Notes: a model not told the origin generated them from the sequence alone. A DNA stretch of 64,000 nt from Bdellovibrionales bacterium (GCA_965200025.1 OZ241325.1:1178743-1242742), one strand, 5' to 3'; shown: positions 1-64,000, numbered from the stretch's first letter. Program-made: numbers and translations.

Positions 1-76
1 TTTTTTGTTATTTTTCAAAAAACTTAAGAGAAAGATAGTGACACCCCCCTTTTACATACGATAAAAAAACAAAATT

Positions 77-1066
77 ATGCATCAAAACAACAAACCCCGT
101 AAAACCTCTCTACACGACATCTTCTTTAAGGAGGTTTATTCTCACCTCCCTTACAGCCTGGATATTTTTCGTCTTATCCTCACTCCTTTAGAATTTAAAC
201 TCTTTGACTTCAAGACTCTAAAACTGGAGCTTAACTCTTTTGTGGACAAGGAATTTAAGGAGAAGAGAATGGACCTGCTCTTTTCTGTGAAAAAGCGTGG
301 TTCAAAAAAAAGCACCCGTATTTTGTTTTTACTGGAACATAAATCCTACCAGGACGAAGGTCTTTTAAGGCAGATACTGAATTACCAGACAGGGATATAC
401 GACAAGGTAAAAGAGCCTGTGATACCTGTGGTGGTCTACCATGGAAGCAAGAGGTGGAGGGGGGTTTTGAGCTTTCATGAGTATTTGAGTGATTTTAAGG
501 GTGTTTTGAAGAAGTATTTTGGTAAGAATGTCTTGAATTTTAAGTGCCGGTTGTTAAATCTTCAGGATTTGGGCAAAAATGGGAAAAAGCTAAAAAGCTT
601 GACAAGCTACCCGGCTCTGTATATTATGAGCCATATATGGAATTTGAATGAGAGGGTTATGAGGTCCTTGTTTGTAGTCGGCAGGAAATTGTCGGTCAAG
701 GATCGTATGAGGTTGATAAAGAAGGCTGTGGATTATGTGCGTCATTACAGCCCGGGATTTAGTTGGAGGATATTGAGTGAGATAGAAGCAAAGGCCATTG
801 ATAAGGAGGAGGAAAGAGTTATGCCACCATTACAGATATCCTTGGATGAGGAAAGGTCCAAGGGCTTAAAACAAGGTCGCTTGGAAGGACTTCAAAAGGG
901 GCTTCAAAAAGGCCGTCTGGAGGGCCAACAGGAGGGCCGCAAAGAAGGCCAGAAGGAGCTGATTTTAAAGATGTTGAGCAAAAAAGCAGATCTGTCTTTT
1001 ATCTCTGAGGTAACGGGCTTGTCAGAGAGAGAGCTTAAAAAACTGAAAAACGGCTCCAAAAAATAA
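77..1066 (+). CDS. Rpn/YhgA-family recombination-promoting nuclease / putative transposase (PD-(D/E)XK), copy 1
   Basis: 329-aa ORF. Nuclease core RMDLLFSV...ILFLLEHKSYQD (D..E-x-K). Q/E/G/K-rich C-terminal repeats (GLQKG, QQEGRKEG) and a helical tail typical of Transposase_31/Rpn proteins. About 90% identical to the paralogue at 3896-4897. Confidence 0.8.
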   Translation: MHQNNKPRKTSLHDIFFKEVYSHLPYSLDIFRLILTPLEFKLFDFKTLKLELNSFVDKEFKEKRMDLLFSVKKRGSKKSTRILFLLEHKSYQDEGLLRQILNYQTGIYDKVKEPVIPVVVYHGSKRWRGVLSFHEYLSDFKGVLKKYFGKNVLNFKCRLLNLQDLGKNGKKLKSLTSYPALYIMSHIWNLNERVMRSLFVVGRKLSVKDRMRLIKKAVDYVRHYSPGFSWRILSEIEAKAIDKEEERVMPPLQISLDEERSKGLKQGRLEGLQKGLQKGRLEGQQEGRKEGQKELILKMLSKKADLSFISEVTGLSERELKKLKNGSKK

Positions 1067-1109
1067 CTACTACTGTGAAACAGGATACTTTCTCAGGAGG
1101 ACAAGCACT

Positions 1110-1331
1110 ATGGCTCTGCAAAATACCAGACTAAATCTTTCTTTGGATAAACAACTGTATAAAACAGTTAAGCAATTAGCAAAGAAAGAGAATAAATCTG
1201 TAGCAGAAATGGTAAGAAAACTTACAAGAACCGCTATTGATCAACATGAGGATTTGCTTTTGTCCATAGAAATCAAAAAGCGGGAAAACCTCTCAAAAAA
1301 AACAGTATCTCATAATGAAGCATGGAAATAG
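1110..1331 (+). CDS. Ribbon-helix-helix (CopG/RelB-like) antitoxin candidate
   Basis: 73-aa ORF with AGGAGG 9 nt upstream. The N-terminus RLNLSLDKQLYKTVKQLAKKENKSVAEMVRKLTRTAI fits an RHH pattern. It is followed by a decayed RelE/ParE-like frame. Confidence 0.5.
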   Translation: MALQNTRLNLSLDKQLYKTVKQLAKKENKSVAEMVRKLTRTAIDQHEDLLLSIEIKKRENLSKKTVSHNEAWK

Positions 1332-1335
1332 TACA

Positions 1336-1452
1336 TATAGTATTCAGTATTTGGATTATGTATCTCAAATAGATATAAAAATTTTACCAAAAATCATAAA
1401 AATTCGGATCAAGGAAGCTATTGAAAATCGTTTCCCCGGAAACAAACTCTGA
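1336..1452 (+). pseudogene. Truncated RelE/ParE-like toxin remnant
   Basis: No start codon. The frame reads YSIQYLDYVSQIDIKILPKIIKIRIKEAIENRFPGNKL*, which resembles the first third of RelE/ParE toxins and then stops. Confidence 0.35.
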
Positions 1453-1453
1453 A

Positions 1454-1479
1454 TAAAAAAAGACCTCAAATTGAGGTCT
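1454..1479 (-). terminator. Rho-independent terminator-like hairpin (minus strand)
   Basis: Perfect palindrome AGACCTCAA-A-TTGAGGTCT (1461-1479) preceded on the plus strand by an A7 run, giving a U-run after the stem on the minus strand. It lies downstream of the small minus-strand ORF at 1603-1773. Confidence 0.5.
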
Positions 1480-1602
1480 AAAGTACCAGGCAGCCTAAGT
1501 GTGCGGTTTTTCTTTATTTCCTTAACTGTACCACACAAAAAAGCAAGTCTTTTTTCTCATTCACTCATTGTGAGACAATAACACGGGGAAAGTAAAGCCT
1601 TA

Positions 1603-1773
1603 TTAAGGCAGAGCCACTTTTCCAAATTTTTCAAGAGCTTCTTTCAGGTCTTTAAAAGCTTTTTCCCAATTTTCATGAGGTGGCCCTTCTTTTTTTGTTT
1701 TATAAAAAACTGCATTGTCCAGTTTTGCAAAACTCTTTTGTAATTCAAGAACTGATTTTTGTACTTCATCCAT
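1603..1773 (-). CDS. Small hypothetical protein (56 aa, below ORF-track cutoff)
   Basis: ATG preceded by AAAGGAG plus 7 nt. Translation: MDEVQKSVLELQKSFAKLDNAVFYKTKKEGPPHENWEKAFKDLKEALEKFGKVALP. Helical, no family recognised. Confidence 0.3.
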   Translation of the reverse strand: MDEVQKSVLELQKSFAKLDNAVFYKTKKEGPPHENWEKAFKDLKEALEKFGKVALP

Positions 1774-2089
1774 TTTTTGACTCCTTTGTTAAAAGACTCC
1801 CGTTTATTCAGGAGCAAAAACCAAATATGCTGTTTTTTTACATAATTTGTCAAGATATTTTTAATAAAAACATTGATTTTTCTGCCATATTTAAAGCTGT
1901 ATGGCTTTTTTTTTGGGGACACATCTCATTCTCACACTTTTTCTTTTCTGGTGGTGGTTTGCCTGGTAAAGCTTATTTAGTTTTCCATTAAGCCACCTGA
2001 TTTTGGCCCTTTGTTCAAAAGCCACAAAAGCCACAAAACTATGCAGTGAAATAATACCTGCAATCACAAAAACTTTAAAAGAATTCACT

Positions 2090-3568
2090 TTATCCACTTT
2101 CCTTATACTCCAGCTCGGGATGAGACTCATCAGTGTCCATCCAGTCATCCACATCGTCCATGTCGTTACACTTTGATTCACCTGCACGAACATTATCATT
2201 ATCATCTTCATAATAATCACAATCACTCCCAGAAGCTCCCACAACATCCGGGTCTCCATTATCCCCCTGGCTGTCTTTAAAATCCATAAATTCCTCTACA
2301 GAATTCCACTCCCTGATAATCAGGTGAATACGATGCTTCACCTCTTCAGCCCGATCTTCACAGGAAAAAGTGATATAAGGATACCCATCACCAATTCTCT
2401 CATGGAAATCAGGTGTACCTTTTTCAGAAACAGATTCATAAAAACTTGGGGATTCAGAGTTATCTGTTACACCTTCCCAATAATTTGCTGTGACAAAACT
2501 GTTTTTTTCTGTTTTTAATCCATTTATTTTTTCTTTTCTATCCAAGACTTTTATAATAGCGGGGATCCTATAAGTATCTCTCAAACCATCGAGTGTCCTT
2601 CTTATTAAAATTGCTGGAAGACCATCTTTTGTATAATTGTCCCAGGAAACACGGCCCAAACCACCAATACATTTCCTTAAGTCCCCCCCCCAACTCCCTT
2701 CACTTGGTTTTTTTTCACCTGCATTTGCTCTGTTATAAATTTTGTACTCACCAACACAGCAGTTTTCATTATCCGGGGCATCATTAAACTCGCACAAGTG
2801 TTCTTTAACAGAACTCCTAACTATTCTGTCCGTGCCTTTTCCATAGAAACATGGTACTCTTTTCTGCTTACCTTCTTCTTCCTCATCCACACAATCAGAG
2901 TAATCGTTATGACTACAAAGGTTATACGCTTGGGCTTCTGAATCATCAGCACAAAACTTAATTTTTCTATTCGGTCCTATAATGTATTCCACTCCAGACT
3001 CCTTCAAACACGAAACAAAAGATAAACCATCTTCTTGAGATTCCTTACAAGCATCTGTACATGCATTCCCGTCAGTGAAATCTGATGGGCAATATCTGGA
3101 TACCATTTCAAATTTTGTGCGTGTAAAAACCTCTGTGGGACCTTTACCGGATGGCTGGTTATAATGCCAGTGGGTTTGAAAAGAAAGATAATCACACATC
3201 CCGGGCGGTGTATTGTATTCAAAAACCAAATCATGTAAAAATAAATCCCCTTCCAGTATATCAAACATGCAGTACATATCCTCTGTGGAAGACTCCTCAT
3301 TTTTGGATATTTTACAGTCATACCCCGGGCCACTTTTCAGCTCGTACATCTCATAATCCAGCAAATCAAAACCATGCTGCCCCCTATAAAAGGAATTAGA
3401 GATATTGACATAAAAAAACTCATTATTAGGAATTTGACGACTTTCACCATCTGCATCCGGAAGGGAAGAGAAAAGATTAGTGGAATTTAAAAAAGCTCCC
3501 CCACAGCTTGAAAGCATGTAAGGAAAAAAACCACAAACAAAAGAAATTATCAGAATCCACTTTTTCAT
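2090..3568 (-). CDS. Cys-rich lipoprotein, unknown function
   Basis: 492 aa. Lipoprotein signal MKKWILIISFVCGFFPYMLSSC (lipobox LSSC). Many Cys residues and a strongly acidic C-terminus. Contains a coding G9 tract at 2683-2691. A G9 promoter-like motif lies upstream. Confidence 0.75.
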   Translation of the reverse strand: MKKWILIISFVCGFFPYMLSSCGGAFLNSTNLFSSLPDADGESRQIPNNEFFYVNISNSFYRGQHGFDLLDYEMYELKSGPGYDCKISKNEESSTEDMYCMFDILEGDLFLHDLVFEYNTPPGMCDYLSFQTHWHYNQPSGKGPTEVFTRTKFEMVSRYCPSDFTDGNACTDACKESQEDGLSFVSCLKESGVEYIIGPNRKIKFCADDSEAQAYNLCSHNDYSDCVDEEEEGKQKRVPCFYGKGTDRIVRSSVKEHLCEFNDAPDNENCCVGEYKIYNRANAGEKKPSEGSWGGDLRKCIGGLGRVSWDNYTKDGLPAILIRRTLDGLRDTYRIPAIIKVLDRKEKINGLKTEKNSFVTANYWEGVTDNSESPSFYESVSEKGTPDFHERIGDGYPYITFSCEDRAEEVKHRIHLIIREWNSVEEFMDFKDSQGDNGDPDVVGASGSDCDYYEDDNDNVRAGESKCNDMDDVDDWMDTDESHPELEYKESG

Positions 3569-3623
3569 AAGTTTTAAGCTTTACCTTCCCTGTCATAGCT
3601 CTAAATTTCACTTTGTTTGCCAT

Positions 3624-3655
3624 TTTACCCCCCCCCATTTTTTTTCAAGCTTTTT
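3624..3655 (-). promoter_or_regulatory. G9 promoter-like motif, copy A
   Basis: Coding-strand sequence is GCTTGAAAAAAAATGGGGGGGGGTAAAATG, read as TTGAAA, a 15-nt spacer ending in G9, then TAAAAT. It sits about 60-85 nt upstream of the lipoprotein start. Confidence 0.5.
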
Positions 3656-3895
3656 ATAAAAACTGGACCTTTAACCCTGCTTTTAAAGAAGCATGAGTTT
3701 GGTTTCAATAACAGGACAAAGAACACCCACACATTTTGCTGCCTAAAATGACGAATTATATGTGCCTCTTTCTGATGCCCTGTAAGAAAGCAAAGCTTAA
3801 GATTCTATATGCTATATCATCCTTAAAATCAGAAAAAACATGTTTGAAAAAAGATAGTGACACCCCCTCCTTACATACGGTAAAAGAACAAAACC

Positions 3896-4897
3896 ATGTC
3901 TCAAAACAAAAAAGCCAAAAAAACCTCTCTACACGACATCTTCTTTAAGGAGGTCTATTCCCACCTCCCTTACAGCCTGGATATTTTTCGCCTTATCCTC
4001 ACCCCTTTAGAGTTTAAACTCTTTAATTTCAAGACTCTAAAACTGGAGCTTAACTCTTTTGTGGACAAGGAGTTTAAAGAGAAGAGAATGGACCTGCTGT
4101 TTTCTGTAAAAAGGCGTGGTTCAAAAAAAAGCACCCGTATTTTGTTTTTACTGGAACATAAGAGCTATCAGGACGAAGGTCTTTTAAGGCAGATACTGAA
4201 TTATCAGACAGGGATATACGACAAGACAAAAGAACCGGTAATACCCGTGGTGGTCTACCATGGAAGCAAGAGGTGGAGGGGGGTTTTAAGCTTCCATGAG
4301 TATTTGAGTGATTTTAGTGGGGTTTTGAGGAAGTGTTTTGGTAAGAATGTCTTGAATTTTAAGTGCCGTTTGTTAAATCTTCAGGATTTGGGCAAAAATG
4401 GGAAAAAGTTAAAGGGCTTGACAAGTTACCCGGCCCTGTATATTATGAGTCATATATGGAATTTGAATGAGGGGGTTATGAGGTCCCTGTTTGTAATCGG
4501 CAGGGGTTTAAGCTTTAAGGATCGTGTGAGGTTGATAAAGAAGGCTGTGGATTATGTGCGTCATTACAGCCCGGGATTTAGTTGGAGGATATTAAGTGAG
4601 ATAGAGGCCAGGGCCATTGATAAGGAGGAGGAGAGAGTTATGCCACCATTACAGATATCATTGGATGAGGAAAGAGCCAAGGGTTTAAAACTGGGGCTTC
4701 AAAAAGGGCTTCAGAAGGGACTTCAAAAGGGGCTTCAAAAAGGCCGTAAAGAAGGCCAGCAGGAAGGCTGGCAGAAATGTCAGCAGGAGCTGATTTTAAA
4801 GATGTTGAACAAAAAAGCAGACCTGTCTTTTATCTCTGAGGTAACGGGCTTATCCAAGCAGGAACTTAAAAAACTGAAAAACGGTTCCAAAAAATAA
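3896..4897 (+). CDS. Rpn/YhgA-family nuclease / putative transposase, copy 2
   Basis: 333 aa, about 90% identical to 77-1066. The conserved upstream region (AAAGATAGTGACACCCCC..TACATACG.TAAAA) is shared. The number of GLQKG repeats differs between the copies. Confidence 0.8.
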   Translation: MSQNKKAKKTSLHDIFFKEVYSHLPYSLDIFRLILTPLEFKLFNFKTLKLELNSFVDKEFKEKRMDLLFSVKRRGSKKSTRILFLLEHKSYQDEGLLRQILNYQTGIYDKTKEPVIPVVVYHGSKRWRGVLSFHEYLSDFSGVLRKCFGKNVLNFKCRLLNLQDLGKNGKKLKGLTSYPALYIMSHIWNLNEGVMRSLFVIGRGLSFKDRVRLIKKAVDYVRHYSPGFSWRILSEIEARAIDKEEERVMPPLQISLDEERAKGLKLGLQKGLQKGLQKGLQKGRKEGQQEGWQKCQQELILKMLNKKADLSFISEVTGLSKQELKKLKNGSKK

Positions 4898-4993
4898 TAC
4901 TTATTGCCTAAAAATCATAAAATACCCACTGTAGGCAGGGGCATACAGACCCTAACTGCTCTCATCAAGCTCTTTAAAACCAGCCAGTCTCAG

Positions 4994-5100
4994 CCCACCT
5001 CCCCACCAAAAACCCTCAAAACCACCGACCTCTGCCCGACCTCCCCACTAAAAACCCCCAAAACCGCCGACCTCTGCCCGACCTCCCCGCTAAAAATGCC
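4994..5100. repeat. ~42-bp tandem repeat, about 2.6 copies
   Basis: Units CCC(A/G)ACCTCCCCAC(C/T)AAAAACCC(T/C)CAAAACC(A/G)CCGACCTCTG are repeated head to tail. A related degenerate sequence lies at about 7085-7175. Confidence 0.6.
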
Positions 5101-5158
5101 TCTCATGTATTGAAAAACACCAAAAATCACCATAAAATGGACTTCCCCTAACGCAAAA

Positions 5159-6412
5159 ATGAGGAATAATGTGAATCCTGTTGTTATCAACCCTTTTCAG
5201 CCAGGCCAGCCAGTCCCACCTGGGGTTTTTGCAGGAAGAACACACCAGCTCAACGACATCTCCACCTGTATTTACCAAACAGCAGCTTTGAACCCTCAAA
5301 ATGTACTCATCACAGGCGAAAGAGGTATTGGAAAAACCTCCATTGCCATGTTCACAAAAGCCATAGCAAAGAAAGAAATAATATGGAAAGAGGTTTTTTT
5401 AAACGATCCCTTTTTAGTCATTCATGTCAGTGTTCAGCAAAACACTCCCTGTGAAATTGTTATTGCACAGGTAATTAAAGAGCTGAAACTTGCCATTCAC
5501 CCCTCATTAACAAACATCAAAAAATTATTTCAAAACATACTGGGAATGTTTAGTGAATTAAAACTGTTTGGCAGCGGATACACAATCAAAGACAAAATTA
5601 ATGGTTCTAAAAACAGTATTTATCTGGAGGCGGAAAAATGCATCAGAAAAACCGCACAAGCTTTAAAAGAAAACAATCAGGGTGCAAAAACTATATGCAT
5701 TATATTGGATGAGTTGGACAAAATGGGGGATTTTGACAACTTCTCCTCTTTTTGGAAAGTGGTACAGGAAAACCTGGCCTACGACAATTGCCGTAACCTG
5801 ATGCTGGTGATGGCAGGTATGCCAGACATTATTAACAAACTTTCAGAAAGTCATGAATCTTTTTTACGAATGTTTACGCCTGTTACACTCGATAAAATGC
5901 CTGATGAAGAGGCGAAAATGATTATTGAAAAAGCTCTTAAAAATGGCAAACCAAAAAGGAATGTCTCTCATGATGCCGTACAAGAGATTTTATCTTATTC
6001 TGAAAATTATCCGCATCTTATTCAGGAGTTGGCTTATTCTGCCTTTCAGGTTTGCCAGGGAGGTGAAATAACAAAACATGATGTTGAAGTGGGCCTTGAA
6101 GGAAATGAATTTTATGCAGGTTCTGTTAAAAAATTAGGACAGTTGTTTTTCAGTAAAATGTACAACACTGTCAGAAAAAACCAAAACTACAAAGAAGTTT
6201 TAAAAATTATTGCAGACTTGTCGGGTAAAGAAGACAAGTGGGTTTTAAGGAAAGATATTTTGGCAAAATCATCCAAAAAACGCACTTCATTGGGAGGTGC
6301 CATTTCGGACTTAACCAATAAAAAACTTATTGTAAAAAACCCGGATAAATCTGGTGAGTATAAAATACATTCCAAAATGTTTCAGGTTTATATTTCCAAA
6401 ATCCTTCCTTAA
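5159..6412 (+). CDS. AAA/STAND-type ATPase (Arch_ATPase/ORC-Cdc6-like) with winged-helix-like C-terminus
   Basis: 417 aa. N-terminus NPFQPGQPV..FAGR, Walker A GERGIGKTS, Walker B ICIILDELD, and a C-terminal wHTH-like tail. Confidence 0.7.
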   Translation: MRNNVNPVVINPFQPGQPVPPGVFAGRTHQLNDISTCIYQTAALNPQNVLITGERGIGKTSIAMFTKAIAKKEIIWKEVFLNDPFLVIHVSVQQNTPCEIVIAQVIKELKLAIHPSLTNIKKLFQNILGMFSELKLFGSGYTIKDKINGSKNSIYLEAEKCIRKTAQALKENNQGAKTICIILDELDKMGDFDNFSSFWKVVQENLAYDNCRNLMLVMAGMPDIINKLSESHESFLRMFTPVTLDKMPDEEAKMIIEKALKNGKPKRNVSHDAVQEILSYSENYPHLIQELAYSAFQVCQGGEITKHDVEVGLEGNEFYAGSVKKLGQLFFSKMYNTVRKNQNYKEVLKIIADLSGKEDKWVLRKDILAKSSKKRTSLGGAISDLTNKKLIVKNPDKSGEYKIHSKMFQVYISKILP

Positions 6413-6459
6413 ACATTGCACATCAAACAAATCAAATAACACCCAATCCAATGAGGAGT

Positions 6460-6930
6460 TTATTTTTCTGGGCCACAGCTACACTCATGCAAAAAAACAC
6501 TTGCGGGATGAAGTTGATACTGCACATCCGTTGTGGAGACATTAAGATGCTGCCGCATTACATAACGACAGGTTTTAAGAGCATCTTTTTGTGCCTCCTC
6601 TTCTGAAGCACCAAAACCCACGACACCCCCACTTTTTATGGCCTCACACATATAGAGTTCGTATGTAGGAAAATAGTGTTGAAAGACCGCCCGGCCCACC
6701 ACTTGTTGCTCTTTTAAGTCATTGGCCATTAAGATATTATTCACATAATTTGTACACCACGGGGCAGCCTGTCTGGCATCTTGCAAAAAAGGCTCATTGT
6801 CAATTGGCATACCACCTCTGATCCACATTTGTTCCACCTGAGCCTTGCACTGGCAACTACATCCATACTCTGAAAACGCAGTATAAGAGAAAAAAATTAT
6901 TAAAGGCAAAAAAGAATACTTGAAAATCAT
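6460..6930 (-). CDS. Secreted Cys-containing hypothetical protein
   Basis: The ORF track starts at 6993, but that region is the G9 motif. The likely start is MIFKYSFLPLIIFFSYTAFS at 6930 (or 6936), with GGAG upstream. Signal-peptide-like N-terminus. Confidence 0.55.
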   Translation of the reverse strand: MIFKYSFLPLIIFFSYTAFSEYGCSCQCKAQVEQMWIRGGMPIDNEPFLQDARQAAPWCTNYVNNILMANDLKEQQVVGRAVFQHYFPTYELYMCEAIKSGGVVGFGASEEEAQKDALKTCRYVMRQHLNVSTTDVQYQLHPASVFLHECSCGPEK

Positions 6931-6977
6931 AGCCATTGCTCCTTTTTTGAGAGTGTTTAAATTGTTTATTAAAACCA

Positions 6978-7046
6978 CTTTACCCCCCCCCATTTTTTTT
7001 CAAGCTTTTAAAAAGATAAAGACCTAAATCTGGACCTTTATCTTGA
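6978..7046 (-). promoter_or_regulatory. G9 terminator-promoter module, copy B
   Basis: Coding strand reads AAGATAAAG..CTTTATCTT hairpin plus T-run, then TTGAAA-AAAAAT-G9-TAAAGT. It lies about 50 nt upstream of the 6930 start. Confidence 0.5.
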
Positions 7047-7197
7047 TTCTCTAATAGAAAATCATGCAGGGAAAAAAAGAAGCCACAGTATCTTCACTCA
7101 AACCTCATAAAACCACCCCCTACATCCCAATCTGACCTCCAACCGACCTCTCTTCAAAACCTCACAAAACCTTCTCACCTGTTTATTGAGCTTATTT

Positions 7198-8052
7198 TTA
7201 TGGTAATGACCTGGCGGAACCTCCTGAACCATAAATCAATTCTTTAAAATTGGGGAGGTGTTTCAGCTCTTCATTATAGAGGCGGTGTACAGCAATCGGA
7301 GTGTTATATAATCCAAGCGTCTCCAGGCTAATCAAATCAGAGAAGAGACCGGGAGGAAAATAAGTTAACTTCCTCTGCCAGTTCAGCTCAATAACTCTCA
7401 AATTAGGCAGGCCGGAGAAGATACCCAAAGGCAGACTGTTTAAGACACCACCATGCAAATTAAGCTCTTCCAGGTTAGAAAGTCCGTTAAAGATATTTGC
7501 GGGCAGGTGAGTGCGTGAATACAAACCATTCATTTTAAGCTCCCGCAAGTTATGTAAGTTTGAGAAGATATTTTCAGGTAAGCCCTCAAGGTCATCATTA
7601 CCTTTAATAGAAAGAACCTCCAGAGCAACCAAATCAGAGAAGAGACCAGGAGGGAAATAAGTGAATTCATTGGAATCCAATTCTAAATTTTTCAAGTTAA
7701 ACAAGCCAGAGAAGATATCTGAAGGCAGGCTTTTTATTCCCTGAACACTCAAATTAAGTATCTCCAAAGAAAACAAGCCGGAAAAATCACCGGTTTTAAA
7801 TCCGACTCCGTATGTTTTTAATTCTGTTTCCCTATAAGCTTTGTAGAAATCCAAAACCTTTATGGCATTTAACTCCTCTTGAGTAACATCTTCACAATTT
7901 TTCTTTTCTGTTTTTTTAAGTATCTGCTCTTTAACAAAATCTGTTCTATAACAAACAGAGGTGATAACAAATTCCTCCTGGGCCAGTGCAGTAAGAGCAA
8001 AAGAAACAGTTAAAATTAAACATGTTGCTTGCATTATTATCTTTGTCTTCAT
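7198..8052 (-). CDS. Secreted leucine-rich repeat (LRR) protein
   Basis: 284 aa with a signal peptide. Tandem ~24-aa LxxLxLxxNxLxxLPxxIFSGL repeats. Confidence 0.85.
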   Translation of the reverse strand: MKTKIIMQATCLILTVSFALTALAQEEFVITSVCYRTDFVKEQILKKTEKKNCEDVTQEELNAIKVLDFYKAYRETELKTYGVGFKTGDFSGLFSLEILNLSVQGIKSLPSDIFSGLFNLKNLELDSNEFTYFPPGLFSDLVALEVLSIKGNDDLEGLPENIFSNLHNLRELKMNGLYSRTHLPANIFNGLSNLEELNLHGGVLNSLPLGIFSGLPNLRVIELNWQRKLTYFPPGLFSDLISLETLGLYNTPIAVHRLYNEELKHLPNFKELIYGSGGSARSLP

Positions 8053-8110
8053 TAAGTAAACTCCTCTGGTAAAATGATTTTTAAATGTGTTCCTCTTAAC
8101 TCATTGAAGT

Positions 8111-8179
8111 TTTACCCCCCCCCATTTTTTTTCAAGCTTTTTAAAAAGATAAAAACCTAAATCTGGACTTTCATCTTGA
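8111..8179 (-). promoter_or_regulatory. G9 terminator-promoter module, copy C
   Basis: Near-identical to copy B: hairpin AAGATAAAA..TTTCATCTT, then TTGAAA-AAAAAT-G9-TAAAAC. It lies 60-85 nt upstream of the LRR gene start at 8052 and just downstream of the DUF45 gene. Confidence 0.5.
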
Positions 8180-8200
8180 TTCGTGGGAATCCACACTTCT

Positions 8201-8545
8201 TTAAAAGAGTGAGTATTGCGGGGTTTTGTCTTCTGCTGAAAGCAATGGGTTGTTGAGCTCCCTGTCCAGCTCTTTAAAATTGGGAACATGGATACTCATT
8301 AAAGCCTGAAAAAGCCTGCCGTGGTTGGGAACCTTAAGGTGCAAAAGCTCATGCACAATCACATAAATCTGAAGCTCTTTTCTTTTAAATAACAGGCTTT
8401 GGTTGAAGCCCACCACCCCGTCTGAGGTGCAGTACCCCCATTTTTTCATCTCCTCCACCCGCACATCACAGGGAAAAACCTTAAGCCTCCTGCACCATAC
8501 TTTAACTTCTTTTTTAAAGTCTGTTATTTTCTCATCTGGTTTCAT
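8201..8545 (-). CDS. YgjP/DUF45-like zinc metallopeptidase (short form)
   Basis: 114 aa with an HExxH motif in VIVHELLHLKVPNHGRLF. The start overlaps the hsdR stop (ATGA), which is the usual position of DUF45 genes after hsdR. Confidence 0.65.
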   Translation of the reverse strand: MKPDEKITDFKKEVKVWCRRLKVFPCDVRVEEMKKWGYCTSDGVVGFNQSLLFKRKELQIYVIVHELLHLKVPNHGRLFQALMSIHVPNFKELDRELNNPLLSAEDKTPQYSLF

Positions 8546-11500
8546 TTTTTTGTTGCCTCAACAGAAGTGATAATCTCTTCGGTGAGTTTTACAATTTTGT
8601 CTTCTGGTACGGTTTTCAGAAGAATTTGATAAAGGTCCATTTTGAGTTGGCGTTTTTCTTCTGAGCTGCTGTAAAAATGAGTAAATTTATCAAAACTTTC
8701 AGACATTTGTACGGCCAAATCTTCAAACTGCTTAAGTTTTTGCTTTTTAAGGGGCCAGGCGATGGTGGCCTCCTGAAGAGACAACGAGCTGTTTTGTGCA
8801 AGCTTTTCCGCTTCCCGGGCTTCATCCACAAGCTTTAGGGTGTGCTTAAGAGCTTCAGAGGAGCTTTGCTGGCTTTCTTCAAAATTCTGCATAATCTGAT
8901 CTGCTCTTTCAGAGATGGAAATCAAGTGGGGTTTTTCCCTACTGTGTTCCTCTGTTTCTTTTCTTATGGACTGTATAAGGTCTATCACTTTCTTACTGTC
9001 CAGGTCATTACTGCTCTTAACATGTTTTAAGGTGTGTTCATCAATGGAATAGATTTTCACAATACCTTTAAAAAACTTTAAGTGGGCTGTGTTTTGTATC
9101 AGTGCCTGTGTTTTTTTGGTGACTTCTGCAATAAAGTCTGTTTTTTTCCGGTAAGCTTTTTGAACAATCAGGTAAAGATCCACAATATGCTGATAGGGTT
9201 TTATGTAAGGTCTGAGTTCCGCATCGGGGGAAAGTATTTCATACAAAGCTTGCAGTTTTTGAAACTGATCGGAAAACCGTTGTCTTTTTTGCGGATCCCG
9301 CATTTTTTCATAAACAAATTGCTCCAAAAGTTTGTCATAAGTTTTCAGATGGAAAGTGAGATAGGGTTTTAAGTCTTTTGTTATCATGGATTTAAATTTT
9401 TGCATCATCACATTTAAGTCTTCGATCACCGCATTTACTTCACCGGAGTCAAAAGTGAGGGCTTTTTTCATGGATTTAAAAACTCCCACAAAATCCACAA
9501 TCAGGCCACAGGGTTTTTGTATGCCTTGTGCATCTTCATAAGGCCTGTTGACCCGGGCCATAGCCTGAAGCAACACATGGTCCCGCATGGGTTTATCCAT
9601 ATACATACAGTAAAGGAGGGGGGCATCGTAACCGGTGAGCAGTTTATCGGTCACAATCAAAATCTCAGGGTCACAGGCAGGTTTTTTAAAAAGTTTTCGG
9701 ACACTGTGTTCTTCTTCTGTGTTGATGTGATATTTTTTTAACAGTGCTGAGTCATTGTGACTTTTGGTATAAACCACTTGTGACGCTTCCGGGGCAAGGT
9801 GTTGGTCCAGTTCTTTTTTATAAAAGGCACAGGCTTCCCTGTCCACAGCCACCAAAAAAGCTTTGTAACCAAGGGGTTTTACATTTTCTTTAAAGTGATG
9901 GGCCACAAACCGGGATACAGCTTTTATACGATCAACTGATTTTAAAAAAGTTCTTAGATTCACAGACCGGGTTAAAATTTTGTTAAGTGTTTCTATATCA
10001 CTAATGCCTTCTGTATCTGTGATGTTAAAAAATTCTTTTTCCAAAAGCTGATCTTTCACTGTAAGTGTGTTGGGTGCCAGTGAGTATTTGATTTTTAATG
10101 TGGTGCCGTCCTCTATAGACTCGGCAATGGAGTATTTGTCCAAATAGCCTTCTTTGTCATATTTTCCAAAAACTTTAAAAGTGCCTTGTCCCTGGTTGGT
10201 TTTATCTATAGGGGTACCGGTGAAGCCAATCAGTGTGGCTTTTGGCAAGGCACCGGTGAGGTAATTGCCCAGGTCTCCTTCTACAGATCTGTGGGCTTCG
10301 TCCATAAAAACATAAAAATTATCTCTGGTACAGATGTTGGCTGGTATGTCTTTAAATTTATGTATCATGGATATAATCAGTCCTCTAAAATCACTTTTGA
10401 GAATGTGGAGCAGGTCTGTTTTGGAATAAGCTTTTTTAATGGCAATGGAGGTGTTTTTCATTTCTGTAATTATTCTTTCGATCCACTCGTAAAGCTGCCC
10501 TTCCAGCTCGTTTCGATCTACGATCATCAGTACTGTTGAATTTGCTTGCGATTGAAGGATAAGCCTTGCGGCTGTAATCATGGTAAAGGTTTTGCCAGAT
10601 CCTTGGGTGTGCCACACCAAGCCTCTGTTTTTGGAAGGGGTTTTGCATCTTTGGTTGATTTTTTCAACTGCTCTGGTTTGGTGTTGCCTGAGGATGGTTT
10701 TTTGAAGCTCCCCCTCTTTAAGGTAAAACAACACCCACTGGTTTATCATTTTAAGAAAGTGAGTTTTGTTAAAAAAACTCAAAACTGCCTGTTCAAAACT
10801 AAGGCTTTCGTTCCCCTGCACACTACCCTTCGCGTATACATCAGCACCTCCGCTAACACCGTCAATTTTATTAGTAGCACCGTCATTTCCGCTATTAGCA
10901 TCATCATTCCCGCTAACACCGTCATTTCTGTGTGCAGTGTCTTTTCCACCAGCACCTTCATTGCTGCTAATATCGTCATTCCCATGAAGCTTCTTACTAC
11001 TGTTAGCATTGTTATTTTTATGAAGCACGTCATTCCCGCGAAAGCGGGAATCCACTTTCCAGTTAAAAACATTTTTCCGTGTGTAATTCCATGTCACTCC
11101 ATAAAAATACTCAAAAGCATCGGTAATATTAAAAACTTGTGTGCAGGATAAAATTTCTGGGGTTTCACTTTCAAGTCTTTTAATCTGAGCAAGAGCTTGT
11201 TCCATGCTGTCTGTAACACCTGGTTTTTTGTTTTCCACAAGAGCCAGGGGAAGGCCATTGATGAGAAACATAACATCGGGCCGGTTGGTTTTATGGGGAT
11301 TTGTAAAAGTCCACTCTTCGGTGACCTGAAAAGTATTGTTTTCAGCATTTTCAAAATCAATCATTTTCACTTGGCAGTGGCGTTTTTCTTTCGCGTCAAA
11401 ATAAGTTTGATGGCCTTTAATCCAGTTTAAGTGAGCTTTGTTGCCTTCAATGGTATCTGGCAAACTGTTTATTTGACGCAACAACTCTTCCACATTGTTT

Positions 11501-11679
11501 GAGGTTAAAAAACCGGGATTCAATTTTATGAGAGAGAGTTTTAAGATGTCATAAAAAAACTTTCCAGTGGGGCCTTTTCTTAAAGCAAGAGCTTGTTGCG
11601 GGGGTACATACTCCCACCCGGCTTTCTCTGCATATTTGAGAAGTGGTTTTTGTACCACTTGTTTTTCCGTCAAACCCAT
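8542..11679 (-). CDS. hsdR: Type I restriction enzyme R subunit
   Basis: The ORF runs to 11727, but the likely start is the ATG at 11679 (MGLTEKQ). PD-(D/E)XK motif RPDVMFLINGLPLALVENKK. Helicase motif I TQGSGKTFT and motif II FMDEAHRS. Carries an in-frame G/N/D-rich insertion. Confidence 0.9.
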   Translation of the reverse strand: MGLTEKQVVQKPLLKYAEKAGWEYVPPQQALALRKGPTGKFFYDILKLSLIKLNPGFLTSNNVEELLRQINSLPDTIEGNKAHLNWIKGHQTYFDAKEKRHCQVKMIDFENAENNTFQVTEEWTFTNPHKTNRPDVMFLINGLPLALVENKKPGVTDSMEQALAQIKRLESETPEILSCTQVFNITDAFEYFYGVTWNYTRKNVFNWKVDSRFRGNDVLHKNNNANSSKKLHGNDDISSNEGAGGKDTAHRNDGVSGNDDANSGNDGATNKIDGVSGGADVYAKGSVQGNESLSFEQAVLSFFNKTHFLKMINQWVLFYLKEGELQKTILRQHQTRAVEKINQRCKTPSKNRGLVWHTQGSGKTFTMITAARLILQSQANSTVLMIVDRNELEGQLYEWIERIITEMKNTSIAIKKAYSKTDLLHILKSDFRGLIISMIHKFKDIPANICTRDNFYVFMDEAHRSVEGDLGNYLTGALPKATLIGFTGTPIDKTNQGQGTFKVFGKYDKEGYLDKYSIAESIEDGTTLKIKYSLAPNTLTVKDQLLEKEFFNITDTEGISDIETLNKILTRSVNLRTFLKSVDRIKAVSRFVAHHFKENVKPLGYKAFLVAVDREACAFYKKELDQHLAPEASQVVYTKSHNDSALLKKYHINTEEEHSVRKLFKKPACDPEILIVTDKLLTGYDAPLLYCMYMDKPMRDHVLLQAMARVNRPYEDAQGIQKPCGLIVDFVGVFKSMKKALTFDSGEVNAVIEDLNVMMQKFKSMITKDLKPYLTFHLKTYDKLLEQFVYEKMRDPQKRQRFSDQFQKLQALYEILSPDAELRPYIKPYQHIVDLYLIVQKAYRKKTDFIAEVTKKTQALIQNTAHLKFFKGIVKIYSIDEHTLKHVKSSNDLDSKKVIDLIQSIRKETEEHSREKPHLISISERADQIMQNFEESQQSSSEALKHTLKLVDEAREAEKLAQNSSLSLQEATIAWPLKKQKLKQFEDLAVQMSESFDKFTHFYSSSEEKRQLKMDLYQILLKTVPEDKIVKLTEEIITSVEATKK
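10806..11055. repeat. In-frame 18-21-bp minisatellite ending in a hairpin element, inside hsdR
   Basis: About 11 degenerate tandem units containing (C)ACCGTCATTCCC end in GTCATTCCCGC-GAAA-GCGGGAATCC (hairpin at 11032-11051). Translated in HsdR as FRGNDV..HGNDDIS..RNDGVSGNDDANSGNDGAT.. Confidence 0.8.
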
Positions 11680-11760
11680 CACCCACCTTATCCTTATTTC
11701 AGAATTATAAAACAACAACCTGCACACTATACTCTTAAACCACCCGATTTTATCAGCAAA

Positions 11761-11872
11761 TTATCAAACATCTACATTCCCACAAACACCATCATTCCCG
11801 TAAATCCCGTCACCCCAGCAAGCACCACCATTTTCACAAACACCGTCATTCCCGCGAAAGCGGGAATCCAGT
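11761..11872. repeat. 18-bp minisatellite plus hairpin element (intergenic and Fic 3' end)
   Basis: Five degenerate units CACCNTCATTCCCNNAAA end in GTCATTCCCGCGAAAGCGGGAATCCAG (hairpin at 11848-11867). Same orientation and structure as the array inside hsdR. Confidence 0.75.
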
Positions 11873-12691
11873 TAAATTAATTTTATTCTTTTTTGCATAA
11901 ATACCTTTTTCCAGCATAAAAATTATATTATCTGCAAATAGTTTTTCAAGGTGACTTATATCCCCCGCATCTGAAAACTGAACAGCTTTAATATACTCCT
12001 CCCGATGATTAAAAACCATAGGTAAAAAGTCCAGGCGAATTAAAATATAGTTCATTAAAAGTCTTATCACCCGGCCATTACCATCATCAAAAGGATGAAT
12101 AAGGATAAATCTTTTATGAAGTCCAGCCAAAAAAGAAACAAGACTTTTATGTTTATCTGCTTCTTTTTTTTTGAGCCAGTTTTGTATCCATTGGGTGAGG
12201 TTTGCCATAAAAGCAGGTGTTTCCTCTGGAGTGGCAAACCGAAAAAGTGTTCCCGTTTTTGTTAAAACATGGTTGGGGCTTGTTTTGTATTTACCGGGGA
12301 TAATTTTTTTTCTTGTTGGCTCGCCCTCAGAGGTTTGAGCTATTTTATAAAAAGGCTCTTTAAGGCAAATTTTGTTAAGGTCTCTTATATCCCCTTCGGT
12401 GATAAGCCGTTTATCTTTGGCTGTTTTGCGGATATATTCAAAGGCTACATCATGGGCTTTCATTTCTTCATACTCTCTGATTTCATGATCACCAGTGGTG
12501 CGGCCATGGATAAGCAGCAGCTGTGTTTCACTATAAGAGAGTGTATTGCCTTCAAAATTATTAGACAGATGATTAAAATTTATACGAATCCACTGCCACA
12601 AGGATTGATAATTTTCCGTTGGAAGGGGCTGACAAGCTCGCCAAGTTTTATAAAGCTCAAAAATCTTATTTACATTATTTATTTGCATCAT
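11846..12691 (-). CDS. Fic/DOC family protein
   Basis: 281 aa. Fic motif HPFDDGNGRVIRLL. N-terminal inhibitory-helix-like motif SNNFEG, matching (S/T)xxxE(G/N). The last 7 codons and the stop lie inside the hairpin element. Confidence 0.85.
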   Translation of the reverse strand: MMQINNVNKIFELYKTWRACQPLPTENYQSLWQWIRINFNHLSNNFEGNTLSYSETQLLLIHGRTTGDHEIREYEEMKAHDVAFEYIRKTAKDKRLITEGDIRDLNKICLKEPFYKIAQTSEGEPTRKKIIPGKYKTSPNHVLTKTGTLFRFATPEETPAFMANLTQWIQNWLKKKEADKHKSLVSFLAGLHKRFILIHPFDDGNGRVIRLLMNYILIRLDFLPMVFNHREEYIKAVQFSDAGDISHLEKLFADNIIFMLEKGIYAKKNKINLTGFPLSRE

Positions 12692-12734
12692 TCTTCCTTA
12701 TTGAATTTAAAATCTTTTTTTTAATTTGCTACTT

Positions 12735-14429
12735 TTATATTAAAATTTTATTTTTTATAAAATCTTTAAACTGATCCACATCTTCCTTTGTTAAATTACT
12801 CATCACTTTTTTACTTAAAAAATTCTTTAACTTATTTATAGATTCAGTATCTTTTTTGGAGTAACTATAGTCTCCATTTTTATTTTTTGATAGAATTCTT
12901 GAAAATAGCTCCATATTGAAAGCATCTTTTAAGAATCTTAAAGGATATAAACTCTCAATACCCTTTAAGTTTTTTGATCTATCATTTACTAAATTTTTTG
13001 GCCACTGAACAATTGATACACCATTAATATTATTGATCATATTCCATTTTTGATTGTCTACATCCCAATCTAATAAAATAATAATTCTTGTGTTATAGAT
13101 GCTGAATCGATCTTTAATTAAGTTTTTATTATTTTTTATATACCTCTGAATAGTATCCTTACCCCCAGAGTCTCTATCACCTTCTAGATCTGAAAGACAT
13201 GTGATATGAGTATTCAACTGATCTAAATCTAAAACAGTTACTATTCGTTTAAAAAAATTAACATCTGTTTTTCCTTCACATAAAACAATACTTTTTCTTG
13301 GAAAAAAAAGCAACGGATGGGTATAATGACTTATACCTAATTGGGTAGCTTTTCTATGTACATTTTCTGGAGCAACATCTTCACAATGAGTAGTATTATC
13401 TATCTTTTTAAGGAACACAGATTTTTGTGAATGATCTGCAAACATGGTTGAGTGGGTGGTACAGAAGATCTGTAATCGACTTATTTTTTCTGTTACCATT
13501 TTGAATAAAAAATGTGCTAAATGAGCCTCAAGATCAGAATGTAAGGAGGATTCAGGTTCTTCCACAGCCCATATAGTGGCTTGCTTCCATCCAAACTTTT
13601 GTGCATAGTCTTTGTCAATTAGATTCAACGTGTGAAACATTAAGAAACTCTGGATTCCTGATCCTTGATAAGTATCTTTTATTCTAATATTGTCAGTACT
13701 TATAAAATAACCAGAAGTTGAGATCAGATCCTCTATTAAAGATGGGGTAACCAACTCAACAGAATGATTACCTTTATACACTTGTTTAAAAGCATCAGAT
13801 ACAGGTTTAATTAATTCGTTTGCAGATTTTTTTATTGATTCTGATAAATTATTAGCAGCTCTTTTTATTTTTTTCTTGTCTTTTCTTTGTATATTGAATT
13901 TTCTTATAACAGCTTTTCTTATATTATTTGTTTCTTTTTTCATAATCTCTACAGGGAGTACTCTATTTGGAATATACCTGAAATTTATCAGTGCCAAGAA
14001 CCGTCCTATATGTTTGAAGTCATTATCTTTAACTGGTTTATCGTTAAGATTTATTTTATTATCATGGTTTTCTCTTCTAAATATTTTTCTTATTTTTATT
14101 TGTCCATTTTTACTATCTTTTAAAATAAAATTTCTAATATAGGTCATTCTTTTCTGAAATTTAAAATTTTCTGGTAAAACAAAGGTGACAGATATCCTAA
14201 TTTCTTGTCTTTTTTTGGTTTTTTTGGAAGATATATGAAAATCTGTATCAAAATCAAAGTCTGTTCCCTCATCAGTTTTATTATTAAAAAATAGATTTAA
14301 AGCTCTTAATATATTTGATTTTCCTGAATTGTTTAATCCATATAAAGAGTTAAAATCTTTTATATTAGAAATTTTACATTCTTTTATTGATCTAAAATTT
14401 TTTATTTCTACTTCAGTAATCAGTTTCAT
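12735..14429 (-). CDS. OLD-family / PARIS-like ABC-type ATPase fused to a TOPRIM (DUF4435-like) nuclease domain
   Basis: 564 aa. N-terminus EIKNFRSIK, Walker A GLNNSGKSN, Walker B region IWAVEEPESSLH. C-terminal TOPRIM pattern IVLCEGKTDVNFF..DSGGKD..IILLDWDVD. Visibly more AT-rich than the flanking hsd genes. Confidence 0.7.
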   Translation of the reverse strand: MKLITEVEIKNFRSIKECKISNIKDFNSLYGLNNSGKSNILRALNLFFNNKTDEGTDFDFDTDFHISSKKTKKRQEIRISVTFVLPENFKFQKRMTYIRNFILKDSKNGQIKIRKIFRRENHDNKINLNDKPVKDNDFKHIGRFLALINFRYIPNRVLPVEIMKKETNNIRKAVIRKFNIQRKDKKKIKRAANNLSESIKKSANELIKPVSDAFKQVYKGNHSVELVTPSLIEDLISTSGYFISTDNIRIKDTYQGSGIQSFLMFHTLNLIDKDYAQKFGWKQATIWAVEEPESSLHSDLEAHLAHFLFKMVTEKISRLQIFCTTHSTMFADHSQKSVFLKKIDNTTHCEDVAPENVHRKATQLGISHYTHPLLFFPRKSIVLCEGKTDVNFFKRIVTVLDLDQLNTHITCLSDLEGDRDSGGKDTIQRYIKNNKNLIKDRFSIYNTRIIILLDWDVDNQKWNMINNINGVSIVQWPKNLVNDRSKNLKGIESLYPLRFLKDAFNMELFSRILSKNKNGDYSYSKKDTESINKLKNFLSKKVMSNLTKEDVDQFKDFIKNKILI

Positions 14430-14503
14430 TTTTTATTCTCCTTATTTTTTATATATTTTGATCAGAAAAATGTATAAATTCATTTAAACCTTTATCATTC
14501 ATT

Positions 14504-15997
14504 TTATTGCTCCATCAACTTGGTATTAATTTTTAGATTATGAATGCGTGTTTGACCAGTCATAAGTTGGGTGAGAGTGGTTTTAAACAGGTCTTCCAAA
14601 GTGGATTTTTTATTCCTGTGGTTTGTGATTTTTTGATCTATTTTTTGAAAAATTAAAGCAATTCTTTCTTGCTCTCCCAGCGGTGGCACCGGGACTCTAA
14701 ACTGAAGTAATCTTTGACTAGATAAATTAGGAATGGTGGTTCGGTTCCCAAAAGTCCCATAGATATTTAAAATGCGAATAGCACAGTCCATCCAATACAT
14801 ATAAAACAACGGGATACTTGTGGCATTCTTTGCTCTAAGTCTATGAATATGGTTTTGATAATAACATTCTGAGAGCTCATTATTCCAAATAGCTGTACGA
14901 CCTATATCTCCACCTTCACAAACTAATAGGTCATTTTTTTTCAATGCAAGTGATTCTCTGTCTTTATTAGGAATATCCATTTTATCTACTTTTGATAAAT
15001 CTAAATAACCCCAAAATACATTGGCAGTTCTGAGAAATGGCTTTAAATATAACCCAGTTTGATTCTTTGCCGATAAAGACTTACCTTGTTTTAGGTAGAA
15101 TAAATCTTCAATACATTTTATATCCCAGTACGGAGGAAAGAAACCAATTGCAGTTTGCTTTGTGGTGAGTGGATTCCCGCTTTCACGGGAATGACGAGCC
15201 TTCTGAGGAGAACGACTTGCAGTACCTCTTATGCCGTAAGTGAAGAGGTACTTCATGGTGGATTTTTTGAGTTCCTGTGTAACCTTGATCAACCTGTTTT
15301 GAGCCTCTATGGCCTTTTGTATGCAGGATAAAACTCCTGCAATTTTCTTTTGCTCTCCCAACGGCGGCACCGGAACTCTTAAGCTTTTTAACTTTCCTTG
15401 ATTTATGGATGACTGATTTACCGCTCTTCCAGAAATTCTAATAAACAATTTTTTTTCTTTATAGAAATTAAAAGTATAGTTTAAAAAATACGGATTAAGA
15501 ACATTCAGATTAGTACGGAATAAAAGTAAATTCATCCCATGTAGTAAATATCTATAATTTTTATTAGATATACCTGTTTTACCAAGGTGAGGTTCACTGT
15601 TGATATGACTAAACAATATATCACCTTTTTTAATCAAATACTTTCTAAATTTATCTGTTGAAATATTTGACACAAAACGAGTTTTTTCAATATTCAAGTA
15701 CCCATCACTAATTGTTTCAATCCTGGTAATACGATACTCACCACTGAATCTATTTTGTTTATCTGTTAACCCATTTCCCATATGTAATAACAACTGTGGT
15801 TTTTTTTGACCAAGAGATGCTATGTTCCAATGTGAGGGAAAGGTGTCAATTTCGGTCTGCTTTGTAATTGAAGGCTGAAAATAGAGTGTGGATTCCCGCT
15901 TTTGTGGAAATGACAAACCTTGCGGAGTTGAGGGATACACATTCCTTAACCCAATTACTGGCCAAGTATTATTTATTTTTTTAACTTCTTTTTTCAC
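14504..15997 (-). CDS. hsdS: Type I restriction enzyme S (specificity) subunit
   Basis: 497 aa. Two target-recognition halves, each followed by a conserved helical region (VPPLGEQKKIAGVL.. and VPPLGEQERIALIF..). Confidence 0.9.
   Translation of the reverse strand: MKKEVKKINNTWPVIGLRNVYPSTPQGLSFPQKRESTLYFQPSITKQTEIDTFPSHWNIASLGQKKPQLLLHMGNGLTDKQNRFSGEYRITRIETISDGYLNIEKTRFVSNISTDKFRKYLIKKGDILFSHINSEPHLGKTGISNKNYRYLLHGMNLLLFRTNLNVLNPYFLNYTFNFYKEKKLFIRISGRAVNQSSINQGKLKSLRVPVPPLGEQKKIAGVLSCIQKAIEAQNRLIKVTQELKKSTMKYLFTYGIRGTASRSPQKARHSRESGNPLTTKQTAIGFFPPYWDIKCIEDLFYLKQGKSLSAKNQTGLYLKPFLRTANVFWGYLDLSKVDKMDIPNKDRESLALKKNDLLVCEGGDIGRTAIWNNELSECYYQNHIHRLRAKNATSIPLFYMYWMDCAIRILNIYGTFGNRTTIPNLSSQRLLQFRVPVPPLGEQERIALIFQKIDQKITNHRNKKSTLEDLFKTTLTQLMTGQTRIHNLKINTKLMEQ
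15170..15195. repeat. Hairpin element copy inside hsdS (before TRD2)
   Basis: GGATTCCCGCTTTCACGGGAATGACG, translated as HSRESGNP in HsdS. Confidence 0.75.
15889..15914. repeat. Degenerate hairpin element copy inside hsdS (before TRD1)
   Basis: TGGATTCCCGCTTTTGTGGAAATGAC, translated as PQKRESTL in HsdS. The right arm is decayed. Confidence 0.6.
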
Positions 15998-16029
15998 TGT
16001 TCAACCTTTTATTATACTGATTTTAAATT

Positions 16030-16395
16030 TTATTTTTTATCTTTCTTTTTTAAAGTGACAGGTTTGGATTTAACTTTTTTACTGCCTTTCAGTAAAACAA
16101 CATAGTTCTTTTTTATTTCCTTATGGAAACTTTTAGGTAACATAGTCCAATCTCTCGCCTCCATCAAAAAAGGAATGTTGGACTCTGTTAAATCCTCCTT
16201 TAATTCATAAAGTTTTACAAGATCAATTTTTTTTAATTTAGGAGTCCTTAGTACTAAATCCAAGTCGCTCCCAGAATGACTTTTACCACTTACCCGGCTG
16301 CCATAAGTCCATACATCCACTTCTGACAGATGCTTTTTAAAAAGTATCTCTAACTGCCTCCTGTGCTTGGACAATAAATGAATCTTTTTATTCAT
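16030..16395 (-). CDS. Minimal nucleotidyltransferase (MNT-like, Pol-beta superfamily)
   Basis: 121 aa with motif GSRVSGKSHSGSDLDLVL (GS..x..D-x-D). No adjacent HEPN partner is visible. Confidence 0.7.
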   Translation of the reverse strand: MNKKIHLLSKHRRQLEILFKKHLSEVDVWTYGSRVSGKSHSGSDLDLVLRTPKLKKIDLVKLYELKEDLTESNIPFLMEARDWTMLPKSFHKEIKKNYVVLLKGSKKVKSKPVTLKKKDKK

Positions 16396-16439
16396 TTTAA
16401 CCTCTTTTTTTGTTTTAGTTTTCCGGGCTTATCATATTT

Positions 16440-18476
16440 TTATGACCTCCAACACCCTGTTAGGATATTTGATAGGGTAGTGATAAATGTCAAAACTGGG
16501 AGATATTTCTTTATAAATAAAGATAAATGATTTTTGTTTTTTTCTTTTTGAATCTTATCAAAACCTTTTGGGGTAATTTGAACACTTACTGCTATTAAAG
16601 AGGGATGAGGTAAACTTGAAGATGATCGAGGGTTTTTGTTAGAAAGTTGAATTAATTCTTCCTTTTCCAAATAATCAAATAACAAAAACCTAAATTCTTT
16701 CCAATTATGACAATAAGATAAAGCCCATAAAAATGGAGCTGGATTATTTCTCATGTAATCTCCTAAATCCTTAACCTGACTAAAAAATAAATCAACCCAT
16801 TCTCCTTCTTTAGAATATAAAGTTACCAAACCCTTTAATAGTAAAAGAGCTCTTCTTTCTGTATCTTTTTGTGTCTTCTTCATCTTTGTTTGATTTTCCA
16901 TTATCTTATCTAAAGAAGGAATATGTCCTTTTAGATTCTCCTGAGCAATGTAGCCAGATAAGTAAATTTTTTCCTCTTTACTAAGACGAAGCGTATTAGT
17001 ATCATCTTCAGTAAGTGGAAACATAGCAGTATCATTATTTGAGGTTTCTATACCTCCAGTTTTACATAACCCTTCTGATAATTTATAATATCCACCTGCC
17101 CACGGATTGTATATTATGTATTCTGGTAGAATGGAATTATTATTATCATTATAATATATACAAGGATGATAGTGTCCATCTGTAATTTGCTTTTTAAGAG
17201 TTTTTAACCCTGAGTAATGTTTATTTGACCAAGGAGGCATAAAGTCTCTTCCTGTTGGTTCGTCCTTCTGAGAAGGATAACTTAAATTTGGATCTAAAAA
17301 ATCCCCCCATATTACACATCTGTTTGGTGTACTCATTTTATTACCTATCCTCTCTTGTTTTTTAAAAATTACATTGTAAAACATACTATTATTACCATAC
17401 TTAATATCCAATGTGACTTTATTTTTATGATTTTTAATAGCTTGCTTTATGCGGTTAATACCTGTACCAGCTTTTTCTATATAATTTGCCCTGTGGAGCA
17501 TGGAGGCAATTAAAAAATTACGGGGTACACTTTTTGTGCCGAATGTTTTTTTATCCAAGCCACTGGGTAATCCCCCCGGGTTATAAATCTCCACCCTGTC
17601 CGAAAATACATCCACAACAACATGGCCTCTTTTTTCAAAATAATCTCTGTGACAAACAGCGTTGACAATAGCCTCCCGTAAAGCTACTTCTGGGTAATCA
17701 GGGATTTCCTCCCGGCGGGGGTTACCTGTAATCACATACTCTGTATTTGTGTGTCTTTGAACAAAAGCCAAAGCATTGTTAATATTTTCAATAATATTCC
17801 CCTTATATTGCTTTCTATCCAAGACTTTGACCTTATCTGTACCTTTAAATAAAATACAATCCACAAGGGCATGATTCATAATAAAATCCAGATCTTTGGC
17901 AAAAAACAAAACACCTAAATTAGTAAGCTTGTTATTATCTGCCAAACAGTCCAGGTTTTTAAGAAGAGCCTCCTGTGCAATAGATTGACTGATACCTGAA
18001 AGTTTTAAAAAATTTTTAAAAGCCTGTGGATCAAAATCTTTTTCAAAATCAGATTTTTCATTAATTAGCTCTTCAAAATGAACCCGGCCCTCTTTTTTAA
18101 AGCATTGTATAACCTCGTCTCTGGTCATTTTTTGAGAATTAGCCCCCACCCTCATAAAAAAACCTTTGGGACACTCATAAGGTTTTTCCTTACCTTCAGG
18201 CACATGGATTGCAATCAAATTTTCTTTAACCTCAACTGATATATCCAGTTTGGGTTGCAGTGTATTTAATATATCCTGTACTCTGGAACGGAAACGATTG
18301 CTTGTATCAATGCCTTTTATTGTGTTATCATCAGCCACTCCCATTAAAATGTCACCACCAGAAGAGTTGGCAAAAGCACATGCCTCTTCAACAAGGGTTG
18401 AATTTAGAGATTCTTTAAACTCTATATGGTATCCCTCACCAGTTAAAATCAGATTTTTAATTTCTTGATCTTTCAT
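16440..18476 (-). CDS. AlbA_2 (Schlafen-like) + HATPase_c_4 protein fused to an unknown ~260-aa C-terminal domain (domain X)
   Basis: 678 aa. AlbA_2 pattern EGYHIEFKESL..CAFANSSGGDILMGV. HATPase_c_4 pattern ALREAIVNAVCHRDY..VEIYNPGGLP. From about aa 380 (MSTPNRCVIWG...) it is homologous to the N-terminal 240 aa of the 368-aa protein at 18890-19996. Confidence 0.75.
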   Translation of the reverse strand: MKDQEIKNLILTGEGYHIEFKESLNSTLVEEACAFANSSGGDILMGVADDNTIKGIDTSNRFRSRVQDILNTLQPKLDISVEVKENLIAIHVPEGKEKPYECPKGFFMRVGANSQKMTRDEVIQCFKKEGRVHFEELINEKSDFEKDFDPQAFKNFLKLSGISQSIAQEALLKNLDCLADNNKLTNLGVLFFAKDLDFIMNHALVDCILFKGTDKVKVLDRKQYKGNIIENINNALAFVQRHTNTEYVITGNPRREEIPDYPEVALREAIVNAVCHRDYFEKRGHVVVDVFSDRVEIYNPGGLPSGLDKKTFGTKSVPRNFLIASMLHRANYIEKAGTGINRIKQAIKNHKNKVTLDIKYGNNSMFYNVIFKKQERIGNKMSTPNRCVIWGDFLDPNLSYPSQKDEPTGRDFMPPWSNKHYSGLKTLKKQITDGHYHPCIYYNDNNNSILPEYIIYNPWAGGYYKLSEGLCKTGGIETSNNDTAMFPLTEDDTNTLRLSKEEKIYLSGYIAQENLKGHIPSLDKIMENQTKMKKTQKDTERRALLLLKGLVTLYSKEGEWVDLFFSQVKDLGDYMRNNPAPFLWALSYCHNWKEFRFLLFDYLEKEELIQLSNKNPRSSSSLPHPSLIAVSVQITPKGFDKIQKEKNKNHLSLFIKKYLPVLTFITTLSNILTGCWRS

Positions 18477-18589
18477 TGGAATATCCTTATTTTAAGATGT
18501 TTACAATTTTGTGTCCGTCCATAAGGTTTTATGAATGCCTTAATACAACGACTTAAACACTCAGCTTTGATATTACTTTTATTTTTCAT
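18473..18589 (-). CDS. Possible 38-aa micro-ORF translationally coupled to the 678-aa gene
   Basis: Translation MKNKSNIKAECLSRCIKAFIKPYGRTQNCKHLKIRIFQ*. Its TGA overlaps the ATG of the 678-aa gene (ATGA). No strong SD, and it is below the ORF-track cutoff. Confidence 0.2.
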   Translation of the reverse strand: MKNKSNIKAECLSRCIKAFIKPYGRTQNCKHLKIRIFQ

Positions 18590-18621
18590 TTTTTTATTCC
18601 TTTAAAACCACCATATAACAG

Positions 18622-18873
18622 TTAGTAGGACGATCTGCAAATACATAGTACTTTTTCCACCTGTCCCTTTATTTTTTGTTTTCCTTCTGATGTAAAAGGT
18701 ACATCCAAGTGCTTTCCCTCATAAGAATGCCTGCCACCACTGTTGAGTATAACCTCTGTAACAGTCAAATTATCTGGATCCACATCGTCCCAGCCGTCCT
18801 CATATCCACTAACCACCACTTTCATGGTATCTGGATATTTCTTTAGCATATTTTTAAGTTCTTTAACAATCAT
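18622..18873 (-). CDS. Hypothetical 83-aa protein
   Basis: ORF in operon orientation between the two domain-X genes, 16 nt after the stop of the 368-aa gene. No family recognised. Confidence 0.4.
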   Translation of the reverse strand: MIVKELKNMLKKYPDTMKVVVSGYEDGWDDVDPDNLTVTEVILNSGGRHSYEGKHLDVPFTSEGKQKIKGQVEKVLCICRSSY

Positions 18874-18889
18874 AGCATATATCCTTTCT

Positions 18890-19996
18890 TTATTGTATGG
18901 TACCTTTAATTTTATCCTTCAATTTTTTTATAAAATCTTCCATATTATTTTTTTCCCAAAAAATAATGGGATACTGGCGAATGTCAAAAGCCATTTCTTT
19001 TTCTAGTGCTTTATTACAGGTAAAAATAACATCTCTGCCTATTCCTTTGGCATAACCGGCTTCAAAATAAACACTGCCACGGGGCTTCCCAGATTCTGAA
19101 GTAAGATCGCAGATGATAAATCGGGATTCTTTAATTTCAGAAAGAATCTCATCACAAATTTTATTGTTATGAGATTTATCATCAATTCTTAAAGGCTTGT
19201 ATCCAGCTTCTTTTATTGCTTTTTGGATACTTGTCTTTACAGTATCTACTGAAGAATCAATCCACATGGCAATAAAAGCCTGTTGTGAGTTTTGATTAGG
19301 TGTCCTATTTTGTATATTTTTAATTTTTCTCAAACCTTTTGGAGTAATTCTAATATGTACTTCTTTTATAGGTTGTAGTGGATGTATAGGTGGAAGATCT
19401 ATTGGTTCAGAAGCGTTAATAAATTCTTTTTGCTTTAAATCAAATAACAAAAAATCAAATTCGGTTACATTACAACAATAAGATACAGCCCATAAAAATG
19501 GAGCTGTAAATACACCTCTATAACCCCCTACACTTCGATCCTGAATAATACATGAGGGTATCTCCTCTCCGAGGCCAGGTTCCAAAACCTTTAAACTTTT
19601 TAATAACATAAAAGCTCGCTCTTCTTCATCTGGAATATCAGGTAAATTGCTCAGCCAATCATCGCCTTTCATTATTGCATCAATAGAAGGTGTTTTATTG
19701 TTTAAATTTTCCTGAGCAACGTAGCCAGACAAGCGGATTCTTTCCTCCTCTGAAATACTAAACCTTCCACCTCCTACAAAAGAAAATGTTTTGCGTGAGA
19801 GAGTGTACTTTCCACCTGCCCATGGATTATATATTATGTAGTTACCAAATAACGGACGATTCTGATAAATAAACGGACGTTGGTGTATCAGATCTTTTAT
19901 ACCTTGATTCGGATGAAAGCGAGTATCCTCATTAGCAAGTTCTATCGCATTAGTAAGTGCTGTTCCCCATATCACGCATTTGTTTTGTGTACTCAT
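18890..19996 (-). CDS. Domain X fused to a TIR-like / nucleoside 2-deoxyribosyltransferase-like domain
   Basis: 368 aa. N-terminal 240 aa are homologous to the C-terminus of the 678-aa protein. The C-terminus AFIAMWID..RFIICDLTSESGKPRGSVYFEAGYAKGIGRDVIF fits an NDT/TIR-like Rossmann pattern with a conserved Glu. It starts 5 nt after the hsdM stop. Confidence 0.6.
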   Translation of the reverse strand: MSTQNKCVIWGTALTNAIELANEDTRFHPNQGIKDLIHQRPFIYQNRPLFGNYIIYNPWAGGKYTLSRKTFSFVGGGRFSISEEERIRLSGYVAQENLNNKTPSIDAIMKGDDWLSNLPDIPDEEERAFMLLKSLKVLEPGLGEEIPSCIIQDRSVGGYRGVFTAPFLWAVSYCCNVTEFDFLLFDLKQKEFINASEPIDLPPIHPLQPIKEVHIRITPKGLRKIKNIQNRTPNQNSQQAFIAMWIDSSVDTVKTSIQKAIKEAGYKPLRIDDKSHNNKICDEILSEIKESRFIICDLTSESGKPRGSVYFEAGYAKGIGRDVIFTCNKALEKEMAFDIRQYPIIFWEKNNMEDFIKKLKDKIKGTIQ

Positions 19997-20001
19997 TAGT
20001 A

Positions 20002-22014
20002 TTACCTCATTTTACTTTTAAATTTTCTTTTGTGTTGAATGTTATGATTTTTTGGATTGTCGCTTTCGCGGGAATGGTGGTGCTTGCGGGAAGGGTTTGC
20101 TCCCCGGGAAAGGCCAGGGATGAGTTGCTTCATTATACGGTTCAGTTCTTTATCGGTTTGTTGCTCCTGTTTTTGCACCTTGGCCAGCTCAGACAGGATT
20201 TCAGGAATGGGGCGATAAACCACATCCTCCGAAAGACTGATGTAACGGGAGGGGGACAGATTATAATCGTTTTGCCTTGCCTCCTCCCTTGTAATCACCT
20301 TCACAAAACGCTTTACATTTTTGCCAGTCAAAAAAGCTTTCACAATTTTACCAATACTCTCTTCTGAAATATGGTTTTTGGGCTTTCCCTTGTAAAACTC
20401 CTGACTGGCATTGAGCAAAATAATTTGCCCCTTTCTTTCCGCCACTTTGTTTTTGTTCAAAAAAACAATCAGCCCCGCAGCCGTGGTGTTATAAAAAAGA
20501 TTATCCGGCAGGAGAATAATCCCCTCAATCACATCCTGCTCCAAAAACCATTTTCGGATTTTTTTCTCTTTGTCCTCATGCGTGCTACCGCTGCCTCTGG
20601 TAACCGCCCCTGTGTCCAACACCACCGCAGCCCTTCCGCTGTCCTTCAAACAAGCCAGGGTGTGTTGCAACCAGGCCCAGTCTGCCTTGCCCGTTGTAAT
20701 ACCACCCTGGGATTCAAAACGATTAAAAGGATCGTTTTCATAAACCGAAGAAGAAAAAACCTGATTCCACATGGGATTGGCCACAATGATGTCAAACTTT
20801 TTAAGCCTGCCAGCCCTGCTTCTGAATTTGGGGTTTTCCATCGAGTTTCCCCGCTCCACCCTTCCCTCCATATCGTGAATAATCCTGTTCATACAGGCAA
20901 TGGCAAAACTTTCCGCATTAAGCTCCTGGCCATTTAACTGAAGAGGTTTTTTGTTCAAAGGATCCATCTGCTTTAACACCAGCTGAAGTTTAATCAACAA
21001 ACCAAAAGACCCGCAAGCGTAATCGTAAGCCGTCTCACCCCCCTGGGGCTGCATAATGTGAGCCATAATAAAACCCACTTCACGAGGGGTAAAAAACTCC
21101 CCGGAACTTTGCCCCTGCCCCTCTGCAAACTTCCTCAAAAGATACTCATAAGACCTACCCAAAAAATCCGGTTCCACATCGTTTAAACCCAAACGGTAGC
21201 GGGAGTCTGAAAAAGTCTCAATTAAAGCCCTGAGTTTGTCATCTTTGATTTCTCTTTCCCCGCCGCTGGTTTGGTTATAGTCCACAGTGTCAATCACCCC
21301 GCTCAAATTTGTGTCGGGATTGGCCTTGGCAATAGAACGCATGGTGAGGGTGAGCTGTTCTCCCAAAGACCGGGGTTTTTCGCCCAAAGGCCACTCCTGC
21401 CGGCCACTCACCACTGCCCACCGGGCCTCAGGGGGCAGGTAAAACCGCACCAAGGAACGATCCCGCTCCAGCATGTTAAGAGCCACTTTCCGGTTCCCAA
21501 ACTTCTTCACCAGCCTGGCTATCTCATCGTCAAACACATCAGAAAGCCGCTTGATGAACAACAAAGGCAAAATGTAGTCCTTAAACTTGGGGGCATCTTT
21601 TTCGCCCCGGATTTGACAGGCTGCCCGCCAAAGCATCTGCTCCATATCACTGTGGGCCAAAACCCCCTTCTTCCCCTGCCGGCTGCTGTAAGGGATTTTA
21701 GATCTTTTTTTGGAAGTTTTTGGAAAGCCTGCCGGCTGCCCACCAGCCCCAGCTTTTTGGGCCTTCTCGTAAAGCTCCTCAATCGCCTCTCTGACAGCTT
21801 TTTGGGGAAGAGAATGGCCGTTTTCCCACCGGTTAACTGTGGCAAACGACACCCCCAGCTTGTGAGCCAGCTCTGCCTGAGACAGCAGCAGTTTTTGCCG
21901 TATCTTTAACAGTTTAAATGAGAGTTCACTGGACAAATTAATCTCCTGAATGGCATAATTCTCTTTAATAAAATGATGCAAAACACCATTACTGAGGCAT
22001 TTTACCCAAATCAC
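20002..22014 (-). CDS. hsdM: Type I R-M N6-adenine DNA methyltransferase M subunit with an N-terminal XRE-type HTH
   Basis: 670-aa ORF starting at GTG 22014. A TTG at 21936 preceded by GGAG is an alternative start. HTH LSQAELAHKLGVSFATVNRWENG. HsdM_N helix MLWRAACQIRGEKDAPKFKDYILPLLFIKRLSDVF. Catalytic motif IV IIVANPMW. The C-terminal tail comes from the hairpin element. Confidence 0.9.
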   Translation of the reverse strand: MIWVKCLSNGVLHHFIKENYAIQEINLSSELSFKLLKIRQKLLLSQAELAHKLGVSFATVNRWENGHSLPQKAVREAIEELYEKAQKAGAGGQPAGFPKTSKKRSKIPYSSRQGKKGVLAHSDMEQMLWRAACQIRGEKDAPKFKDYILPLLFIKRLSDVFDDEIARLVKKFGNRKVALNMLERDRSLVRFYLPPEARWAVVSGRQEWPLGEKPRSLGEQLTLTMRSIAKANPDTNLSGVIDTVDYNQTSGGEREIKDDKLRALIETFSDSRYRLGLNDVEPDFLGRSYEYLLRKFAEGQGQSSGEFFTPREVGFIMAHIMQPQGGETAYDYACGSFGLLIKLQLVLKQMDPLNKKPLQLNGQELNAESFAIACMNRIIHDMEGRVERGNSMENPKFRSRAGRLKKFDIIVANPMWNQVFSSSVYENDPFNRFESQGGITTGKADWAWLQHTLACLKDSGRAAVVLDTGAVTRGSGSTHEDKEKKIRKWFLEQDVIEGIILLPDNLFYNTTAAGLIVFLNKNKVAERKGQIILLNASQEFYKGKPKNHISEESIGKIVKAFLTGKNVKRFVKVITREEARQNDYNLSPSRYISLSEDVVYRPIPEILSELAKVQKQEQQTDKELNRIMKQLIPGLSRGANPSRKHHHSRESDNPKNHNIQHKRKFKSKMR
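20053..20078. repeat. Degenerate hairpin element copy in the hsdM 3' end
   Basis: TGGATTGTCGCTTTCGCGGGAATGGT, translated as HSRESDNP in the HsdM tail. Confidence 0.6.
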
Positions 22015-22295
22015 CCACTTTTTATCATGCTCTTTTCTGCAAAGTCAAGAATAATTTTGTTATAAAATGCTATATTTGATAACAAAAATACATATTTTTA
22101 AAAGAAATTACCTAAAATAATGAGAAAAAAAGCGATTTTTGCCATAATTTAGATTTTCATAAAAATTTTGTTGATTTACTATAAAAGTTAATATATATAC
22201 TAACTATCTGTAATACAAGAAATGCGGTTTGATATGCCAGCACAAGTGAATTTTACCATGATTTGGAATGTGAGTGATTTTGAAGGACAGGATGT

Positions 22296-22700
22296 ATGCC
22301 AGTACAAGTGAGCTTCATCAACATTTGGGAAGGACAAAATAAAATTATTAAAGCTGCTCAGCTTGGTACTCGGTGTCCAGCTAAAGATTTTATAGATAAA
22401 TTGGAAGAAAAAGAACAAAAAAAATTATATGTATTATTTGACAAGTTTGATATGCAAAACGGGAGGGTTTGTAACACGCAAAAATTAAGAAAACTGCATA
22501 CTTCCTGTGAAGGATGCTTTGAATTAAAACCAACTGCACAAGATCGTATAAGCTTTATTTACTTAAAGTATCCACCAAATTGTATTTGCTTATTGGATGG
22601 ATTTAAAAAGAAACAAAAAAAATGGCCACAGAATAAAATAAAAAAAACCATAAGGTTATGCAAAGAAGTTCAACAATATAAACAAGGAGTTACACAATGA
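22296..22700 (+). CDS. HigB/Gp49-like RelE-fold toxin
   Basis: 134 aa. The C-terminal half CFELKPTAQDRISFIYLKYPPNCICLLDGFKKKQKKWPQNKIKK is typical of phage Gp49/HigB toxins. ATGA overlap with the next gene. Confidence 0.65.
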   Translation: MPVQVSFINIWEGQNKIIKAAQLGTRCPAKDFIDKLEEKEQKKLYVLFDKFDMQNGRVCNTQKLRKLHTSCEGCFELKPTAQDRISFIYLKYPPNCICLLDGFKKKQKKWPQNKIKKTIRLCKEVQQYKQGVTQ

Positions 22701-23164
22701 CTAAAAAAAATCAATATCCAAAAAGTATTGAGGATTTTAAAGATGATCCTTTGTTTTATGAAGAAGTGGCTGTATTAAGTGCTCAAGAAACTATTGCTGA
22801 GTTGATGCAAAACAGTAAAACAACCAGAACACAGCTGGCTAAACTTTTAAACCGATCCAAAGCTCATGTGACAGGGTTATTATCAAACGGGCGTAATCTG
22901 ACTTTGAGAACTTTTGCCCGTGTGTGTTTCCACTTGGGCATGGAAGTGGATTTTAAAACCCGAAAGATTGGTACAATGTATGATACGAGATCATTTGATA
23001 CTTACCCCAGTAAAGAAGATCAGGCTTTAAAAGAAATTACTACATTCCATGGTATAAGTAGTACTTATACACCTAACAAAAATGGCTTCAGAGAACCACA
23101 AATAAGTGATATCCGTAATAAAAAATACCCAAGTACCAACACAGAAAATGCCTTTGCTGCTTAG
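22697..23164 (+). CDS. XRE-HTH antitoxin (HigA-like) with a C-terminal extension
   Basis: 155 aa. HTH TRTQLAKLLNRSKAHVTGLLSNGRNLTLRTFARVCFHLG. A ~60-aa low-complexity C-terminal tail could serve as a chaperone-addiction region. Confidence 0.7.
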   Translation: MTKKNQYPKSIEDFKDDPLFYEEVAVLSAQETIAELMQNSKTTRTQLAKLLNRSKAHVTGLLSNGRNLTLRTFARVCFHLGMEVDFKTRKIGTMYDTRSFDTYPSKEDQALKEITTFHGISSTYTPNKNGFREPQISDIRNKKYPSTNTENAFAA

Positions 23165-23175
23165 GAGTTATTAAG

Positions 23176-23682
23176 GTGGATAAAATTGAATTTCAAAAAG
23201 TGATTGAAGCAGTGAAACTCCGTGAGGTGTTTCTGGAAGAGACTCATAACACACTTCATGTTCATCACTCTCAAGTTAACCCTCAACACACAGATTTAAT
23301 TCTCAAAAAAAACAAAGCCAAGTATCATATTATTCCAAAAAAATCCAACAAAGAGGGAGCTATTTTTTCCAAAATAGTTTTTATGATTGAAGGTGTATCA
23401 CAAAAAGATATCATAGGCAAGGACAATCAAGTTATCAAAAAAAAAGGGGAGGCTTTATTTACCATATCGGCCTCCTATGTTGTAACTTATACAGTGAATA
23501 ATTTGAATCTACTAAACAAAGAAGCTATAGAATACTTTGGAACACAAAACGCTTATTTTAATGTTTATCCTTATCTCAGAGAGTTTATTACCAATATAAG
23601 CCAAAGAATGAATTTAAACCCTGTTGTGATTCCTCTTCTTAAACTAAATAAACAGCTTGTACAATCTAAAGAAAAAAAATAA
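23176..23682 (+). CDS. SecB-like chaperone
   Basis: 168 aa with a GTG start and TAGGAG 8 nt upstream. The C-terminal AYFNVYPYLREFITNISQRMNLNPVVIPLL matches the SecB signature (..ILFPYAREcI....r..fP.l.L.PvNF). Confidence 0.6.
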   Translation: MDKIEFQKVIEAVKLREVFLEETHNTLHVHHSQVNPQHTDLILKKNKAKYHIIPKKSNKEGAIFSKIVFMIEGVSQKDIIGKDNQVIKKKGEALFTISASYVVTYTVNNLNLLNKEAIEYFGTQNAYFNVYPYLREFITNISQRMNLNPVVIPLLKLNKQLVQSKEKK

Positions 23683-23715
23683 TTACTCAATAGCAGATCA
23701 CAAGCTTTCTTTACC

Positions 23716-24342
23716 TTATAAAGGTTTTTTATTTATTTGTGTTTTTAAAAATTTTTCAACAAAATGGGCTGATTTTTCATGCAGCTTGACCTTTGTTTTT
23801 TGTATCTGACGAAGGGTCCATTCCGGATCATCTTTATACTGTTTTATCTTTTTTAAAATCTGCCGGCCAGAGCTTTTGTTATTCTCAATCCTGTGAACTA
23901 TGGCAAAAGACACATCAAAGAGCTCTGCAAACTCCCGCAAAGAAAGCCTTAACTGCTTTCGAAACTGTTTTAAATCCTCTGCGGAAAAACCATCTCGATC
24001 TGTGATGAGTGTGCAAATAAAGGAAGAAGGACCTTTTTGTCCCAAAGCCCCCAGTAAAATAAAAGGATCTTTTTCCAGTGGGCTAATACCCACAACCTGA
24101 CAGTACTCTTCATAAGCCGGGTTTTGCCTGGAAGGAATACGATCCACAAAAGAGGGAAAAAGCCTCAAACTCTTGTGTGTTTTTTGAGTCACCAGTAGGT
24201 CTGGCCCAATAGCCAAAGGGTATTTGCTGTATAGGTAAGCATCATCGTACTCGAACACAAAGTGTCGTTTTTGTTTTGTGAGCCTTCCCACATACTGCCT
24301 TCGGCTGCGTTTTTCAAAATACACATCTATGGCTTTACTCAT
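23716..24342 (-). CDS. HipA N-terminal (HipS-like) domain fused to a C-terminal XRE HTH
   Basis: 208 aa. N-terminus IDVYFEKRSRRQYVGRLTK..FVFEYDDAYL..LFPSFVDRIPSR..DPFILLGALGQKGPSSF resembles the HipA N-subdomain. C-terminal HTH LSLREFAELFDVSFAIVHRIENNKSSG. It starts 1 nt after the kinase stop. Confidence 0.65.
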   Translation of the reverse strand: MSKAIDVYFEKRSRRQYVGRLTKQKRHFVFEYDDAYLYSKYPLAIGPDLLVTQKTHKSLRLFPSFVDRIPSRQNPAYEEYCQVVGISPLEKDPFILLGALGQKGPSSFICTLITDRDGFSAEDLKQFRKQLRLSLREFAELFDVSFAIVHRIENNKSSGRQILKKIKQYKDDPEWTLRQIQKTKVKLHEKSAHFVEKFLKTQINKKPL

Positions 24343-24343
24343 T

Positions 24344-25336
24344 TTAAAAATCCTCTTTCAAAGACAGCTTAACACTGTTTAGCTGCTTGGTTAAAAATTT
24401 TATAAAGGCCTGTTTTCGTTTTTCAGATATTTCGCTGTCATTAACTTTATTTATAATGTGTTGAAACCGAACAATAACTTTGTTGACAAAAAGAAAACAG
24501 ACTTTTTGAAACCCAAGTTTTTTAAATTCCTTTATGTAGTCTTTTAATATGGGTTCTTTGGAGTGGGAAGTCCATATACAGCCACTGGGGTTAAAATCTG
24601 CCCCTAACAACACTTCTGTTCCTATAAAAGAGGGGTTGTCGTACATGGGAGCTAATCGCTTAGTGCCTGTTGTATCCACTATGCCCAAGTTTCTGCCATG
24701 ACGATCGCCGTTGCCAATAAAAGTGTCAAACAAACAAATTTTAATAAAACTCTCTATATCACTTAAACAAGCCGTTTGTTGTTTGATCACTTGTATAATG
24801 TTGAAACAGTTATAATTCTTATCACCTTTTGGCAAATATTTGTAGATGTGATTTAGAGTTCCTGTTTTGTTTTGCATAAAATTTTTTGTTACGAATGCCA
24901 TATATGATGAGGTGGCTTCTTTATTTTGATCACTTAAGATGTTAGTCTTACTTGTTTTTGGTTGATCTGGTATCTCTTCTGTGTACCGAATGAGATAATA
25001 CTCTGGTACTTTTATGCCTAAAAGAGAAGCTATTTGATTACAGATGTACTCTGTAGCTGGTAAGTCAGGATATTTGCTCTCCTGTAATTTAATGATGTAT
25101 TGTGTAGAACCCAAGCGGGCTGAGTATTTACGATACTTACCATGATAAAAGCTGTCTTTTGATTTTGTGATGGAAGGATGACTGTCTGAATAAGAAGCTG
25201 ATTTTTTTAAATCCAGATCAGTAAATGAAACAGACCTGCCATCTTCCTTCAAAGAAAACCAGTTTAAAAAACAAGCCCTGTGCAGGCCGTAAAGACATGG
25301 ACTGTTAAGAAGTTTTTGGCATTTCAAACATCTCAT
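24344..25336 (-). CDS. HipA-family Ser/Thr kinase toxin lacking the N-subdomain (HipT-like)
   Basis: 330 aa. Catalytic region FIGNGDRHGRNLGIV...LAPMYDN. Short Cys/His-containing N-terminus MRCLKCQKLLNSPCLYGLHRAC. Confidence 0.75.
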   Translation of the reverse strand: MRCLKCQKLLNSPCLYGLHRACFLNWFSLKEDGRSVSFTDLDLKKSASYSDSHPSITKSKDSFYHGKYRKYSARLGSTQYIIKLQESKYPDLPATEYICNQIASLLGIKVPEYYLIRYTEEIPDQPKTSKTNILSDQNKEATSSYMAFVTKNFMQNKTGTLNHIYKYLPKGDKNYNCFNIIQVIKQQTACLSDIESFIKICLFDTFIGNGDRHGRNLGIVDTTGTKRLAPMYDNPSFIGTEVLLGADFNPSGCIWTSHSKEPILKDYIKEFKKLGFQKVCFLFVNKVIVRFQHIINKVNDSEISEKRKQAFIKFLTKQLNSVKLSLKEDF

Positions 25337-25345
25337 AATATAGCT

Positions 25346-25385
25346 TTTTTACTACAATTAAAATTTGTTGTCAATATACTACAAT
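25346..25385 (-). promoter_or_regulatory. Promoter and direct-repeat operator candidate for the hip-like operon
   Basis: Minus strand reads TTGACA (25374-25369), N17, TAAAAA (25351-25346), with the ATG 9 nt downstream. ATTGTAGTA repeats lie at 25385-25377 and 25358-25350, flanking the -35 and overlapping the -10. Confidence 0.45.
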
Positions 25386-25597
25386 AATGAAAAAATCGGG
25401 CTTGTAATAAACTTCCACAGGATTTAGCTATATAACCACTCTGCTGAAATCTGTCACACAGAAAAAACCAGGTATTTTAGTCGTATTTTGAGGTTAACCT
25501 GTTTATCAGTACCAGCCAAATTATGGTATTTTATCCATTTCTTTGGTAATTTTTTGAAAATACCCTGTTTTTAGCCACTTTTATCATCATTATTCCA

Positions 25598-25661
25598 TTA
25601 AACGGGGTAATATCTTTGTTGTTGACATTACCCCGTTTAATTTTTATAATTACCCCATTAT
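25598..25661 (+). promoter_or_regulatory. Consensus sigma70-type promoter embedded in a 14-bp inverted repeat, upstream of fic
   Basis: TTGACA (25622-25627), N17, TATAAT (25645-25650), with the ATG at 25660. Arms TTAAACGGGGTAAT (25598-25611) and ATTACCCCGTTTAA (25627-25640). A third ATTACCCC lies at 25650-25657. Confidence 0.55.
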
Positions 25662-27492
25662 GTTGTCATTTAATCAAAAATTTATTGATTCTCTAAAATT
25701 TACTGGTTTTCATTTATCAGTTTTAAGACAATTAGGGGAGTACAGAGGTCGCCAGCTTGTATTTCGAAAAAAATCACAAGAGGTGTTAAAGACCCTAAAA
25801 CAACACGCCATGATTTCTTCTGTGGAATCCTCCAACCGCCTGGAACAAATTACCGCTCCATACAAACGAATTAAGGGGATTGTTACTCAATTTATAAAAC
25901 CTGATACCCGCTCAGAGAAGGAAATTGCAGGATATAAAGATGCCCTGTCTTTAGTTCACGAGTCTTACCCGGATATGCATGTTTCAGTGAATCATATCAA
26001 ACAACTCCATACGATTCTTTATCGTCCACTTCCTGAAGATGGGGGGTACTTTAAATCCACAGACAACAGTATTGTGGAGCGTGACGAAAAAGGCAAAATT
26101 TTGCGAAAACGCTTTGTCACTGTTCCGGCAGTTCAAACATCTGATTTTATGGATCAACTGTGCCATTCCTACCAAGATCTTATAAACGAAGGACAAACAG
26201 ACCCTCTGATTCTTATTCCACTTTTGATTTTGGATTTTTTGTGTATTCATCCCTTTAAAGATGGAAATGGCCGTATTTCCCGCCTGTTGACTTTGTTGGT
26301 ACTGTACCAGCATGGTTATGAAGTGGGAAAGTACATAAGCCTGGAGCGTATATTTGAAGATTCCAAAGAGGACTATTACAAAACTCTGGAACAAAGCTCA
26401 CAACACTGGCACGAATCCCAACACAATCCTTTTTACTGGATAGAGTATTTTTGGTCTGTAATGATAAGGGCCTATAAAGAGTTTGAGAGTAAAATGGAAT
26501 CCATGAAGCATATTAAAACAGGTAAAGGTACAAAAACAGATCAAATCAAAAAGCTTGTAAAAAACAAGACAGGGCCTTTTGCAATATCAGAGATTGAGAA
26601 AGACCTGCCCCACATTGGTAAAGATATGATCAAAAATGTTTTAAAGCAGCTGAAAGCGGATGGAAGTATAATGCTTGGGGGAGTGGGCAGAAATGCAAAA
26701 TGGATCAACGTTATGTTGAAAGAGGCTTCATCGGAAATGAAAATTTTTATAAAAGAGCGAAGAAGTAAAATTTTATCCAATACAGGTCCGGTTAAGTTAC
26801 AAACAAACCCCAAATTAGTACTGCACATTATACCTGCAAAATTTTTTAACCATTCCCAGGCCCTGAATGTGCAAAAGCTTAACCAGCTTCCTGTCAAATC
26901 AGAAGTGGAGTCTGGTGTAAGTGGTGAAACCCATGCTTTTGATTTTTGTCCTGTTAATACATTTATGCACATTTTACATGGACAATCACCGGGAAGCTGG
27001 AATGATAAAATTAATTTTGATGGCAGGGTTTTTTATTCTCCTTATGCCGGCGGGAGGGATTTTTCTTTTTCCTATACTCAGGTATTCCATAATGCAGTGA
27101 TTGAGGTTGTGGACACCTATACAGTGGCTGTGGAAAAAAAACACGGCCTGTTTTTAACCCCTCAAAATTATGAAATAGTCCTTATTGAGGCTCTTAATCG
27201 TTATGCAAAAGGGCTGACTAAAAACAATATTGACGGTTCCATGTTTGTTTTTCCTGCTCTTTTGAATGTCAAAGGATACAAAATTCACAGTCCCCAACAA
27301 CTTTATCCAAGGGAGACAAACACCCCCATTGACAGAGATCATTTAACTCTTCCAGAGGTGTATATAGAGGATATTAAAAGTTTTTCTGCTCAAAATCTGA
27401 TGAAACCCGCTTTTGACAGAGTGTGGAATGCATGTGCTTATACGGGATCTGGCAATTACAAAAATAATACATGGAATCCCCGTTCTGATTAA
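25660..27492 (+). CDS. Fic domain protein with wHTH and an unknown ~260-aa C-terminal domain
   Basis: 610 aa. Fic motif HPFKDGNGRISRLL. N-terminal SSNRLEQ inhibitory-helix-like segment. wHTH-like GPFAISEIEKDLPHIGKDMIKNVLKQLKADGSI. The C-terminal domain is not recognised. Confidence 0.8.
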   Translation: MLSFNQKFIDSLKFTGFHLSVLRQLGEYRGRQLVFRKKSQEVLKTLKQHAMISSVESSNRLEQITAPYKRIKGIVTQFIKPDTRSEKEIAGYKDALSLVHESYPDMHVSVNHIKQLHTILYRPLPEDGGYFKSTDNSIVERDEKGKILRKRFVTVPAVQTSDFMDQLCHSYQDLINEGQTDPLILIPLLILDFLCIHPFKDGNGRISRLLTLLVLYQHGYEVGKYISLERIFEDSKEDYYKTLEQSSQHWHESQHNPFYWIEYFWSVMIRAYKEFESKMESMKHIKTGKGTKTDQIKKLVKNKTGPFAISEIEKDLPHIGKDMIKNVLKQLKADGSIMLGGVGRNAKWINVMLKEASSEMKIFIKERRSKILSNTGPVKLQTNPKLVLHIIPAKFFNHSQALNVQKLNQLPVKSEVESGVSGETHAFDFCPVNTFMHILHGQSPGSWNDKINFDGRVFYSPYAGGRDFSFSYTQVFHNAVIEVVDTYTVAVEKKHGLFLTPQNYEIVLIEALNRYAKGLTKNNIDGSMFVFPALLNVKGYKIHSPQQLYPRETNTPIDRDHLTLPEVYIEDIKSFSAQNLMKPAFDRVWNACAYTGSGNYKNNTWNPRSD

Positions 27493-27498
27493 AAATAC

Positions 27499-28647
27499 TT
27501 ATTTCTCCCACCAGTGTCTCTGGTTGGATATGTGTATAAGAATTCCCGGGTTGGTGGTTTTTACCTCTTCCACAATACGTTTTACCTCTTTATTTGAAAG
27601 CTTGTTATTGTCCAGCCTAATCCATTTTAAATCAGAAAGTGCGGAAAACACCCCTAATGGTAAAGCTGTAAGCTCGTTAGCACTCAAATCAAGGATTTGC
27701 AAATGAGGAACCTCTTTCAACATATCCGATGACAAATGTGTGAGTTCATTGCCCCTCAAATTAAGAGTTGTAAGATGAGAAAGCCCATTAAACATCCCTG
27801 ACGACTTTAAAGCTGTTAAATCATTGCCACTTAAATTAAGAGTTGTGAGATGAGAAAGACTTTTAAACACCCCAGGGGGCAAATCTGTTAAATCATTCCC
27901 ACTCAGATCAAGAATTTTTAACCCGGAAAGCCCGTTAAATACCCCTAATTTTAAAGCTGTTAATTTATTTCGACTTAAATCAAGTGCTTTAAGATGAGAA
28001 AGGTCTTTGAACACCTCCGGATTCAAATGTGCCAGCTCATTATAAGACAAATTAAGCCGCCTTAACCGGGTAAGCCCATCAAACACCCCCGCCTGCAAAG
28101 CTGTCAAGCCATTACCAGACAAATTCATCCCTGATAAATCAACAAGACCTTTAAATACCCCTGCCTGCAAATGTGTCAGCTCGTTATAAGACAAATTAAG
28201 CCGCCTTAACCGGGTAAGCCCATCAAACACCCCCACTGGCAAATCTGTTAATTGATCGTAACTGATTATCAGAGTCCTTAAACCGGAAAGGCCCGAAAAA
28301 TCCCCCGCTTTTAACACAATATTGGTTTTTTCAACAAACTCTATATTAAAGTGAAAAGATTCAATGTGATGAAGGAGTATATCTGCCAAATGGCATTTTT
28401 TTTCCCCCCATTCCTCCTCGCCAACAATATTAAACTGAATACCTAAAATACCTGTTATCATATCCTGCACTTGTTGAGTTCTCTCACAAACCGGCACCAC
28501 CACCTGCTTTTCTGAAAAATGGCTGTCACCAAAAGCATGGTGAGAGTACACCCATACAGGCAGGAGGCAAAAAACAAAAGATATTAAAAATCCCATACCA
28601 AATCCTTTAACAGGGGTACCTTTATTATTCCCCATCACTTTTGTCAA
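27499..28647 (-). CDS. Secreted LRR protein (about 10 repeats)
   Basis: 382 aa (start may be an internal Met) with a hydrophobic N-terminus. VCERTQQV cap motif. 24-aa repeats LxxLxxLxLSxNxLTxLxxGVFxG. Perfect 50-nt internal repeats lie 144 bp apart. Confidence 0.85.
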   Translation of the reverse strand: MTKVMGNNKGTPVKGFGMGFLISFVFCLLPVWVYSHHAFGDSHFSEKQVVVPVCERTQQVQDMITGILGIQFNIVGEEEWGEKKCHLADILLHHIESFHFNIEFVEKTNIVLKAGDFSGLSGLRTLIISYDQLTDLPVGVFDGLTRLRRLNLSYNELTHLQAGVFKGLVDLSGMNLSGNGLTALQAGVFDGLTRLRRLNLSYNELAHLNPEVFKDLSHLKALDLSRNKLTALKLGVFNGLSGLKILDLSGNDLTDLPPGVFKSLSHLTTLNLSGNDLTALKSSGMFNGLSHLTTLNLRGNELTHLSSDMLKEVPHLQILDLSANELTALPLGVFSALSDLKWIRLDNNKLSNKEVKRIVEEVKTTNPGILIHISNQRHWWEK

Positions 28648-28722
28648 AGATTTTATGCTCTTTTTGAGCTTGACCTGGCTAAATGATGTTGTATAAAAAG
28701 GCCAATTTAAGGAGTCTTGAAG

Positions 28723-29331
28723 ATGATAAAGCTGTTTTATACTGCTCTTTTTGCGTTTTTAGCAGCCGGGGCTGTGATTTTTGACACTGCTGCCGACAAA
28801 GAATTGCCGCTGACCCCAAAAAACCTGAAAAACAAATGCTTAACCCGTGAGTATGAAAAATACCCCCCTCCGGCAGACACCAACCAGCTTCCTGTGCCAA
28901 TTAAAAGCTGTGTACAAATGATTGAAAACCTGTGCAAAACAAACAAAAATGTTGAGATGCCCATTATTGAACAAATACCCCCTTTAATGGCTGCCTTAAA
29001 CAGTTTAAGAAAAGCTATCCCCTATTATCAAAAATTTGAAAAAGCAGAATTCCTTATTGATGATATGGATATGTTATTTGATCACAGGCACCTGGCTGTA
29101 TTTTGGCAGTATATTGATACAAAGTGGAGGGTTGATGTGGCACACCATTTTTTACGGGAGAGAATTATGCTGTATAACTGGGAAGGTGAAACCGGGCCAG
29201 AGCGTTTTACCAGATACTGGCAATGTCAAATTTACAAAGGACTTTACTGTATTTCCAAAGGAAAAAGACCACCCCTGCCCCTTTCCAAAAACTGCAATAA
29301 AATGGAACAAAACAACTTAAGCTTTCTATAA
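28723..29331 (+). CDS. Secreted hypothetical protein
   Basis: The ORF track starts at TTG 28717, but the ATG at 28723 has AAGGAG 8 nt upstream. Signal-like MIKLFYTALFAFLAAGAVI. No family recognised. Confidence 0.55.
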   Translation: MIKLFYTALFAFLAAGAVIFDTAADKELPLTPKNLKNKCLTREYEKYPPPADTNQLPVPIKSCVQMIENLCKTNKNVEMPIIEQIPPLMAALNSLRKAIPYYQKFEKAEFLIDDMDMLFDHRHLAVFWQYIDTKWRVDVAHHFLRERIMLYNWEGETGPERFTRYWQCQIYKGLYCISKGKRPPLPLSKNCNKMEQNNLSFL

Positions 29332-29334
29332 AGC

Positions 29335-29778
29335 TTAAGAAGGACCCATTACAAAAAATTGCATCTCCAGGTTTTGGCCCGCCATGTAATAAGTTTCACC
29401 TCTATGCTTAAAGGTGAGAACAGGCTGCTGTTTTAAATTCATAAAATTTTCAGCTTTTTCCCTGTCTTTGGATACCAAAATATCAATACCTGCTCTGTGA
29501 GTATTTTTCCCCACAGTTATAAGATACCTGCAAACACTATTATAACTAGCAGAGATGATTTTTTTGTAGTTTATTAAAGGAACAGGAGGAATCGCCCACA
29601 CCACCCTTGCTTTAAAGTCGTAGGGATCAGGAAACATACTGTCCCCAACAGGCTTAAATAAACCAGCACACCCCACTGCCACCTCATCTTTCCATAACTT
29701 ATAAGGATCTTGTGCCAAAGAAACATGCTGAAAACACACAGCAGTTATAAAATACAAACAAGCAATAAATGATTTCAT
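29335..29778 (-). CDS. Secreted hypothetical protein
   Basis: The likely start is MKSFIACLYFITAVCFQHVSLAQ at 29778, with GGAGG 8 nt upstream. A G9 motif lies upstream. Convergent with the previous gene, stops 3 nt apart. Confidence 0.55.
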   Translation of the reverse strand: MKSFIACLYFITAVCFQHVSLAQDPYKLWKDEVAVGCAGLFKPVGDSMFPDPYDFKARVVWAIPPVPLINYKKIISASYNSVCRYLITVGKNTHRAGIDILVSKDREKAENFMNLKQQPVLTFKHRGETYYMAGQNLEMQFFVMGPS

Positions 29779-29845
29779 TTTTTTAACCTCCTGCAATTTG
29801 TAAATTGTTCTTGAACCTCCAAAAAAAGGGAGGGGTATAAACCCT

Positions 29846-29875
29846 TTTTACCCCCCCCCATTTTTTTGTCTAATG
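29846..29875 (-). promoter_or_regulatory. G9 promoter-like motif, copy D
   Basis: Coding strand reads TAGACA-AAAAAAT-G9-TAAAAA (16-nt spacer), about 70-95 nt upstream of the start at 29778. Confidence 0.45.
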
Positions 29876-29953
29876 AAGATTCAAACAATATCACAAAACT
29901 GGACTTTTGGTAAGATTTTTTTGCACTTAAGCTCATAATTATTCTCTTACCCG

Positions 29954-30781
29954 TTAAAGAGATTCTTTTAACCCCATCCGGAAGTGAAAAATTCGAATCA
30001 CCTCCCCGGCACTTTCCTCCAAAGCCCTGTCTGTCACATTCACCACAGGCCATCTGTGTTTTTCAAAAACCTCCCGGGCATAGTGCATTTCGTTTAAAAT
30101 GTGTTCTTTCCCTGTGTATTCCCGGCTCGCCTCCCAGCGAAGTTTTTTTATTCTGTTTTTTCGGATACGAATAAGATGATCGGCATCAATCGTAAGACCA
30201 ACAATACGCCTGTGGTCCACCTGAGACAGATTCTCCGGTAAAGGGATACCCAAAACCAAAGGCACATTGGCCACCTTCCACCCCTTAAAACTTAAGTAAA
30301 TGGACAAAGGGGTTTTGCTGGTCCGGCTTACCCCCACCAGCACAATGTCTGCCTCTTTGAGCTGACTCAAAGACTGCCCATCATCATGTTTGAGAGAAAA
30401 CTCCGTGGCCTCAATACGCTTAAAATAATCCTCATCCACACTTCTTAAAAGGCCCGGCTTTTTTTCCTGGTTGGTCTCCAGCCGGGTGTTAAATTTTTGA
30501 AGTAAAGGCCCTAAAACATCCACCGCCGCAATACCCTGCCTGCTGCATATCTTCTGAAGGGTGGTACGCATCTCCGGCAGTATAAGGGTGTAGATCAGAA
30601 GACTGTCTTTTTTGTCTATTGTGGCGAGTAGAGAGTGGATTTGTTTTTCTGATCGCACATTTTGATAACGAATTTGGCGTACCTGCTCGTGACGATACTG
30701 CACCAAAGCAGCTTTTGCCACCAGGGCTGCTGTTTCCCCTGTGCCATCAGACAGAATGTAGAGTTTTAAAGCTTTGCTCAT
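29954..30781 (-). CDS. Pyruvate phosphate dikinase / PEP synthase regulatory protein (DUF299 kinase/pyrophosphorylase)
   Basis: The likely start is MSKALKLYILSDGTGETA at 30781. P-loop GVSRTSKTPLS. Full-length resemblance to the PpsR/PDRP family. Confidence 0.8.
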   Translation of the reverse strand: MSKALKLYILSDGTGETAALVAKAALVQYRHEQVRQIRYQNVRSEKQIHSLLATIDKKDSLLIYTLILPEMRTTLQKICSRQGIAAVDVLGPLLQKFNTRLETNQEKKPGLLRSVDEDYFKRIEATEFSLKHDDGQSLSQLKEADIVLVGVSRTSKTPLSIYLSFKGWKVANVPLVLGIPLPENLSQVDHRRIVGLTIDADHLIRIRKNRIKKLRWEASREYTGKEHILNEMHYAREVFEKHRWPVVNVTDRALEESAGEVIRIFHFRMGLKESL

Positions 30782-30818
30782 TATAAACTTAAGGGCCTCC
30801 AAAAAGACTCTGATATTG

Positions 30819-31205
30819 TTAATCCCTGACCCACTGAATGGGGATGGTTTTATCCTTAAAAACCTGCTGAAGGCCTGCCTCATCCAAAGGGGAGGGTAAA
30901 AAAATTTTTAACCCGGGTTTTTTAAGACGGTACCATATAGAGTGAAGGGAGTTCAACCACCCGGAATGAAAACCCAAAACCAACACCATTTCAGCTGGCA
31001 AATAAGTGCTGCTTTTTATAAGAAGGGGTTTTTTGGATGATGTTTTTGACTCAAAGGCACTGATTTGAAAATGCAGATACCAATCCACCACCCGGTTCCA
31101 TTTTTGGCTGAAGGGTTTAGGCCCCAAAGCCCACATGCAGCTTTTCCCGCTAAAAATCTGTTCTTCTGATCTTAACAGTTGAAGATGGTTTTTTAAAAAA
31201 GTCAT
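30819..31205 (-). CDS. Hypothetical protein
   Basis: The ORF is trimmed to the Met at 31205 (MTFLKNHLQ) to remove the overlap with nusB. No family recognised. Confidence 0.4.
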   Translation of the reverse strand: MTFLKNHLQLLRSEEQIFSGKSCMWALGPKPFSQKWNRVVDWYLHFQISAFESKTSSKKPLLIKSSTYLPAEMVLVLGFHSGWLNSLHSIWYRLKKPGLKIFLPSPLDEAGLQQVFKDKTIPIQWVRD

Positions 31206-31213
31206 ACCGACCT

Positions 31214-31684
31214 TCAGGAGGAAGAGGTTAAAAGTTTTAATTTTTGAGCCACAGAGTCCAGAAGTCCGTTGACAAAAGCCGGGGATTCTGGAGTGCCGTA
31301 AAGTTTTGCCACCTCCACCGCCTCGTTCATACACACCTTGGGAGGTGTGGGCCGGGAGGAGTAAAACATCTCGTAAATGGCAATCCGGAGAATATTCAAA
31401 TCAATGAGGGACATTCTTTTCAGGCTCCAGGCATGGCTGGCCTCCTGTATCAGATGATCAATTTGTGTTTTTTTGCCCTGTATGCCTTCAAAAATTTTTT
31501 GAGAGTGCTGCTGAATCTCCTTAAGGTGTGAAAACCCATTTTGATCCGAAAAATCCCGAAACTGACCAGAGCGGGTGGTTTTTTGATAGTGAAACTCCTG
31601 CTCATAAAGGGCTTTTAAGGCTGCAATACGGGCCTGTCTTTTGTTTTTGTTGGAAGGAGTGGAAGACTGAGGGGGGTTTTTCAT
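31214..31684 (-). CDS. nusB: Transcription antitermination factor NusB
   Basis: The likely start is MKNPPQ at 31684. RQARIAALKALYEQEF... and LSLIDLNILRIAIYEM..PPKVCMNEAVEVAKLYG are NusB-like. Confidence 0.8.
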   Translation of the reverse strand: MKNPPQSSTPSNKNKRQARIAALKALYEQEFHYQKTTRSGQFRDFSDQNGFSHLKEIQQHSQKIFEGIQGKKTQIDHLIQEASHAWSLKRMSLIDLNILRIAIYEMFYSSRPTPPKVCMNEAVEVAKLYGTPESPAFVNGLLDSVAQKLKLLTSSS

Positions 31685-31713
31685 TTTGTGTGAGTGTTCC
31701 TTATAGGTGAGGG

Positions 31714-32316
31714 TTACAGGTGGTAGTCGATTCCCATCCGGAGGGCTGCCTGACTTTCCAGCCGCTTGTGGTAACGGGCCTTTAAACCCCACTGAAAGTA
31801 AAGCCTGCCCCTAAGGTGGGAAGGTCCCAAAATACGGGTACACCATATTTGAATCTCCAGGGGAATACGAAATTTAAAGGGAGAGCTTAAGGAAAAAGAC
31901 CCTCCCACCAAAAAATCCACATAAAAAGTGCTTAAATCATGGCTCTTCGGATGCCTGATGCCAGTCAAAGCGTAGATTCTTTGGGATTTTTTTCTGTGAG
32001 CCTCATAACCTAAAGAAAAAATCACCGGAAGACGCTTTTTCAAACCCTGCCATTTTTCTCTCCGGTAATTAAAATGCAACATCAGAGGAAAAGTGCTGGC
32101 TTTAAAAGGATAAAGATTTAAAACGGAAGTCCCTGCCCCTATGTCTAAAAAATGGGGAAGAGGTCTTTTTCTCTCCTGAAAATGACGCTGAGCCTTTTGA
32201 TAAGCCCCCTCCGTTACCACACTCCATAAAGAGGCAACAAGCAGGCCCGCCCCCATAAGAGAATACAAACCAAAGAGCAAAAACAAGCTGTGACTTTTTA
32301 ACATTTTATACGACAC
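31714..32316 (-). CDS. Hypothetical membrane / outer-membrane-like protein
   Basis: 200 aa with a hydrophobic N-terminus and an alternating beta-strand-like pattern. No family recognised. Confidence 0.4.
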   Translation of the reverse strand: MSYKMLKSHSLFLLFGLYSLMGAGLLVASLWSVVTEGAYQKAQRHFQERKRPLPHFLDIGAGTSVLNLYPFKASTFPLMLHFNYRREKWQGLKKRLPVIFSLGYEAHRKKSQRIYALTGIRHPKSHDLSTFYVDFLVGGSFSLSSPFKFRIPLEIQIWCTRILGPSHLRGRLYFQWGLKARYHKRLESQAALRMGIDYHL

Positions 32317-32475
32317 ACATTCCCCCTTATTATTTTAAAATAACAAGCCCTTTATTTTATAAAACACGAGGCTCTTTTGTTGCTTTTATCATATAAAACT
32401 GCCAAACACACTGAAAAATCCCCCCTTATACCCCACTTTGTGACGGAATTTAAGCCTTTTTAAGGCAGAGATAAC

Positions 32476-33201
32476 TTAATGAAGAGCAAAAAAAGAGCTT
32501 ATAACAGCAGCCTGTTTTTCCAATAAGATTTGTGAAGCCTGCCAGCTTATCTGAAGAAGATGATTTAACTGTTTTGTACTGAAATTTTGTTTTTCCGCAC
32601 TGCCCTGTATCTCGATCAGGTGGCCTGTGGAGTCAAACACCACATTTAAGTCAGCATCAGCACTCTGATCCTCCCTGTAACAGGGGTCCAGAAGGATTTT
32701 CTGATTTTTTAAAACCGCACTAACGGCACACACATAGTGCTTAAGGGGTATTTCCTCTATAAGAACCTCTTTTTTTAAATGCTGGCAGGCCAGGGCCATG
32801 GCTACAAAACCTCCTGTAATGGCAGCGGTACGGCTTCCCCCATCGGCTTCAATCACATCACAATCCACATGGATTTGCCTTTCACCCAGTTTTTTTAAAT
32901 CCATGCCTGCTCTTAAAGCCCTTCCCACCAGGCGTGAAATCTCCTGCGAACGCCCGGAGCTGCTGGTTCTTTCCCTCTTCATACGGGTGTAAGTGGAACG
33001 GGGAAGCATGCCATACTCTGCTGTAACCCACCCGGTATTGGGGCTTCGTATCCACTTGGGAACCACAGGATCCACAGAGGCTGTACAAATCACTCTGGTT
33101 TTTCCAAAAAAAACCTCTGCACTGCCTTCCGCATGGCTGAGAACATGAGGCGTGATTTTTATTTCCCTCATCTGGTGAGGCTCTCTTTTGTCTGGTCTCA
33201 A
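32476..33201 (-). CDS. rph: Ribonuclease PH
   Basis: 241 aa. RPDKREPHQMREIKIT..HAEGSAEVFFGKTRVICTAS..GRSQEISRLVGRALR is diagnostic of RNase PH. Confidence 0.9.
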   Translation of the reverse strand: MRPDKREPHQMREIKITPHVLSHAEGSAEVFFGKTRVICTASVDPVVPKWIRSPNTGWVTAEYGMLPRSTYTRMKRERTSSSGRSQEISRLVGRALRAGMDLKKLGERQIHVDCDVIEADGGSRTAAITGGFVAMALACQHLKKEVLIEEIPLKHYVCAVSAVLKNQKILLDPCYREDQSADADLNVVFDSTGHLIEIQGSAEKQNFSTKQLNHLLQISWQASQILLEKQAAVISSFFALH

Positions 33202-33227
33202 TGTCTTTTAAGCTCCACAAAAAGGTT

Positions 33228-34358
33228 TTATGTTTTTAAGGGGGGAGGAGGGGGGGGCATGCTTTCCACATGGAGGCTTTGGGTGGGGAAGGCAAACTGT
33301 ACTTTTTCTCTCCGGGCCAGTTTTAAAATTTCCATAAAAATATTTTGCCTTTCCCTCAGCTCACTCTCCCAGTCTTTGACTATAAGAAAAAAGTTGGTAA
33401 TGATTTTTAGCTCTGAGGGGCCAAACTCTGTAAAATACACCTGAAAGTAATCTTTCTTTGTGGCAGAGTTCTTTTTAATAACCTGCTTGATACCCTCTAT
33501 AAAAGACTCCAACCTCTCTGGTGAGGTGTCGTACTGCACACCCAGGAACACACGGGTCCTGCGGGCCTGCCGTTTTCCCATATTGTCGATGTTGGTGGTT
33601 GCCAGTGTGTTGTTGGGAACTGTTACAATGGAGTCGTAAAAAGTTTTGACTTTGCAGGATCTTAAGCCCACCTCCGTAACAGTACCCTCTATACCATCGG
33701 GAAAGCAAACCCAGTCCCCCACAGAAAAGGGCCTGTCCAGCATAATGTTGATATAGGCCAGTATGTTGGAGGCGGAATCCTTTGCCGCAAGGGCAATCGC
33801 CACCCCACCCAGCCCCAGGCCTGCCAGCATGGAAGAGACATTAATCCCCATATTTTGAAGCAGAACAAGCCCCCCAAGAAGAACAACCAGAATTTTACTA
33901 AAATGAGTAAGAAAAGGAATAAAGTGGGTTTTAACCCCTTCGCCCGCCTTTCGCCCTATACGCTTTATAATCAGCTCCACAAGGAGGTCTACCAGATTGT
34001 AACCCATGGCGATCAGGGAAACACCCAAAGACACCTTAAGCCCAATGGATAAAGCAGAAACAATAAAACGGGACAAAATAAGAGGATGCAACTCGCCTGA
34101 CCAGTCCCACACCTGAGGCAACAGATAAAGAACCATCCCCCAAAGCCCGGTGACACTCAAAAGGTAAAGCGGCTTTTGAATACGGGGGGAAATATGGGTT
34201 TTAAAAAAAACAAACCGGTTTAAACTCTGGGACAAAAGCTTTTGTACCAGATAATAAAAGGGCCTGTGAGTGACAAAAGCAAAAATAAAAACCAGAGCTG
34301 TAATCAGTAAAGGTGTCATAATACAAAAAACTTTGCTCAAAAAGAGCTTTTTAGTCAA
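33228..34358 (-). CDS. MscS-family mechanosensitive ion channel
   Basis: 376 aa. N-terminal TM helices followed by an MscS beta-domain pattern (FSVGDWVCFPDGIEGTVTEVGLRSCKVKTFYDSIVTVPNNTL). Confidence 0.85.
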   Translation of the reverse strand: MTKKLFLSKVFCIMTPLLITALVFIFAFVTHRPFYYLVQKLLSQSLNRFVFFKTHISPRIQKPLYLLSVTGLWGMVLYLLPQVWDWSGELHPLILSRFIVSALSIGLKVSLGVSLIAMGYNLVDLLVELIIKRIGRKAGEGVKTHFIPFLTHFSKILVVLLGGLVLLQNMGINVSSMLAGLGLGGVAIALAAKDSASNILAYINIMLDRPFSVGDWVCFPDGIEGTVTEVGLRSCKVKTFYDSIVTVPNNTLATTNIDNMGKRQARRTRVFLGVQYDTSPERLESFIEGIKQVIKKNSATKKDYFQVYFTEFGPSELKIITNFFLIVKDWESELRERQNIFMEILKLARREKVQFAFPTQSLHVESMPPPPPPLKT

Positions 34359-34850
34359 GCCCCTTCAAAAAAAGGCTGTCAGTTTCCATATACTCTGAAA
34401 AAAACCCCTTTTTGCCATGGTTGAAAAAAGTCAATGAAAAAGATTATAATGCATAGAGTAAAAAAATATTATGGCTTTAATATGTTGTGAAAATAAATAA
34501 CTGAATGCGGCAATTATGGACATCAGTATAAGAATTTGGATAACTTCAGAAACTGTCAGATATAAAGTCTTGTGTGTGGAGGGTTTTTTCAGAGGCTGTG
34601 GATTTTTAAGTTAAACCTTTTGTCGGTGTTTTTCCCGCTCTAAGGATAAAAAGGTTAAATTTTGTTGTCACAACAGCTCAACGGGGTACAAGATGGGGAG
34701 TAAAAGGGCTTTATATTTGGGTAAAAAAAAGGCTGTTCAGTCTGAAAGATATCAGTTGAAGGGGAAGAGGTAAATTCCATGGAAAATCCTGAAAAGGATC
34801 TGCTGCCTTTGAGGCAGGGGGAGTTGGAGGACGAGGCAGGTCCCAAGGTC

Positions 34851-37172
34851 ATGAGGGTTTGTAAGAGAAACGGTGACCTGGAGCCTGTAAATGTCAATAA
34901 AATCATTAATGTGGTGCTGGCCTGTGCCTCCCACCTCAAAGAAGTGGACCCCATGCGGGTGGCCACCAAGGTTATCAGCGGCCTTTACGATGGGGCCACC
35001 ACCAAAGAGCTGGACAAACTGTGCATTCAAACAGCGGCCCTTCTCATAGGGGAAGACCCTAACTATTCCCGCTTGGCCTCCCGCCTTATGACCCGCTATA
35101 TTGATGAAGAGGTGCAAAACCAGAACATCCAAAACTTTTTTGCATCCATAAAAGTGGGCTATAAAACCGGTCTCATTTCAGAGAGCAGTTACAAATTTGT
35201 AAAAGAACACAAAGAGCCTTTGAACATTATTGTGGACCGGGGAAGGTCTTTAAAACTGGAGTATTTTGGAGTTCGCACACTTTACGACAGGTATTTGTTA
35301 AAGCATCCGGAAAGCCGGGAGGTGACAGAAACCCCGCAGTACTTTTTTCTTCGGGTGGCTTGTGGTTTGTCACGGACTTTTCAGGAGGCCAAGGAGTTTT
35401 ACGATCTTATTTCCCAGCTGGACTATTTGCCCAGCTCCCCCACTTTGTTTAACTCTGCCTCTTTAAGACCTCAGCTTTCCTCATGTTACCTACTGGATTC
35501 CCCCAAAGACAGCCTGTCCTCCATTTACGACAAATACAAAGACATTGCCATGCTTTCGAAGTTTGCAGGGGGTATTGGGGTTTCTTTCAGTCGCATCAGA
35601 TCACGGGGATCTTTGATTAAGGGGACCAACGGGCATTCCAAAGGCATTATTCCCTTTTTAAAGACCATGGATTCTTCTGTGGCTGCCGTCAATCAGGGAG
35701 GCAGAAGAAAGGGGGCGGCATGCATTTATTTGGAGTCCTGGCATGCGGATATTGAAGAGTTTTTGGAATTAAGAAACAACACAGGGGATGAAAATCAAAG
35801 AACACACAATTTGAATTTGGCCAACTGGGTGCCTGATCTTTTTATGGAAAGAGTGAAAACCAACGCAATGTGGTCTCTTTTTGATCCCAAAGAGGTGCCA
35901 GAGCTGGTGGACAGCTTTGGAACAGAGTTTAAGAAGCTTTATGAGCAGGCAGAGGCCCGCGGTTTGGCTCTCAGACAGGTAAGAGCCCAGGACCTTTACC
36001 ATCGTATGATGCGGACTTTGGCAGAAACCGGCAACGGGTGGATGACTTTTAAAGATCACAGCAACAACAAATCCAACCAAACTTTAAAAAAAGAAAATGT
36101 GATTCACCTGTCCAATTTATGCACAGAGATTTTGGAGGTGACCTCTCACGATCAAACAGCCGTTTGTAATTTGGGATCCATTAACATTGCCAGCCACCAC
36201 CATGCCAAAGAGGGTGTGGATTGGGGCAAACTTCAGCACACAGTGGAAAAGGCTGTTGTGTTTTTGGACCGGGTGATTGACATTAATTTTTATCCTGTAC
36301 GCCAGGCACAGTCCTCCAATAAAAAATGGCGGCCTGTGGGCCTGGGCCTTATGGGGCTTCAGGATTTGTTTTTCAGGCTTCGCTGGCCTTTTGATTCTCA
36401 GGAGGCTTTAAAGCTTTCGGGGCGTATTCAGGAGGAAATTTACTACCATGCCCTTAACACCTCCTGCCAGCTGAGTGAAAAATACGGACCTCACCCCGGC
36501 TTTGAGGACACAAGAGCTTTTGAAGGACAGCTGCAATTTGATTTGTGGAAAAACCCACAGCTGGCTTTCCCCGAACGATTTAAAACTTTAAAGAAAAAAA
36601 TAAAAAAACATGGCTTAAGAAACTCCCTGATGATTGCCATTGCCCCAACAGCCACCATTGCCTCTTTGGCGGGGGTTCAGGAGTCCATTGAACCACAGGT
36701 CTCCAACCTGTTTAAAAGGGAAACCTTAAGTGGTGAGTTTATACAGATTAACAAATATCTGGTGGAGGAGCTGAGGTCCAAAGGTTTATGGACCGAAACA
36801 ACAAGAAAAGCCATTAAGGCCTGTGAGGGATCGATACAGGGTATTCAGGAGATTCCAGAGGATCTCCGTCAAATTTACCGCACAGCCTGGGAGCTTTCTC
36901 AAAAGTCCCTTATCGACCTTTGTGCCGCCCGGGGGCCTTTTGTGGATCAGAGTCAGTCTTTAAATTTGTTTATTGAAAACCCCTCCATAGGCAAGCTTTC
37001 CAGCATGTACATGTACTGTTGGCAAAAGGGGGTTAAGACCTCTTATTATTTAAGGTCAAGGCCTGCCACACAGATCAGCAAAGTGACTTTACAGGACTCT
37101 CATTCCTTATCCAACGGGAGAGGAGGGTCTAAAGATTTGGAAAACCCTGAAATTTGTGAGTCCTGCCAATGA
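34851..37172 (+). CDS. nrdA: Class I ribonucleotide reductase large subunit
   Basis: The ORF opens at 34779, but the likely start is the ATG at 34851 (MRVCKRNGDLEPVNVNKI, the ATP-cone). Catalytic SNLCTEI. C-terminal redox pair CESCQ. Confidence 0.9.
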   Translation: MRVCKRNGDLEPVNVNKIINVVLACASHLKEVDPMRVATKVISGLYDGATTKELDKLCIQTAALLIGEDPNYSRLASRLMTRYIDEEVQNQNIQNFFASIKVGYKTGLISESSYKFVKEHKEPLNIIVDRGRSLKLEYFGVRTLYDRYLLKHPESREVTETPQYFFLRVACGLSRTFQEAKEFYDLISQLDYLPSSPTLFNSASLRPQLSSCYLLDSPKDSLSSIYDKYKDIAMLSKFAGGIGVSFSRIRSRGSLIKGTNGHSKGIIPFLKTMDSSVAAVNQGGRRKGAACIYLESWHADIEEFLELRNNTGDENQRTHNLNLANWVPDLFMERVKTNAMWSLFDPKEVPELVDSFGTEFKKLYEQAEARGLALRQVRAQDLYHRMMRTLAETGNGWMTFKDHSNNKSNQTLKKENVIHLSNLCTEILEVTSHDQTAVCNLGSINIASHHHAKEGVDWGKLQHTVEKAVVFLDRVIDINFYPVRQAQSSNKKWRPVGLGLMGLQDLFFRLRWPFDSQEALKLSGRIQEEIYYHALNTSCQLSEKYGPHPGFEDTRAFEGQLQFDLWKNPQLAFPERFKTLKKKIKKHGLRNSLMIAIAPTATIASLAGVQESIEPQVSNLFKRETLSGEFIQINKYLVEELRSKGLWTETTRKAIKACEGSIQGIQEIPEDLRQIYRTAWELSQKSLIDLCAARGPFVDQSQSLNLFIENPSIGKLSSMYMYCWQKGVKTSYYLRSRPATQISKVTLQDSHSLSNGRGGSKDLENPEICESCQ

Positions 37173-38167
37173 TACTGGATCCTGGTTTTGAGCTGACTTT
37201 GCGTCCGATGAAGTACCCGGAGTTTTACGACATGTACCGGGCTGCCATTAAAAACACCTGGACGGTGGATGAGGTGGACTTAAGCCCCGATGTGGCGGAT
37301 TTAAAACAAAAACTCACCCCTCCTGAGATTTTTTTAATTCAAAGGCTGGTGGCTTTTTTTGCCACAGGGGACACCATTGTGGGCAACAATCTGGTTTTAA
37401 ATCTTTACAGGCATATTAATTCTCCGGAAGCCCGTATGTATTTGGGTCGCCAGCTTTATGAGGAAATGCTCCATGTGCAGTTTTATTTGACTTTGTTGGA
37501 CACTTACATTCCTGAGCATAAAGAAAGAGCCAAAGCTTTTTCGGCCATTCAGGAGATTCCATCGATAAAGAAAAAAGCGGATTTTAGTTTTAAATGGATG
37601 GATTCCATCAACCAGATGGAAAGTCTGAAAACCCTGGAGGACAAAAAAAAATTTTTAATGAACCTGATTTGTTTTGCAGGGGCTATTGAGGGCTTGTTCT
37701 TCTTTGCAGCTTTTGCTTATGTGTATTTTTTAAGATCGAAGGGGCTTTTAAATGGCCTGGCAACGGGTACCAATTGGGTGTTCAGGGATGAGAGCTGCCA
37801 CATTCGTTTTGCTTTTAAGGTGATTGAGGTGGCAAGGAGGGAGGAACCAGATATTTTTCACCCGGGAATGAAGAACATGATAAAAGCCATGTTTGCAGAG
37901 GCTATTGACTGTGAGCTGGCTTTTGCCAGCGAGATTTTGGACAAGGGGGTGGCGGGCTTAAGTTTAAGGGATATGCGAACTTATCTCAGATACATTGCCG
38001 ATCAGCGGCTGGTGGAATTGGGCATTGCCCCTGTTTATAAGGTGCGAAACCCTTTTGGTTTTATGGAACTCCAGGACACACAGGAGCTGACCAACTTTTT
38101 TGAAAGAAAACCCTCTGCTTACCAGGTGGGTGTACCTGGCCAGGTCTCTTTTGAAGAGTCTTTTTAA
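37169..38167 (+). CDS. nrdB: Class I ribonucleotide reductase small subunit
   Basis: 332 aa. Di-iron ligand motifs (YEEMLHVQ, AIEGLFFF, RDESCHIRF). ATGA overlap with nrdA. Confidence 0.9.
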   Translation: MILDPGFELTLRPMKYPEFYDMYRAAIKNTWTVDEVDLSPDVADLKQKLTPPEIFLIQRLVAFFATGDTIVGNNLVLNLYRHINSPEARMYLGRQLYEEMLHVQFYLTLLDTYIPEHKERAKAFSAIQEIPSIKKKADFSFKWMDSINQMESLKTLEDKKKFLMNLICFAGAIEGLFFFAAFAYVYFLRSKGLLNGLATGTNWVFRDESCHIRFAFKVIEVARREEPDIFHPGMKNMIKAMFAEAIDCELAFASEILDKGVAGLSLRDMRTYLRYIADQRLVELGIAPVYKVRNPFGFMELQDTQELTNFFERKPSAYQVGVPGQVSFEESF

Positions 38168-38325
38168 TCCCTTATTTATGGCCCCCACTTTTTGGAGGGT
38201 ACAATAAAATGCCCGGTTTCTTAACGCTATGGTACAAGAAAAACCCCTTGACACTTCCCCTTTAGGCTGTGGTACAAAAGGGGCTGAAATAAAACCTACA
38301 CCTTAATTTTCAAAAGGAGATTATT

Positions 38326-38739
38326 ATGAAATTTCTAACAATTTTTGCTCTTGGCTGTGTTTTGTCTTTACTCAGCTGTACGGGAGGAAAAAAAGACACC
38401 ACCACTTCCAATGGAAAAGATGACAACACTGCTAAAGAGACCCCTGAAGTGGATCCCGAGTTGTTACAACAGGAAGCATCAAATCTGACATCCCTTGGGA
38501 ACTGCATCAGGGCAAAGAAAAAAGCCACTGGTGCCACAAAACCCACAAAACTGATTATTACAGAATGCAAAAAACAGCTGGCGGGGGGAGCTGCGACAAG
38601 CACTGCTGGACAGCAGCAGGCAGGAGGCAACACCGGGGCTGGAGCTGCAGCAGGGGCTGCTGGACAGCAACAACAGACAGGTGGCAATACAGGCACGGGT
38701 GCTGCCACTACTACCGGTGGTGGAGCTTCCACCAACTAA
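38326..38739 (+). CDS. Low-complexity lipoprotein
   Basis: 137 aa. Lipobox LSLLSC. The C-terminus has Q/G/A/T-rich repeats (AGQQQAGGNTGAGAA / AGQQQQTGGNTGTGAA). AGGAG upstream. Confidence 0.6.
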   Translation: MKFLTIFALGCVLSLLSCTGGKKDTTTSNGKDDNTAKETPEVDPELLQQEASNLTSLGNCIRAKKKATGATKPTKLIITECKKQLAGGAATSTAGQQQAGGNTGAGAAAGAAGQQQQTGGNTGTGAATTTGGGASTN

Positions 38740-38894
38740 AAAAAGTGAAAAACCCAAGGTTTCCTTATTCCATTGACAGGCTTTTTTAAGCTGTTGCTTT
38801 GATTAGGGATGAGAAGGATTATTTGGCTGTTGACAAACCATGTCGGCATAGAGCCAGTTTATGACCTTTTTAACTCTTACTCTCTGGTGTGTTT

Positions 38895-39668
38895 ATGAAA
38901 TTTTTCTCCCTGTTATCTGTTTTATTATTCAGCCTGCTGAACGCAGATGCCCATTTTTGTGACAGGATATTTCATCTTTTTCCCAGTCACAAACCGTCGT
39001 CATCACACACAGGTTTAAAGGCAGAACTCAGCAAACCTTTTACAGAAGTCAGCACGGGGATACAGATCAGGTATCCGCACAAAAGGGGTTCCGTTATATA
39101 TGGAGATGGAATTATGACAGCTCTTCCGGAAAACCCTGTGCCAGCAGAAGAGGAGCAAATTCACTATGGCAGCAAATACGAGCTGGGCCACAGCATGTTT
39201 GTGCTTTTTTTAAATGCTCACCTTGAGGAGCCACAACCACACAAGCACTTTAAGCCCTTTGGGGTAAAAAAACCTTCTTTTGTGGTTTATACTCATTTTA
39301 TTTACTGGCCCTCCAAAATTAATGGCAATGCTGCTTTGGACACTCAGACTGTAAAAAAAGTATTTCAAAATTTATATGGCCAGGATCCTCTTTTAACCAT
39401 TAAAGAGGTTTTAAACAAACAACTACTGAAACCCCGCAGTAAAAACCACTCCCCCCATACACAAAACCCTTACTACAGGCAGGCCGGTCTGCAGCCCTCC
39501 TCTGAAGTTGTGCCACAAACCACTTCAGAGGAGGGGGAGGGGAAGCCAAAAGATGCTCAGGAAGAAGTCCTGCCTGAAAACCCCCTGGAGCCTTTTTTAT
39601 GCACCACAAGATGCGAAAAAGACAAATTAAAACATATTGTTATTAAAACCCTGTCCCACCCCGCCTGA
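38895..39668 (+). CDS. Secreted protein, unknown paralogue family (FC[DE]R motif), member 1
   Basis: ATG at 38895 (MKFFSLLSVLLFSLLNADA). Shares FCDRIFHLFPS, YPH..G..(I/V)YGDGI, YGS.Y.L.H, (I/V)YTH.IYW.SK and EPFL..T..EK..LK with 40636-41397. Confidence 0.6.
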   Translation: MKFFSLLSVLLFSLLNADAHFCDRIFHLFPSHKPSSSHTGLKAELSKPFTEVSTGIQIRYPHKRGSVIYGDGIMTALPENPVPAEEEQIHYGSKYELGHSMFVLFLNAHLEEPQPHKHFKPFGVKKPSFVVYTHFIYWPSKINGNAALDTQTVKKVFQNLYGQDPLLTIKEVLNKQLLKPRSKNHSPHTQNPYYRQAGLQPSSEVVPQTTSEEGEGKPKDAQEEVLPENPLEPFLCTTRCEKDKLKHIVIKTLSHPA

Positions 39669-39684
39669 TTGATAAAAAAACCTA

Positions 39685-39711
39685 TTGACAAAAAATGGGG
39701 GGGGGTAAAGT
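39685..39711 (+). promoter_or_regulatory. G9 promoter-like motif, copy E
   Basis: TTGACA-AAAAAT-GGGGGGGGG-TAAAGT (15-nt spacer), 81 nt upstream of the LRR gene ATG at 39792. Confidence 0.55.
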
Positions 39712-39791
39712 GGGGTGGATTTAAGACATTCTGAAATTATTGACTTAAATGATTGAGCTAATTTATTTTCAAACTTAAAAGGAGGTGAACA

Positions 39792-40496
39792 ATGTTACAT
39801 TTTTTTATCTTTTTTGTTATGCCTTTCATTGGTTTTTGTGTACACGGACAACCTGAAGACTTGCCTGCTTTGCCTGCACATATATTTTCTGACAAACCAC
39901 AACAAATTCATTCTTTGCCTGCACATATATTCGAAGGCTTGTATGCCCTGGAGGAGAGTAAGCACGGACCATTCAATGTGTGTAAACGAACTCCCCAGGT
40001 GAAAGAAGAAATAATGAAAAAGATTCGTAAAACAGACCCCACAACAGATTGTGGGTTGGCATCATTTCTATTGGATCAAATTTTAGTTCTCAAACTTACC
40101 AATAAGGGAATACAGTCACTGAAGAGAGGAGACTTTTCAGGCCTCACAAATCTTAAAGAACTATGGCTTGACAACAATCAAATAAAACTTCTTCAAAAAG
40201 AAGTATTTACATATATGCCTAATCTTCGTTCTCTTGTACTTACCAATAACCTCATCAGTGAAGTGCAGCCATGGGCTTTTGCAGGGCTTCGCTCTTTAAC
40301 TCATCTGCACCTGAATGGAAATCAAATTAATACTTTACCACAAGGTTTGTTTACTAAAAACCCCAAAGGCCAGCCTTTATCTTCTCTGCAATATGTTTGG
40401 ATTTATGACAACCCTCTGTTTAAAAATCATCCTGCACAAGGTTCGCCTGTTGAACAAGAGCTAAAAACTTTAAATCCCAATATGCACATTCAATAG
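39792..40496 (+). CDS. Secreted LRR protein
   Basis: 234 aa. AAAGGAGG SD. Signal peptide. Cap motif VCKRTPQVKEEIMKKIRKTDPTTDCGLASFLLDQI, then LRRs (LKRGDFSGLTNLKELWLDNNQI..). Confidence 0.85.
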   Translation: MLHFFIFFVMPFIGFCVHGQPEDLPALPAHIFSDKPQQIHSLPAHIFEGLYALEESKHGPFNVCKRTPQVKEEIMKKIRKTDPTTDCGLASFLLDQILVLKLTNKGIQSLKRGDFSGLTNLKELWLDNNQIKLLQKEVFTYMPNLRSLVLTNNLISEVQPWAFAGLRSLTHLHLNGNQINTLPQGLFTKNPKGQPLSSLQYVWIYDNPLFKNHPAQGSPVEQELKTLNPNMHIQ

Positions 40497-40635
40497 GAAA
40501 ATAAAATGAAGTCACAATAGCTTGAATATGCACATTAATACAACAAGAGACATACTTGTACCAACTCCTGAATACTATATAGAAAAATAATCCGGTGAAA
40601 TCACACCAAATTTTTTTTATAAGAAAACACAGATA

Positions 40636-41397
40636 CTATTTTTTTACAGATTGGTTTTGGTCTATGCCTAAAACTTCCATAATGACTTGCTTTAACTGGC
40701 TTTTTTCTTTTTCTGTTCGAAATAAAAAAGGTTCCAACACACCATTTTTACCTCTTTTTGTGAGGTCGTTGGAATGCGGAAAATATGTCTTAACCTTCTC
40801 TCCACTTCCCCCATAGTGCCACACATTACCTCGAGAGTCCTGATACACAGCATGGGGATCCTGAGTTTTGACCTCATTTAAAGCAGCATTTTCTTTTTGC
40901 ATCAAAAGTTCTTTGACTTTTTGCAGAGGGTTTTTTCCATAAAATTTTTCAAAAATCTGTTTTACAGTTTCCGGCTCCCATGTCATATCACGAGACTTGG
41001 AATTCCAATAAATATAGTGGGTGTAAATTGTGGGGGGAACAGATGATTCCCCCACCTCGCTTTCCACACTGGCACTGAAGATCAAAGCAAAAAAACGATG
41101 GTCCAAAGAGTATTGACTGCCGTAGTAAGTTTTTTCCCCCTCCTTTACAAAGTTTCTGGATACAAGTGCTATTCCATCTCCATAAACTTTATAACCACCC
41201 TGATGAGGATATTGCACCTGCATCCCTATGTGCATTTTTCCATAAGAGAGTTTTTTAACCTCCCCTTCCAGATGTACAGCAGGAGGGGTATGGGAGGAGG
41301 AGGGAAAAAGACGAAAAAACCTTTCACAAAACTGAGCCTCAGCAGAAACCACAGACAATAGCAAAACCCCTAAAAACCAGGCACTTAAAAAACCCAT
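40636..41397 (-). CDS. Secreted protein, unknown paralogue family (FC[DE]R motif), member 2
   Basis: 253 aa with a signal peptide. Paralogue of 38895-39668 in the inverted orientation. Confidence 0.6.
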   Translation of the reverse strand: MGFLSAWFLGVLLLSVVSAEAQFCERFFRLFPSSSHTPPAVHLEGEVKKLSYGKMHIGMQVQYPHQGGYKVYGDGIALVSRNFVKEGEKTYYGSQYSLDHRFFALIFSASVESEVGESSVPPTIYTHYIYWNSKSRDMTWEPETVKQIFEKFYGKNPLQKVKELLMQKENAALNEVKTQDPHAVYQDSRGNVWHYGGSGEKVKTYFPHSNDLTKRGKNGVLEPFLFRTEKEKSQLKQVIMEVLGIDQNQSVKK

Positions 41398-41690
41398 ACC
41401 ATATACCTCTTTTATAAATTAAAAAAGTTAAAAACTCTTGAAAAAAGACACTCAAATGGAGTGTCTTTAAATCAACTCTTAAAAATGTGGAATCTATCCC
41501 ATAAATGGAAAAAAATCAAAAAATTGAACCAAAAAAAGCGGGGCAGCCTCTCAAGTGTGAAAAATATACACACTCGCCCGTGCTGTTGTGGGAATGATAT
41601 TTTACAGGGTATCATCTTAATTTATCAGATATTTTATTGACTTCCCCCATTATTTATCTTAAACCCTTTAGCAATAACAGGGAGCTGGAA

Positions 41691-42851
41691 ATGGTCAAAA
41701 GACTGCAAAAATTAAGCAAAAATCACAGTTTTTTTCTCTTTGGAGCGAGAGGGACAGGTAAAACCACTTTGTTAAAGCAGGTGTTTGGCGGCAGCTCCCC
41801 TCAAACCCTGTGGATTGACCTGCTGGCCTTTAAGGAGGAAAATCGTTTTGGTCACAATCCGGACCTTCTGACAGAACTGCTTCAGGAAGGCTCTTATCAG
41901 AGAGTTATTATTGATGAAGTGCAAAAAATTCCCAAGCTTTTGGATGTTGTCCACAAAGAAAAAGAAAACAACAAAAAAACACAGTTTATTTTAACCGGTT
42001 CTTCCTCAAGAAAGCTGAAAAGAGGAGGAGGCAATATGCTGGCTGGCAGGCTTTTTTATTTTACCATCCACCCTCTCACTCACACAGAATGGGGAAAAAG
42101 TTTTAACACCCGGGAGGCGATGCAAACCGGCACCCTTCCCGCTCTTAAAAACTACACCCGCTTGAAGGACAAGGCACGATACCTGGATTCTTACATACAA
42201 ACTTACCTGAAAGAGGAAATTTTGGTGGAGCAACTCATTCGCAAAATTCATCCCTTTAAAAACTTCCTCAGAGTGGCTGCAGCATGTAGTGGAGATATTA
42301 TCAATTACTCAAAGCTGGCAAGAAGTATGGGCATGGACGGCACCACTGTTCAAAACTATTTTGAAATTTTGTCTGACACTCATTTAGGGTTTTACTTACA
42401 CAGCTTTCATCGCTCTATCCGCAAACAACAAAACCAGGCTCCCAAGTTTTTTCTTTTTGACACAGGAGTGACACAGGCCCTTCAGGGAAAAACACAAACC
42501 CCTCTGAGGGAGGGCAGCTACGAATATGGAAAAATTTTTGAACACTTTGTAATTTTGGAATTTTTAAGACTGAACACTTACAGGGAAAAAAGATTCCATG
42601 TGTTCTACCTGCGTGACAAAGACGGTCACGAAGTGGATCTGGTGATTCAAAAACCCAATGGGCAGGAAATTTTGGTTGAGATCAAATCCACCAAAGAAAG
42701 CATGAAAGAACACGGAAAAAATGTGCGGTGGTTTTTAAAACACTGGGACAGACCATGTGTTGGGCAAGTGTGGTCTCAAGACAACAAAAATCGCAAAGTG
42801 GGTTCTGTATATCACTACCACTGGCAAACCGCCCTCAAAAAATTGATCTGA
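41691..42851 (+). CDS. AAA_14 / DUF4143 ATPase
   Basis: The ORF track starts at TTG 41637, but the ATG at 41691 has GGGAG upstream. Walker A GARGTGKTTL, Walker B VIIDEVQK. DUF4143-like C-terminal half ending in a PD-(D/E)XK-like EVDLVI..EIKS. Confidence 0.8.
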   Translation: MVKRLQKLSKNHSFFLFGARGTGKTTLLKQVFGGSSPQTLWIDLLAFKEENRFGHNPDLLTELLQEGSYQRVIIDEVQKIPKLLDVVHKEKENNKKTQFILTGSSSRKLKRGGGNMLAGRLFYFTIHPLTHTEWGKSFNTREAMQTGTLPALKNYTRLKDKARYLDSYIQTYLKEEILVEQLIRKIHPFKNFLRVAAACSGDIINYSKLARSMGMDGTTVQNYFEILSDTHLGFYLHSFHRSIRKQQNQAPKFFLFDTGVTQALQGKTQTPLREGSYEYGKIFEHFVILEFLRLNTYREKRFHVFYLRDKDGHEVDLVIQKPNGQEILVEIKSTKESMKEHGKNVRWFLKHWDRPCVGQVWSQDNKNRKVGSVYHYHWQTALKKLI

Positions 42852-42882
42852 TTTGTACCCTCCCCTTTTTTTGCACCTGCTG

Positions 42883-43863
42883 TTATTCCAAATGGGGCCA
42901 TTGGCCCAGGTACTTCACTTCCGGCTCAAGCCACACCCCAAACTGCTTTTTCACTTTTTGTTGCACCTTTTGAATAAGCCTGTGAATATCTTCTGCCTGA
43001 GCTGCCCCGGTATTGACAATAAAATTGGCGTGCTTTTCAGACACTTCAGCCCCCCCCACTTTTAACCCCTTAAGCCCGCTCTTTTCAATCAAAGCTCCGG
43101 CTCCCAAACCTTCATGTGGGTTTTTAAAGACCGAACCACAGCTGGCAGATTTTAACGGCTGGCTAAAAGCCCGCCTCATGGCCAAAGCTTTTAGCTTGTC
43201 TTTAAATCCGGGAAGAGACTTTAAAGGCCAACTCACACTGACTTCAAAAATTACTCCAGGCCCCCATCCTTCGCTCTTTCGGTACTTCCAATGGATTTGA
43301 TTTTTTGTAATTTTTTTGATCTGCCCGGAGGGGCTTATCACACAAACCTCATCCACAATATCCTTAAACTCCCGGGGGATGTTTTGATCTTCCTCTCCTC
43401 CGGCCACAGAAGAAGTTTTTGTGTGTGAAACACCAGATGTTTTATCAGCTGGGGGTATACCCTTTTGTCCCCAGCCTGCATTCATCACCACTCCTCCCCC
43501 CATTTGTCCTGGCAGGCCACATAAAAACAAAGCAGGTGCCAGCTGGTAACGCACAAAAACCTGCATCACCTCTGCCTTTCTGGCACCACTGAAAGCACGG
43601 ATACGAAGCCTGCCTCCGGACTCTGAATACTCAAGATCTTTCAACTTATTGATGTTGATAACCAGACCTCTTACACCTTTGTCACTGATTAACACATTGG
43701 TGCCACCACCCAGAAGGTTTATCTTCACCCTCTGTTGGCTGGCCCACTTTAAGCAGGACAACAAATCGTTTAAACCGCAGGGCTGACAAAAAAATTCTGC
43801 CTCACCACCCACCTTCCAGCTGTTAAAGGATTTTAAATTTTTGTTTTTTTCTATCTTCATCAT
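42883..43863 (-). CDS. murB: UDP-N-acetylenolpyruvoylglucosamine reductase
   Basis: 326 aa. FAD-binding N-terminus (WKVGGEAEFF..LGGGTNVL), GGVVMNAG, and a C-terminal GSVFKNP..AGALIE..GLKG..VGGA.VSEKHANFIVN pattern. Confidence 0.9.
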   Translation of the reverse strand: MMKIEKNKNLKSFNSWKVGGEAEFFCQPCGLNDLLSCLKWASQQRVKINLLGGGTNVLISDKGVRGLVININKLKDLEYSESGGRLRIRAFSGARKAEVMQVFVRYQLAPALFLCGLPGQMGGGVVMNAGWGQKGIPPADKTSGVSHTKTSSVAGGEEDQNIPREFKDIVDEVCVISPSGQIKKITKNQIHWKYRKSEGWGPGVIFEVSVSWPLKSLPGFKDKLKALAMRRAFSQPLKSASCGSVFKNPHEGLGAGALIEKSGLKGLKVGGAEVSEKHANFIVNTGAAQAEDIHRLIQKVQQKVKKQFGVWLEPEVKYLGQWPHLE

Positions 43864-44016
43864 TTGTATTCCTTATAAAGGCTCCAAAAGAATGGCAGTA
43901 CAGATTCAAAAACACCTTTCAATACAAAAGTCCTGAAATATATTTTTTAGTTCTCAAATATATTACCAACTGCTAACCTAAAAGCCAAACCCATTTTGAG
44001 AAAGAAGGTTTTAACC

Positions 44017-44808
44017 ATGAAAGCTTATACAGTACTTGCTTTTTCTTTAATAACCGGGTGGGCCTCAAGCCAGCAGGATGTGCTTTCCGTATGTGAAAGA
44101 ACACCTCAGGTTAAGGACAGGATAGTTACAAAACTTCAGGAAAAAGTCAGTCCCGATATAGACTGTGAGCTTGCCAATAATCTTCTCAATACTATTGCAA
44201 CTCTTAATTTAAGATACCAAAACATATCTCAGCTGAAGAGGGGGGATTTTTCAGGTCTTTCCTCTTTGAAAACACTTTGGCTCGGTGAAAATAACATAAA
44301 AAATTTGCCACAAGGTATATTTTCCGGTCTTTTGTATATTGAACAAATTGACCTTGGAGAAAATCAACTGAGCAGTTTACCGGAAGGGATATTTTCCGGA
44401 CTTCTCCATCTTACAGCTATTTACCTGAGAGAAAACAAGTTAAGCAGCCTGTCAGAAGATCTGTTTTCAGGACTTTCTCTTCTTACTTACATTTGGCTTA
44501 ATGGAAATAACCTGAGCGACTTACCTCAAAGGATATTTTATTGGCAACATGATTTAGAGTATCTTCAGCTTAACCATAACAAATTAAAAACCCTGCCAGA
44601 AGAGGTGTTTGCAAATCTTTCCTCTTTGGAAACTCTTAATTTGGGTGACAATCAATTAAAAAGATTGCCAGAGGGTATGTTTTCCGGACTGAAATCTCTG
44701 AAAAATATTTCACTTTATAACAATCAGTTTTCAGATCTGGAAGAGCTGCGTATCTACAAACAAATAAAATCCCAATATCCTGGACGAACTGTTGATATTA
44801 GTTTTTAA
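44017..44808 (+). CDS. Secreted LRR protein
   Basis: ATG at 44017 (MKAYTVLAFSLITGWASS). Cap VCERTPQVKDRIVTKLQEKVSPDIDCELANNLLNTI. About 8 LRRs with LPxGIFSGL. Confidence 0.85.
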   Translation: MKAYTVLAFSLITGWASSQQDVLSVCERTPQVKDRIVTKLQEKVSPDIDCELANNLLNTIATLNLRYQNISQLKRGDFSGLSSLKTLWLGENNIKNLPQGIFSGLLYIEQIDLGENQLSSLPEGIFSGLLHLTAIYLRENKLSSLSEDLFSGLSLLTYIWLNGNNLSDLPQRIFYWQHDLEYLQLNHNKLKTLPEEVFANLSSLETLNLGDNQLKRLPEGMFSGLKSLKNISLYNNQFSDLEELRIYKQIKSQYPGRTVDISF

Positions 44809-44864
44809 TTAAAATCTGATACATTTTAAAAATAAAGTATGCCCCCAGGAAAGAACAGTTTTTA

Positions 44865-45077
44865 TCAGCGGGACTGGTCTTTTGAAAACAAGTGGTTGTA
44901 TATTTTTGTCAGGGTGTTTTGAATCTCTGTTTGTTTTTGGTCTATTCTCAAAATCTCTTTTTCCATACTCCTCTGCTTTTCAGAAATTTCCTTTATTCCA
45001 TTCTTTAAGAGGTCTTGGTTTTCTTTTAAAAGCACTTGATTTTCCTTTACAGGGTTTAAAAGCCAGTTAAATATCAC
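44865..45077 (-). CDS. Small coiled-coil hypothetical protein
   Basis: 70-aa ORF with a GTG start. The upstream in-frame hydrophobic stretch lacks a canonical start codon. Weak support. Confidence 0.25.
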   Translation of the reverse strand: MIFNWLLNPVKENQVLLKENQDLLKNGIKEISEKQRSMEKEILRIDQKQTEIQNTLTKIYNHLFSKDQSR

Positions 45078-45270
45078 TCCCAGAACAGAAATCAGGGCTG
45101 CAAAAGCTATAATGGCTGATAAAAAAACCTGAAGATAAGTGTCTATAGCTGACTCTCCTTTATGATTGTGAGTTTACTGCTTAAAGCACTATATACCCTT
45201 TTTTGAGCTTTGTAAAACAAAAAAACCTCACCTTGACCTGATTCCTTACAGAAGGGAGATACCTTGAACC

Positions 45271-45714
45271 TTAGTTTTTAGGTTGTTCCATACCAAAAAG
45301 ACCCTTCATAACCGCATTAACAGAGGTAAAAACCCCGGTGGCTATACTGCCAATCAGAGCCACCAAAACCCAGTCTCCAAAAACAAAAGCCTCGCCCGCA
45401 TTTTCACCCACAATCTTCTGCCAAATATACACAACCACCTGTATTACCAGAATTACAAAAACTCCGATTGTGTACCAATTTAAATACTTAAAAATTCTAT
45501 CAACATATTTTTCCTTTAACTTCCTGTCCTGCTGGCGGCTTTTGATATCTTCGGATAGCTGTTCATTCTGCAAACGTTTTGCTTCATCATCCAGATTTTG
45601 GTCATAACGTTCTGCCTTCTTTTTTTCTTCGTTTTCCCTCAAGAGGTGATAAGATTTTCTGCTTAACCATTCATCTAAATCTCGAAGTCTCTGGTGATCC
45701 GATTTGTCATCCAT
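45271..45714 (-). CDS. Two-TM membrane protein, candidate toxin partner of the Panacea-domain protein
   Basis: 147 aa. Charged coiled-coil N-terminal half, then two hydrophobic helices (YTIGVFVILVIQVVVYIW; WVLVALIGSIATGVFTSV). The start overlaps the upstream gene by 8 nt. Confidence 0.5.
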   Translation of the reverse strand: MDDKSDHQRLRDLDEWLSRKSYHLLRENEEKKKAERYDQNLDDEAKRLQNEQLSEDIKSRQQDRKLKEKYVDRIFKYLNWYTIGVFVILVIQVVVYIWQKIVGENAGEAFVFGDWVLVALIGSIATGVFTSVNAVMKGLFGMEQPKN

Positions 45715-46243
45715 TTATATTTTCCTCTTTTTCAGGGTTTTTAAGAATTTCCAAATAATACTTTTTGATGAGATCATTATTTATAGAAAATTCTCTGCTA
45801 CGCTTGCCCTCTTCCCAGGCTTCACTCCAGGGAGTGCCTTTTTTGTGAGTGATAACTGAGAGTTCCCAACCTTCCAAGTGACCATATTTGTTATATACCC
45901 CACTTATAATTTTTTTCTCATTGTCAGAAAAATCTGCTGTCCAATCCTCCACTGTACTTATTTGGGGATTAAACCTTTGAGCTTTTTTCCTGATAAAACC
46001 AGGTTGAGCCTTAAACTCATGGTATATACTGGGAAATACAGGGCCATACTTCCAGGCCTCTACATATTCATTGGCTAAAAGCCAATCTTTATTTGGCCTG
46101 CTTAACACAGCCAAAGTCACTCCATGTGCAATGTACGAAAGCTTTAAAAGCTGCATTAAAGTCAAACCCTGATCACTTCTTAATCCTATAAAATAATTGG
46201 CTATTGTTACCGGATTGTATCCTTTTCCATTACCTTCTTCCAT
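45707..46243 (-). CDS. Panacea-domain (DUF4065 / SocA-like) antitoxin candidate
   Basis: 178 aa. IANYFI..LTLMQLLKLSYIAHGVTLAVL....EYVEAWKYGPVFPSIYHEFK matches the DUF4065 signature. Confidence 0.7.
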   Translation of the reverse strand: MEEGNGKGYNPVTIANYFIGLRSDQGLTLMQLLKLSYIAHGVTLAVLSRPNKDWLLANEYVEAWKYGPVFPSIYHEFKAQPGFIRKKAQRFNPQISTVEDWTADFSDNEKKIISGVYNKYGHLEGWELSVITHKKGTPWSEAWEEGKRSREFSINNDLIKKYYLEILKNPEKEENING

Positions 46244-46423
46244 TGGTTATCCCTCCCCTTTTGTTTATCAATATTTACCTGTTTAAAAGCCTCAGCAGCC
46301 ATACAAAATCCAATAACCACTATGGTTCATTTAGACCAGAATCTGCAAAAATAACCTGAAAACCCCACACCCCACTGTAGTATAACACTATACATCAAAG
46401 TCAAGTCCATAAGCATCAAAAAA

Positions 46424-46446
46424 AGCCACTTTTTGGGGGGTCAGGG
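46424..46446 (-). mobile_element. Solo IS-end fragment (inverted orientation)
   Basis: The reverse complement CCCCTGACCCCCCAAAAAGTGGC matches about 20 nt of the IS left inverted repeat (CGTGACCCCCAAAAAGTGGCTAC). Confidence 0.4.
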
Positions 46447-46579
46447 GAAAAAAACTGCCTCTTTTTTGATAAAAAACAACTGGACCACAAAGTAAAAAGA
46501 TACTAACTTATGACATAGTATCTCTTTTAAAAAAAACCGATACTAACTTTTCAAACCCTGGTTTAAGGAGAAGATTTTT

Positions 46580-46640
46580 ATGGATTTGAAGATAGGCAGG
46601 CAAGTTCGGCAAAAAGCGGGATTTTCAGCTTTTGTATTAG
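46580..46640 (+). pseudogene. 5' stub of an XRE-type HTH gene truncated by an IS relic
   Basis: AAGGAG, then ATG, then MDLKIGRQVRQKAGFS.., a typical XRE N-terminus. The frame runs straight into the IS relic starting at 46641. Confidence 0.3.
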
Positions 46641-46740
46641 TGTTCGTGACCCCCAAAAGTGGCTACTTTTCGATTAGGGGGATGAGTGACTAAGATACGC
46701 CAAGAGGTTCACAAGAGAGAAGAAGTCGGTCACTCTTTGT
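46641..46740 (+). mobile_element. Relic of the same IS family (IRL plus 5' part of orfA, degenerate)
   Basis: TGTTCGTGACCCCCAAAAGTGGCTACTTTTC...GCCAAGAGGTTCACAAGAGAG...GTCACTCT aligns with positions 1 to about 105 of the intact IS, with mismatches and indels. Confidence 0.6.
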
Positions 46741-46810
46741 TCTTCAAATAAAAATAGTTTTTAGTGCTATGCGTTATTAAAAATTCATAAGTTATTTCAA
46801 TATATTATAT

Positions 46811-46832
46811 AAAAAATGGGGGGGGGTAAAAA
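46811..46832 (+). promoter_or_regulatory. G9 motif, copy F (core only)
   Basis: AAAAAAT-GGGGGGGGG-TAAAAA with no clear -35. It lies 146 nt upstream of the IS copy 1 insertion point. Confidence 0.3.
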
Positions 46833-47028
46833 AACTTGCCAATGTGACAGAATACAACATACTTTTAAATACAAAGTAAAAAAAATGGCCACTGTTTAGA
46901 GGTTTTTAAGAAGTTGTACCGGCACCATTTTTGGTGGTTTTTTTACTTTATGTAAAACTGTCTCTTAAAGAAAAAAGTGTTCGTGACCCCCAAAAAGTGG
47001 CTACTTTTCTCTAAAGGAGGGAGTAGCG

Positions 47029-47412
47029 ATGTTAAAATATGCCAAGAGGTTCACAAGAGAGCAAAAATCGGTCATTCTGTCGGAGCATTTAGAGGGCGGT
47101 GTAAGTATCTCTGAGCTGTCTCGGAAGTACCAGGTCAGCCCTCATACCATTTATATTTGGAGGAGGGCTATGAAGAAGGAGGATGTGGTGTCATTAGAGC
47201 CTGCGGAGCTATTGAGTGAGATAGAGAAGCTGAAGAGGGAGAACTCACTTTTGAAGCACCGGGTGGCGGATCAGGCTTTGGATATAGAGACTTTAAAGGG
47301 GTGGAATGATTTTATAAAAAAAAAGCTGAGGGAAGGACGACTGAGTTTGCAAAAGAGTTCGTTGGGGGAGGAGGGTGTCTCAGGGTCACGAAAAAAAGGT
47401 TCAGTGAGTTAG
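47029..47412 (+). CDS. IS3-family transposase OrfA (HTH)
   Basis: 127 aa. HTH ISELSRKYQVSPHTIYIWRR plus a leucine-zipper-like region. The slippery A AAA AAA at 47391-47397 is near the 3' end. Confidence 0.85.
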   Translation: MLKYAKRFTREQKSVILSEHLEGGVSISELSRKYQVSPHTIYIWRRAMKKEDVVSLEPAELLSEIEKLKRENSLLKHRVADQALDIETLKGWNDFIKKKLREGRLSLQKSSLGEEGVSGSRKKGSVS

Positions 47413-48347
47413 TGGGTTTTCATGTGAAGTCTTTATACAAGAGGAGGAGAGAGAGGGGGAAGAAGAGTGGAGGAAGAGGGGGTAAAGTGAAAGGTGCCAA
47501 ATGGTCAGAGGATCGTGGTATTTTACTGTCTTTAAAGAGGCTTTTGCAGGATCGTGCCACTTATGGATATAAGAGGATCACAGCCATGTATAACAGAGAG
47601 AGGACAGAGTTGGGTTTGCCGGTGTATAACAGGAAGCGTATTTATCGCATTATGAAGGCTCATGGTCTTCTTTTGCCCTCCTCTGTCCAGAGGAGAGGTT
47701 TGGGGGTAAAGGGGACAGGTCAGATTATCACGAAGGACTCAGACAGACGTTGGTGTTCAGATTGTTTTGAAGTTCATTGTTTTAATGGGGAGAAGGTGTA
47801 TGTTTCATTTGTTTTGGATTGCCATGACAGGGAGCTTATCAGTTTTGTGGCTTTTGCACGTCCTCTGGGGGCAGGGGATATAAAGGATTTGATGATTTTG
47901 GCTGTGGAAAGACGATTCGGTGGTACTTTGCGAACAAAAAGAGAGATTGAGTTTTTAACAGACAGAGGAAGTATTTACAGAGCTTATGAGGTTCAACAAC
48001 TGGCCAGAAGGCTGGGGTTAAAGTCTTGTTTTACCCGGGCTTACAGCCCACAGAGCAATGGAATGGCAGAAGCTTTTGTGAAGACAATAAAGAGGGATTA
48101 TGTGTATGTGAGGGATTGTGTGTCAGCGGACAGGACTTTGAAGCTCTTGGGGGCTTGGATGGAGGATTATAATACCAAAGCTCCCCATTCGGGATTGGGG
48201 ATGAGGAGTCCTTTGGAGTACAGGAAGAGTAAGGAGAGGAGCTGTGAGGGTAATAATTTTAACAGGGAGCTGGAGGCCAGGTCATCCCTAAAACCTTACA
48301 AATACCTAAAAAAAGGGTTTTGTCTGTACAAAGGATTTAAAATATGA
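47412..48347 (+). CDS. IS3-family transposase OrfB (DDE/rve integrase core), expressed as OrfAB by -1 frameshift
   Basis: In the -1 frame relative to orfA. DDE region RRWCSDCF .. LTDRGSIY .. SPQSNGMAEAFVKTIKRD. Confidence 0.85.
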   Translation: MGFHVKSLYKRRRERGKKSGGRGGKVKGAKWSEDRGILLSLKRLLQDRATYGYKRITAMYNRERTELGLPVYNRKRIYRIMKAHGLLLPSSVQRRGLGVKGTGQIITKDSDRRWCSDCFEVHCFNGEKVYVSFVLDCHDRELISFVAFARPLGAGDIKDLMILAVERRFGGTLRTKREIEFLTDRGSIYRAYEVQQLARRLGLKSCFTRAYSPQSNGMAEAFVKTIKRDYVYVRDCVSADRTLKLLGAWMEDYNTKAPHSGLGMRSPLEYRKSKERSCEGNNFNRELEARSSLKPYKYLKKGFCLYKGFKI

Positions 48348-48429
48348 AAAATAAACCCACAAATGGGCAGTTTTATACAAACCAGAAAAGTAGCCAAAAA
48401 TGGGGGCCAGTACAAAAGGAGGAACTTCA

Positions 48430-49065
48430 ATGATAAAATCTTTAATACATGTCGCATTAGTTTTCAGTTTTTTTGCTTACGGAACACAAGACATTCTTCC
48501 CGTGTGTGAAAGAACTCCACAGGTACAGGAAGCCATTGTAAAAAAATTTCGTGAAAAAGTAAGCACTGATATAGATTGTAAGCTGGCAGATACACTGCTG
48601 GATCAAATTCTTGAATTGTCGTTGTATGATCAGGGTTTGACTTCTTTAAAAGTGGGGGATTTTTCAGGTCTCACTGATCTAAGAGGACTCGTTTTAACAG
48701 AAAATAAACTCAGTGTTCTACCACAAAATGTATTTTCCGGACTTTCAAAACTCAATGAACTTAATCTTTCAAACAATAAATTCACAGAGTTGCCTAAAGG
48801 AATGTTTTCAGGACTTTCCTCTCTAACTGCACTCTTCGTTAGTAACAATAGTATAAGCAGTATTAATCCACAGGATATAATGACAGGTATTCCCACTCTG
48901 GGAGCATTTTTTTTTGATAATAATAATCTTTCATTAAAAGAAGAAAAAGATATCAAACAAGCATTCAGAGCTCTCCGTCCCGGGATGAAAATGGACAGAA
49001 CGTCTCTCAAATGGAAGCATCCAAGCTATGACATTTTGATGGAAATGCTGCTCGAAAAAGATTAA
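48430..49065 (+). CDS. Secreted LRR protein
   Basis: The ORF opens inside the IS end, but the real start is the ATG at 48430 (MIKSLIHVALVFSFFAYG), 7 nt after AAAGGAGG. Cap VCERTPQVQEAIVKKFREKVSTDIDCKLADTLLDQI. Confidence 0.8.
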   Translation: MIKSLIHVALVFSFFAYGTQDILPVCERTPQVQEAIVKKFREKVSTDIDCKLADTLLDQILELSLYDQGLTSLKVGDFSGLTDLRGLVLTENKLSVLPQNVFSGLSKLNELNLSNNKFTELPKGMFSGLSSLTALFVSNNSISSINPQDIMTGIPTLGAFFFDNNNLSLKEEKDIKQAFRALRPGMKMDRTSLKWKHPSYDILMEMLLEKD

Positions 49066-49159
49066 AGTTTTTTTTAACTTCAGACGATAAAGAGCTGTGG
49101 AAGGACAAAAAAACAAAATATTTCAGTGTTTTCCATAGTTTAAAACAGGAGGTTTGATA

Positions 49160-49438
49160 ATGAAAATAATAAAGCTAAAACTCGCAATCGGTCTCTTATT
49201 CACATTCATAATGGGTTGGTCTTTGAGTGTTCAGGGGGTTGTTCACCACCTGGCAGCACCTGTTATAGCCACAGAGAGTGCAGCCCAGGCTTTGGAGCAA
49301 AAAAAACAGGCCACCCGCCTTATTCAACAAATTCAAAACCAACAATCACAAAGAAGGCGGCAGATGGACAACATTCTTAACAACAACGGCAATAACAACT
49401 GCCCCGCTGGTGAGAGCTGCCCCCCCTCCTCCCATTAA
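49160..49438 (+). CDS. Small secreted hypothetical protein
   Basis: ATG at 49160 after AGGAGG. Signal-like MKIIKLKLAIGLLFTFIMGWSLSVQG. Q/N-rich. It may be the 5' part of a decayed gene. Confidence 0.4.
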   Translation: MKIIKLKLAIGLLFTFIMGWSLSVQGVVHHLAAPVIATESAAQALEQKKQATRLIQQIQNQQSQRRRQMDNILNNNGNNNCPAGESCPPSSH

Positions 49439-49439
49439 G

Positions 49440-49515
49440 AGGATACTCCATTTTAAGTCGGGGGATTTTTCAGGTCTCACCTCACCAAAATATAACAACG
49501 ATGCATTTCAGGGAT
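49440..49515 (+). pseudogene. LRR gene fragment
   Basis: An alternative frame reads ILHFKSGDFSGLTSPKYNNDAFQGL. This is the family-specific (L)KxGDFSGL(S/T) junction, with no cap and no repeats following. It abuts the guaA 3' end. Confidence 0.3.
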
Positions 49516-51221
49516 TAAAGCCATTCGATGGTGCCAGGGGGTTTTGAAGTCACATCATACACCACCCGGTTAATACCCTTAACCTCGTTTGTAATACGAT
49601 CGGAAACTTTATGAAGAAAGCCTGCTTCAAAAGCAAACCAGTCGGCTGTCATGCCGTCCCGGGAGGTGATGGCCCGTAAAGCCAACACTTCATCGTAACT
49701 GCGGCTGTCCCCCTGTACCCCCACAGACCTGGTATCCAGCAAGACACAAAAAGCCTGCCAAATTTTACCATAAAGACCGGAAAGCCTAAGCTCTTCCATA
49801 AAAATGGCATCTGCCTTTCTGAGTTTTTCCACACGGGAAGGGCTTAGCTCCCCCACTATCCGGACAGCCAGGCCAGGCCCTGGAAAAGGATGCCGGTTTA
49901 AAAACTTCTCCGGTACACAAAGCTCTTGCCCTAAAAGCCTGACCTCATCTTTAAACAGCTCCCTTAAAGGTTCCACCAATTTAAAAGGCAAAGCCTTGGG
50001 CAGGCCCCCCACATTATGGTGAGATTTGATAGTCACACCTGCCCCTTCAGGTGACAAGCTCTCAATCACATCCGGGTACAAAGTCCCCTGAGCCAAACAA
50101 TTCAAGCACGGGTGTTGAGATGCATATTTTTTAAAAATATCAATAAATTTTTTGCCTATGATTTTTCTTTTTTGTTCCGGATCACTGACCCCCTTTAATA
50201 CATTTAAAAACTCCTCACTGGCCTGCACACCCTTAACATTTAAATTTAACTTTTTATAAAGTAGCAAAACCTCTTTAAACTCCCCCTGCCTTAAAAGCCC
50301 TGTGTCCACAAACACACACTGCACCTTTTTTTTACCCATCACATGAGTAAGCAGCACTGCTGTGACTGTGGAATCCACACCCCCACTTAAAGCACAAAGA
50401 ATTTGATCTTCTGCCTTCAGAGTTTTTTGAACCTGAGATTTTACATGATCCAACATGGCAGAGGGAGTCCAAGAACCTTTTTTAACCCCGCATATCTGCC
50501 GGGCAAAATAGAGTATGATGTTTTGTCCCCTGTCTGTGTGCGAAACCTCCGGGTGAAACTGAACAGCCAGAATCTTCTTTATACCACCATCCCCTTTATG
50601 GAATAAAATGGCAGGCACTCCCTTGTCTGTTTTGGCCCACACATGAAAATTAGGGGGAATTTTGGATACAAAATCCCCATGACTCATCCACACCCATAAA
50701 GATTGTTTTTCTTTGTTCGATGAATGTTGCATTTCTGGATTCCCGCCTTCAAGGGACTTGAAGTCACGATGTGACTTCAAGAAACTTCCTCGGGAATAAT
50801 GCGGCACCTCATGAAAATGCAACACTCCAGGAAACAGTGACAAAGCCCGGGCCATATCCTTCCCCTCCTCTGTCCACAAAATGCGGCTTTTGCCATAAGC
50901 ACGAAGGCCACTGCCTGCCTTTACCTCCCCCCCCCACTGATGACAAAGCATCTGAAACCCATAACAAACCCCCAACAAAGGGGCAGTTTCAGCCAACTCC
51001 TTTAAAGACCTCGAAGGGGAACTGTTGTCCCACACAGAAGCCGGCCCCCCACTGATCACAATACCCGAAGGCTTAAGGTTTTTTATCTTCTCCAAAGGAA
51101 AATCAAAGCCCTTCACCAGACAGTAAAAACCCAACTCCCTGAAAGTTCTGGCTATTAACCAGGTGTACTGAGAACCAAAATCCAATATAAGAAAAACACC
51201 ACCACCTTTAGCCAAACTCAC
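49515..51221 (-). CDS. guaA: GMP synthase (glutamine-hydrolysing)
   Basis: 568 aa. GATase nucleophile GVCYGFQ and FHPEVSHT. PP-loop SGGVDSTV. C-terminus KPPGTIEWL. Carries an extra ~40 aa before WMSHGD. Confidence 0.9.
   Translation of the reverse strand: MSLAKGGGVFLILDFGSQYTWLIARTFRELGFYCLVKGFDFPLEKIKNLKPSGIVISGGPASVWDNSSPSRSLKELAETAPLLGVCYGFQMLCHQWGGEVKAGSGLRAYGKSRILWTEEGKDMARALSLFPGVLHFHEVPHYSRGSFLKSHRDFKSLEGGNPEMQHSSNKEKQSLWVWMSHGDFVSKIPPNFHVWAKTDKGVPAILFHKGDGGIKKILAVQFHPEVSHTDRGQNIILYFARQICGVKKGSWTPSAMLDHVKSQVQKTLKAEDQILCALSGGVDSTVTAVLLTHVMGKKKVQCVFVDTGLLRQGEFKEVLLLYKKLNLNVKGVQASEEFLNVLKGVSDPEQKRKIIGKKFIDIFKKYASQHPCLNCLAQGTLYPDVIESLSPEGAGVTIKSHHNVGGLPKALPFKLVEPLRELFKDEVRLLGQELCVPEKFLNRHPFPGPGLAVRIVGELSPSRVEKLRKADAIFMEELRLSGLYGKIWQAFCVLLDTRSVGVQGDSRSYDEVLALRAITSRDGMTADWFAFEAGFLHKVSDRITNEVKGINRVVYDVTSKPPGTIEWL
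50737..50799. repeat. Long-form nested palindromic element inside guaA
   Basis: GGATTCCCGCC..ACTTGAAGTCAC-GAT-GTGACTTCAAG..CTCGGGAATAA. The outer arms equal the ATTCCCG/CGGGAAT arms of the short hairpin element, and the inner stem is a perfect 11 bp. Confidence 0.7.
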
Positions 51222-51229
51222 ACACCTTT

Positions 51230-54200
51230 TTAGGAATGTCCGTCCGCACTTTCACCATCACCTCCATGCGGATCTTCTTTGTGCAACTCATCACCCTGGC
51301 CTTGCTCCATTAAGGGATTTCTCACTTTCACTGTGTAGCGTACCGCCGGTTGAGTGTTTAGCTCCTCAAGCAAAGAATAAGCATCCTCCCGCTTAAAATG
51401 CCTGGACACCCGGGAATGAGGATCCTTTAAATCTCCAAAAATAATAGCCCCCGCAGGGCATGACTGCTGACAGGCCGTCTGCACATCCCCGTCCTTTAAA
51501 GGCCTGCCATCCAGCTTGGCTTCAGCCTGTGCCGCCCTAATCCGGTGCAAACAAAAAGTGCATTTTTCCATAACCCCACGAGACCTCACAGTCACCTCCG
51601 GGTTTAAAGCCATATTCAGGGGAGGTTTTATGTTTTTTTCATAATTAAACCAGTTAAACCTTCTCACCTTGTAAGGGCAATTGTTGGCACAATAACGGGT
51701 TCCCACACAACGATTGTAAATCATATCGTTGGTACCCTCATCACTATGAACAGTCGCCACCACCGGGCAAACCGTCTCACAAGGAGCATTGTCACAGTGC
51801 TGACACACCACCGGCTGGTGCACTGTTTTGGGAGAAGTGGGAGAACCTTTGTAGTATCTGTCAATTCGCATCCAGTGCATCTCCCTGCCCTGTAACACCA
51901 AATCCTTACCCACAGTGGGGGTGTTGTTTTCTGACTGGCAGGCCGTTACACAGGCCGAACAACCCGTACAGGAGTTTAAATCAATCACCATGGCCCACTT
52001 GTGTTTGGGGTACTTATGCTCAGACCACAAACTGAACATTTTATGCCTGTGAATGGCCCCTCCAGGGTTTTTTAAATACTGCTTTAAAGTGGTTTCCACC
52101 ACAATTTGCCTGCCCTCCATGGAATGATGCCCCTGCACCGAAGCCAAAGGAACTGTCTCCCCAGTGGCCTTCATGGTTACAGGCAGTGCGGAAAACACCA
52201 TAAAACCCTCCTTTGACACCTCTGCCAAAGCAAAAGCATTAACCCCCACATGAGAGGCCACTTCACCAGCCCCCCGGCCCCTTCCATATCCCATAGCCAA
52301 AGCCACAACCCCCTCAGCCTGACCCGGCTGAATATGCACAGGCACTTTCACCGATGTGTTGTTTTTCCCCTGAAGGGTAACTATCTGCCCCTCTTTCAAA
52401 CTTAAAGCCTGTGCCTCTTTGGGAGAAAGGCACACATAGTTGTCCCAGCAAATCTTTGTGACCGGATCGGGAAACTCCTGAAGCCAGGACACATTGGCCA
52501 AAGTGCCATCCTTAAGTCCACTGGTGGGGTAAACAATCATTTCATACTCCCCCGCCCTCATTTTTTGAGAAAGAGGCTGTTGAATATGAGACAAAACATG
52601 AGGCTTTAAGGAGCGTACAGGCTTTAAGGATTCACTGTCTTTTACATTCCGCTTTATTACCCCCGTTTGAAGAAGGTGGTGCCACTCCTGCACCCCATAC
52701 CTCTTTTTTAAGTACGCATACCAGGAGGAGGACTGATTTAAAAAAGAGGTTTTTTTGCCCCCCCCCGCCCATTGAACAAGAGCCTCTTCAAAAGCCCTGC
52801 TTTTGTAAAGAGGACGAATGGTGGGCTGAGAAATACTCACAACACCTTTTTGAAACTCCCAGTCCTGCCATTTTTCCAAAGGATGATGATCAGGCAAAAT
52901 GTAATGAGCAAACCTGCCTGTCTCATCCTCCCTGTCGCCTGTATAAACCACCAGCCGGGCCTTTCTTAAAGCCTCTGTGAGCCGCTTTGTGTCCGGATAA
53001 GAATAAAGAGGGTTGCTCTTGTGAATAATCACTGTGTCGATTTTGTTGTTTTCCAAATCAGAAAGAAAACTCTCTATACCCGGGCCTTCGTGCATGTCTG
53101 TCAGATAAGGATGTGTGTAGTCTTTGGTCCACCCGTCATTTTGGAGCAAAAAATTAAGCCACTCCACAGCCACATAAAGGCTTTTCATCTGAGAGCTTTG
53201 TGAGCCCGCCCCTCCTGCCAACACCAGACTTTGCCCCCTGTGATTCCATAAATCCTCCACCAGTTTGTCCCAAAGGGAAGGTGCGATTGAAAACTTTTCC
53301 CATGGACGGGTGGCAGGTCTTGCCAAATGAGAGGGCCAGGGATACTTTAAACGGGCCTTGCTTATCAGAGAGGATATTAAAGCCAAAACCAAATCCAGCT
53401 GCTGGGAAGGTTTAATCCTTATTCTTACATCTGCATTGGTACCAGTTAAAGACAAAAGAGATTCAAAAACCACCAAACGGTTTTGGTTTTGATGGATTTT
53501 TTTTGCCTGACTGTACATACGGTTAAAATCTGTGGGGTAAAGCCAGGTTCCCAAAAAATCACAGTTTATGGAAAGCACCAGCCGGGCCCGGTCTATCCGG
53601 TACCTGGGAATCTGAGCTGCTTTTCCATAGCAAAGCTTTTGAGCCTGAAGCAAAGCCCTGTGACTTAAGGGGTGAAACACATAATGGGAACAGGAAAAAG
53701 CCCTGCAAAAATCCCTCATAAGGCGGTGAGAGGTGGGGGAAGGCTCAGAGCCTGTCAAAAAAGCCACTTTGCCTTTTTTGAGGTGTTGGACAATTACAGA
53801 GTCGGCCTCTTCATAAGAGGCACGGATGGATTCTTTATTGGTTTTATCCTTGTTAAACAGATTTTGGCGGGGGTGTTTAAGCCTTTCCGGATCGTAAAGA
53901 GAAAGCAGATGAGAATGTGCCCTGGCAGACAAAGCCCCCTGGTTTAAGGGATGGTTTTTGTTGCCTTCAATTTTAATGGGCCTCCCTTCACGGGTTTTTA
54001 CCAAAATACCAAAACCCTCCTCCCCATCATAATAAGAGGAAGAGTAAAACTGAGCCTTCCCCAAAGGGGTGTCGTCTGGTCTTTTCACATAAGGAACAAT
54101 TTTTTCTGTGGGTCTTCGGACACAACCAAAAGTGGCCAAAGCCACCGAAGCCCCCATAAGTTTTAAAAACTCTCTCCTGTGCCAGCCCTCCTGCTCCGCC

Positions 54201-54304
54201 TCTGAAGGCAAAGGGGAGGAAAACTCACCACTCGCAAGCTTTTTAAAATTCCCGTCCTGTTTCCAGTCCTCAAGACTCATCCAATATTTTTCAGTTTTTT
54301 TCAT
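51230..54304 (-). CDS. actB: ActB-like molybdopterin-oxidoreductase-fold / 4Fe-4S fusion subunit (alternative complex III type)
   Basis: 1024 aa. Tat signal HRREFLKLMGASVALATFG. Large MopB-like N-terminal part fused to ferredoxin-like clusters (CTGCSACVTAC, CQHCDNAPCETVCP, CVGTRYCANNCP, CTFC). Confidence 0.8.
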   Translation of the reverse strand: MKKTEKYWMSLEDWKQDGNFKKLASGEFSSPLPSEAEQEGWHRREFLKLMGASVALATFGCVRRPTEKIVPYVKRPDDTPLGKAQFYSSSYYDGEEGFGILVKTREGRPIKIEGNKNHPLNQGALSARAHSHLLSLYDPERLKHPRQNLFNKDKTNKESIRASYEEADSVIVQHLKKGKVAFLTGSEPSPTSHRLMRDFCRAFSCSHYVFHPLSHRALLQAQKLCYGKAAQIPRYRIDRARLVLSINCDFLGTWLYPTDFNRMYSQAKKIHQNQNRLVVFESLLSLTGTNADVRIRIKPSQQLDLVLALISSLISKARLKYPWPSHLARPATRPWEKFSIAPSLWDKLVEDLWNHRGQSLVLAGGAGSQSSQMKSLYVAVEWLNFLLQNDGWTKDYTHPYLTDMHEGPGIESFLSDLENNKIDTVIIHKSNPLYSYPDTKRLTEALRKARLVVYTGDREDETGRFAHYILPDHHPLEKWQDWEFQKGVVSISQPTIRPLYKSRAFEEALVQWAGGGKKTSFLNQSSSWYAYLKKRYGVQEWHHLLQTGVIKRNVKDSESLKPVRSLKPHVLSHIQQPLSQKMRAGEYEMIVYPTSGLKDGTLANVSWLQEFPDPVTKICWDNYVCLSPKEAQALSLKEGQIVTLQGKNNTSVKVPVHIQPGQAEGVVALAMGYGRGRGAGEVASHVGVNAFALAEVSKEGFMVFSALPVTMKATGETVPLASVQGHHSMEGRQIVVETTLKQYLKNPGGAIHRHKMFSLWSEHKYPKHKWAMVIDLNSCTGCSACVTACQSENNTPTVGKDLVLQGREMHWMRIDRYYKGSPTSPKTVHQPVVCQHCDNAPCETVCPVVATVHSDEGTNDMIYNRCVGTRYCANNCPYKVRRFNWFNYEKNIKPPLNMALNPEVTVRSRGVMEKCTFCLHRIRAAQAEAKLDGRPLKDGDVQTACQQSCPAGAIIFGDLKDPHSRVSRHFKREDAYSLLEELNTQPAVRYTVKVRNPLMEQGQGDELHKEDPHGGDGESADGHS

Positions 54305-54326
54305 CCCTGCTTAAACTCCTTATTGT

Positions 54327-54914
54327 TTAATAATGGCATGTGCTACAGTTTAAAGGAGCTTTATGCTCCTCTTTTCTGTGGCACTCCACACACCACCCCA
54401 TGGAAAGGGATTCTTTTTGGTACATCACCTCCATGTTTTCCACCCGCCCGTGGCAAGTGGTGCAAGCCGCCCTTATCTCCTCACCAGCCGGGGGCAGCTC
54501 GCCCTCCACAAACCCGGTGAGAGCCTTAATGTGCAGGGCATGGTTAAATTTTACAAAATCCGGCATCAGATGCACCTTCTCCCACATAAGAGGCTGGCCC
54601 TTTTCATAAGCCGTTCTCACTTTTTTAATATGAGGGCTGTTGACCTTAACAGTTAAGTGGCAGTTCATACAAATATTCAGGCTGGGAACAGTGGCCATAC
54701 GCCCTGTTTCCACCTCTGTGTGGCAGTACCTGCAATCCATACCATACTCCCCCACATGCAGCTTATGGGAAAAAGGCACCGGCTGCTCCGGCTGGTAACC
54801 TGTGTTGTAGGCCACACTCACACGATTGGTGGAAATCAAATACACAAAAACACTGAGGCTTAAAAAAGCAAAACCAAAAAATACAGCAGCGGATTTTTTA
54901 ACACGGCGATTCAT
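54327..54914 (-). CDS. actA: Membrane-anchored pentahaem cytochrome c (ActA-like)
   Basis: 195 aa with an N-terminal TM helix. Five CxxCH motifs: CRYCH, CMNCH, CTTCH, CVECH, CSTCH. Confidence 0.8.
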   Translation of the reverse strand: MNRRVKKSAAVFFGFAFLSLSVFVYLISTNRVSVAYNTGYQPEQPVPFSHKLHVGEYGMDCRYCHTEVETGRMATVPSLNICMNCHLTVKVNSPHIKKVRTAYEKGQPLMWEKVHLMPDFVKFNHALHIKALTGFVEGELPPAGEEIRAACTTCHGRVENMEVMYQKESLSMGWCVECHRKEEHKAPLNCSTCHY

Positions 54915-55601
54915 TTTTTACCTTCTGTTTTAAAAACAAAAAACCTTCTTCCCAGGCAGACACTCCCTTGCCTTACAATCCACACTCTGTAAAAGTTTTT
55001 CACCCACGGGAAAAAAATTGCTTTTTTGACCTGTGATTATAAAACACTTAAACAACGGGTGGCAAGAGGAGTTTTGAAGCAGGAAGGCCAAAACAGCAGT
55101 GCGTTAGATTGGTTGTTTTACCCCATTGCAGCAGGCCCACCACTTGCGGAAATGGACAACAGGTTTGCGATGCTTCTTTATATGCTCTAATCAGCCAAGC
55201 CCTTCACCACAGCCTGCCCCACAGACACCACAACCTTCTCAACAATTAGCCACACCGGCTGAGTGTCCTCCAGGTTAAGGATCACTTTCCCTGGACACCA
55301 GGGAAGTGTGTCCCCCGGGGGGCCAGGGTTAAGCCTTACTTCCCATTCTCTTTCAAGTGGCCATTCAGTCTCTTGTAAAAGTGAAAAGAGACAAAGATTC
55401 TCATTATTTTGACCACCCCATGAACGGGTTTCAGGTACAGGATGGCCTTTTTATCCAATTCTTGCAAAAAAAAAAGAGCCGGGGGCAGCAACTCGGTCAC
55501 GGGGGGTCTTAACTCTGAGGGACTCCCCCATCTTTTATTTGAAACCACCAAGACTTTGACCGATAATACTGTATAGTTAACTTTAACCAAAGGAATTTAA
55601 A

Positions 55602-56198
55602 ATGAAGTTTTTTATATTTGTTGTTTTTCTTAGTCACTGCTTTGTTTATGGGCAGACAGTGGTGCCGGTGTGTGAGCGAACCTCGCAGATAAGAGATGCG
55701 ATTGTGGAGAAGCTTCAGCCCATAGATTCCAACATGAACTGTACTTTGGCAGATGAGTTTTTAGATCAGATACAATTTTTGTATTTAAAAAACAATGGTA
55801 TAAAATCGTTGAAGGTGGGGGACTTTTCAGGACTCAGCTCCCTTAAAGAACTTGGTCTGTCTGATACCAGCTTAAGATCTTTGCCTGTTGGGATATTTTC
55901 CGGGCTGCACTCTCTTGTTAATCTTTTTCTGAGCAATAATCCCAAACTAAGTGTCTTGCCTGTTGGAGCGTTTTCCGGGCTTGACTATCTTATTACTCTT
56001 GCTCTGCATAATACCAACTTAAGTGTTTTACCTGTTGGGGTGTTCTCGGGACCTGACCGTATTGATACTCTTTTGCTAACAGGCAGTTCGTTTTCACAAC
56101 CTGAAAGAGATCGCTTAAAAAAAGAGCTGCCATGGACTGAGATTGGTTACTGTACAAGACGACACCGCTCCTGTGAATGGGAAAGCGGTACTTTTTGA
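55602..56198 (+). CDS. Secreted LRR protein
   Basis: 198 aa. Cap VCERTSQIRDAIVEKLQPIDSNMNCTLADEFLDQI. LRRs with LPVG(I/A/V)FSG. Confidence 0.85.
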   Translation: MKFFIFVVFLSHCFVYGQTVVPVCERTSQIRDAIVEKLQPIDSNMNCTLADEFLDQIQFLYLKNNGIKSLKVGDFSGLSSLKELGLSDTSLRSLPVGIFSGLHSLVNLFLSNNPKLSVLPVGAFSGLDYLITLALHNTNLSVLPVGVFSGPDRIDTLLLTGSSFSQPERDRLKKELPWTEIGYCTRRHRSCEWESGTF

Positions 56199-56261
56199 AA
56201 GCATCGTCAAATAAAAAAAGAAACTTACAAAGCTTCAATACGCAGAAATGTTTTTAAGAAT

Positions 56262-58193
56262 CTATAGCTTTTTTGTATGAAGCAGCCAGGCCAACCCGAC
56301 ATATATCAGGTGAGCCACAACAAAAGCAGACACATACTCCACACCTCCGGCACCAAAGCCATAAGAATGAAGCCCCTGCCCCAACACATAATTTACTCCA
56401 TACCAGGCCATAAGAACCAAAAAAAACACCAACACAGACCCTACAGCCAGTCCAAACTCCTTAAGCCACCCGGCAAGCCTCCCATGCAAAAGGGCTATAT
56501 AACCCAGAAGAGTGATTAAAGCCCAGGTTTCCTTGGGATCCCATCCCCAAAACCTTCCCCAGGAGTAATCTGCCCACACCCCTCCCAAAACCGTACCTGC
56601 TGCCAAAAGCACCACTCCCACCTGAATACACCGGTCAATAGATCGAATGTAAAACGGCACACTGGCTCTCCCCCTGGATGTCATAAAGAAAAACAAAAGC
56701 ACATCCCCCAAAACAAAAGCCAAAAAGAAGGCGGCATAACTCATGGTAATAACCAGAACATGAGTGGAAAGCCAAAAATTGGATCTTAAAACAGCCTCCA
56801 AAGGCTGAAGGCTTTTGTCCAAAAGATGAGAGGGGGTGCTGTCGGCCAAAAGCAGACAAAACAGGGCCAACAGACAGGCACAGATGATGGCTGCAAAAAA
56901 CTTTTGAAAACGCCAAAGCAAAGCTCCCATAATAACAGAAACCCATGGGACCCATATCAGGGTTTCGTACATGTTTGTGACCGGTGGCCGCCCCATAACC
57001 CACGACCTCAAAAGCATACCATAGCCATGCAATAAAAAAGCCCCACTTAAGGACAGTACGGAAGACCAAACATAAATACTCTTCACCCATCTGTTTTGCG
57101 TGGACCATCTTTTTATCACAGGTACAAAAAACAACAATACAACCAAAAGCCCCAGCAGATACAAAACCCAGGCCTTGCGAAAAGGGTTAAGATTTTGGTA
57201 ATGAGCCTCCACCTTCACTTTAACAAGATGTTTTTTATATTCAGAATTTTTACCTTTTACAAAGTTTTGAAAATTTTCAACGGCCTGAGACAGGTTTTTT
57301 TCAGAAGAAACCAAAGGAGTGTTTTTTACCTCTGTTTGATTTTTATCCTGAAGCAAGGGGTGAGGTTTTACGGAAGACCTGCCAGTTAAAGGGGGAGGCT
57401 TTAAAGCTCCCTCTTTTTGATTTAAAGACTGCTTTTCCAAAACCCTGATGTAGGCAAAGATTATGCGGCTTAAGGCTTTACGGGCCTGCTGAAGATAGGG
57501 ATCGGGTTTTTTTGAAAGAGCAACATGTTGAGCCAGCCCGGTTAAAGACCACCACAGGTTGTTGTGCACCAAAGAGGATGGTGTTGGCAGGGCAAGGTTT
57601 TTTTCAGAAACAGAACTCTTGTCAGAAGACTTCTGCTTTTGCCCTGAGGAAGCCAAAGGGGGAAGCAGCCCCGGCAGATGCCCCCGGGCCACTGCCTGAA
57701 AAAGTGTCAACCGGTTTTGCAGTCGGTTTAAGGATTTAAAATAAGAATTTAAAGACACCTTGTTTTGTGTTTTAGTTTTAAGTTTTTGAAGCTCCTGAAC
57801 CAAAGAGGGATGGTTTAAAAGCTGGTCAGGGGAAAACAGGTTTTGCTTTAAATTCAGATTTAATTTTTGTTTTAAACCGGCTTCAGGAATCACCACAAAG
57901 CTTTGTTTTCCCCAAAACTCAGGAATCAATATCCAGGACAACACAATATCCCGGGCCGGCTGCCCGTAAAAATATTTTTTTCCGTAAATAAAATAAAGAC
58001 TTTCCTGTGCAAAAACCCCAAAAGGCTGTACCCTCCCTCCATATTGAACAGGAAGAGCGCTGAGGCTGTCTGTTTTTTTGTCTTTGTCAAAGATGCCACA
58101 ACCGGTACAACACAAAGCCAAAAAAAACACCACTCCTGAAAAACACCACAACCGGGGCAGTTTTTCTGAAGTTTGATTTTTTATCAGTAACAT
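56262..58193 (-). CDS. ccsA: System II cytochrome c biogenesis protein, CcsA/ResC family with a long N-terminal extension
   Basis: 643 aa. Trp-rich haem-handling motif WADYSWGRFWGWDPKETWAL and multiple TM helices in the C-terminal half. Confidence 0.8.
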   Translation of the reverse strand: MLLIKNQTSEKLPRLWCFSGVVFFLALCCTGCGIFDKDKKTDSLSALPVQYGGRVQPFGVFAQESLYFIYGKKYFYGQPARDIVLSWILIPEFWGKQSFVVIPEAGLKQKLNLNLKQNLFSPDQLLNHPSLVQELQKLKTKTQNKVSLNSYFKSLNRLQNRLTLFQAVARGHLPGLLPPLASSGQKQKSSDKSSVSEKNLALPTPSSLVHNNLWWSLTGLAQHVALSKKPDPYLQQARKALSRIIFAYIRVLEKQSLNQKEGALKPPPLTGRSSVKPHPLLQDKNQTEVKNTPLVSSEKNLSQAVENFQNFVKGKNSEYKKHLVKVKVEAHYQNLNPFRKAWVLYLLGLLVVLLFFVPVIKRWSTQNRWVKSIYVWSSVLSLSGAFLLHGYGMLLRSWVMGRPPVTNMYETLIWVPWVSVIMGALLWRFQKFFAAIICACLLALFCLLLADSTPSHLLDKSLQPLEAVLRSNFWLSTHVLVITMSYAAFFLAFVLGDVLLFFFMTSRGRASVPFYIRSIDRCIQVGVVLLAAGTVLGGVWADYSWGRFWGWDPKETWALITLLGYIALLHGRLAGWLKEFGLAVGSVLVFFLVLMAWYGVNYVLGQGLHSYGFGAGGVEYVSAFVVAHLIYVGLAWLLHTKKL

Positions 58194-58326
58194 AAAAAAA
58201 CACTCCTGCTTTCTTTTACATCTTTTATAGTAACCCCTTTTTGAGGGTCAAGAACAAAAATGATTGACAAATTTCAAAAAACCCTTCATAATCCCCCCTG
58301 AAAACCTTCATCAGGGAGTATTTTAT

Positions 58327-59043
58327 ATGCCACAAATGTCTTCAAAACTTCAAAACAGCCCTTTTAAAAACGAAATTGCAGAAGTCTGGAAGCTTTTTAA
58401 GGAAGCACGTCTTCAAATGCAGGAGGAAAGACGGGAGGCCAAACGCCAAAGACAGGAAGAACAAAAAGAGGCCAAACGCCAAAGACAGGAAGAACAAAAA
58501 GAAAGCAAAGCAAGAAAGAAGGAAATAGACTGTTTAATGAAGGATAATGCCATTGAAATGAAGAAGATTCAACAGTCTTTAAAAGAAGCCAAAGAGCTTT
58601 TTACCGGGCAGTGGGGGGCTTTGATTGAAAGTCTGGTGGAGGGCCGCCTTTTAAACCTGCTTCAAAAAAGGGGGATTGATGTACAAAGAACGGCTCAAAG
58701 GGAAGAGGGTTTAATGGTGTATAAGAACAAAAAAGGTCAAAGGTGCGAAAAGAGGTGTGAGATCGATATTACGGCAAAAAATGGTACGGATGTGGTGGCC
58801 GTGGAGGTAAAAACCACTTTAACAGCAAGGGGTGTAAAGAGGTTTTTGGAAGTTTTAAAGGAGCTTAAGAGGTACTTTCCTGAATTTAAGGGGAAAAAGG
58901 TATATGGAGCTTTAGCCTTTTTGAGACACAGGGGGGAGGCCTTAAACCTGTCAGAGGAGTCCGGTTTGTTTTTGATAAAAGCCACAGGGGACAGTGCCAG
59001 TATTATCAATAAAACTCATTTTAAACCCAAGGTGTTCTCTTAA
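58327..59043 (+). CDS. Coiled-coil + PD-(D/E)XK-like protein (DUF3782-like)
   Basis: The ATG at 58327 (MPQMSSKLQ) follows GGGAG. K/E/Q-rich coiled coil with a perfect 33-bp tandem duplication. C-terminal EIDITAKNGTDVVAVEVKT (D..E-x-K). Confidence 0.45.
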   Translation: MPQMSSKLQNSPFKNEIAEVWKLFKEARLQMQEERREAKRQRQEEQKEAKRQRQEEQKESKARKKEIDCLMKDNAIEMKKIQQSLKEAKELFTGQWGALIESLVEGRLLNLLQKRGIDVQRTAQREEGLMVYKNKKGQRCEKRCEIDITAKNGTDVVAVEVKTTLTARGVKRFLEVLKELKRYFPEFKGKKVYGALAFLRHRGEALNLSEESGLFLIKATGDSASIINKTHFKPKVFS

Positions 59044-59070
59044 AAATTAAGAAGTCAGGCTTAAAAAGTT

Positions 59071-60492
59071 TTACATAAAAAAACTTTTGATGTACTCCAC
59101 AGAGGTATCCAAATCGTTGGGGTTTGCCCCTTTGTCCAACAGCAACTCCACCACGGCAGTATAACCGGCCTGGCTGGCTTTGTTTAAAGCGGTCTTACCA
59201 TTTGTGTCTTTTGTGTTGGGATCTGCACCGTACTCCAGAAGAAGCTTTGCAGTTTCTGTATGTCCGTTGCGGCTGGCCTGCATTAAAGCATTTTCCCCGT
59301 CTGGCCGGGGGGTGTGAATATCTGCTCCCACCTCCAGTAACAGCTTTGCAACTTCCGTATGTCCTTTGCGACTGGCCCATAAGAGGCTGTTCCACCCGTC
59401 TTTGTCAGCAGCCTGGAAGTTGGCTTTGTTTTCCAGTAAAAGTTGAACAATCTCTTTATCCCCCTGCAGACTGGCCCACATTAAAGCGGTTTCCTGATGA
59501 GAGTTTTGCACATTGGGATCGGCCCCCTGATTTAAAAAAAGCTCCACCATATCTTTGTGACTGTGCTGCACAGCCTGCATAAAAGCGTTGCTGTCTCCAT
59601 ACATGTTTGTTGCCATGGGATCCCCACCTGCCTTTAAAAGCAGCTTTGCAATTTCTGTATGACCATATATGCTGGCATACATTAAAGCATCAGGAGCCTG
59701 GGATTTATAAGGATCTTCCGGTAAAAATTTACGCTGCTCTCTGGGATAGGCAGGAGGGTTAAACTGGCTGGTGTTAAACACCTGTGAATCGGCACCGTGC
59801 TGCAGGAGCAGCTTAACAACTTCTGTATGTCCGTTGCGGCTGGCCTGCATTACAGCCGTGGGGGCCATTTTGCCACGGGGTTTGTTGGGGTCTGCCCCCC
59901 ATGTAAGAAGCAGCCTTACAATGTCTGTATAGCCATCTCTGCTGGCATGAGATAAAGCCGTTTCACCATTATGATCAGACAGATTGGGATTGGCCCCTCC
60001 TTTTTCAAGAAGAATCCGAAGAGATTCAGAGTCTTCCTGTCTGTATCTGATAAACTTCATTAAAGGGGTCCATCCATACCTGTCTGCAAGATTGGGATCC
60101 CCTCCCCCCTCTATAAGAAGCCTTACCATGGCTGCTGTGTTTTTACTCCACATCAGGGCAGTTTGCCCCTCAGTGTCCTGTTGGTTGGGATTGGCCCCGT
60201 ATTCCAAAAGCAGCTTTGCCATTTTTGTATTGCCATCCAGGCTGGCCCACATTAAAGCAGTGCTGCCCCGGGCAGTGGACACATTAGGATCCCCCTTTGC
60301 AGCCAAAATCTTTTTTACAGATGAAGTATTGTTTTCTGTCACAAACTCAATAAGAGGGGGAAACTTATTGACAGGAGTCGCTTCTCGCTCCGAAACACTT
60401 AAATAAGGCATAAATACCTCCCCCAAACCATCTTCGTGGTATTGAGCCATGCCAGGGAAGCAAAAACTAAAAATAAAGAAAAACCATCTCAT
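59071..60492 (-). CDS. Secreted ankyrin-repeat protein
   Basis: 473 aa. Signal MRWFFFIFSFCFPGMAQ. About 11 tandem 33-aa ANK repeats (G.TALM.AS.NGHTE.VKLLLE.GADPN). Confidence 0.9.
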   Translation of the reverse strand: MRWFFFIFSFCFPGMAQYHEDGLGEVFMPYLSVSEREATPVNKFPPLIEFVTENNTSSVKKILAAKGDPNVSTARGSTALMWASLDGNTKMAKLLLEYGANPNQQDTEGQTALMWSKNTAAMVRLLIEGGGDPNLADRYGWTPLMKFIRYRQEDSESLRILLEKGGANPNLSDHNGETALSHASRDGYTDIVRLLLTWGADPNKPRGKMAPTAVMQASRNGHTEVVKLLLQHGADSQVFNTSQFNPPAYPREQRKFLPEDPYKSQAPDALMYASIYGHTEIAKLLLKAGGDPMATNMYGDSNAFMQAVQHSHKDMVELFLNQGADPNVQNSHQETALMWASLQGDKEIVQLLLENKANFQAADKDGWNSLLWASRKGHTEVAKLLLEVGADIHTPRPDGENALMQASRNGHTETAKLLLEYGADPNTKDTNGKTALNKASQAGYTAVVELLLDKGANPNDLDTSVEYIKSFFM

Positions 60493-60688
60493 AATTTTAA
60501 TCCTCTATATTGTGATTCAAAACACCTTGGGGGAGTCCTCAAAACCTCCAATTAAAGAGGTCACTTTCCCAAAGTTTCCAAATCGTATTTTTATTCTTAC
60601 CTCATAATGGGTCAAAAAACAATCTTTGAGGGAAAATTGTTCGTGACCCCCAAAAAGTGGCTACTTTTCTCTAAAGGAGGGAGTAGCG

Positions 60689-61072
60689 ATGTTAAAATAT
60701 GCCAAGAGGTTCACAAGAGAGCAAAAATCGGTCATTCTGTCGGAGCATTTAGAGGGCGGTGTAAGTATCTCTGAGCTGTCTCGGAAGTACCAGGTCAGCC
60801 CTCATACCATTTATATTTGGAGGAGGGCTATGAAGAAGGAGGATGTGGTGTCATTAGAGCCTGCGGAGCTATTGAGTGAGATAGAGAAGCTGAAGAGGGA
60901 GAACTCACTTTTGAAGCACCGGGTGGCGGATCAGGCTTTGGATATAGAGACTTTAAAGGGGTGGAATGATTTTATAAAAAAAAAGCTGAGGGAAGGACGA
61001 CTGAGTTTGCAAAAGAGTTCGTTGGGGGAGGAGGGTGTCTCAGGGTCACGAAAAAAAGGTTCAGTGAGTTAG
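60689..61072 (+). CDS. IS3-family transposase OrfA
   Basis: Protein identical to 47029-47412. Confidence 0.85.
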   Translation: MLKYAKRFTREQKSVILSEHLEGGVSISELSRKYQVSPHTIYIWRRAMKKEDVVSLEPAELLSEIEKLKRENSLLKHRVADQALDIETLKGWNDFIKKKLREGRLSLQKSSLGEEGVSGSRKKGSVS

Positions 61073-62007
61073 TGGGTTTTCATGTGAAGTCTTTATACAA
61101 GAGGAGGAGAGAGAGGGGGAAGAAGAGTGGAGGAAGAGGGGGTAAAGTGAAAGGTGCCAAATGGTCAGAGGATCGTGGTATTTTACTGTCTTTAAAGAGG
61201 CTTTTGCAGGATCGTGCCACTTATGGATATAAGAGGATCACAGCCATGTATAACAGAGAGAGGACAGAGTTGGGTTTGCCGGTGTATAACAGGAAGCGTA
61301 TTTATCGCATTATGAAGGCTCATGGTCTTCTTTTGCCCTCCTCTGTCCAGAGGAGAGGTTTGGGGGTAAAGGGGACAGGTCAGATTATCACGAAGGACTC
61401 AGACAGACGTTGGTGTTCAGATTGTTTTGAAGTTCATTGTTTTAATGGGGAGAAGGTGTATGTTTCATTTGTTTTGGATTGCCATGACAGGGAGCTTATC
61501 AGTTTTGTGGCTTTTGCACGTCCTCTGGGGGCAGGGGATATAAAGGATTTGATGATTTTGGCTGTGGAAAGACGATTCGGTGGTACTTTGCGAACAAAAA
61601 GAGAGATTGAGTTTTTAACAGACAGAGGAAGTATTTACAGAGCTTATGAGGTTCAACAACTGGCCAGAAGGCTGGGGTTAAAGTCTTGTTTTACCCGGGC
61701 TTACAGCCCACAGAGCAATGGAATGGCAGAAGCTTTTGTGAAGACAATAAAGAGGGATTATGTGTATGTGAGGGATTGTGTGTCAGCGGACAGGACTTTG
61801 AAGCTCTTGGGGGCTTGGATGGAGGATTATAATACCAAAGCTCCCCATTCGGGATTGGGGATGAGGAGTCCTTTGGAGTACAGGAAGAGTAAGGAGAGGA
61901 GCTGTGAGGGTAATAATTTTAACAGGGAGCTGGAGGCCAGGTCATCCCTAAAACCTTACAAATACCTAAAAAAAGGGTTTTGTCTGTACAAAGGATTTAA
62001 AATATGA
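61072..62007 (+). CDS. IS3-family transposase OrfB (via -1 frameshift)
   Basis: Protein identical to 47412-48347. Confidence 0.85.
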   Translation: MGFHVKSLYKRRRERGKKSGGRGGKVKGAKWSEDRGILLSLKRLLQDRATYGYKRITAMYNRERTELGLPVYNRKRIYRIMKAHGLLLPSSVQRRGLGVKGTGQIITKDSDRRWCSDCFEVHCFNGEKVYVSFVLDCHDRELISFVAFARPLGAGDIKDLMILAVERRFGGTLRTKREIEFLTDRGSIYRAYEVQQLARRLGLKSCFTRAYSPQSNGMAEAFVKTIKRDYVYVRDCVSADRTLKLLGAWMEDYNTKAPHSGLGMRSPLEYRKSKERSCEGNNFNRELEARSSLKPYKYLKKGFCLYKGFKI

Positions 62008-62478
62008 AAAATAAACCCACAAATGGGCAGTTTTATACAAACCAGAAAAGTAGCCAAAAATGGGGGCCAGTACAAAATTTAAATGTTTTAACTTAACAAG
62101 TGTGTAAATTTTTCACTGATTATCTTAAAAGTTCTGATATTTTTGAAGAAGAATAAAAAATGGTGGGGCTTCTGTTAAGGTTTTTTTTCAAACCCTTCAG
62201 CTTCCACAGTGATACCGGGGATATAAGGTGATTTTAATATTGAGACAAAAAGCACGAATGAAAGGAAAAAAAAGTTTTCTGTCCCTCACTACACAGTAAA
62301 AAACAGATAACATTTTTTTAAATGACAATAACAAATTTAATCGTAAAAAATAATATTGGCGGATGGTAATGCTTTTTTAAGGCGATAAATATAAAAAACC
62401 GCATTTTCCACCTCCTTTTTTAAGGATAACCCCTAAATTATATAACATCTCACTCTTGAATGGTTTGTCAACACTGTT

Positions 62479-63009
62479 TTAAATTCCAGACTCCAGCTGA
62501 AGTAAAAAACGCTTCACCTTTAAGCCCAGGGCAAAACCCCCCAGGCCTTTTTGGGCCACCACCCGGTGACAAGGCACCACTATCAAAAAAGGGTTTTTTC
62601 CACAGGCCTGACCCACAGCTCTGCTGCCCCCACCAACACCTATTCGCTTTGCCACCTCTGTATAAGACAAAGTGCTGCCATAAGGAATGTTACCCAATGC
62701 ACGCCACACCTTCTGTTGAAAATCCGTTCCCCTTGCACAGATATGAATTTTTTTTCTTAAACCCTTATCCCATACCCCTTTTGAAAAATACCGATCCAAA
62801 AACACACAAAGAGGTTTTACCTGGCGGGGAATACTGTGACTTCCTGGCTTCAGGAGCAATGTTTTGTTTTTATATGGCCTGTGAGAACGGGAACCGATGG
62901 GTGGTGGCTTTACCTTGGATAAAGAGTAAAGCCCCCCCTCCTGAAAATCCATTTGCAAACAACCTATGGGAGAATCATAAAAACACTTGAAAGAAAAACC
63001 CTGAGACAA
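62479..63009 (-). CDS. ogt: Methylated-DNA--protein-cysteine methyltransferase
   Basis: 176 aa. Active site VVPCHRVV, preceded by GSTLSYTEVAKRIG..RAVGQACGKNP. Confidence 0.85.
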   Translation of the reverse strand: MSQGFSFKCFYDSPIGCLQMDFQEGGLYSLSKVKPPPIGSRSHRPYKNKTLLLKPGSHSIPRQVKPLCVFLDRYFSKGVWDKGLRKKIHICARGTDFQQKVWRALGNIPYGSTLSYTEVAKRIGVGGGSRAVGQACGKNPFLIVVPCHRVVAQKGLGGFALGLKVKRFLLQLESGI

Positions 63010-63038
63010 AAACCTGCTCCCTTTTCGGAATAAAAAAC

Positions 63039-64000
63039 CTATTCTTTTCGGCCTCTCAGACGGGCTGGCAGGATACCCATCCCCTCCCGGTTTTTAGCCA
63101 CCCATCTTCTGTTGAGCTGCACTCCAAAATCCCGGTAAAGACGATCTGTAATATCCTGATCAGAAAGCTTGGAGTTTTTATGCTCTTTTTCAATATAAGA
63201 CTTCATGTGAAGTTTTAATTTTTCTATACTAATCATCTCACCTTTTTCATTCTCCATGGCCAGATTAAAAAAATACTTAAGCTCATAAAGCCCATGCGGG
63301 GTGTATACATATTTGTTGGTGCTGACCCGGCTGACTGTGGACGGGTGAATCCCCACATCCTCTGCCACCTGCTTTAACACCAAAGGTTTTATACCCATAG
63401 GCCCTTTATCAAAAAACTCCTTTTGCCGATTCACAACAGAGCAGGTGACTTTATAAATGGTCCTTTGCCTCTGGTTTAAAGATCGTATTAACCATAAAGC
63501 AGAATTCATTTTGTGTCGCAAATACCTGTGCGTGGAATAATCCACCAAAGAGGAAGTCTCAACCTCTTCGGTATTCAGTTTCTTCAACATATCCTGATAC
63601 ATGGGAGCCACCCGCAGATGCGGCAGTCCCTCTTCGTTCAAAGACACCCTGTAATCGTTGCCGTTTTTAACCACATACACATCCGGTGTCACATAAGGTA
63701 TGGGGGCATCACTGAACAAACGACCAGGCTTTGGTTCCATAGCCGTAATAATTTTATAAAGATCCATCACCTCCTCTTCCTGAATATCCAGGGAATCCGC
63801 AATCAGGCTGTAGTTTTTTCTCTCCAAATCAGGCAGGTGATTCTGAATCATCTGAATCAGATAAGGATTTCCCTTTTGATGCTGATGAGCCTGAATCAAA
63901 AGGCACTCTTTTAAATCCCTGGCCCCCACTCCACTGGGATCCATAGTGTGAAGGGTCTGAAGAGCCTCTTTTAAATTTTTATATTCCACATCAATCTCAT
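63039..64000 (-). CDS. rpoN: RNA polymerase sigma-54 factor, C-terminal part (N-terminus beyond the window edge)
   Basis: The frame stays open to position 64000. HTH LVLKQVAEDVGIHPSTVSRVSTNKYV and a RpoN-box-like LNRRWVAKNREGMGI. Confidence 0.9.
   Translation of the reverse strand, partial: EIDVEYKNLKEALQTLHTMDPSGVGARDLKECLLIQAHQHQKGNPYLIQMIQNHLPDLERKNYSLIADSLDIQEEEVMDLYKIITAMEPKPGRLFSDAPIPYVTPDVYVVKNGNDYRVSLNEEGLPHLRVAPMYQDMLKKLNTEEVETSSLVDYSTHRYLRHKMNSALWLIRSLNQRQRTIYKVTCSVVNRQKEFFDKGPMGIKPLVLKQVAEDVGIHPSTVSRVSTNKYVYTPHGLYELKYFFNLAMENEKGEMISIEKLKLHMKSYIEKEHKNSKLSDQDITDRLYRDFGVQLNRRWVAKNREGMGILPARLRGRKE

Follow-up and report, generated by a model that had tools for sequence, protein, structure and literature searches.

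Gene content and layout of the operon

The window is a stretch of 64,000 nucleotides from a Bdellovibrionales bacterium known as a metagenome assembly only, and the locus was read from sequence alone. The operon region holds eleven minus-strand ORFs, a 38-aa micro-ORF included, and every one of them is uninterrupted (11/11). Judged by its genes, the region is a Type I restriction-modification operon that looks intact and has five additional defence-type genes between its core genes:

8201–8545, minus strand: short YgjP/DUF45-type zincin with HELLH, C-terminal half only (Pfam YgjP-like)
8542–11679, minus strand: hsdR, restriction/translocase subunit (TIGR00348, Pfam)
11846–12691, minus strand: Fic AMP-transferase, canonical active site and N-terminal auto-inhibitory motif (Pfam, PADLOC)
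12735–14429, minus strand: OLD-family ABC ATPase and Toprim nuclease in a single polypeptide, 564 aa (Pfam, PADLOC)
14504–15997, minus strand: hsdS, specificity subunit with two TRDs and two in-frame E elements (Pfam Methylase_S)
16030–16395, minus strand: MNT, minimal nucleotidyltransferase (MntA-like antitoxin domain), a separate ORF (Pfam)
16440–18476, minus strand: AlbA_2 (Schlafen-like), HATPase_c_4 and X2, 678 aa (Pfam)
16440–17336, minus strand: X2, second copy of domain X, aa 381–678 of the preceding protein (similarity to X of X-NDT)
18473–18589, minus strand: 38-aa micro-ORF
18622–18873, minus strand: 83-aa ORF, at the position of the HEPN toxin gene of relatives
18890–19996, minus strand: X-NDT, domain X (aa 1 to ~232) and a C-terminal nucleoside 2-deoxyribosyltransferase/TIR-like domain (profiles, AF2/Foldseek)
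20002–21936, minus strand: hsdM, methyltransferase subunit with an N-terminal XRE-type HTH (Pfam, PADLOC)

From hsdM to DUF45 the ORFs are separated by 5, 16 and 32 nt, a 4-nt overlap, and 44, 32, 74 and 43 nt; the last two junctions are Fic/hsdR (118 nt, or 166 nt to the ATG at 11679) and hsdR/DUF45 (4-nt overlap). Recomputation from the ORF listing matched the coordinates and gaps of the earlier note, and Pfam, PADLOC and NCBIfam profile searches reproduced all of its domain assignments. Its central observation, that the hsdM-hsdS-hsdR core is split at two places by genes of defence or abortive-infection type, was borne out by Pfam and PADLOC. Its count of three cargo blocks was not, as only two inter-hsd intervals exist, hsdM–hsdS (slot 1) and hsdS–hsdR (slot 2). 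The micro-ORF, which it had listed as a possible gene, had no tblastn counterpart in the related loci and is probably spurious. Embedding has been defined as same-strand non-core genes nested between the core genes of a multigene defence system (bioRxiv 10.1101/2024.01.29.577857), and this is the arrangement we found. The flanking 30 kb contain many IS elements, Rpn-like genes and TA fragments.

The domains of the core genes are those of a Type I system: an N6-adenine methyltransferase with an N-domain in HsdM, two TRDs in HsdS, and PD-(D/E)xK and SF2 domains in HsdR. HsdM matched N6_Mtase (1.3e-83), HsdM_N (8.5e-24) and HTH_3 (2e-10) in Pfam and MTase_I (2.7e-155) in PADLOC. Its motifs DYACGSFG and NPMW, the latter in place of NPPF/Y/W, are kept across phyla. 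The longest hsdM ORF reaches a GTG at 22014; the TTG at 21936 is the most likely start, with an AGGAG 6 nt before it and with orthologues (71–78% aa identity) that start at the equivalent of aa 27. HsdS matched Methylase_S in two stretches (1.9e-37), and its conserved region is repeated internally (14649–14701/15330–15382). HsdR scored 459.7 bits against TIGR00348 (NCBIfam cut-off 284.55), matched HSDR_N, SWI2_SNF2, ResIII and T1R_D3-like domains in Pfam, and showed the motifs PD...ENK, GSGKT, DEAH and QAMARVNR. The longest hsdR ORF reaches a GTG at 11727, and the most likely start is the ATG at 11679. The DUF45 protein retains HELLH in only 114 aa, matching YgjP-like at profile positions 115–206 of 207 (6.7e-24), where a full domain would have about 207 positions. 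Orthologues of 112–115 aa follow hsdR in two related loci, L003 and L015, and given this conserved short length we do not take it for a truncated gene.

No terminator-like site was found on the coding strand in any intergenic gap. Gene junctions in relatives are 1–5 nt or overlapping (for example in L016), an arrangement that favours co-transcription with translational coupling. By analogy, the cargo would probably be co-expressed from the hsdM promoter, and hsdR-DUF45 may also be driven by an internal promoter. A sigma-70-like match (11/12) lies at 11949–11922, about 240 nt upstream of hsdR and inside the 3' part of Fic. This near-consensus site and the two widest gaps, of 145 nt upstream of the AlbA gene and of about 166 nt, with a stable hairpin, upstream of hsdR, are also consistent with independent units (hsdM-to-hsdS, OLD-Fic and hsdR-DUF45) that merely share their orientation in a defence island. 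EcoKI, in which hsdMS and hsdR are under separate promoters, provides a parallel. However, promoter-like matches are only modestly over the shuffled expectation in this AT-rich DNA (72 versus 54.5±8.2), and the gaps without terminator-like sites and the tight junctions of relatives speak against separate units, which we regard as somewhat unlikely.

Cargo genes of the two slots

Slot 2 holds the ATPase-Toprim and Fic genes. The ATPase-Toprim protein matched AAA_15 (1.3e-25) and DUF3226 (8e-5, aa 380–479) in Pfam, and AriA (4e-29, ATPase part only), Old (4e-22, aa 3–419 of 564) and many GajA profiles in PADLOC; the NCBIfam match to retron-Eco8 OLD was weak. It carries the Walker A motif GLNNSGKSN and the Toprim motifs CEGKTD and DWDVD. 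Architecture and motifs fit OLD class 1, with the PADLOC Old match being partial. The earlier note had called this gene OLD/PARIS-like, and the OLD half of the label stands. PARIS (AriA/AriB) was rejected: ATPase and Toprim are one polypeptide, the Toprim domain is DUF3226 and not DUF4276, and neither the operon nor the rest of the window has a DUF4276/AriB gene. Gabija was rejected as well, the neighbours being hsdS and Fic, with no adjacent UvrD-like helicase GajB. On its domains and motifs, then, the gene is OLD-like and not PARIS. Orthologues lie directly 3' of hsdS in L001 (58% identity) and L015 (61%).

The Fic protein matched Pfam Fic (6.6e-16) and the PADLOC profiles PDC-S04 (5e-27) and SoFic (7e-20), and is 84% identical to its counterpart in L015 and 72% to that in L002. 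Its motifs HPFDDGNGRVIR at aa 199 and SNNFEG at aa 43 conform to HxFx(D/E)GNGRxxR and (S/T)xxxE(G/N), respectively. From the position of the inhibitory motif we take it to be of the auto-inhibited class II type.

Slot 1 opens with X-NDT (368 aa, 158 homologues). Profile matches were weak, with PADLOC TIR effector at 3.6e-7 and Pfam NDT at 0.0022 (18.6 bits, below the cut-off of 28.8). The AF2 model (pLDDT 88) has an NDT/TIR fold in the C-terminal ~140 residues, over which Foldseek matched NDTs, SARM1 TIR, SPARTA TIR and DNPH1 (probability 1.0, E about 2e-4). E312, in ...VYFEAGYA..., is a nearly invariant acidic residue, and fold and acidic residue together place the protein in the NDT/TIR-like superfamily. 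The N-terminal domain X (~230 aa) belongs to no Pfam family, and its fold had no PDB or BFVD match at E<0.04; weak winged-helix-like fold matches were seen for its C-terminal half. It forms a family of 311 representative clusters with fusions to NDT, TIR or CAP12-TIR, including bona fide CAP12-TIR or TIR_2 domains on other X-domain proteins.

Domain X occurs twice in the window, the second copy (X2) being on the AlbA_2-HATPase protein (AlbA_2 3.5e-20, HATPase_c_4 7e-17 in Pfam). X2 and the X of X-NDT are paralogues, with similarity from exactly the ATG onwards, and X2 lacks an effector domain. Residues 1–374 are 76% identical to the AlbA_2-HATPase-wHTH protein of L004. Proteins of the COG2865 type consist of AlbA_2, HATPase_c_4 and a C-terminal winged helix, of which the window protein has the first two. 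The AlbA proteins of L003 and L004 have HTH_24 at the C-terminus, where the window has domain X; the HATPase-X fusion is also found in L015 (P0122). Between the two X genes, the 83-aa ORF had no match in Pfam, PADLOC, NCBIfam, PHROGs or PDB. A homologue (46% identity) adjoins the AlbA_2 gene in L002, and in L015 a HEPN gene sits in its place. The MNT protein matched NTP_transf_2 (1e-6) and Polbeta (2e-6) in Pfam and, weakly, NCBIfam MntA, and has the motif GS...DLDL.

Base composition separates the cargo from hsdM, hsdR and DUF45. GC3 is lowest in OLD (0.20), X2 (0.21) and X-NDT (0.24), followed by AlbA and hsdS (both 0.30), Fic (0.31) and MNT (0.34), whereas hsdR (0.40), DUF45 (0.52) and hsdM (0.55) are higher; the cargo range is 0.20–0.36 versus 0.40–0.55 for these three genes. 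The 33 other window ORFs have a GC3 of 0.42±0.08. The cargo is thus more AT-rich gene by gene, as the earlier note had said. The contrast is repeated in L015, and low-GC relatives are homogeneous.

Related loci and palindromic elements

Related 'Bdellovibrionales bacterium' MAGs carry the operon at the same chromosomal locus with conserved HigB/HTH neighbours. They share a skeleton of HTH-hsdM, X-NDT, HEPN, MNT::hsdS, ATPase-Toprim or another gene, Fic, hsdR and short DUF45. The series hsdM, X-NDT, HEPN, MNT::hsdS, ..., Fic, hsdR was found in L001/L005, L015 and L016, and slot contents differ in L003, L004, L002 and L012. L015 is the closest relative, its whole operon being collinear with the window at 72–89% nt identity, although its X-NDT is frameshifted and its AlbA gene split. 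L001 has an extra AAA_15 and DUF4276 pair; L002 has lost hsdM and hsdR and retains only a remnant of hsdS. X-NDT lies directly 3' of hsdM in the window, L001, L012, L015 and L016. In the window, L002, L014 and L015 an AlbA_2 gene is no more than two genes away from it, and in L013 and L014 it lies away from any hsd gene. Orthologues in other phyla have only ORF6N or Bro-N, in one slot.

Since L015 has the same order and is collinear, the arrangement was not assembled in the window genome, and since the skeleton recurs in L001/L005 and L016, the interleaving is old in the lineage. These comparisons point to a slot-based, lineage-inherited embedded defence island and not a recent local insertion, with the layout inherited in a lineage of uncultured small-genome 'Bdellovibrionales' MAGs. 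The suggestion that orthologous loci would reveal which blocks are accessory proved right, as the slots of Usitatibacteraceae and Verrucomicrobia hold none or one small gene. The distinct composition of the cargo, from which the earlier note had suggested separate acquisition, stands. The note had also set its reading against an interleaved order that was ancient, universal and homogeneous in composition; the order is old in the lineage but neither universal nor homogeneous. Remodelling would have proceeded through replacement of genes slot by slot, through swaps of domains and through decay. In the window, the HEPN toxin would have been lost, the MNT::HsdS fusion broken apart, the winged helix of the AlbA protein swapped for a copy of X, and a TRD shifted between positions; window HsdS TRD2 is 73% identical in aa (85% in nt) to L015 TRD1.

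The MNT gene is not independent cargo: in 5/5 distinct relatives examined (L001, L003, L004, L015 and L016) it is fused to HsdS with a HEPN gene immediately upstream. This fusion could mean that the cargo is held inactive by HsdM2S1 and freed when phage anti-restriction proteins attack the complex, in the manner of PrrC/EcoprrI. A HEPN toxin and an MNT antitoxin fused to HsdS would be the ancestral core of such a guard, with X-X contacts as the link between the AlbA_2-HATPase sensor and the NDT effector. Further points are consistent with it: the PADLOC Type I specificity profile PDLC03138 also spans the N-terminal MNT, X is on both the X-NDT and AlbA proteins, X-NDT recurs beside AlbA_2 and hsdM as listed above, and an analogy with PrrC has been proposed for R-M-linked HEPN proteins (PMC3710099). 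However, tblastn with three HEPN proteins from relatives found no match and no remnant in the window, so that MNT stands there alone, and a stop codon as well as a change of frame lies between MNT and HsdS. In this genome, then, the core of the proposed guard does not operate. X-NDT genes apart from hsd genes also weigh against physical integration, which we consider unlikely.

A palindromic element, here called E, lies at the borders of the modules and is translated in frame inside hsdR, hsdS and hsdM:

10819–11055, minus strand: in-frame low-complexity insertion of ~79 aa in HsdR, from E element and tail repeats
11765–11870, no strand assigned: repeat array, E element GATTCCCGCTTTCGCGGGAATGAC followed by degenerate ~18-nt units GGGAATGAYGGTG...
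15163–15199, plus strand: E element in hsdS at the junction of central conserved region and TRD2, translated ...ARHSRESGNPLT...
15879–15914, plus strand: degenerate E element at the hsdS 5' end, former MNT-HsdS linker, translated ...LSFPQKRESTL...
20053–20096, plus strand: degenerate E element coding for the greater part of the ~30 C-terminal residues of HsdM

The array between Fic and hsdR described in the earlier note is real. Its hairpin is present in the centroid RNA fold, and the final codons and stop codon of Fic fall within an E element. The pattern ATTCCC-N8-GGGAAT occurs 3 times in the window versus 0 expected. Similarity among HsdM orthologues ends just before the E element (aa 635–638 of 670), and the MNT::HsdS linkers of L001, L004 and L015 also hold E copies. 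The HsdR insertion is placed between the nuclease and motor domains; in alignments it is present in the window, L015 and L001 and absent in L003 and L007. It is in frame in all three genomes, whose HsdRs are only 55–71% identical in that region.

Like neisserial dRS3/NIME, REP and Rickettsia palindromic elements, E elements lie beside variable genes, keep their stems by compensatory changes (GATTCTCGC...GCGAGAATGAC in the HsdR-insertion stem of L001) and are translated in frame in proteins. Rickettsia palindromic elements are a precedent for insertion inside ORFs. In Neisseria, dRS3 is a 20-bp ATTCCC-N8-GGGAAT inverted repeat that flanks 50–150-bp RS units, and the 20-bp E palindrome fits this pattern (PMC1797815). 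Unlike dRS3/NIME, E is in a host other than Neisseria, its tails are degenerate units of ~18–20 nt instead of 50–150-bp RS, and no recombinase is linked to it.

REP-like insertions within three hsd genes may also be signs of erosion. On this view the genome, which is small (~1.9 Mb) and probably that of a host-associated bacterium, would be caught while genes of the apparent 'super-operon' are being lost, fused and invaded by repeats; the ORFs would still be open and the system partly or wholly non-functional. The lost HEPN, the broken MNT::hsdS fusion, X2 without an effector domain, the damaged L015 and L002 genes and the abundance of IS elements, Rpn-like genes and TA fragments in the surrounding 30 kb all suit this reading. 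Against it, the 11 window ORFs are unbroken, catalytic motifs are intact in HsdR, HsdM, OLD, Fic, MNT and DUF45, and the interdomain HsdR insertion has been kept in frame despite the divergence of the three HsdRs. We think it quite unlikely that the locus is a decaying relic.

Proposed organization and comparison with known systems

The explanation that we favour, and consider probable, is a Type I operon of a distinct family that serves as a two-slot scaffold for embedded stand-alone defence genes and is inherited in the lineage. The family is marked by the N-terminal XRE-type HTH of HsdM and the short DUF45 zincin after hsdR. Slot 1 would supply X-NDT (a nucleotide/NAD-glycosidase-type effector), the 83-aa protein, AlbA_2-HATPase-X and the orphan MNT, and slot 2 the OLD-type ATPase-Toprim nuclease and the auto-inhibited Fic AMP-transferase. 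By analogy with published systems, HsdMSR would restrict unmethylated DNA as a first line, and the embedded genes would act independently, as a second line, once restriction is evaded or inhibited. Several observations count against this scaffold. There are decay-like traits (HEPN absent, MNT detached, X2 effectorless, repeat insertions in hsd genes, broken L015 and L002 genes); HsdM scored under the NCBIfam cut-off (196.7 versus 242.75 bits) and has the NPMW variant, which is however conserved across phyla; and the sigma-70-like match inside Fic could drive hsdR separately.

A more far-reaching proposal, which we hold to be rather improbable, joins the peculiarities of this hsd family into one defence chassis. 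X would be a shared adaptor or sensor that links the AlbA_2-HATPase protein to an NDT/TIR-type nucleotide-degrading effector, so that AlbA_2-HATPase and X-NDT would form a new two-component abortive-infection system. The ancestral HEPN would be wired to the restriction complex via the MNT fused to HsdS, guarding against anti-restriction, and the dRS3-like border palindromes, which HsdR, HsdS and HsdM tolerate as in-frame linkers, would anchor recombinational swaps of cargo and TRDs between genomes.

The locus offers candidate defence genes, with X-NDT the most interesting; the others are AlbA_2-HATPase-X, the 83-aa ORF and proteins of ~430–620 aa, unknowns that occupy the same slot in relatives. 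At least seven related loci form a natural comparative series, from which one can read directly in what order genes were gained, lost, fused and replaced. The HEPN and MNT::HsdS genes of relatives may provide concrete, testable evidence for physical coupling of a toxin-antitoxin pair to a restriction complex.

Individual components resemble known proteins. The C-terminal ~140-residue fold and acidic residue of X-NDT are those of SPARTA TIR-APAZ, SARM1, CAP12/Pycsar TIR, DNPH1/Rcl and BcmB; unlike these effectors, it has an N-terminal domain X without known relative. As in OLD nucleases (P2 Old class 1), GajA and AriA, the ATPase-Toprim protein has an N-terminal ABC ATPase with Walker A and a C-terminal Toprim with Glu and DxD, but a GajB helicase or separate DUF4276 AriB gene, as in Gabija and PARIS, is not nearby. 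The window MNT shares fold and GS...DxD with HepT/MntA, and relatives have HEPN directly upstream; unlike in HepT/MntA, the window is without HEPN and the MNT of relatives is fused to the HsdS N-terminus. We found no discussion of this fusion architecture in the literature consulted, and no description of the combination X-NDT, AlbA_2-HATPase-X, orphan MNT, OLD and Fic.

Type I RM, BREX and DISARM operons frequently carry embedded genes, of which 17,432 non-redundant ones have been reported (Payne et al., bioRxiv 10.1101/2024.01.29.577857). TgvAB, embedded in a V. cholerae T1RM, is active by itself (10.1101/2024.04.04.588119), and a link of HEPN and Doc/Fic genes with R-M systems has been described, with PrrC as the analogue (PMC3710099). 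As with TgvAB in VPI-2, PrrC in EcoprrI and rlo genes of Campylobacter jejuni, same-strand accessory genes lie here between hsd genes. The window Fic and MNT match the PADLOC candidates PDC-S04 and PDC-S09, and both ABC ATPase-Toprim proteins and Fic/Doc genes recur in published R-M neighbourhoods (10.1101/2024.01.29.577857; PMC3710099). Whereas the characterised embedded examples consist of one or two genes, the window has five cargo genes in two slots. The locus is thus an unusually crowded example of embedding, a principle already published.

Gene content, motifs and transcription signals

The 13.8-kb minus-strand Type I RM operon (window 8201-22014) carries defence-type cargo between its hsd genes. 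The earlier note had described eleven ORFs separated by short gaps, and the ORF table holds every one of them on that strand and at the same positions. The gaps recomputed from the coordinates agreed as well (5, 16, 32, 4-nt overlap, 44, 32, 74, 43, 118-166 and 4-nt overlap), and Pfam, PADLOC and NCBIfam gave the same domain assignments. A possible 38-aa micro-ORF is probably spurious, having no counterpart in any relative.

Genes of the operon (window coordinates, strand, description)
20002-21936, minus: hsdM; HTH_3, HsdM_N and N6_Mtase
18890-19996, minus: X-NDT, 368 aa; weak NDT/TIR match by sequence
18622-18873, minus: orf83, 83-aa ORF
16440-18476, minus: AlbA_2-HATPase-X, 678 aa; AlbA_2 and HATPase_c_4, then a C-terminus without assigned family
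16030-16395, minus: MNT, 121-aa minimal nucleotidyltransferase
14504-15997, minus: hsdS; specificity subunit (Pfam, PADLOC, NCBIfam)
12735-14429, minus: OLD-like, 564 aa; AAA_15/OLD/GajA/AriA-like ATPase and DUF3226 Toprim region
11846-12691, minus: Fic domain protein
8542-11679, minus: hsdR; TIGR00348, score above its cut-off
8201-8545, minus: C-terminal half of YgjP/DUF45 zincin

The translations show intact catalytic motifs in HsdR (PD...ENK, GSGKT, DEAH, QAMARVNR), Fic (HPFDDGNGRVIR, with an N-terminal SNNFEG inhibitory motif), the OLD-like protein (Walker A; Toprim CEGKTD and DWDVD), MNT (GS...DLDL) and DUF45 (HELLH). In this HsdM family an XRE-type HTH stands at the N-terminus, NPMW takes the place that NPPF/Y/W usually has as catalytic motif, and motif I reads DYACGSFG; these features were conserved across phyla in the window and in the compared loci L001, L003, L004, L007, L009 and L015. 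The hsdM gene probably starts at TTG 21936, judging from an AGGAG 6 nt upstream and from orthologues that begin at the same point, and hsdR probably starts at ATG 11679. Truncation of the DUF45 gene was considered and rejected, as the short form is conserved in relatives. The label OLD/PARIS-like was kept in its first half: PARIS and Gabija were rejected because ATPase and Toprim lie in a single polypeptide without a DUF4276 or GajB neighbour. For Fic, the PADLOC embedded candidate PDC-S04 was the best match and SoFic also matched, and the 83-aa ORF found no match in Pfam, PADLOC, NCBIfam, PHROGs or PDB. According to PHROGs, phages encode proteins related to four of the cargo products (NDT-like, AlbA-HATPase, OLD-like and Fic), as is common for defence genes.

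We found no terminator-like sites on the coding strand in the intergenic gaps of the operon, and gene junctions in relatives were 1-5 nt or overlapping. Roughly 80 nt before the start of hsdM there is a TTGACT paired with an extended -10-like sequence, and a sigma-70-like match (11/12) precedes hsdR at 11949-11922. Past DUF45 comes a weak hairpin, rich in AU and with a run of U. Compared with shuffles, the RNA folds of the Fic-hsdR spacer (z = 0.21) and the post-DUF45 region (z = 0.34) were no better overall; within the folded spacers the local hairpin of the E element, a palindrome, alone stood out, and no Rfam family matched anywhere in the window. It is plausible that the genes from hsdM to Fic are transcribed together, and a further promoter may serve hsdR-DUF45, with 11949-11922 as candidate site.

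Accessory DNA makes up the window's first ~30 kb, and housekeeping genes begin near 30 kb. The accessory part contains Rpn/YhgA-like (Transposase_31) paralogues at 31-1071 and 3850-4901 (89.5% nt identity), a STAND-type NTPase at 5159-6412, and two leucine-rich-repeat proteins (7198-8052 and 27499-28647), the first with a hydrophobic signal-peptide-like N-terminus that suggests a host-associated lifestyle. A split HipA-like kinase pair (Couple_hipA and HTH, then HipA_C) and a second Fic-domain protein of 610 aa occupy 23716-25336 and 25660-27492. Further on, two direct copies of an IS3-family element (HTH_Tnp_1 and rve ORFs; 46973-48417 and 60633-62077, 1445 bp, 99.9% identical) enclose about 12 kb.

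Inheritance and turnover of the embedded genes

Related loci were collected with HsdM as query, one genome per species being scanned. Orthologues with 71-72% identity were found in three complete Bdellovibrionales MAG chromosomes of 1.8-2.3 Mb, and those with 58-65% in Usitatibacteraceae, Hyphomicrobium, Burkholderiales and Verrucomicrobia MAGs; the contig holding the window is 1.9 Mb. On its upstream side hsdM has three divergent neighbours (a HigB-like, an HTH and a 168-aa gene), which adjoin it in the Bdellovibrionales relatives too. Because these neighbours are conserved, the window and the Bdellovibrionales relatives share one chromosomal locus. In the window the neighbours (Gp49/HigB-like, HTH_26 and 168-aa genes, 22296-23682) are AT-rich, with a GC3 of 0.24-0.28.

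Gene order at the compared loci
Window: hsdM, X-NDT, orf83, AlbA-HATPase-X, MNT, hsdS, OLD, Fic, hsdR, DUF45
L015 (closest relative): hsdM, X-NDT (frameshifted), HEPN, AlbA (split)-HATPase-X, MNT::hsdS, OLD, Fic, hsdR, DUF45
L001 = L005: hsdM, X-NDT, HEPN, MNT::hsdS, OLD, AAA_15 + DUF4276, AAA_14, hsdR
L016: hsdM, X-NDT, HEPN, MNT::hsdS, 619-aa unknown, RhuM-Fic, hsdR
L003: hsdM, HEPN, MNT::hsdS, 427-aa unknown, AlbA-HATPase-wHTH, hsdR, DUF45
L004: hsdM, AlbA-HATPase-wHTH, 82 aa, HEPN, MNT::hsdS, Dam-type methylase, AAA_15-DUF4435, ...
L002 (same locus, without hsdM and hsdR): X-NDT, AlbA_2, orf83 homologue, hsdS remnant, SMC-like, Fic, DruA, NurA, HerA-like
L009 (Verrucomicrobia): ORF6N (10082-10756) as sole embedded gene, between hsdM and hsdS
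L007 (Usitatibacteraceae): Bro-N (13089-13946) as sole embedded gene, between hsdS and hsdR

The whole operon was collinear between the window and L015 at 72-89% nt identity, with three exceptions: L015 alone has HEPN, the window alone has orf83 in that position, and one TRD differs. Since the two operons are collinear, the interleaving was inherited, not assembled in the window genome. The comparison with orthologous loci therefore cut both ways for the view of the cargo as inserted blocks: the blocks do turn over between loci, but the interleaved layout is not new. By gene order, the hsdM-hsdS and hsdS-hsdR intervals behave like slots with content turnover. In three loci (window, L015 and L001) the OLD-like gene is the first one 3' of hsdS. 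MNT is fused to the HsdS N-terminus in each of the five distinct relatives examined, and a HEPN (HepT-like) gene stands before it. In the window a stop codon and a shift of frame part MNT from hsdS, and a search within the window found no HEPN remnant.

The AT-richness of the cargo was borne out by per-gene GC3, which was 0.20-0.36 for the cargo and hsdS, compared with 0.55 for hsdM, 0.52 for DUF45, 0.40 for hsdR and 0.42±0.08 for 33 other ORFs of the window. The earlier note had read this as separate acquisition. The distinct composition stands, and L015 has the same contrast (OLD 0.18 versus hsdM 0.55); in lower-GC relatives the contrast is absent and the whole operon has a GC3 of 0.2-0.3. 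This is compatible with an exchange of cargo alleles among relatives richer in AT, or with slower amelioration of the cargo, and is no proof of recent acquisition. Collectively, these data confirmed the interleaved arrangement itself and supported its earlier interpretation in part; we consider it quite probable that this is an embedded defence island with slots, inherited within the lineage and carried by a Type I RM operon that looks intact.

Palindromic E elements and the TRD move

The reported repeat array in the Fic-hsdR spacer was recovered as a palindrome, GATTCCCGC-N4-GCGGGAATGAC, with a tail of degenerate ~18-nt units. This E element resembles the neisserial dRS3 pattern ATTCCC-N8-GGGAAT (PMC1797815), which had 3 matches in the 64-kb window against 0 expected. 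All E copies of the window lie inside the operon.

E copies in the window
20053-20096: hsdM 3' end, translated in frame
15879-15914: hsdS 5' end, the former MNT-HsdS linker, in frame
15163-15199: mid-hsdS before TRD2, in frame
11765-11870: Fic-hsdR spacer, supplying the Fic stop codon
10819-11061: inside hsdR, in frame

The hsdR copy adds ~79 aa, rich in G, N and D, between the nuclease domain and the motor domain. This insertion is common to three diverged genomes (window, L015 and L001) and missing in L003 and L007. Its stem is kept in L001 via a compensatory change. E copies occupy homologous operon positions in L015, L001 and L004, and none was found in the L003 and L016 loci. L002 carries E as well, and in related genomes E also occurs intergenically, away from the operon.

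TRD2 of the window HsdS (14558-15188) matches TRD1 of L015 (11992-12630) with 73% aa and 85% nt identity, indicating that a TRD switched position in hsdS. The TRDs are flanked by E copies, and we hypothesize that E elements could act as recombination anchors; a recombination role has likewise been proposed for NIME arrays (PMC1797815). A phase-variable shufflon was rejected: there is one hsdS, silent copies of it are absent, and neither the operon nor its immediate neighbours include a recombinase gene.

Domain X and relation to known embedded systems

The X-NDT protein was modelled on a 60-sequence alignment with confidence (pLDDT 88). Its C-terminal ~140 residues matched nucleoside 2-deoxyribosyltransferases, SARM1 TIR, SPARTA TIR, DNPH1 and BcmB in the fold search, and a Glu within VYFEAGYA is nearly invariant. 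The N-terminal ~230 residues, domain X, belong to no Pfam family. Modelled alone (pLDDT 83), domain X had no match with E<0.04 in PDB and BFVD; because the hits were all weak and winged-helix-like, we assign it no fold. A profile search of X-NDT against PDB sequences matched nothing, and an exact-protein look-up returned no record for the window X-NDT or the proteins P0046 and P0014.

A profile search of 1.84 billion representatives yielded 311 clusters with domain X, fused in sampled members to NDT-like, CAP12/Pycsar-TIR and TIR_2 partners; in one, X follows an Asp/Asn-tRNA synthetase. An Asp/Asn-type class II tRNA synthetase also lies directly before, or is fused to, X or X-NDT in unrelated contigs (proteins P0229 and P0077; L013, 6046-8975). 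The sensor plus nucleotide-degrading-effector architecture of X-NDT suggests an abortive-infection effector.

Residues 1-374 of AlbA_2-HATPase-X are 76% identical to the AlbA_2-HATPase_c_4-wHTH protein of L004, and from Met381 on the protein is a second copy of domain X. The DNA of this copy is 70-89% similar in patches to the X-NDT gene, beginning exactly at the X-NDT ATG and preceded by an SD-like GAGAGGA. The fusion is not an assembly artefact, since L015 has the same one (P0122).

In the literature on embedded and R-M-linked defence genes, we did not find descriptions of domain X and its two fusions, of a lineage-wide core in which HEPN precedes MNT::HsdS, or of in-frame palindromic elements at module borders. 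Embedding itself is frequent in Type I RM, BREX and DISARM systems, with 17,432 non-redundant embedded genes in 3,568 cassette combinations, and PrrC is hardly ever found other than embedded in a Type I RM system (Payne et al., 10.1101/2024.01.29.577857). The V. cholerae T1RM carries the embedded, experimentally active TgvAB (10.1101/2024.04.04.588119). Furthermore, links to R-M systems have been described for 16 or more clades of HEPN proteins and for Doc/Fic toxins, and a PrrC-type logic has been proposed for them (Anantharaman et al., PMC3710099). Because Type I RM embedding, TgvAB and R-M-linked HEPN/Fic have already been reported, the operon is a crowded further case of published embedding.
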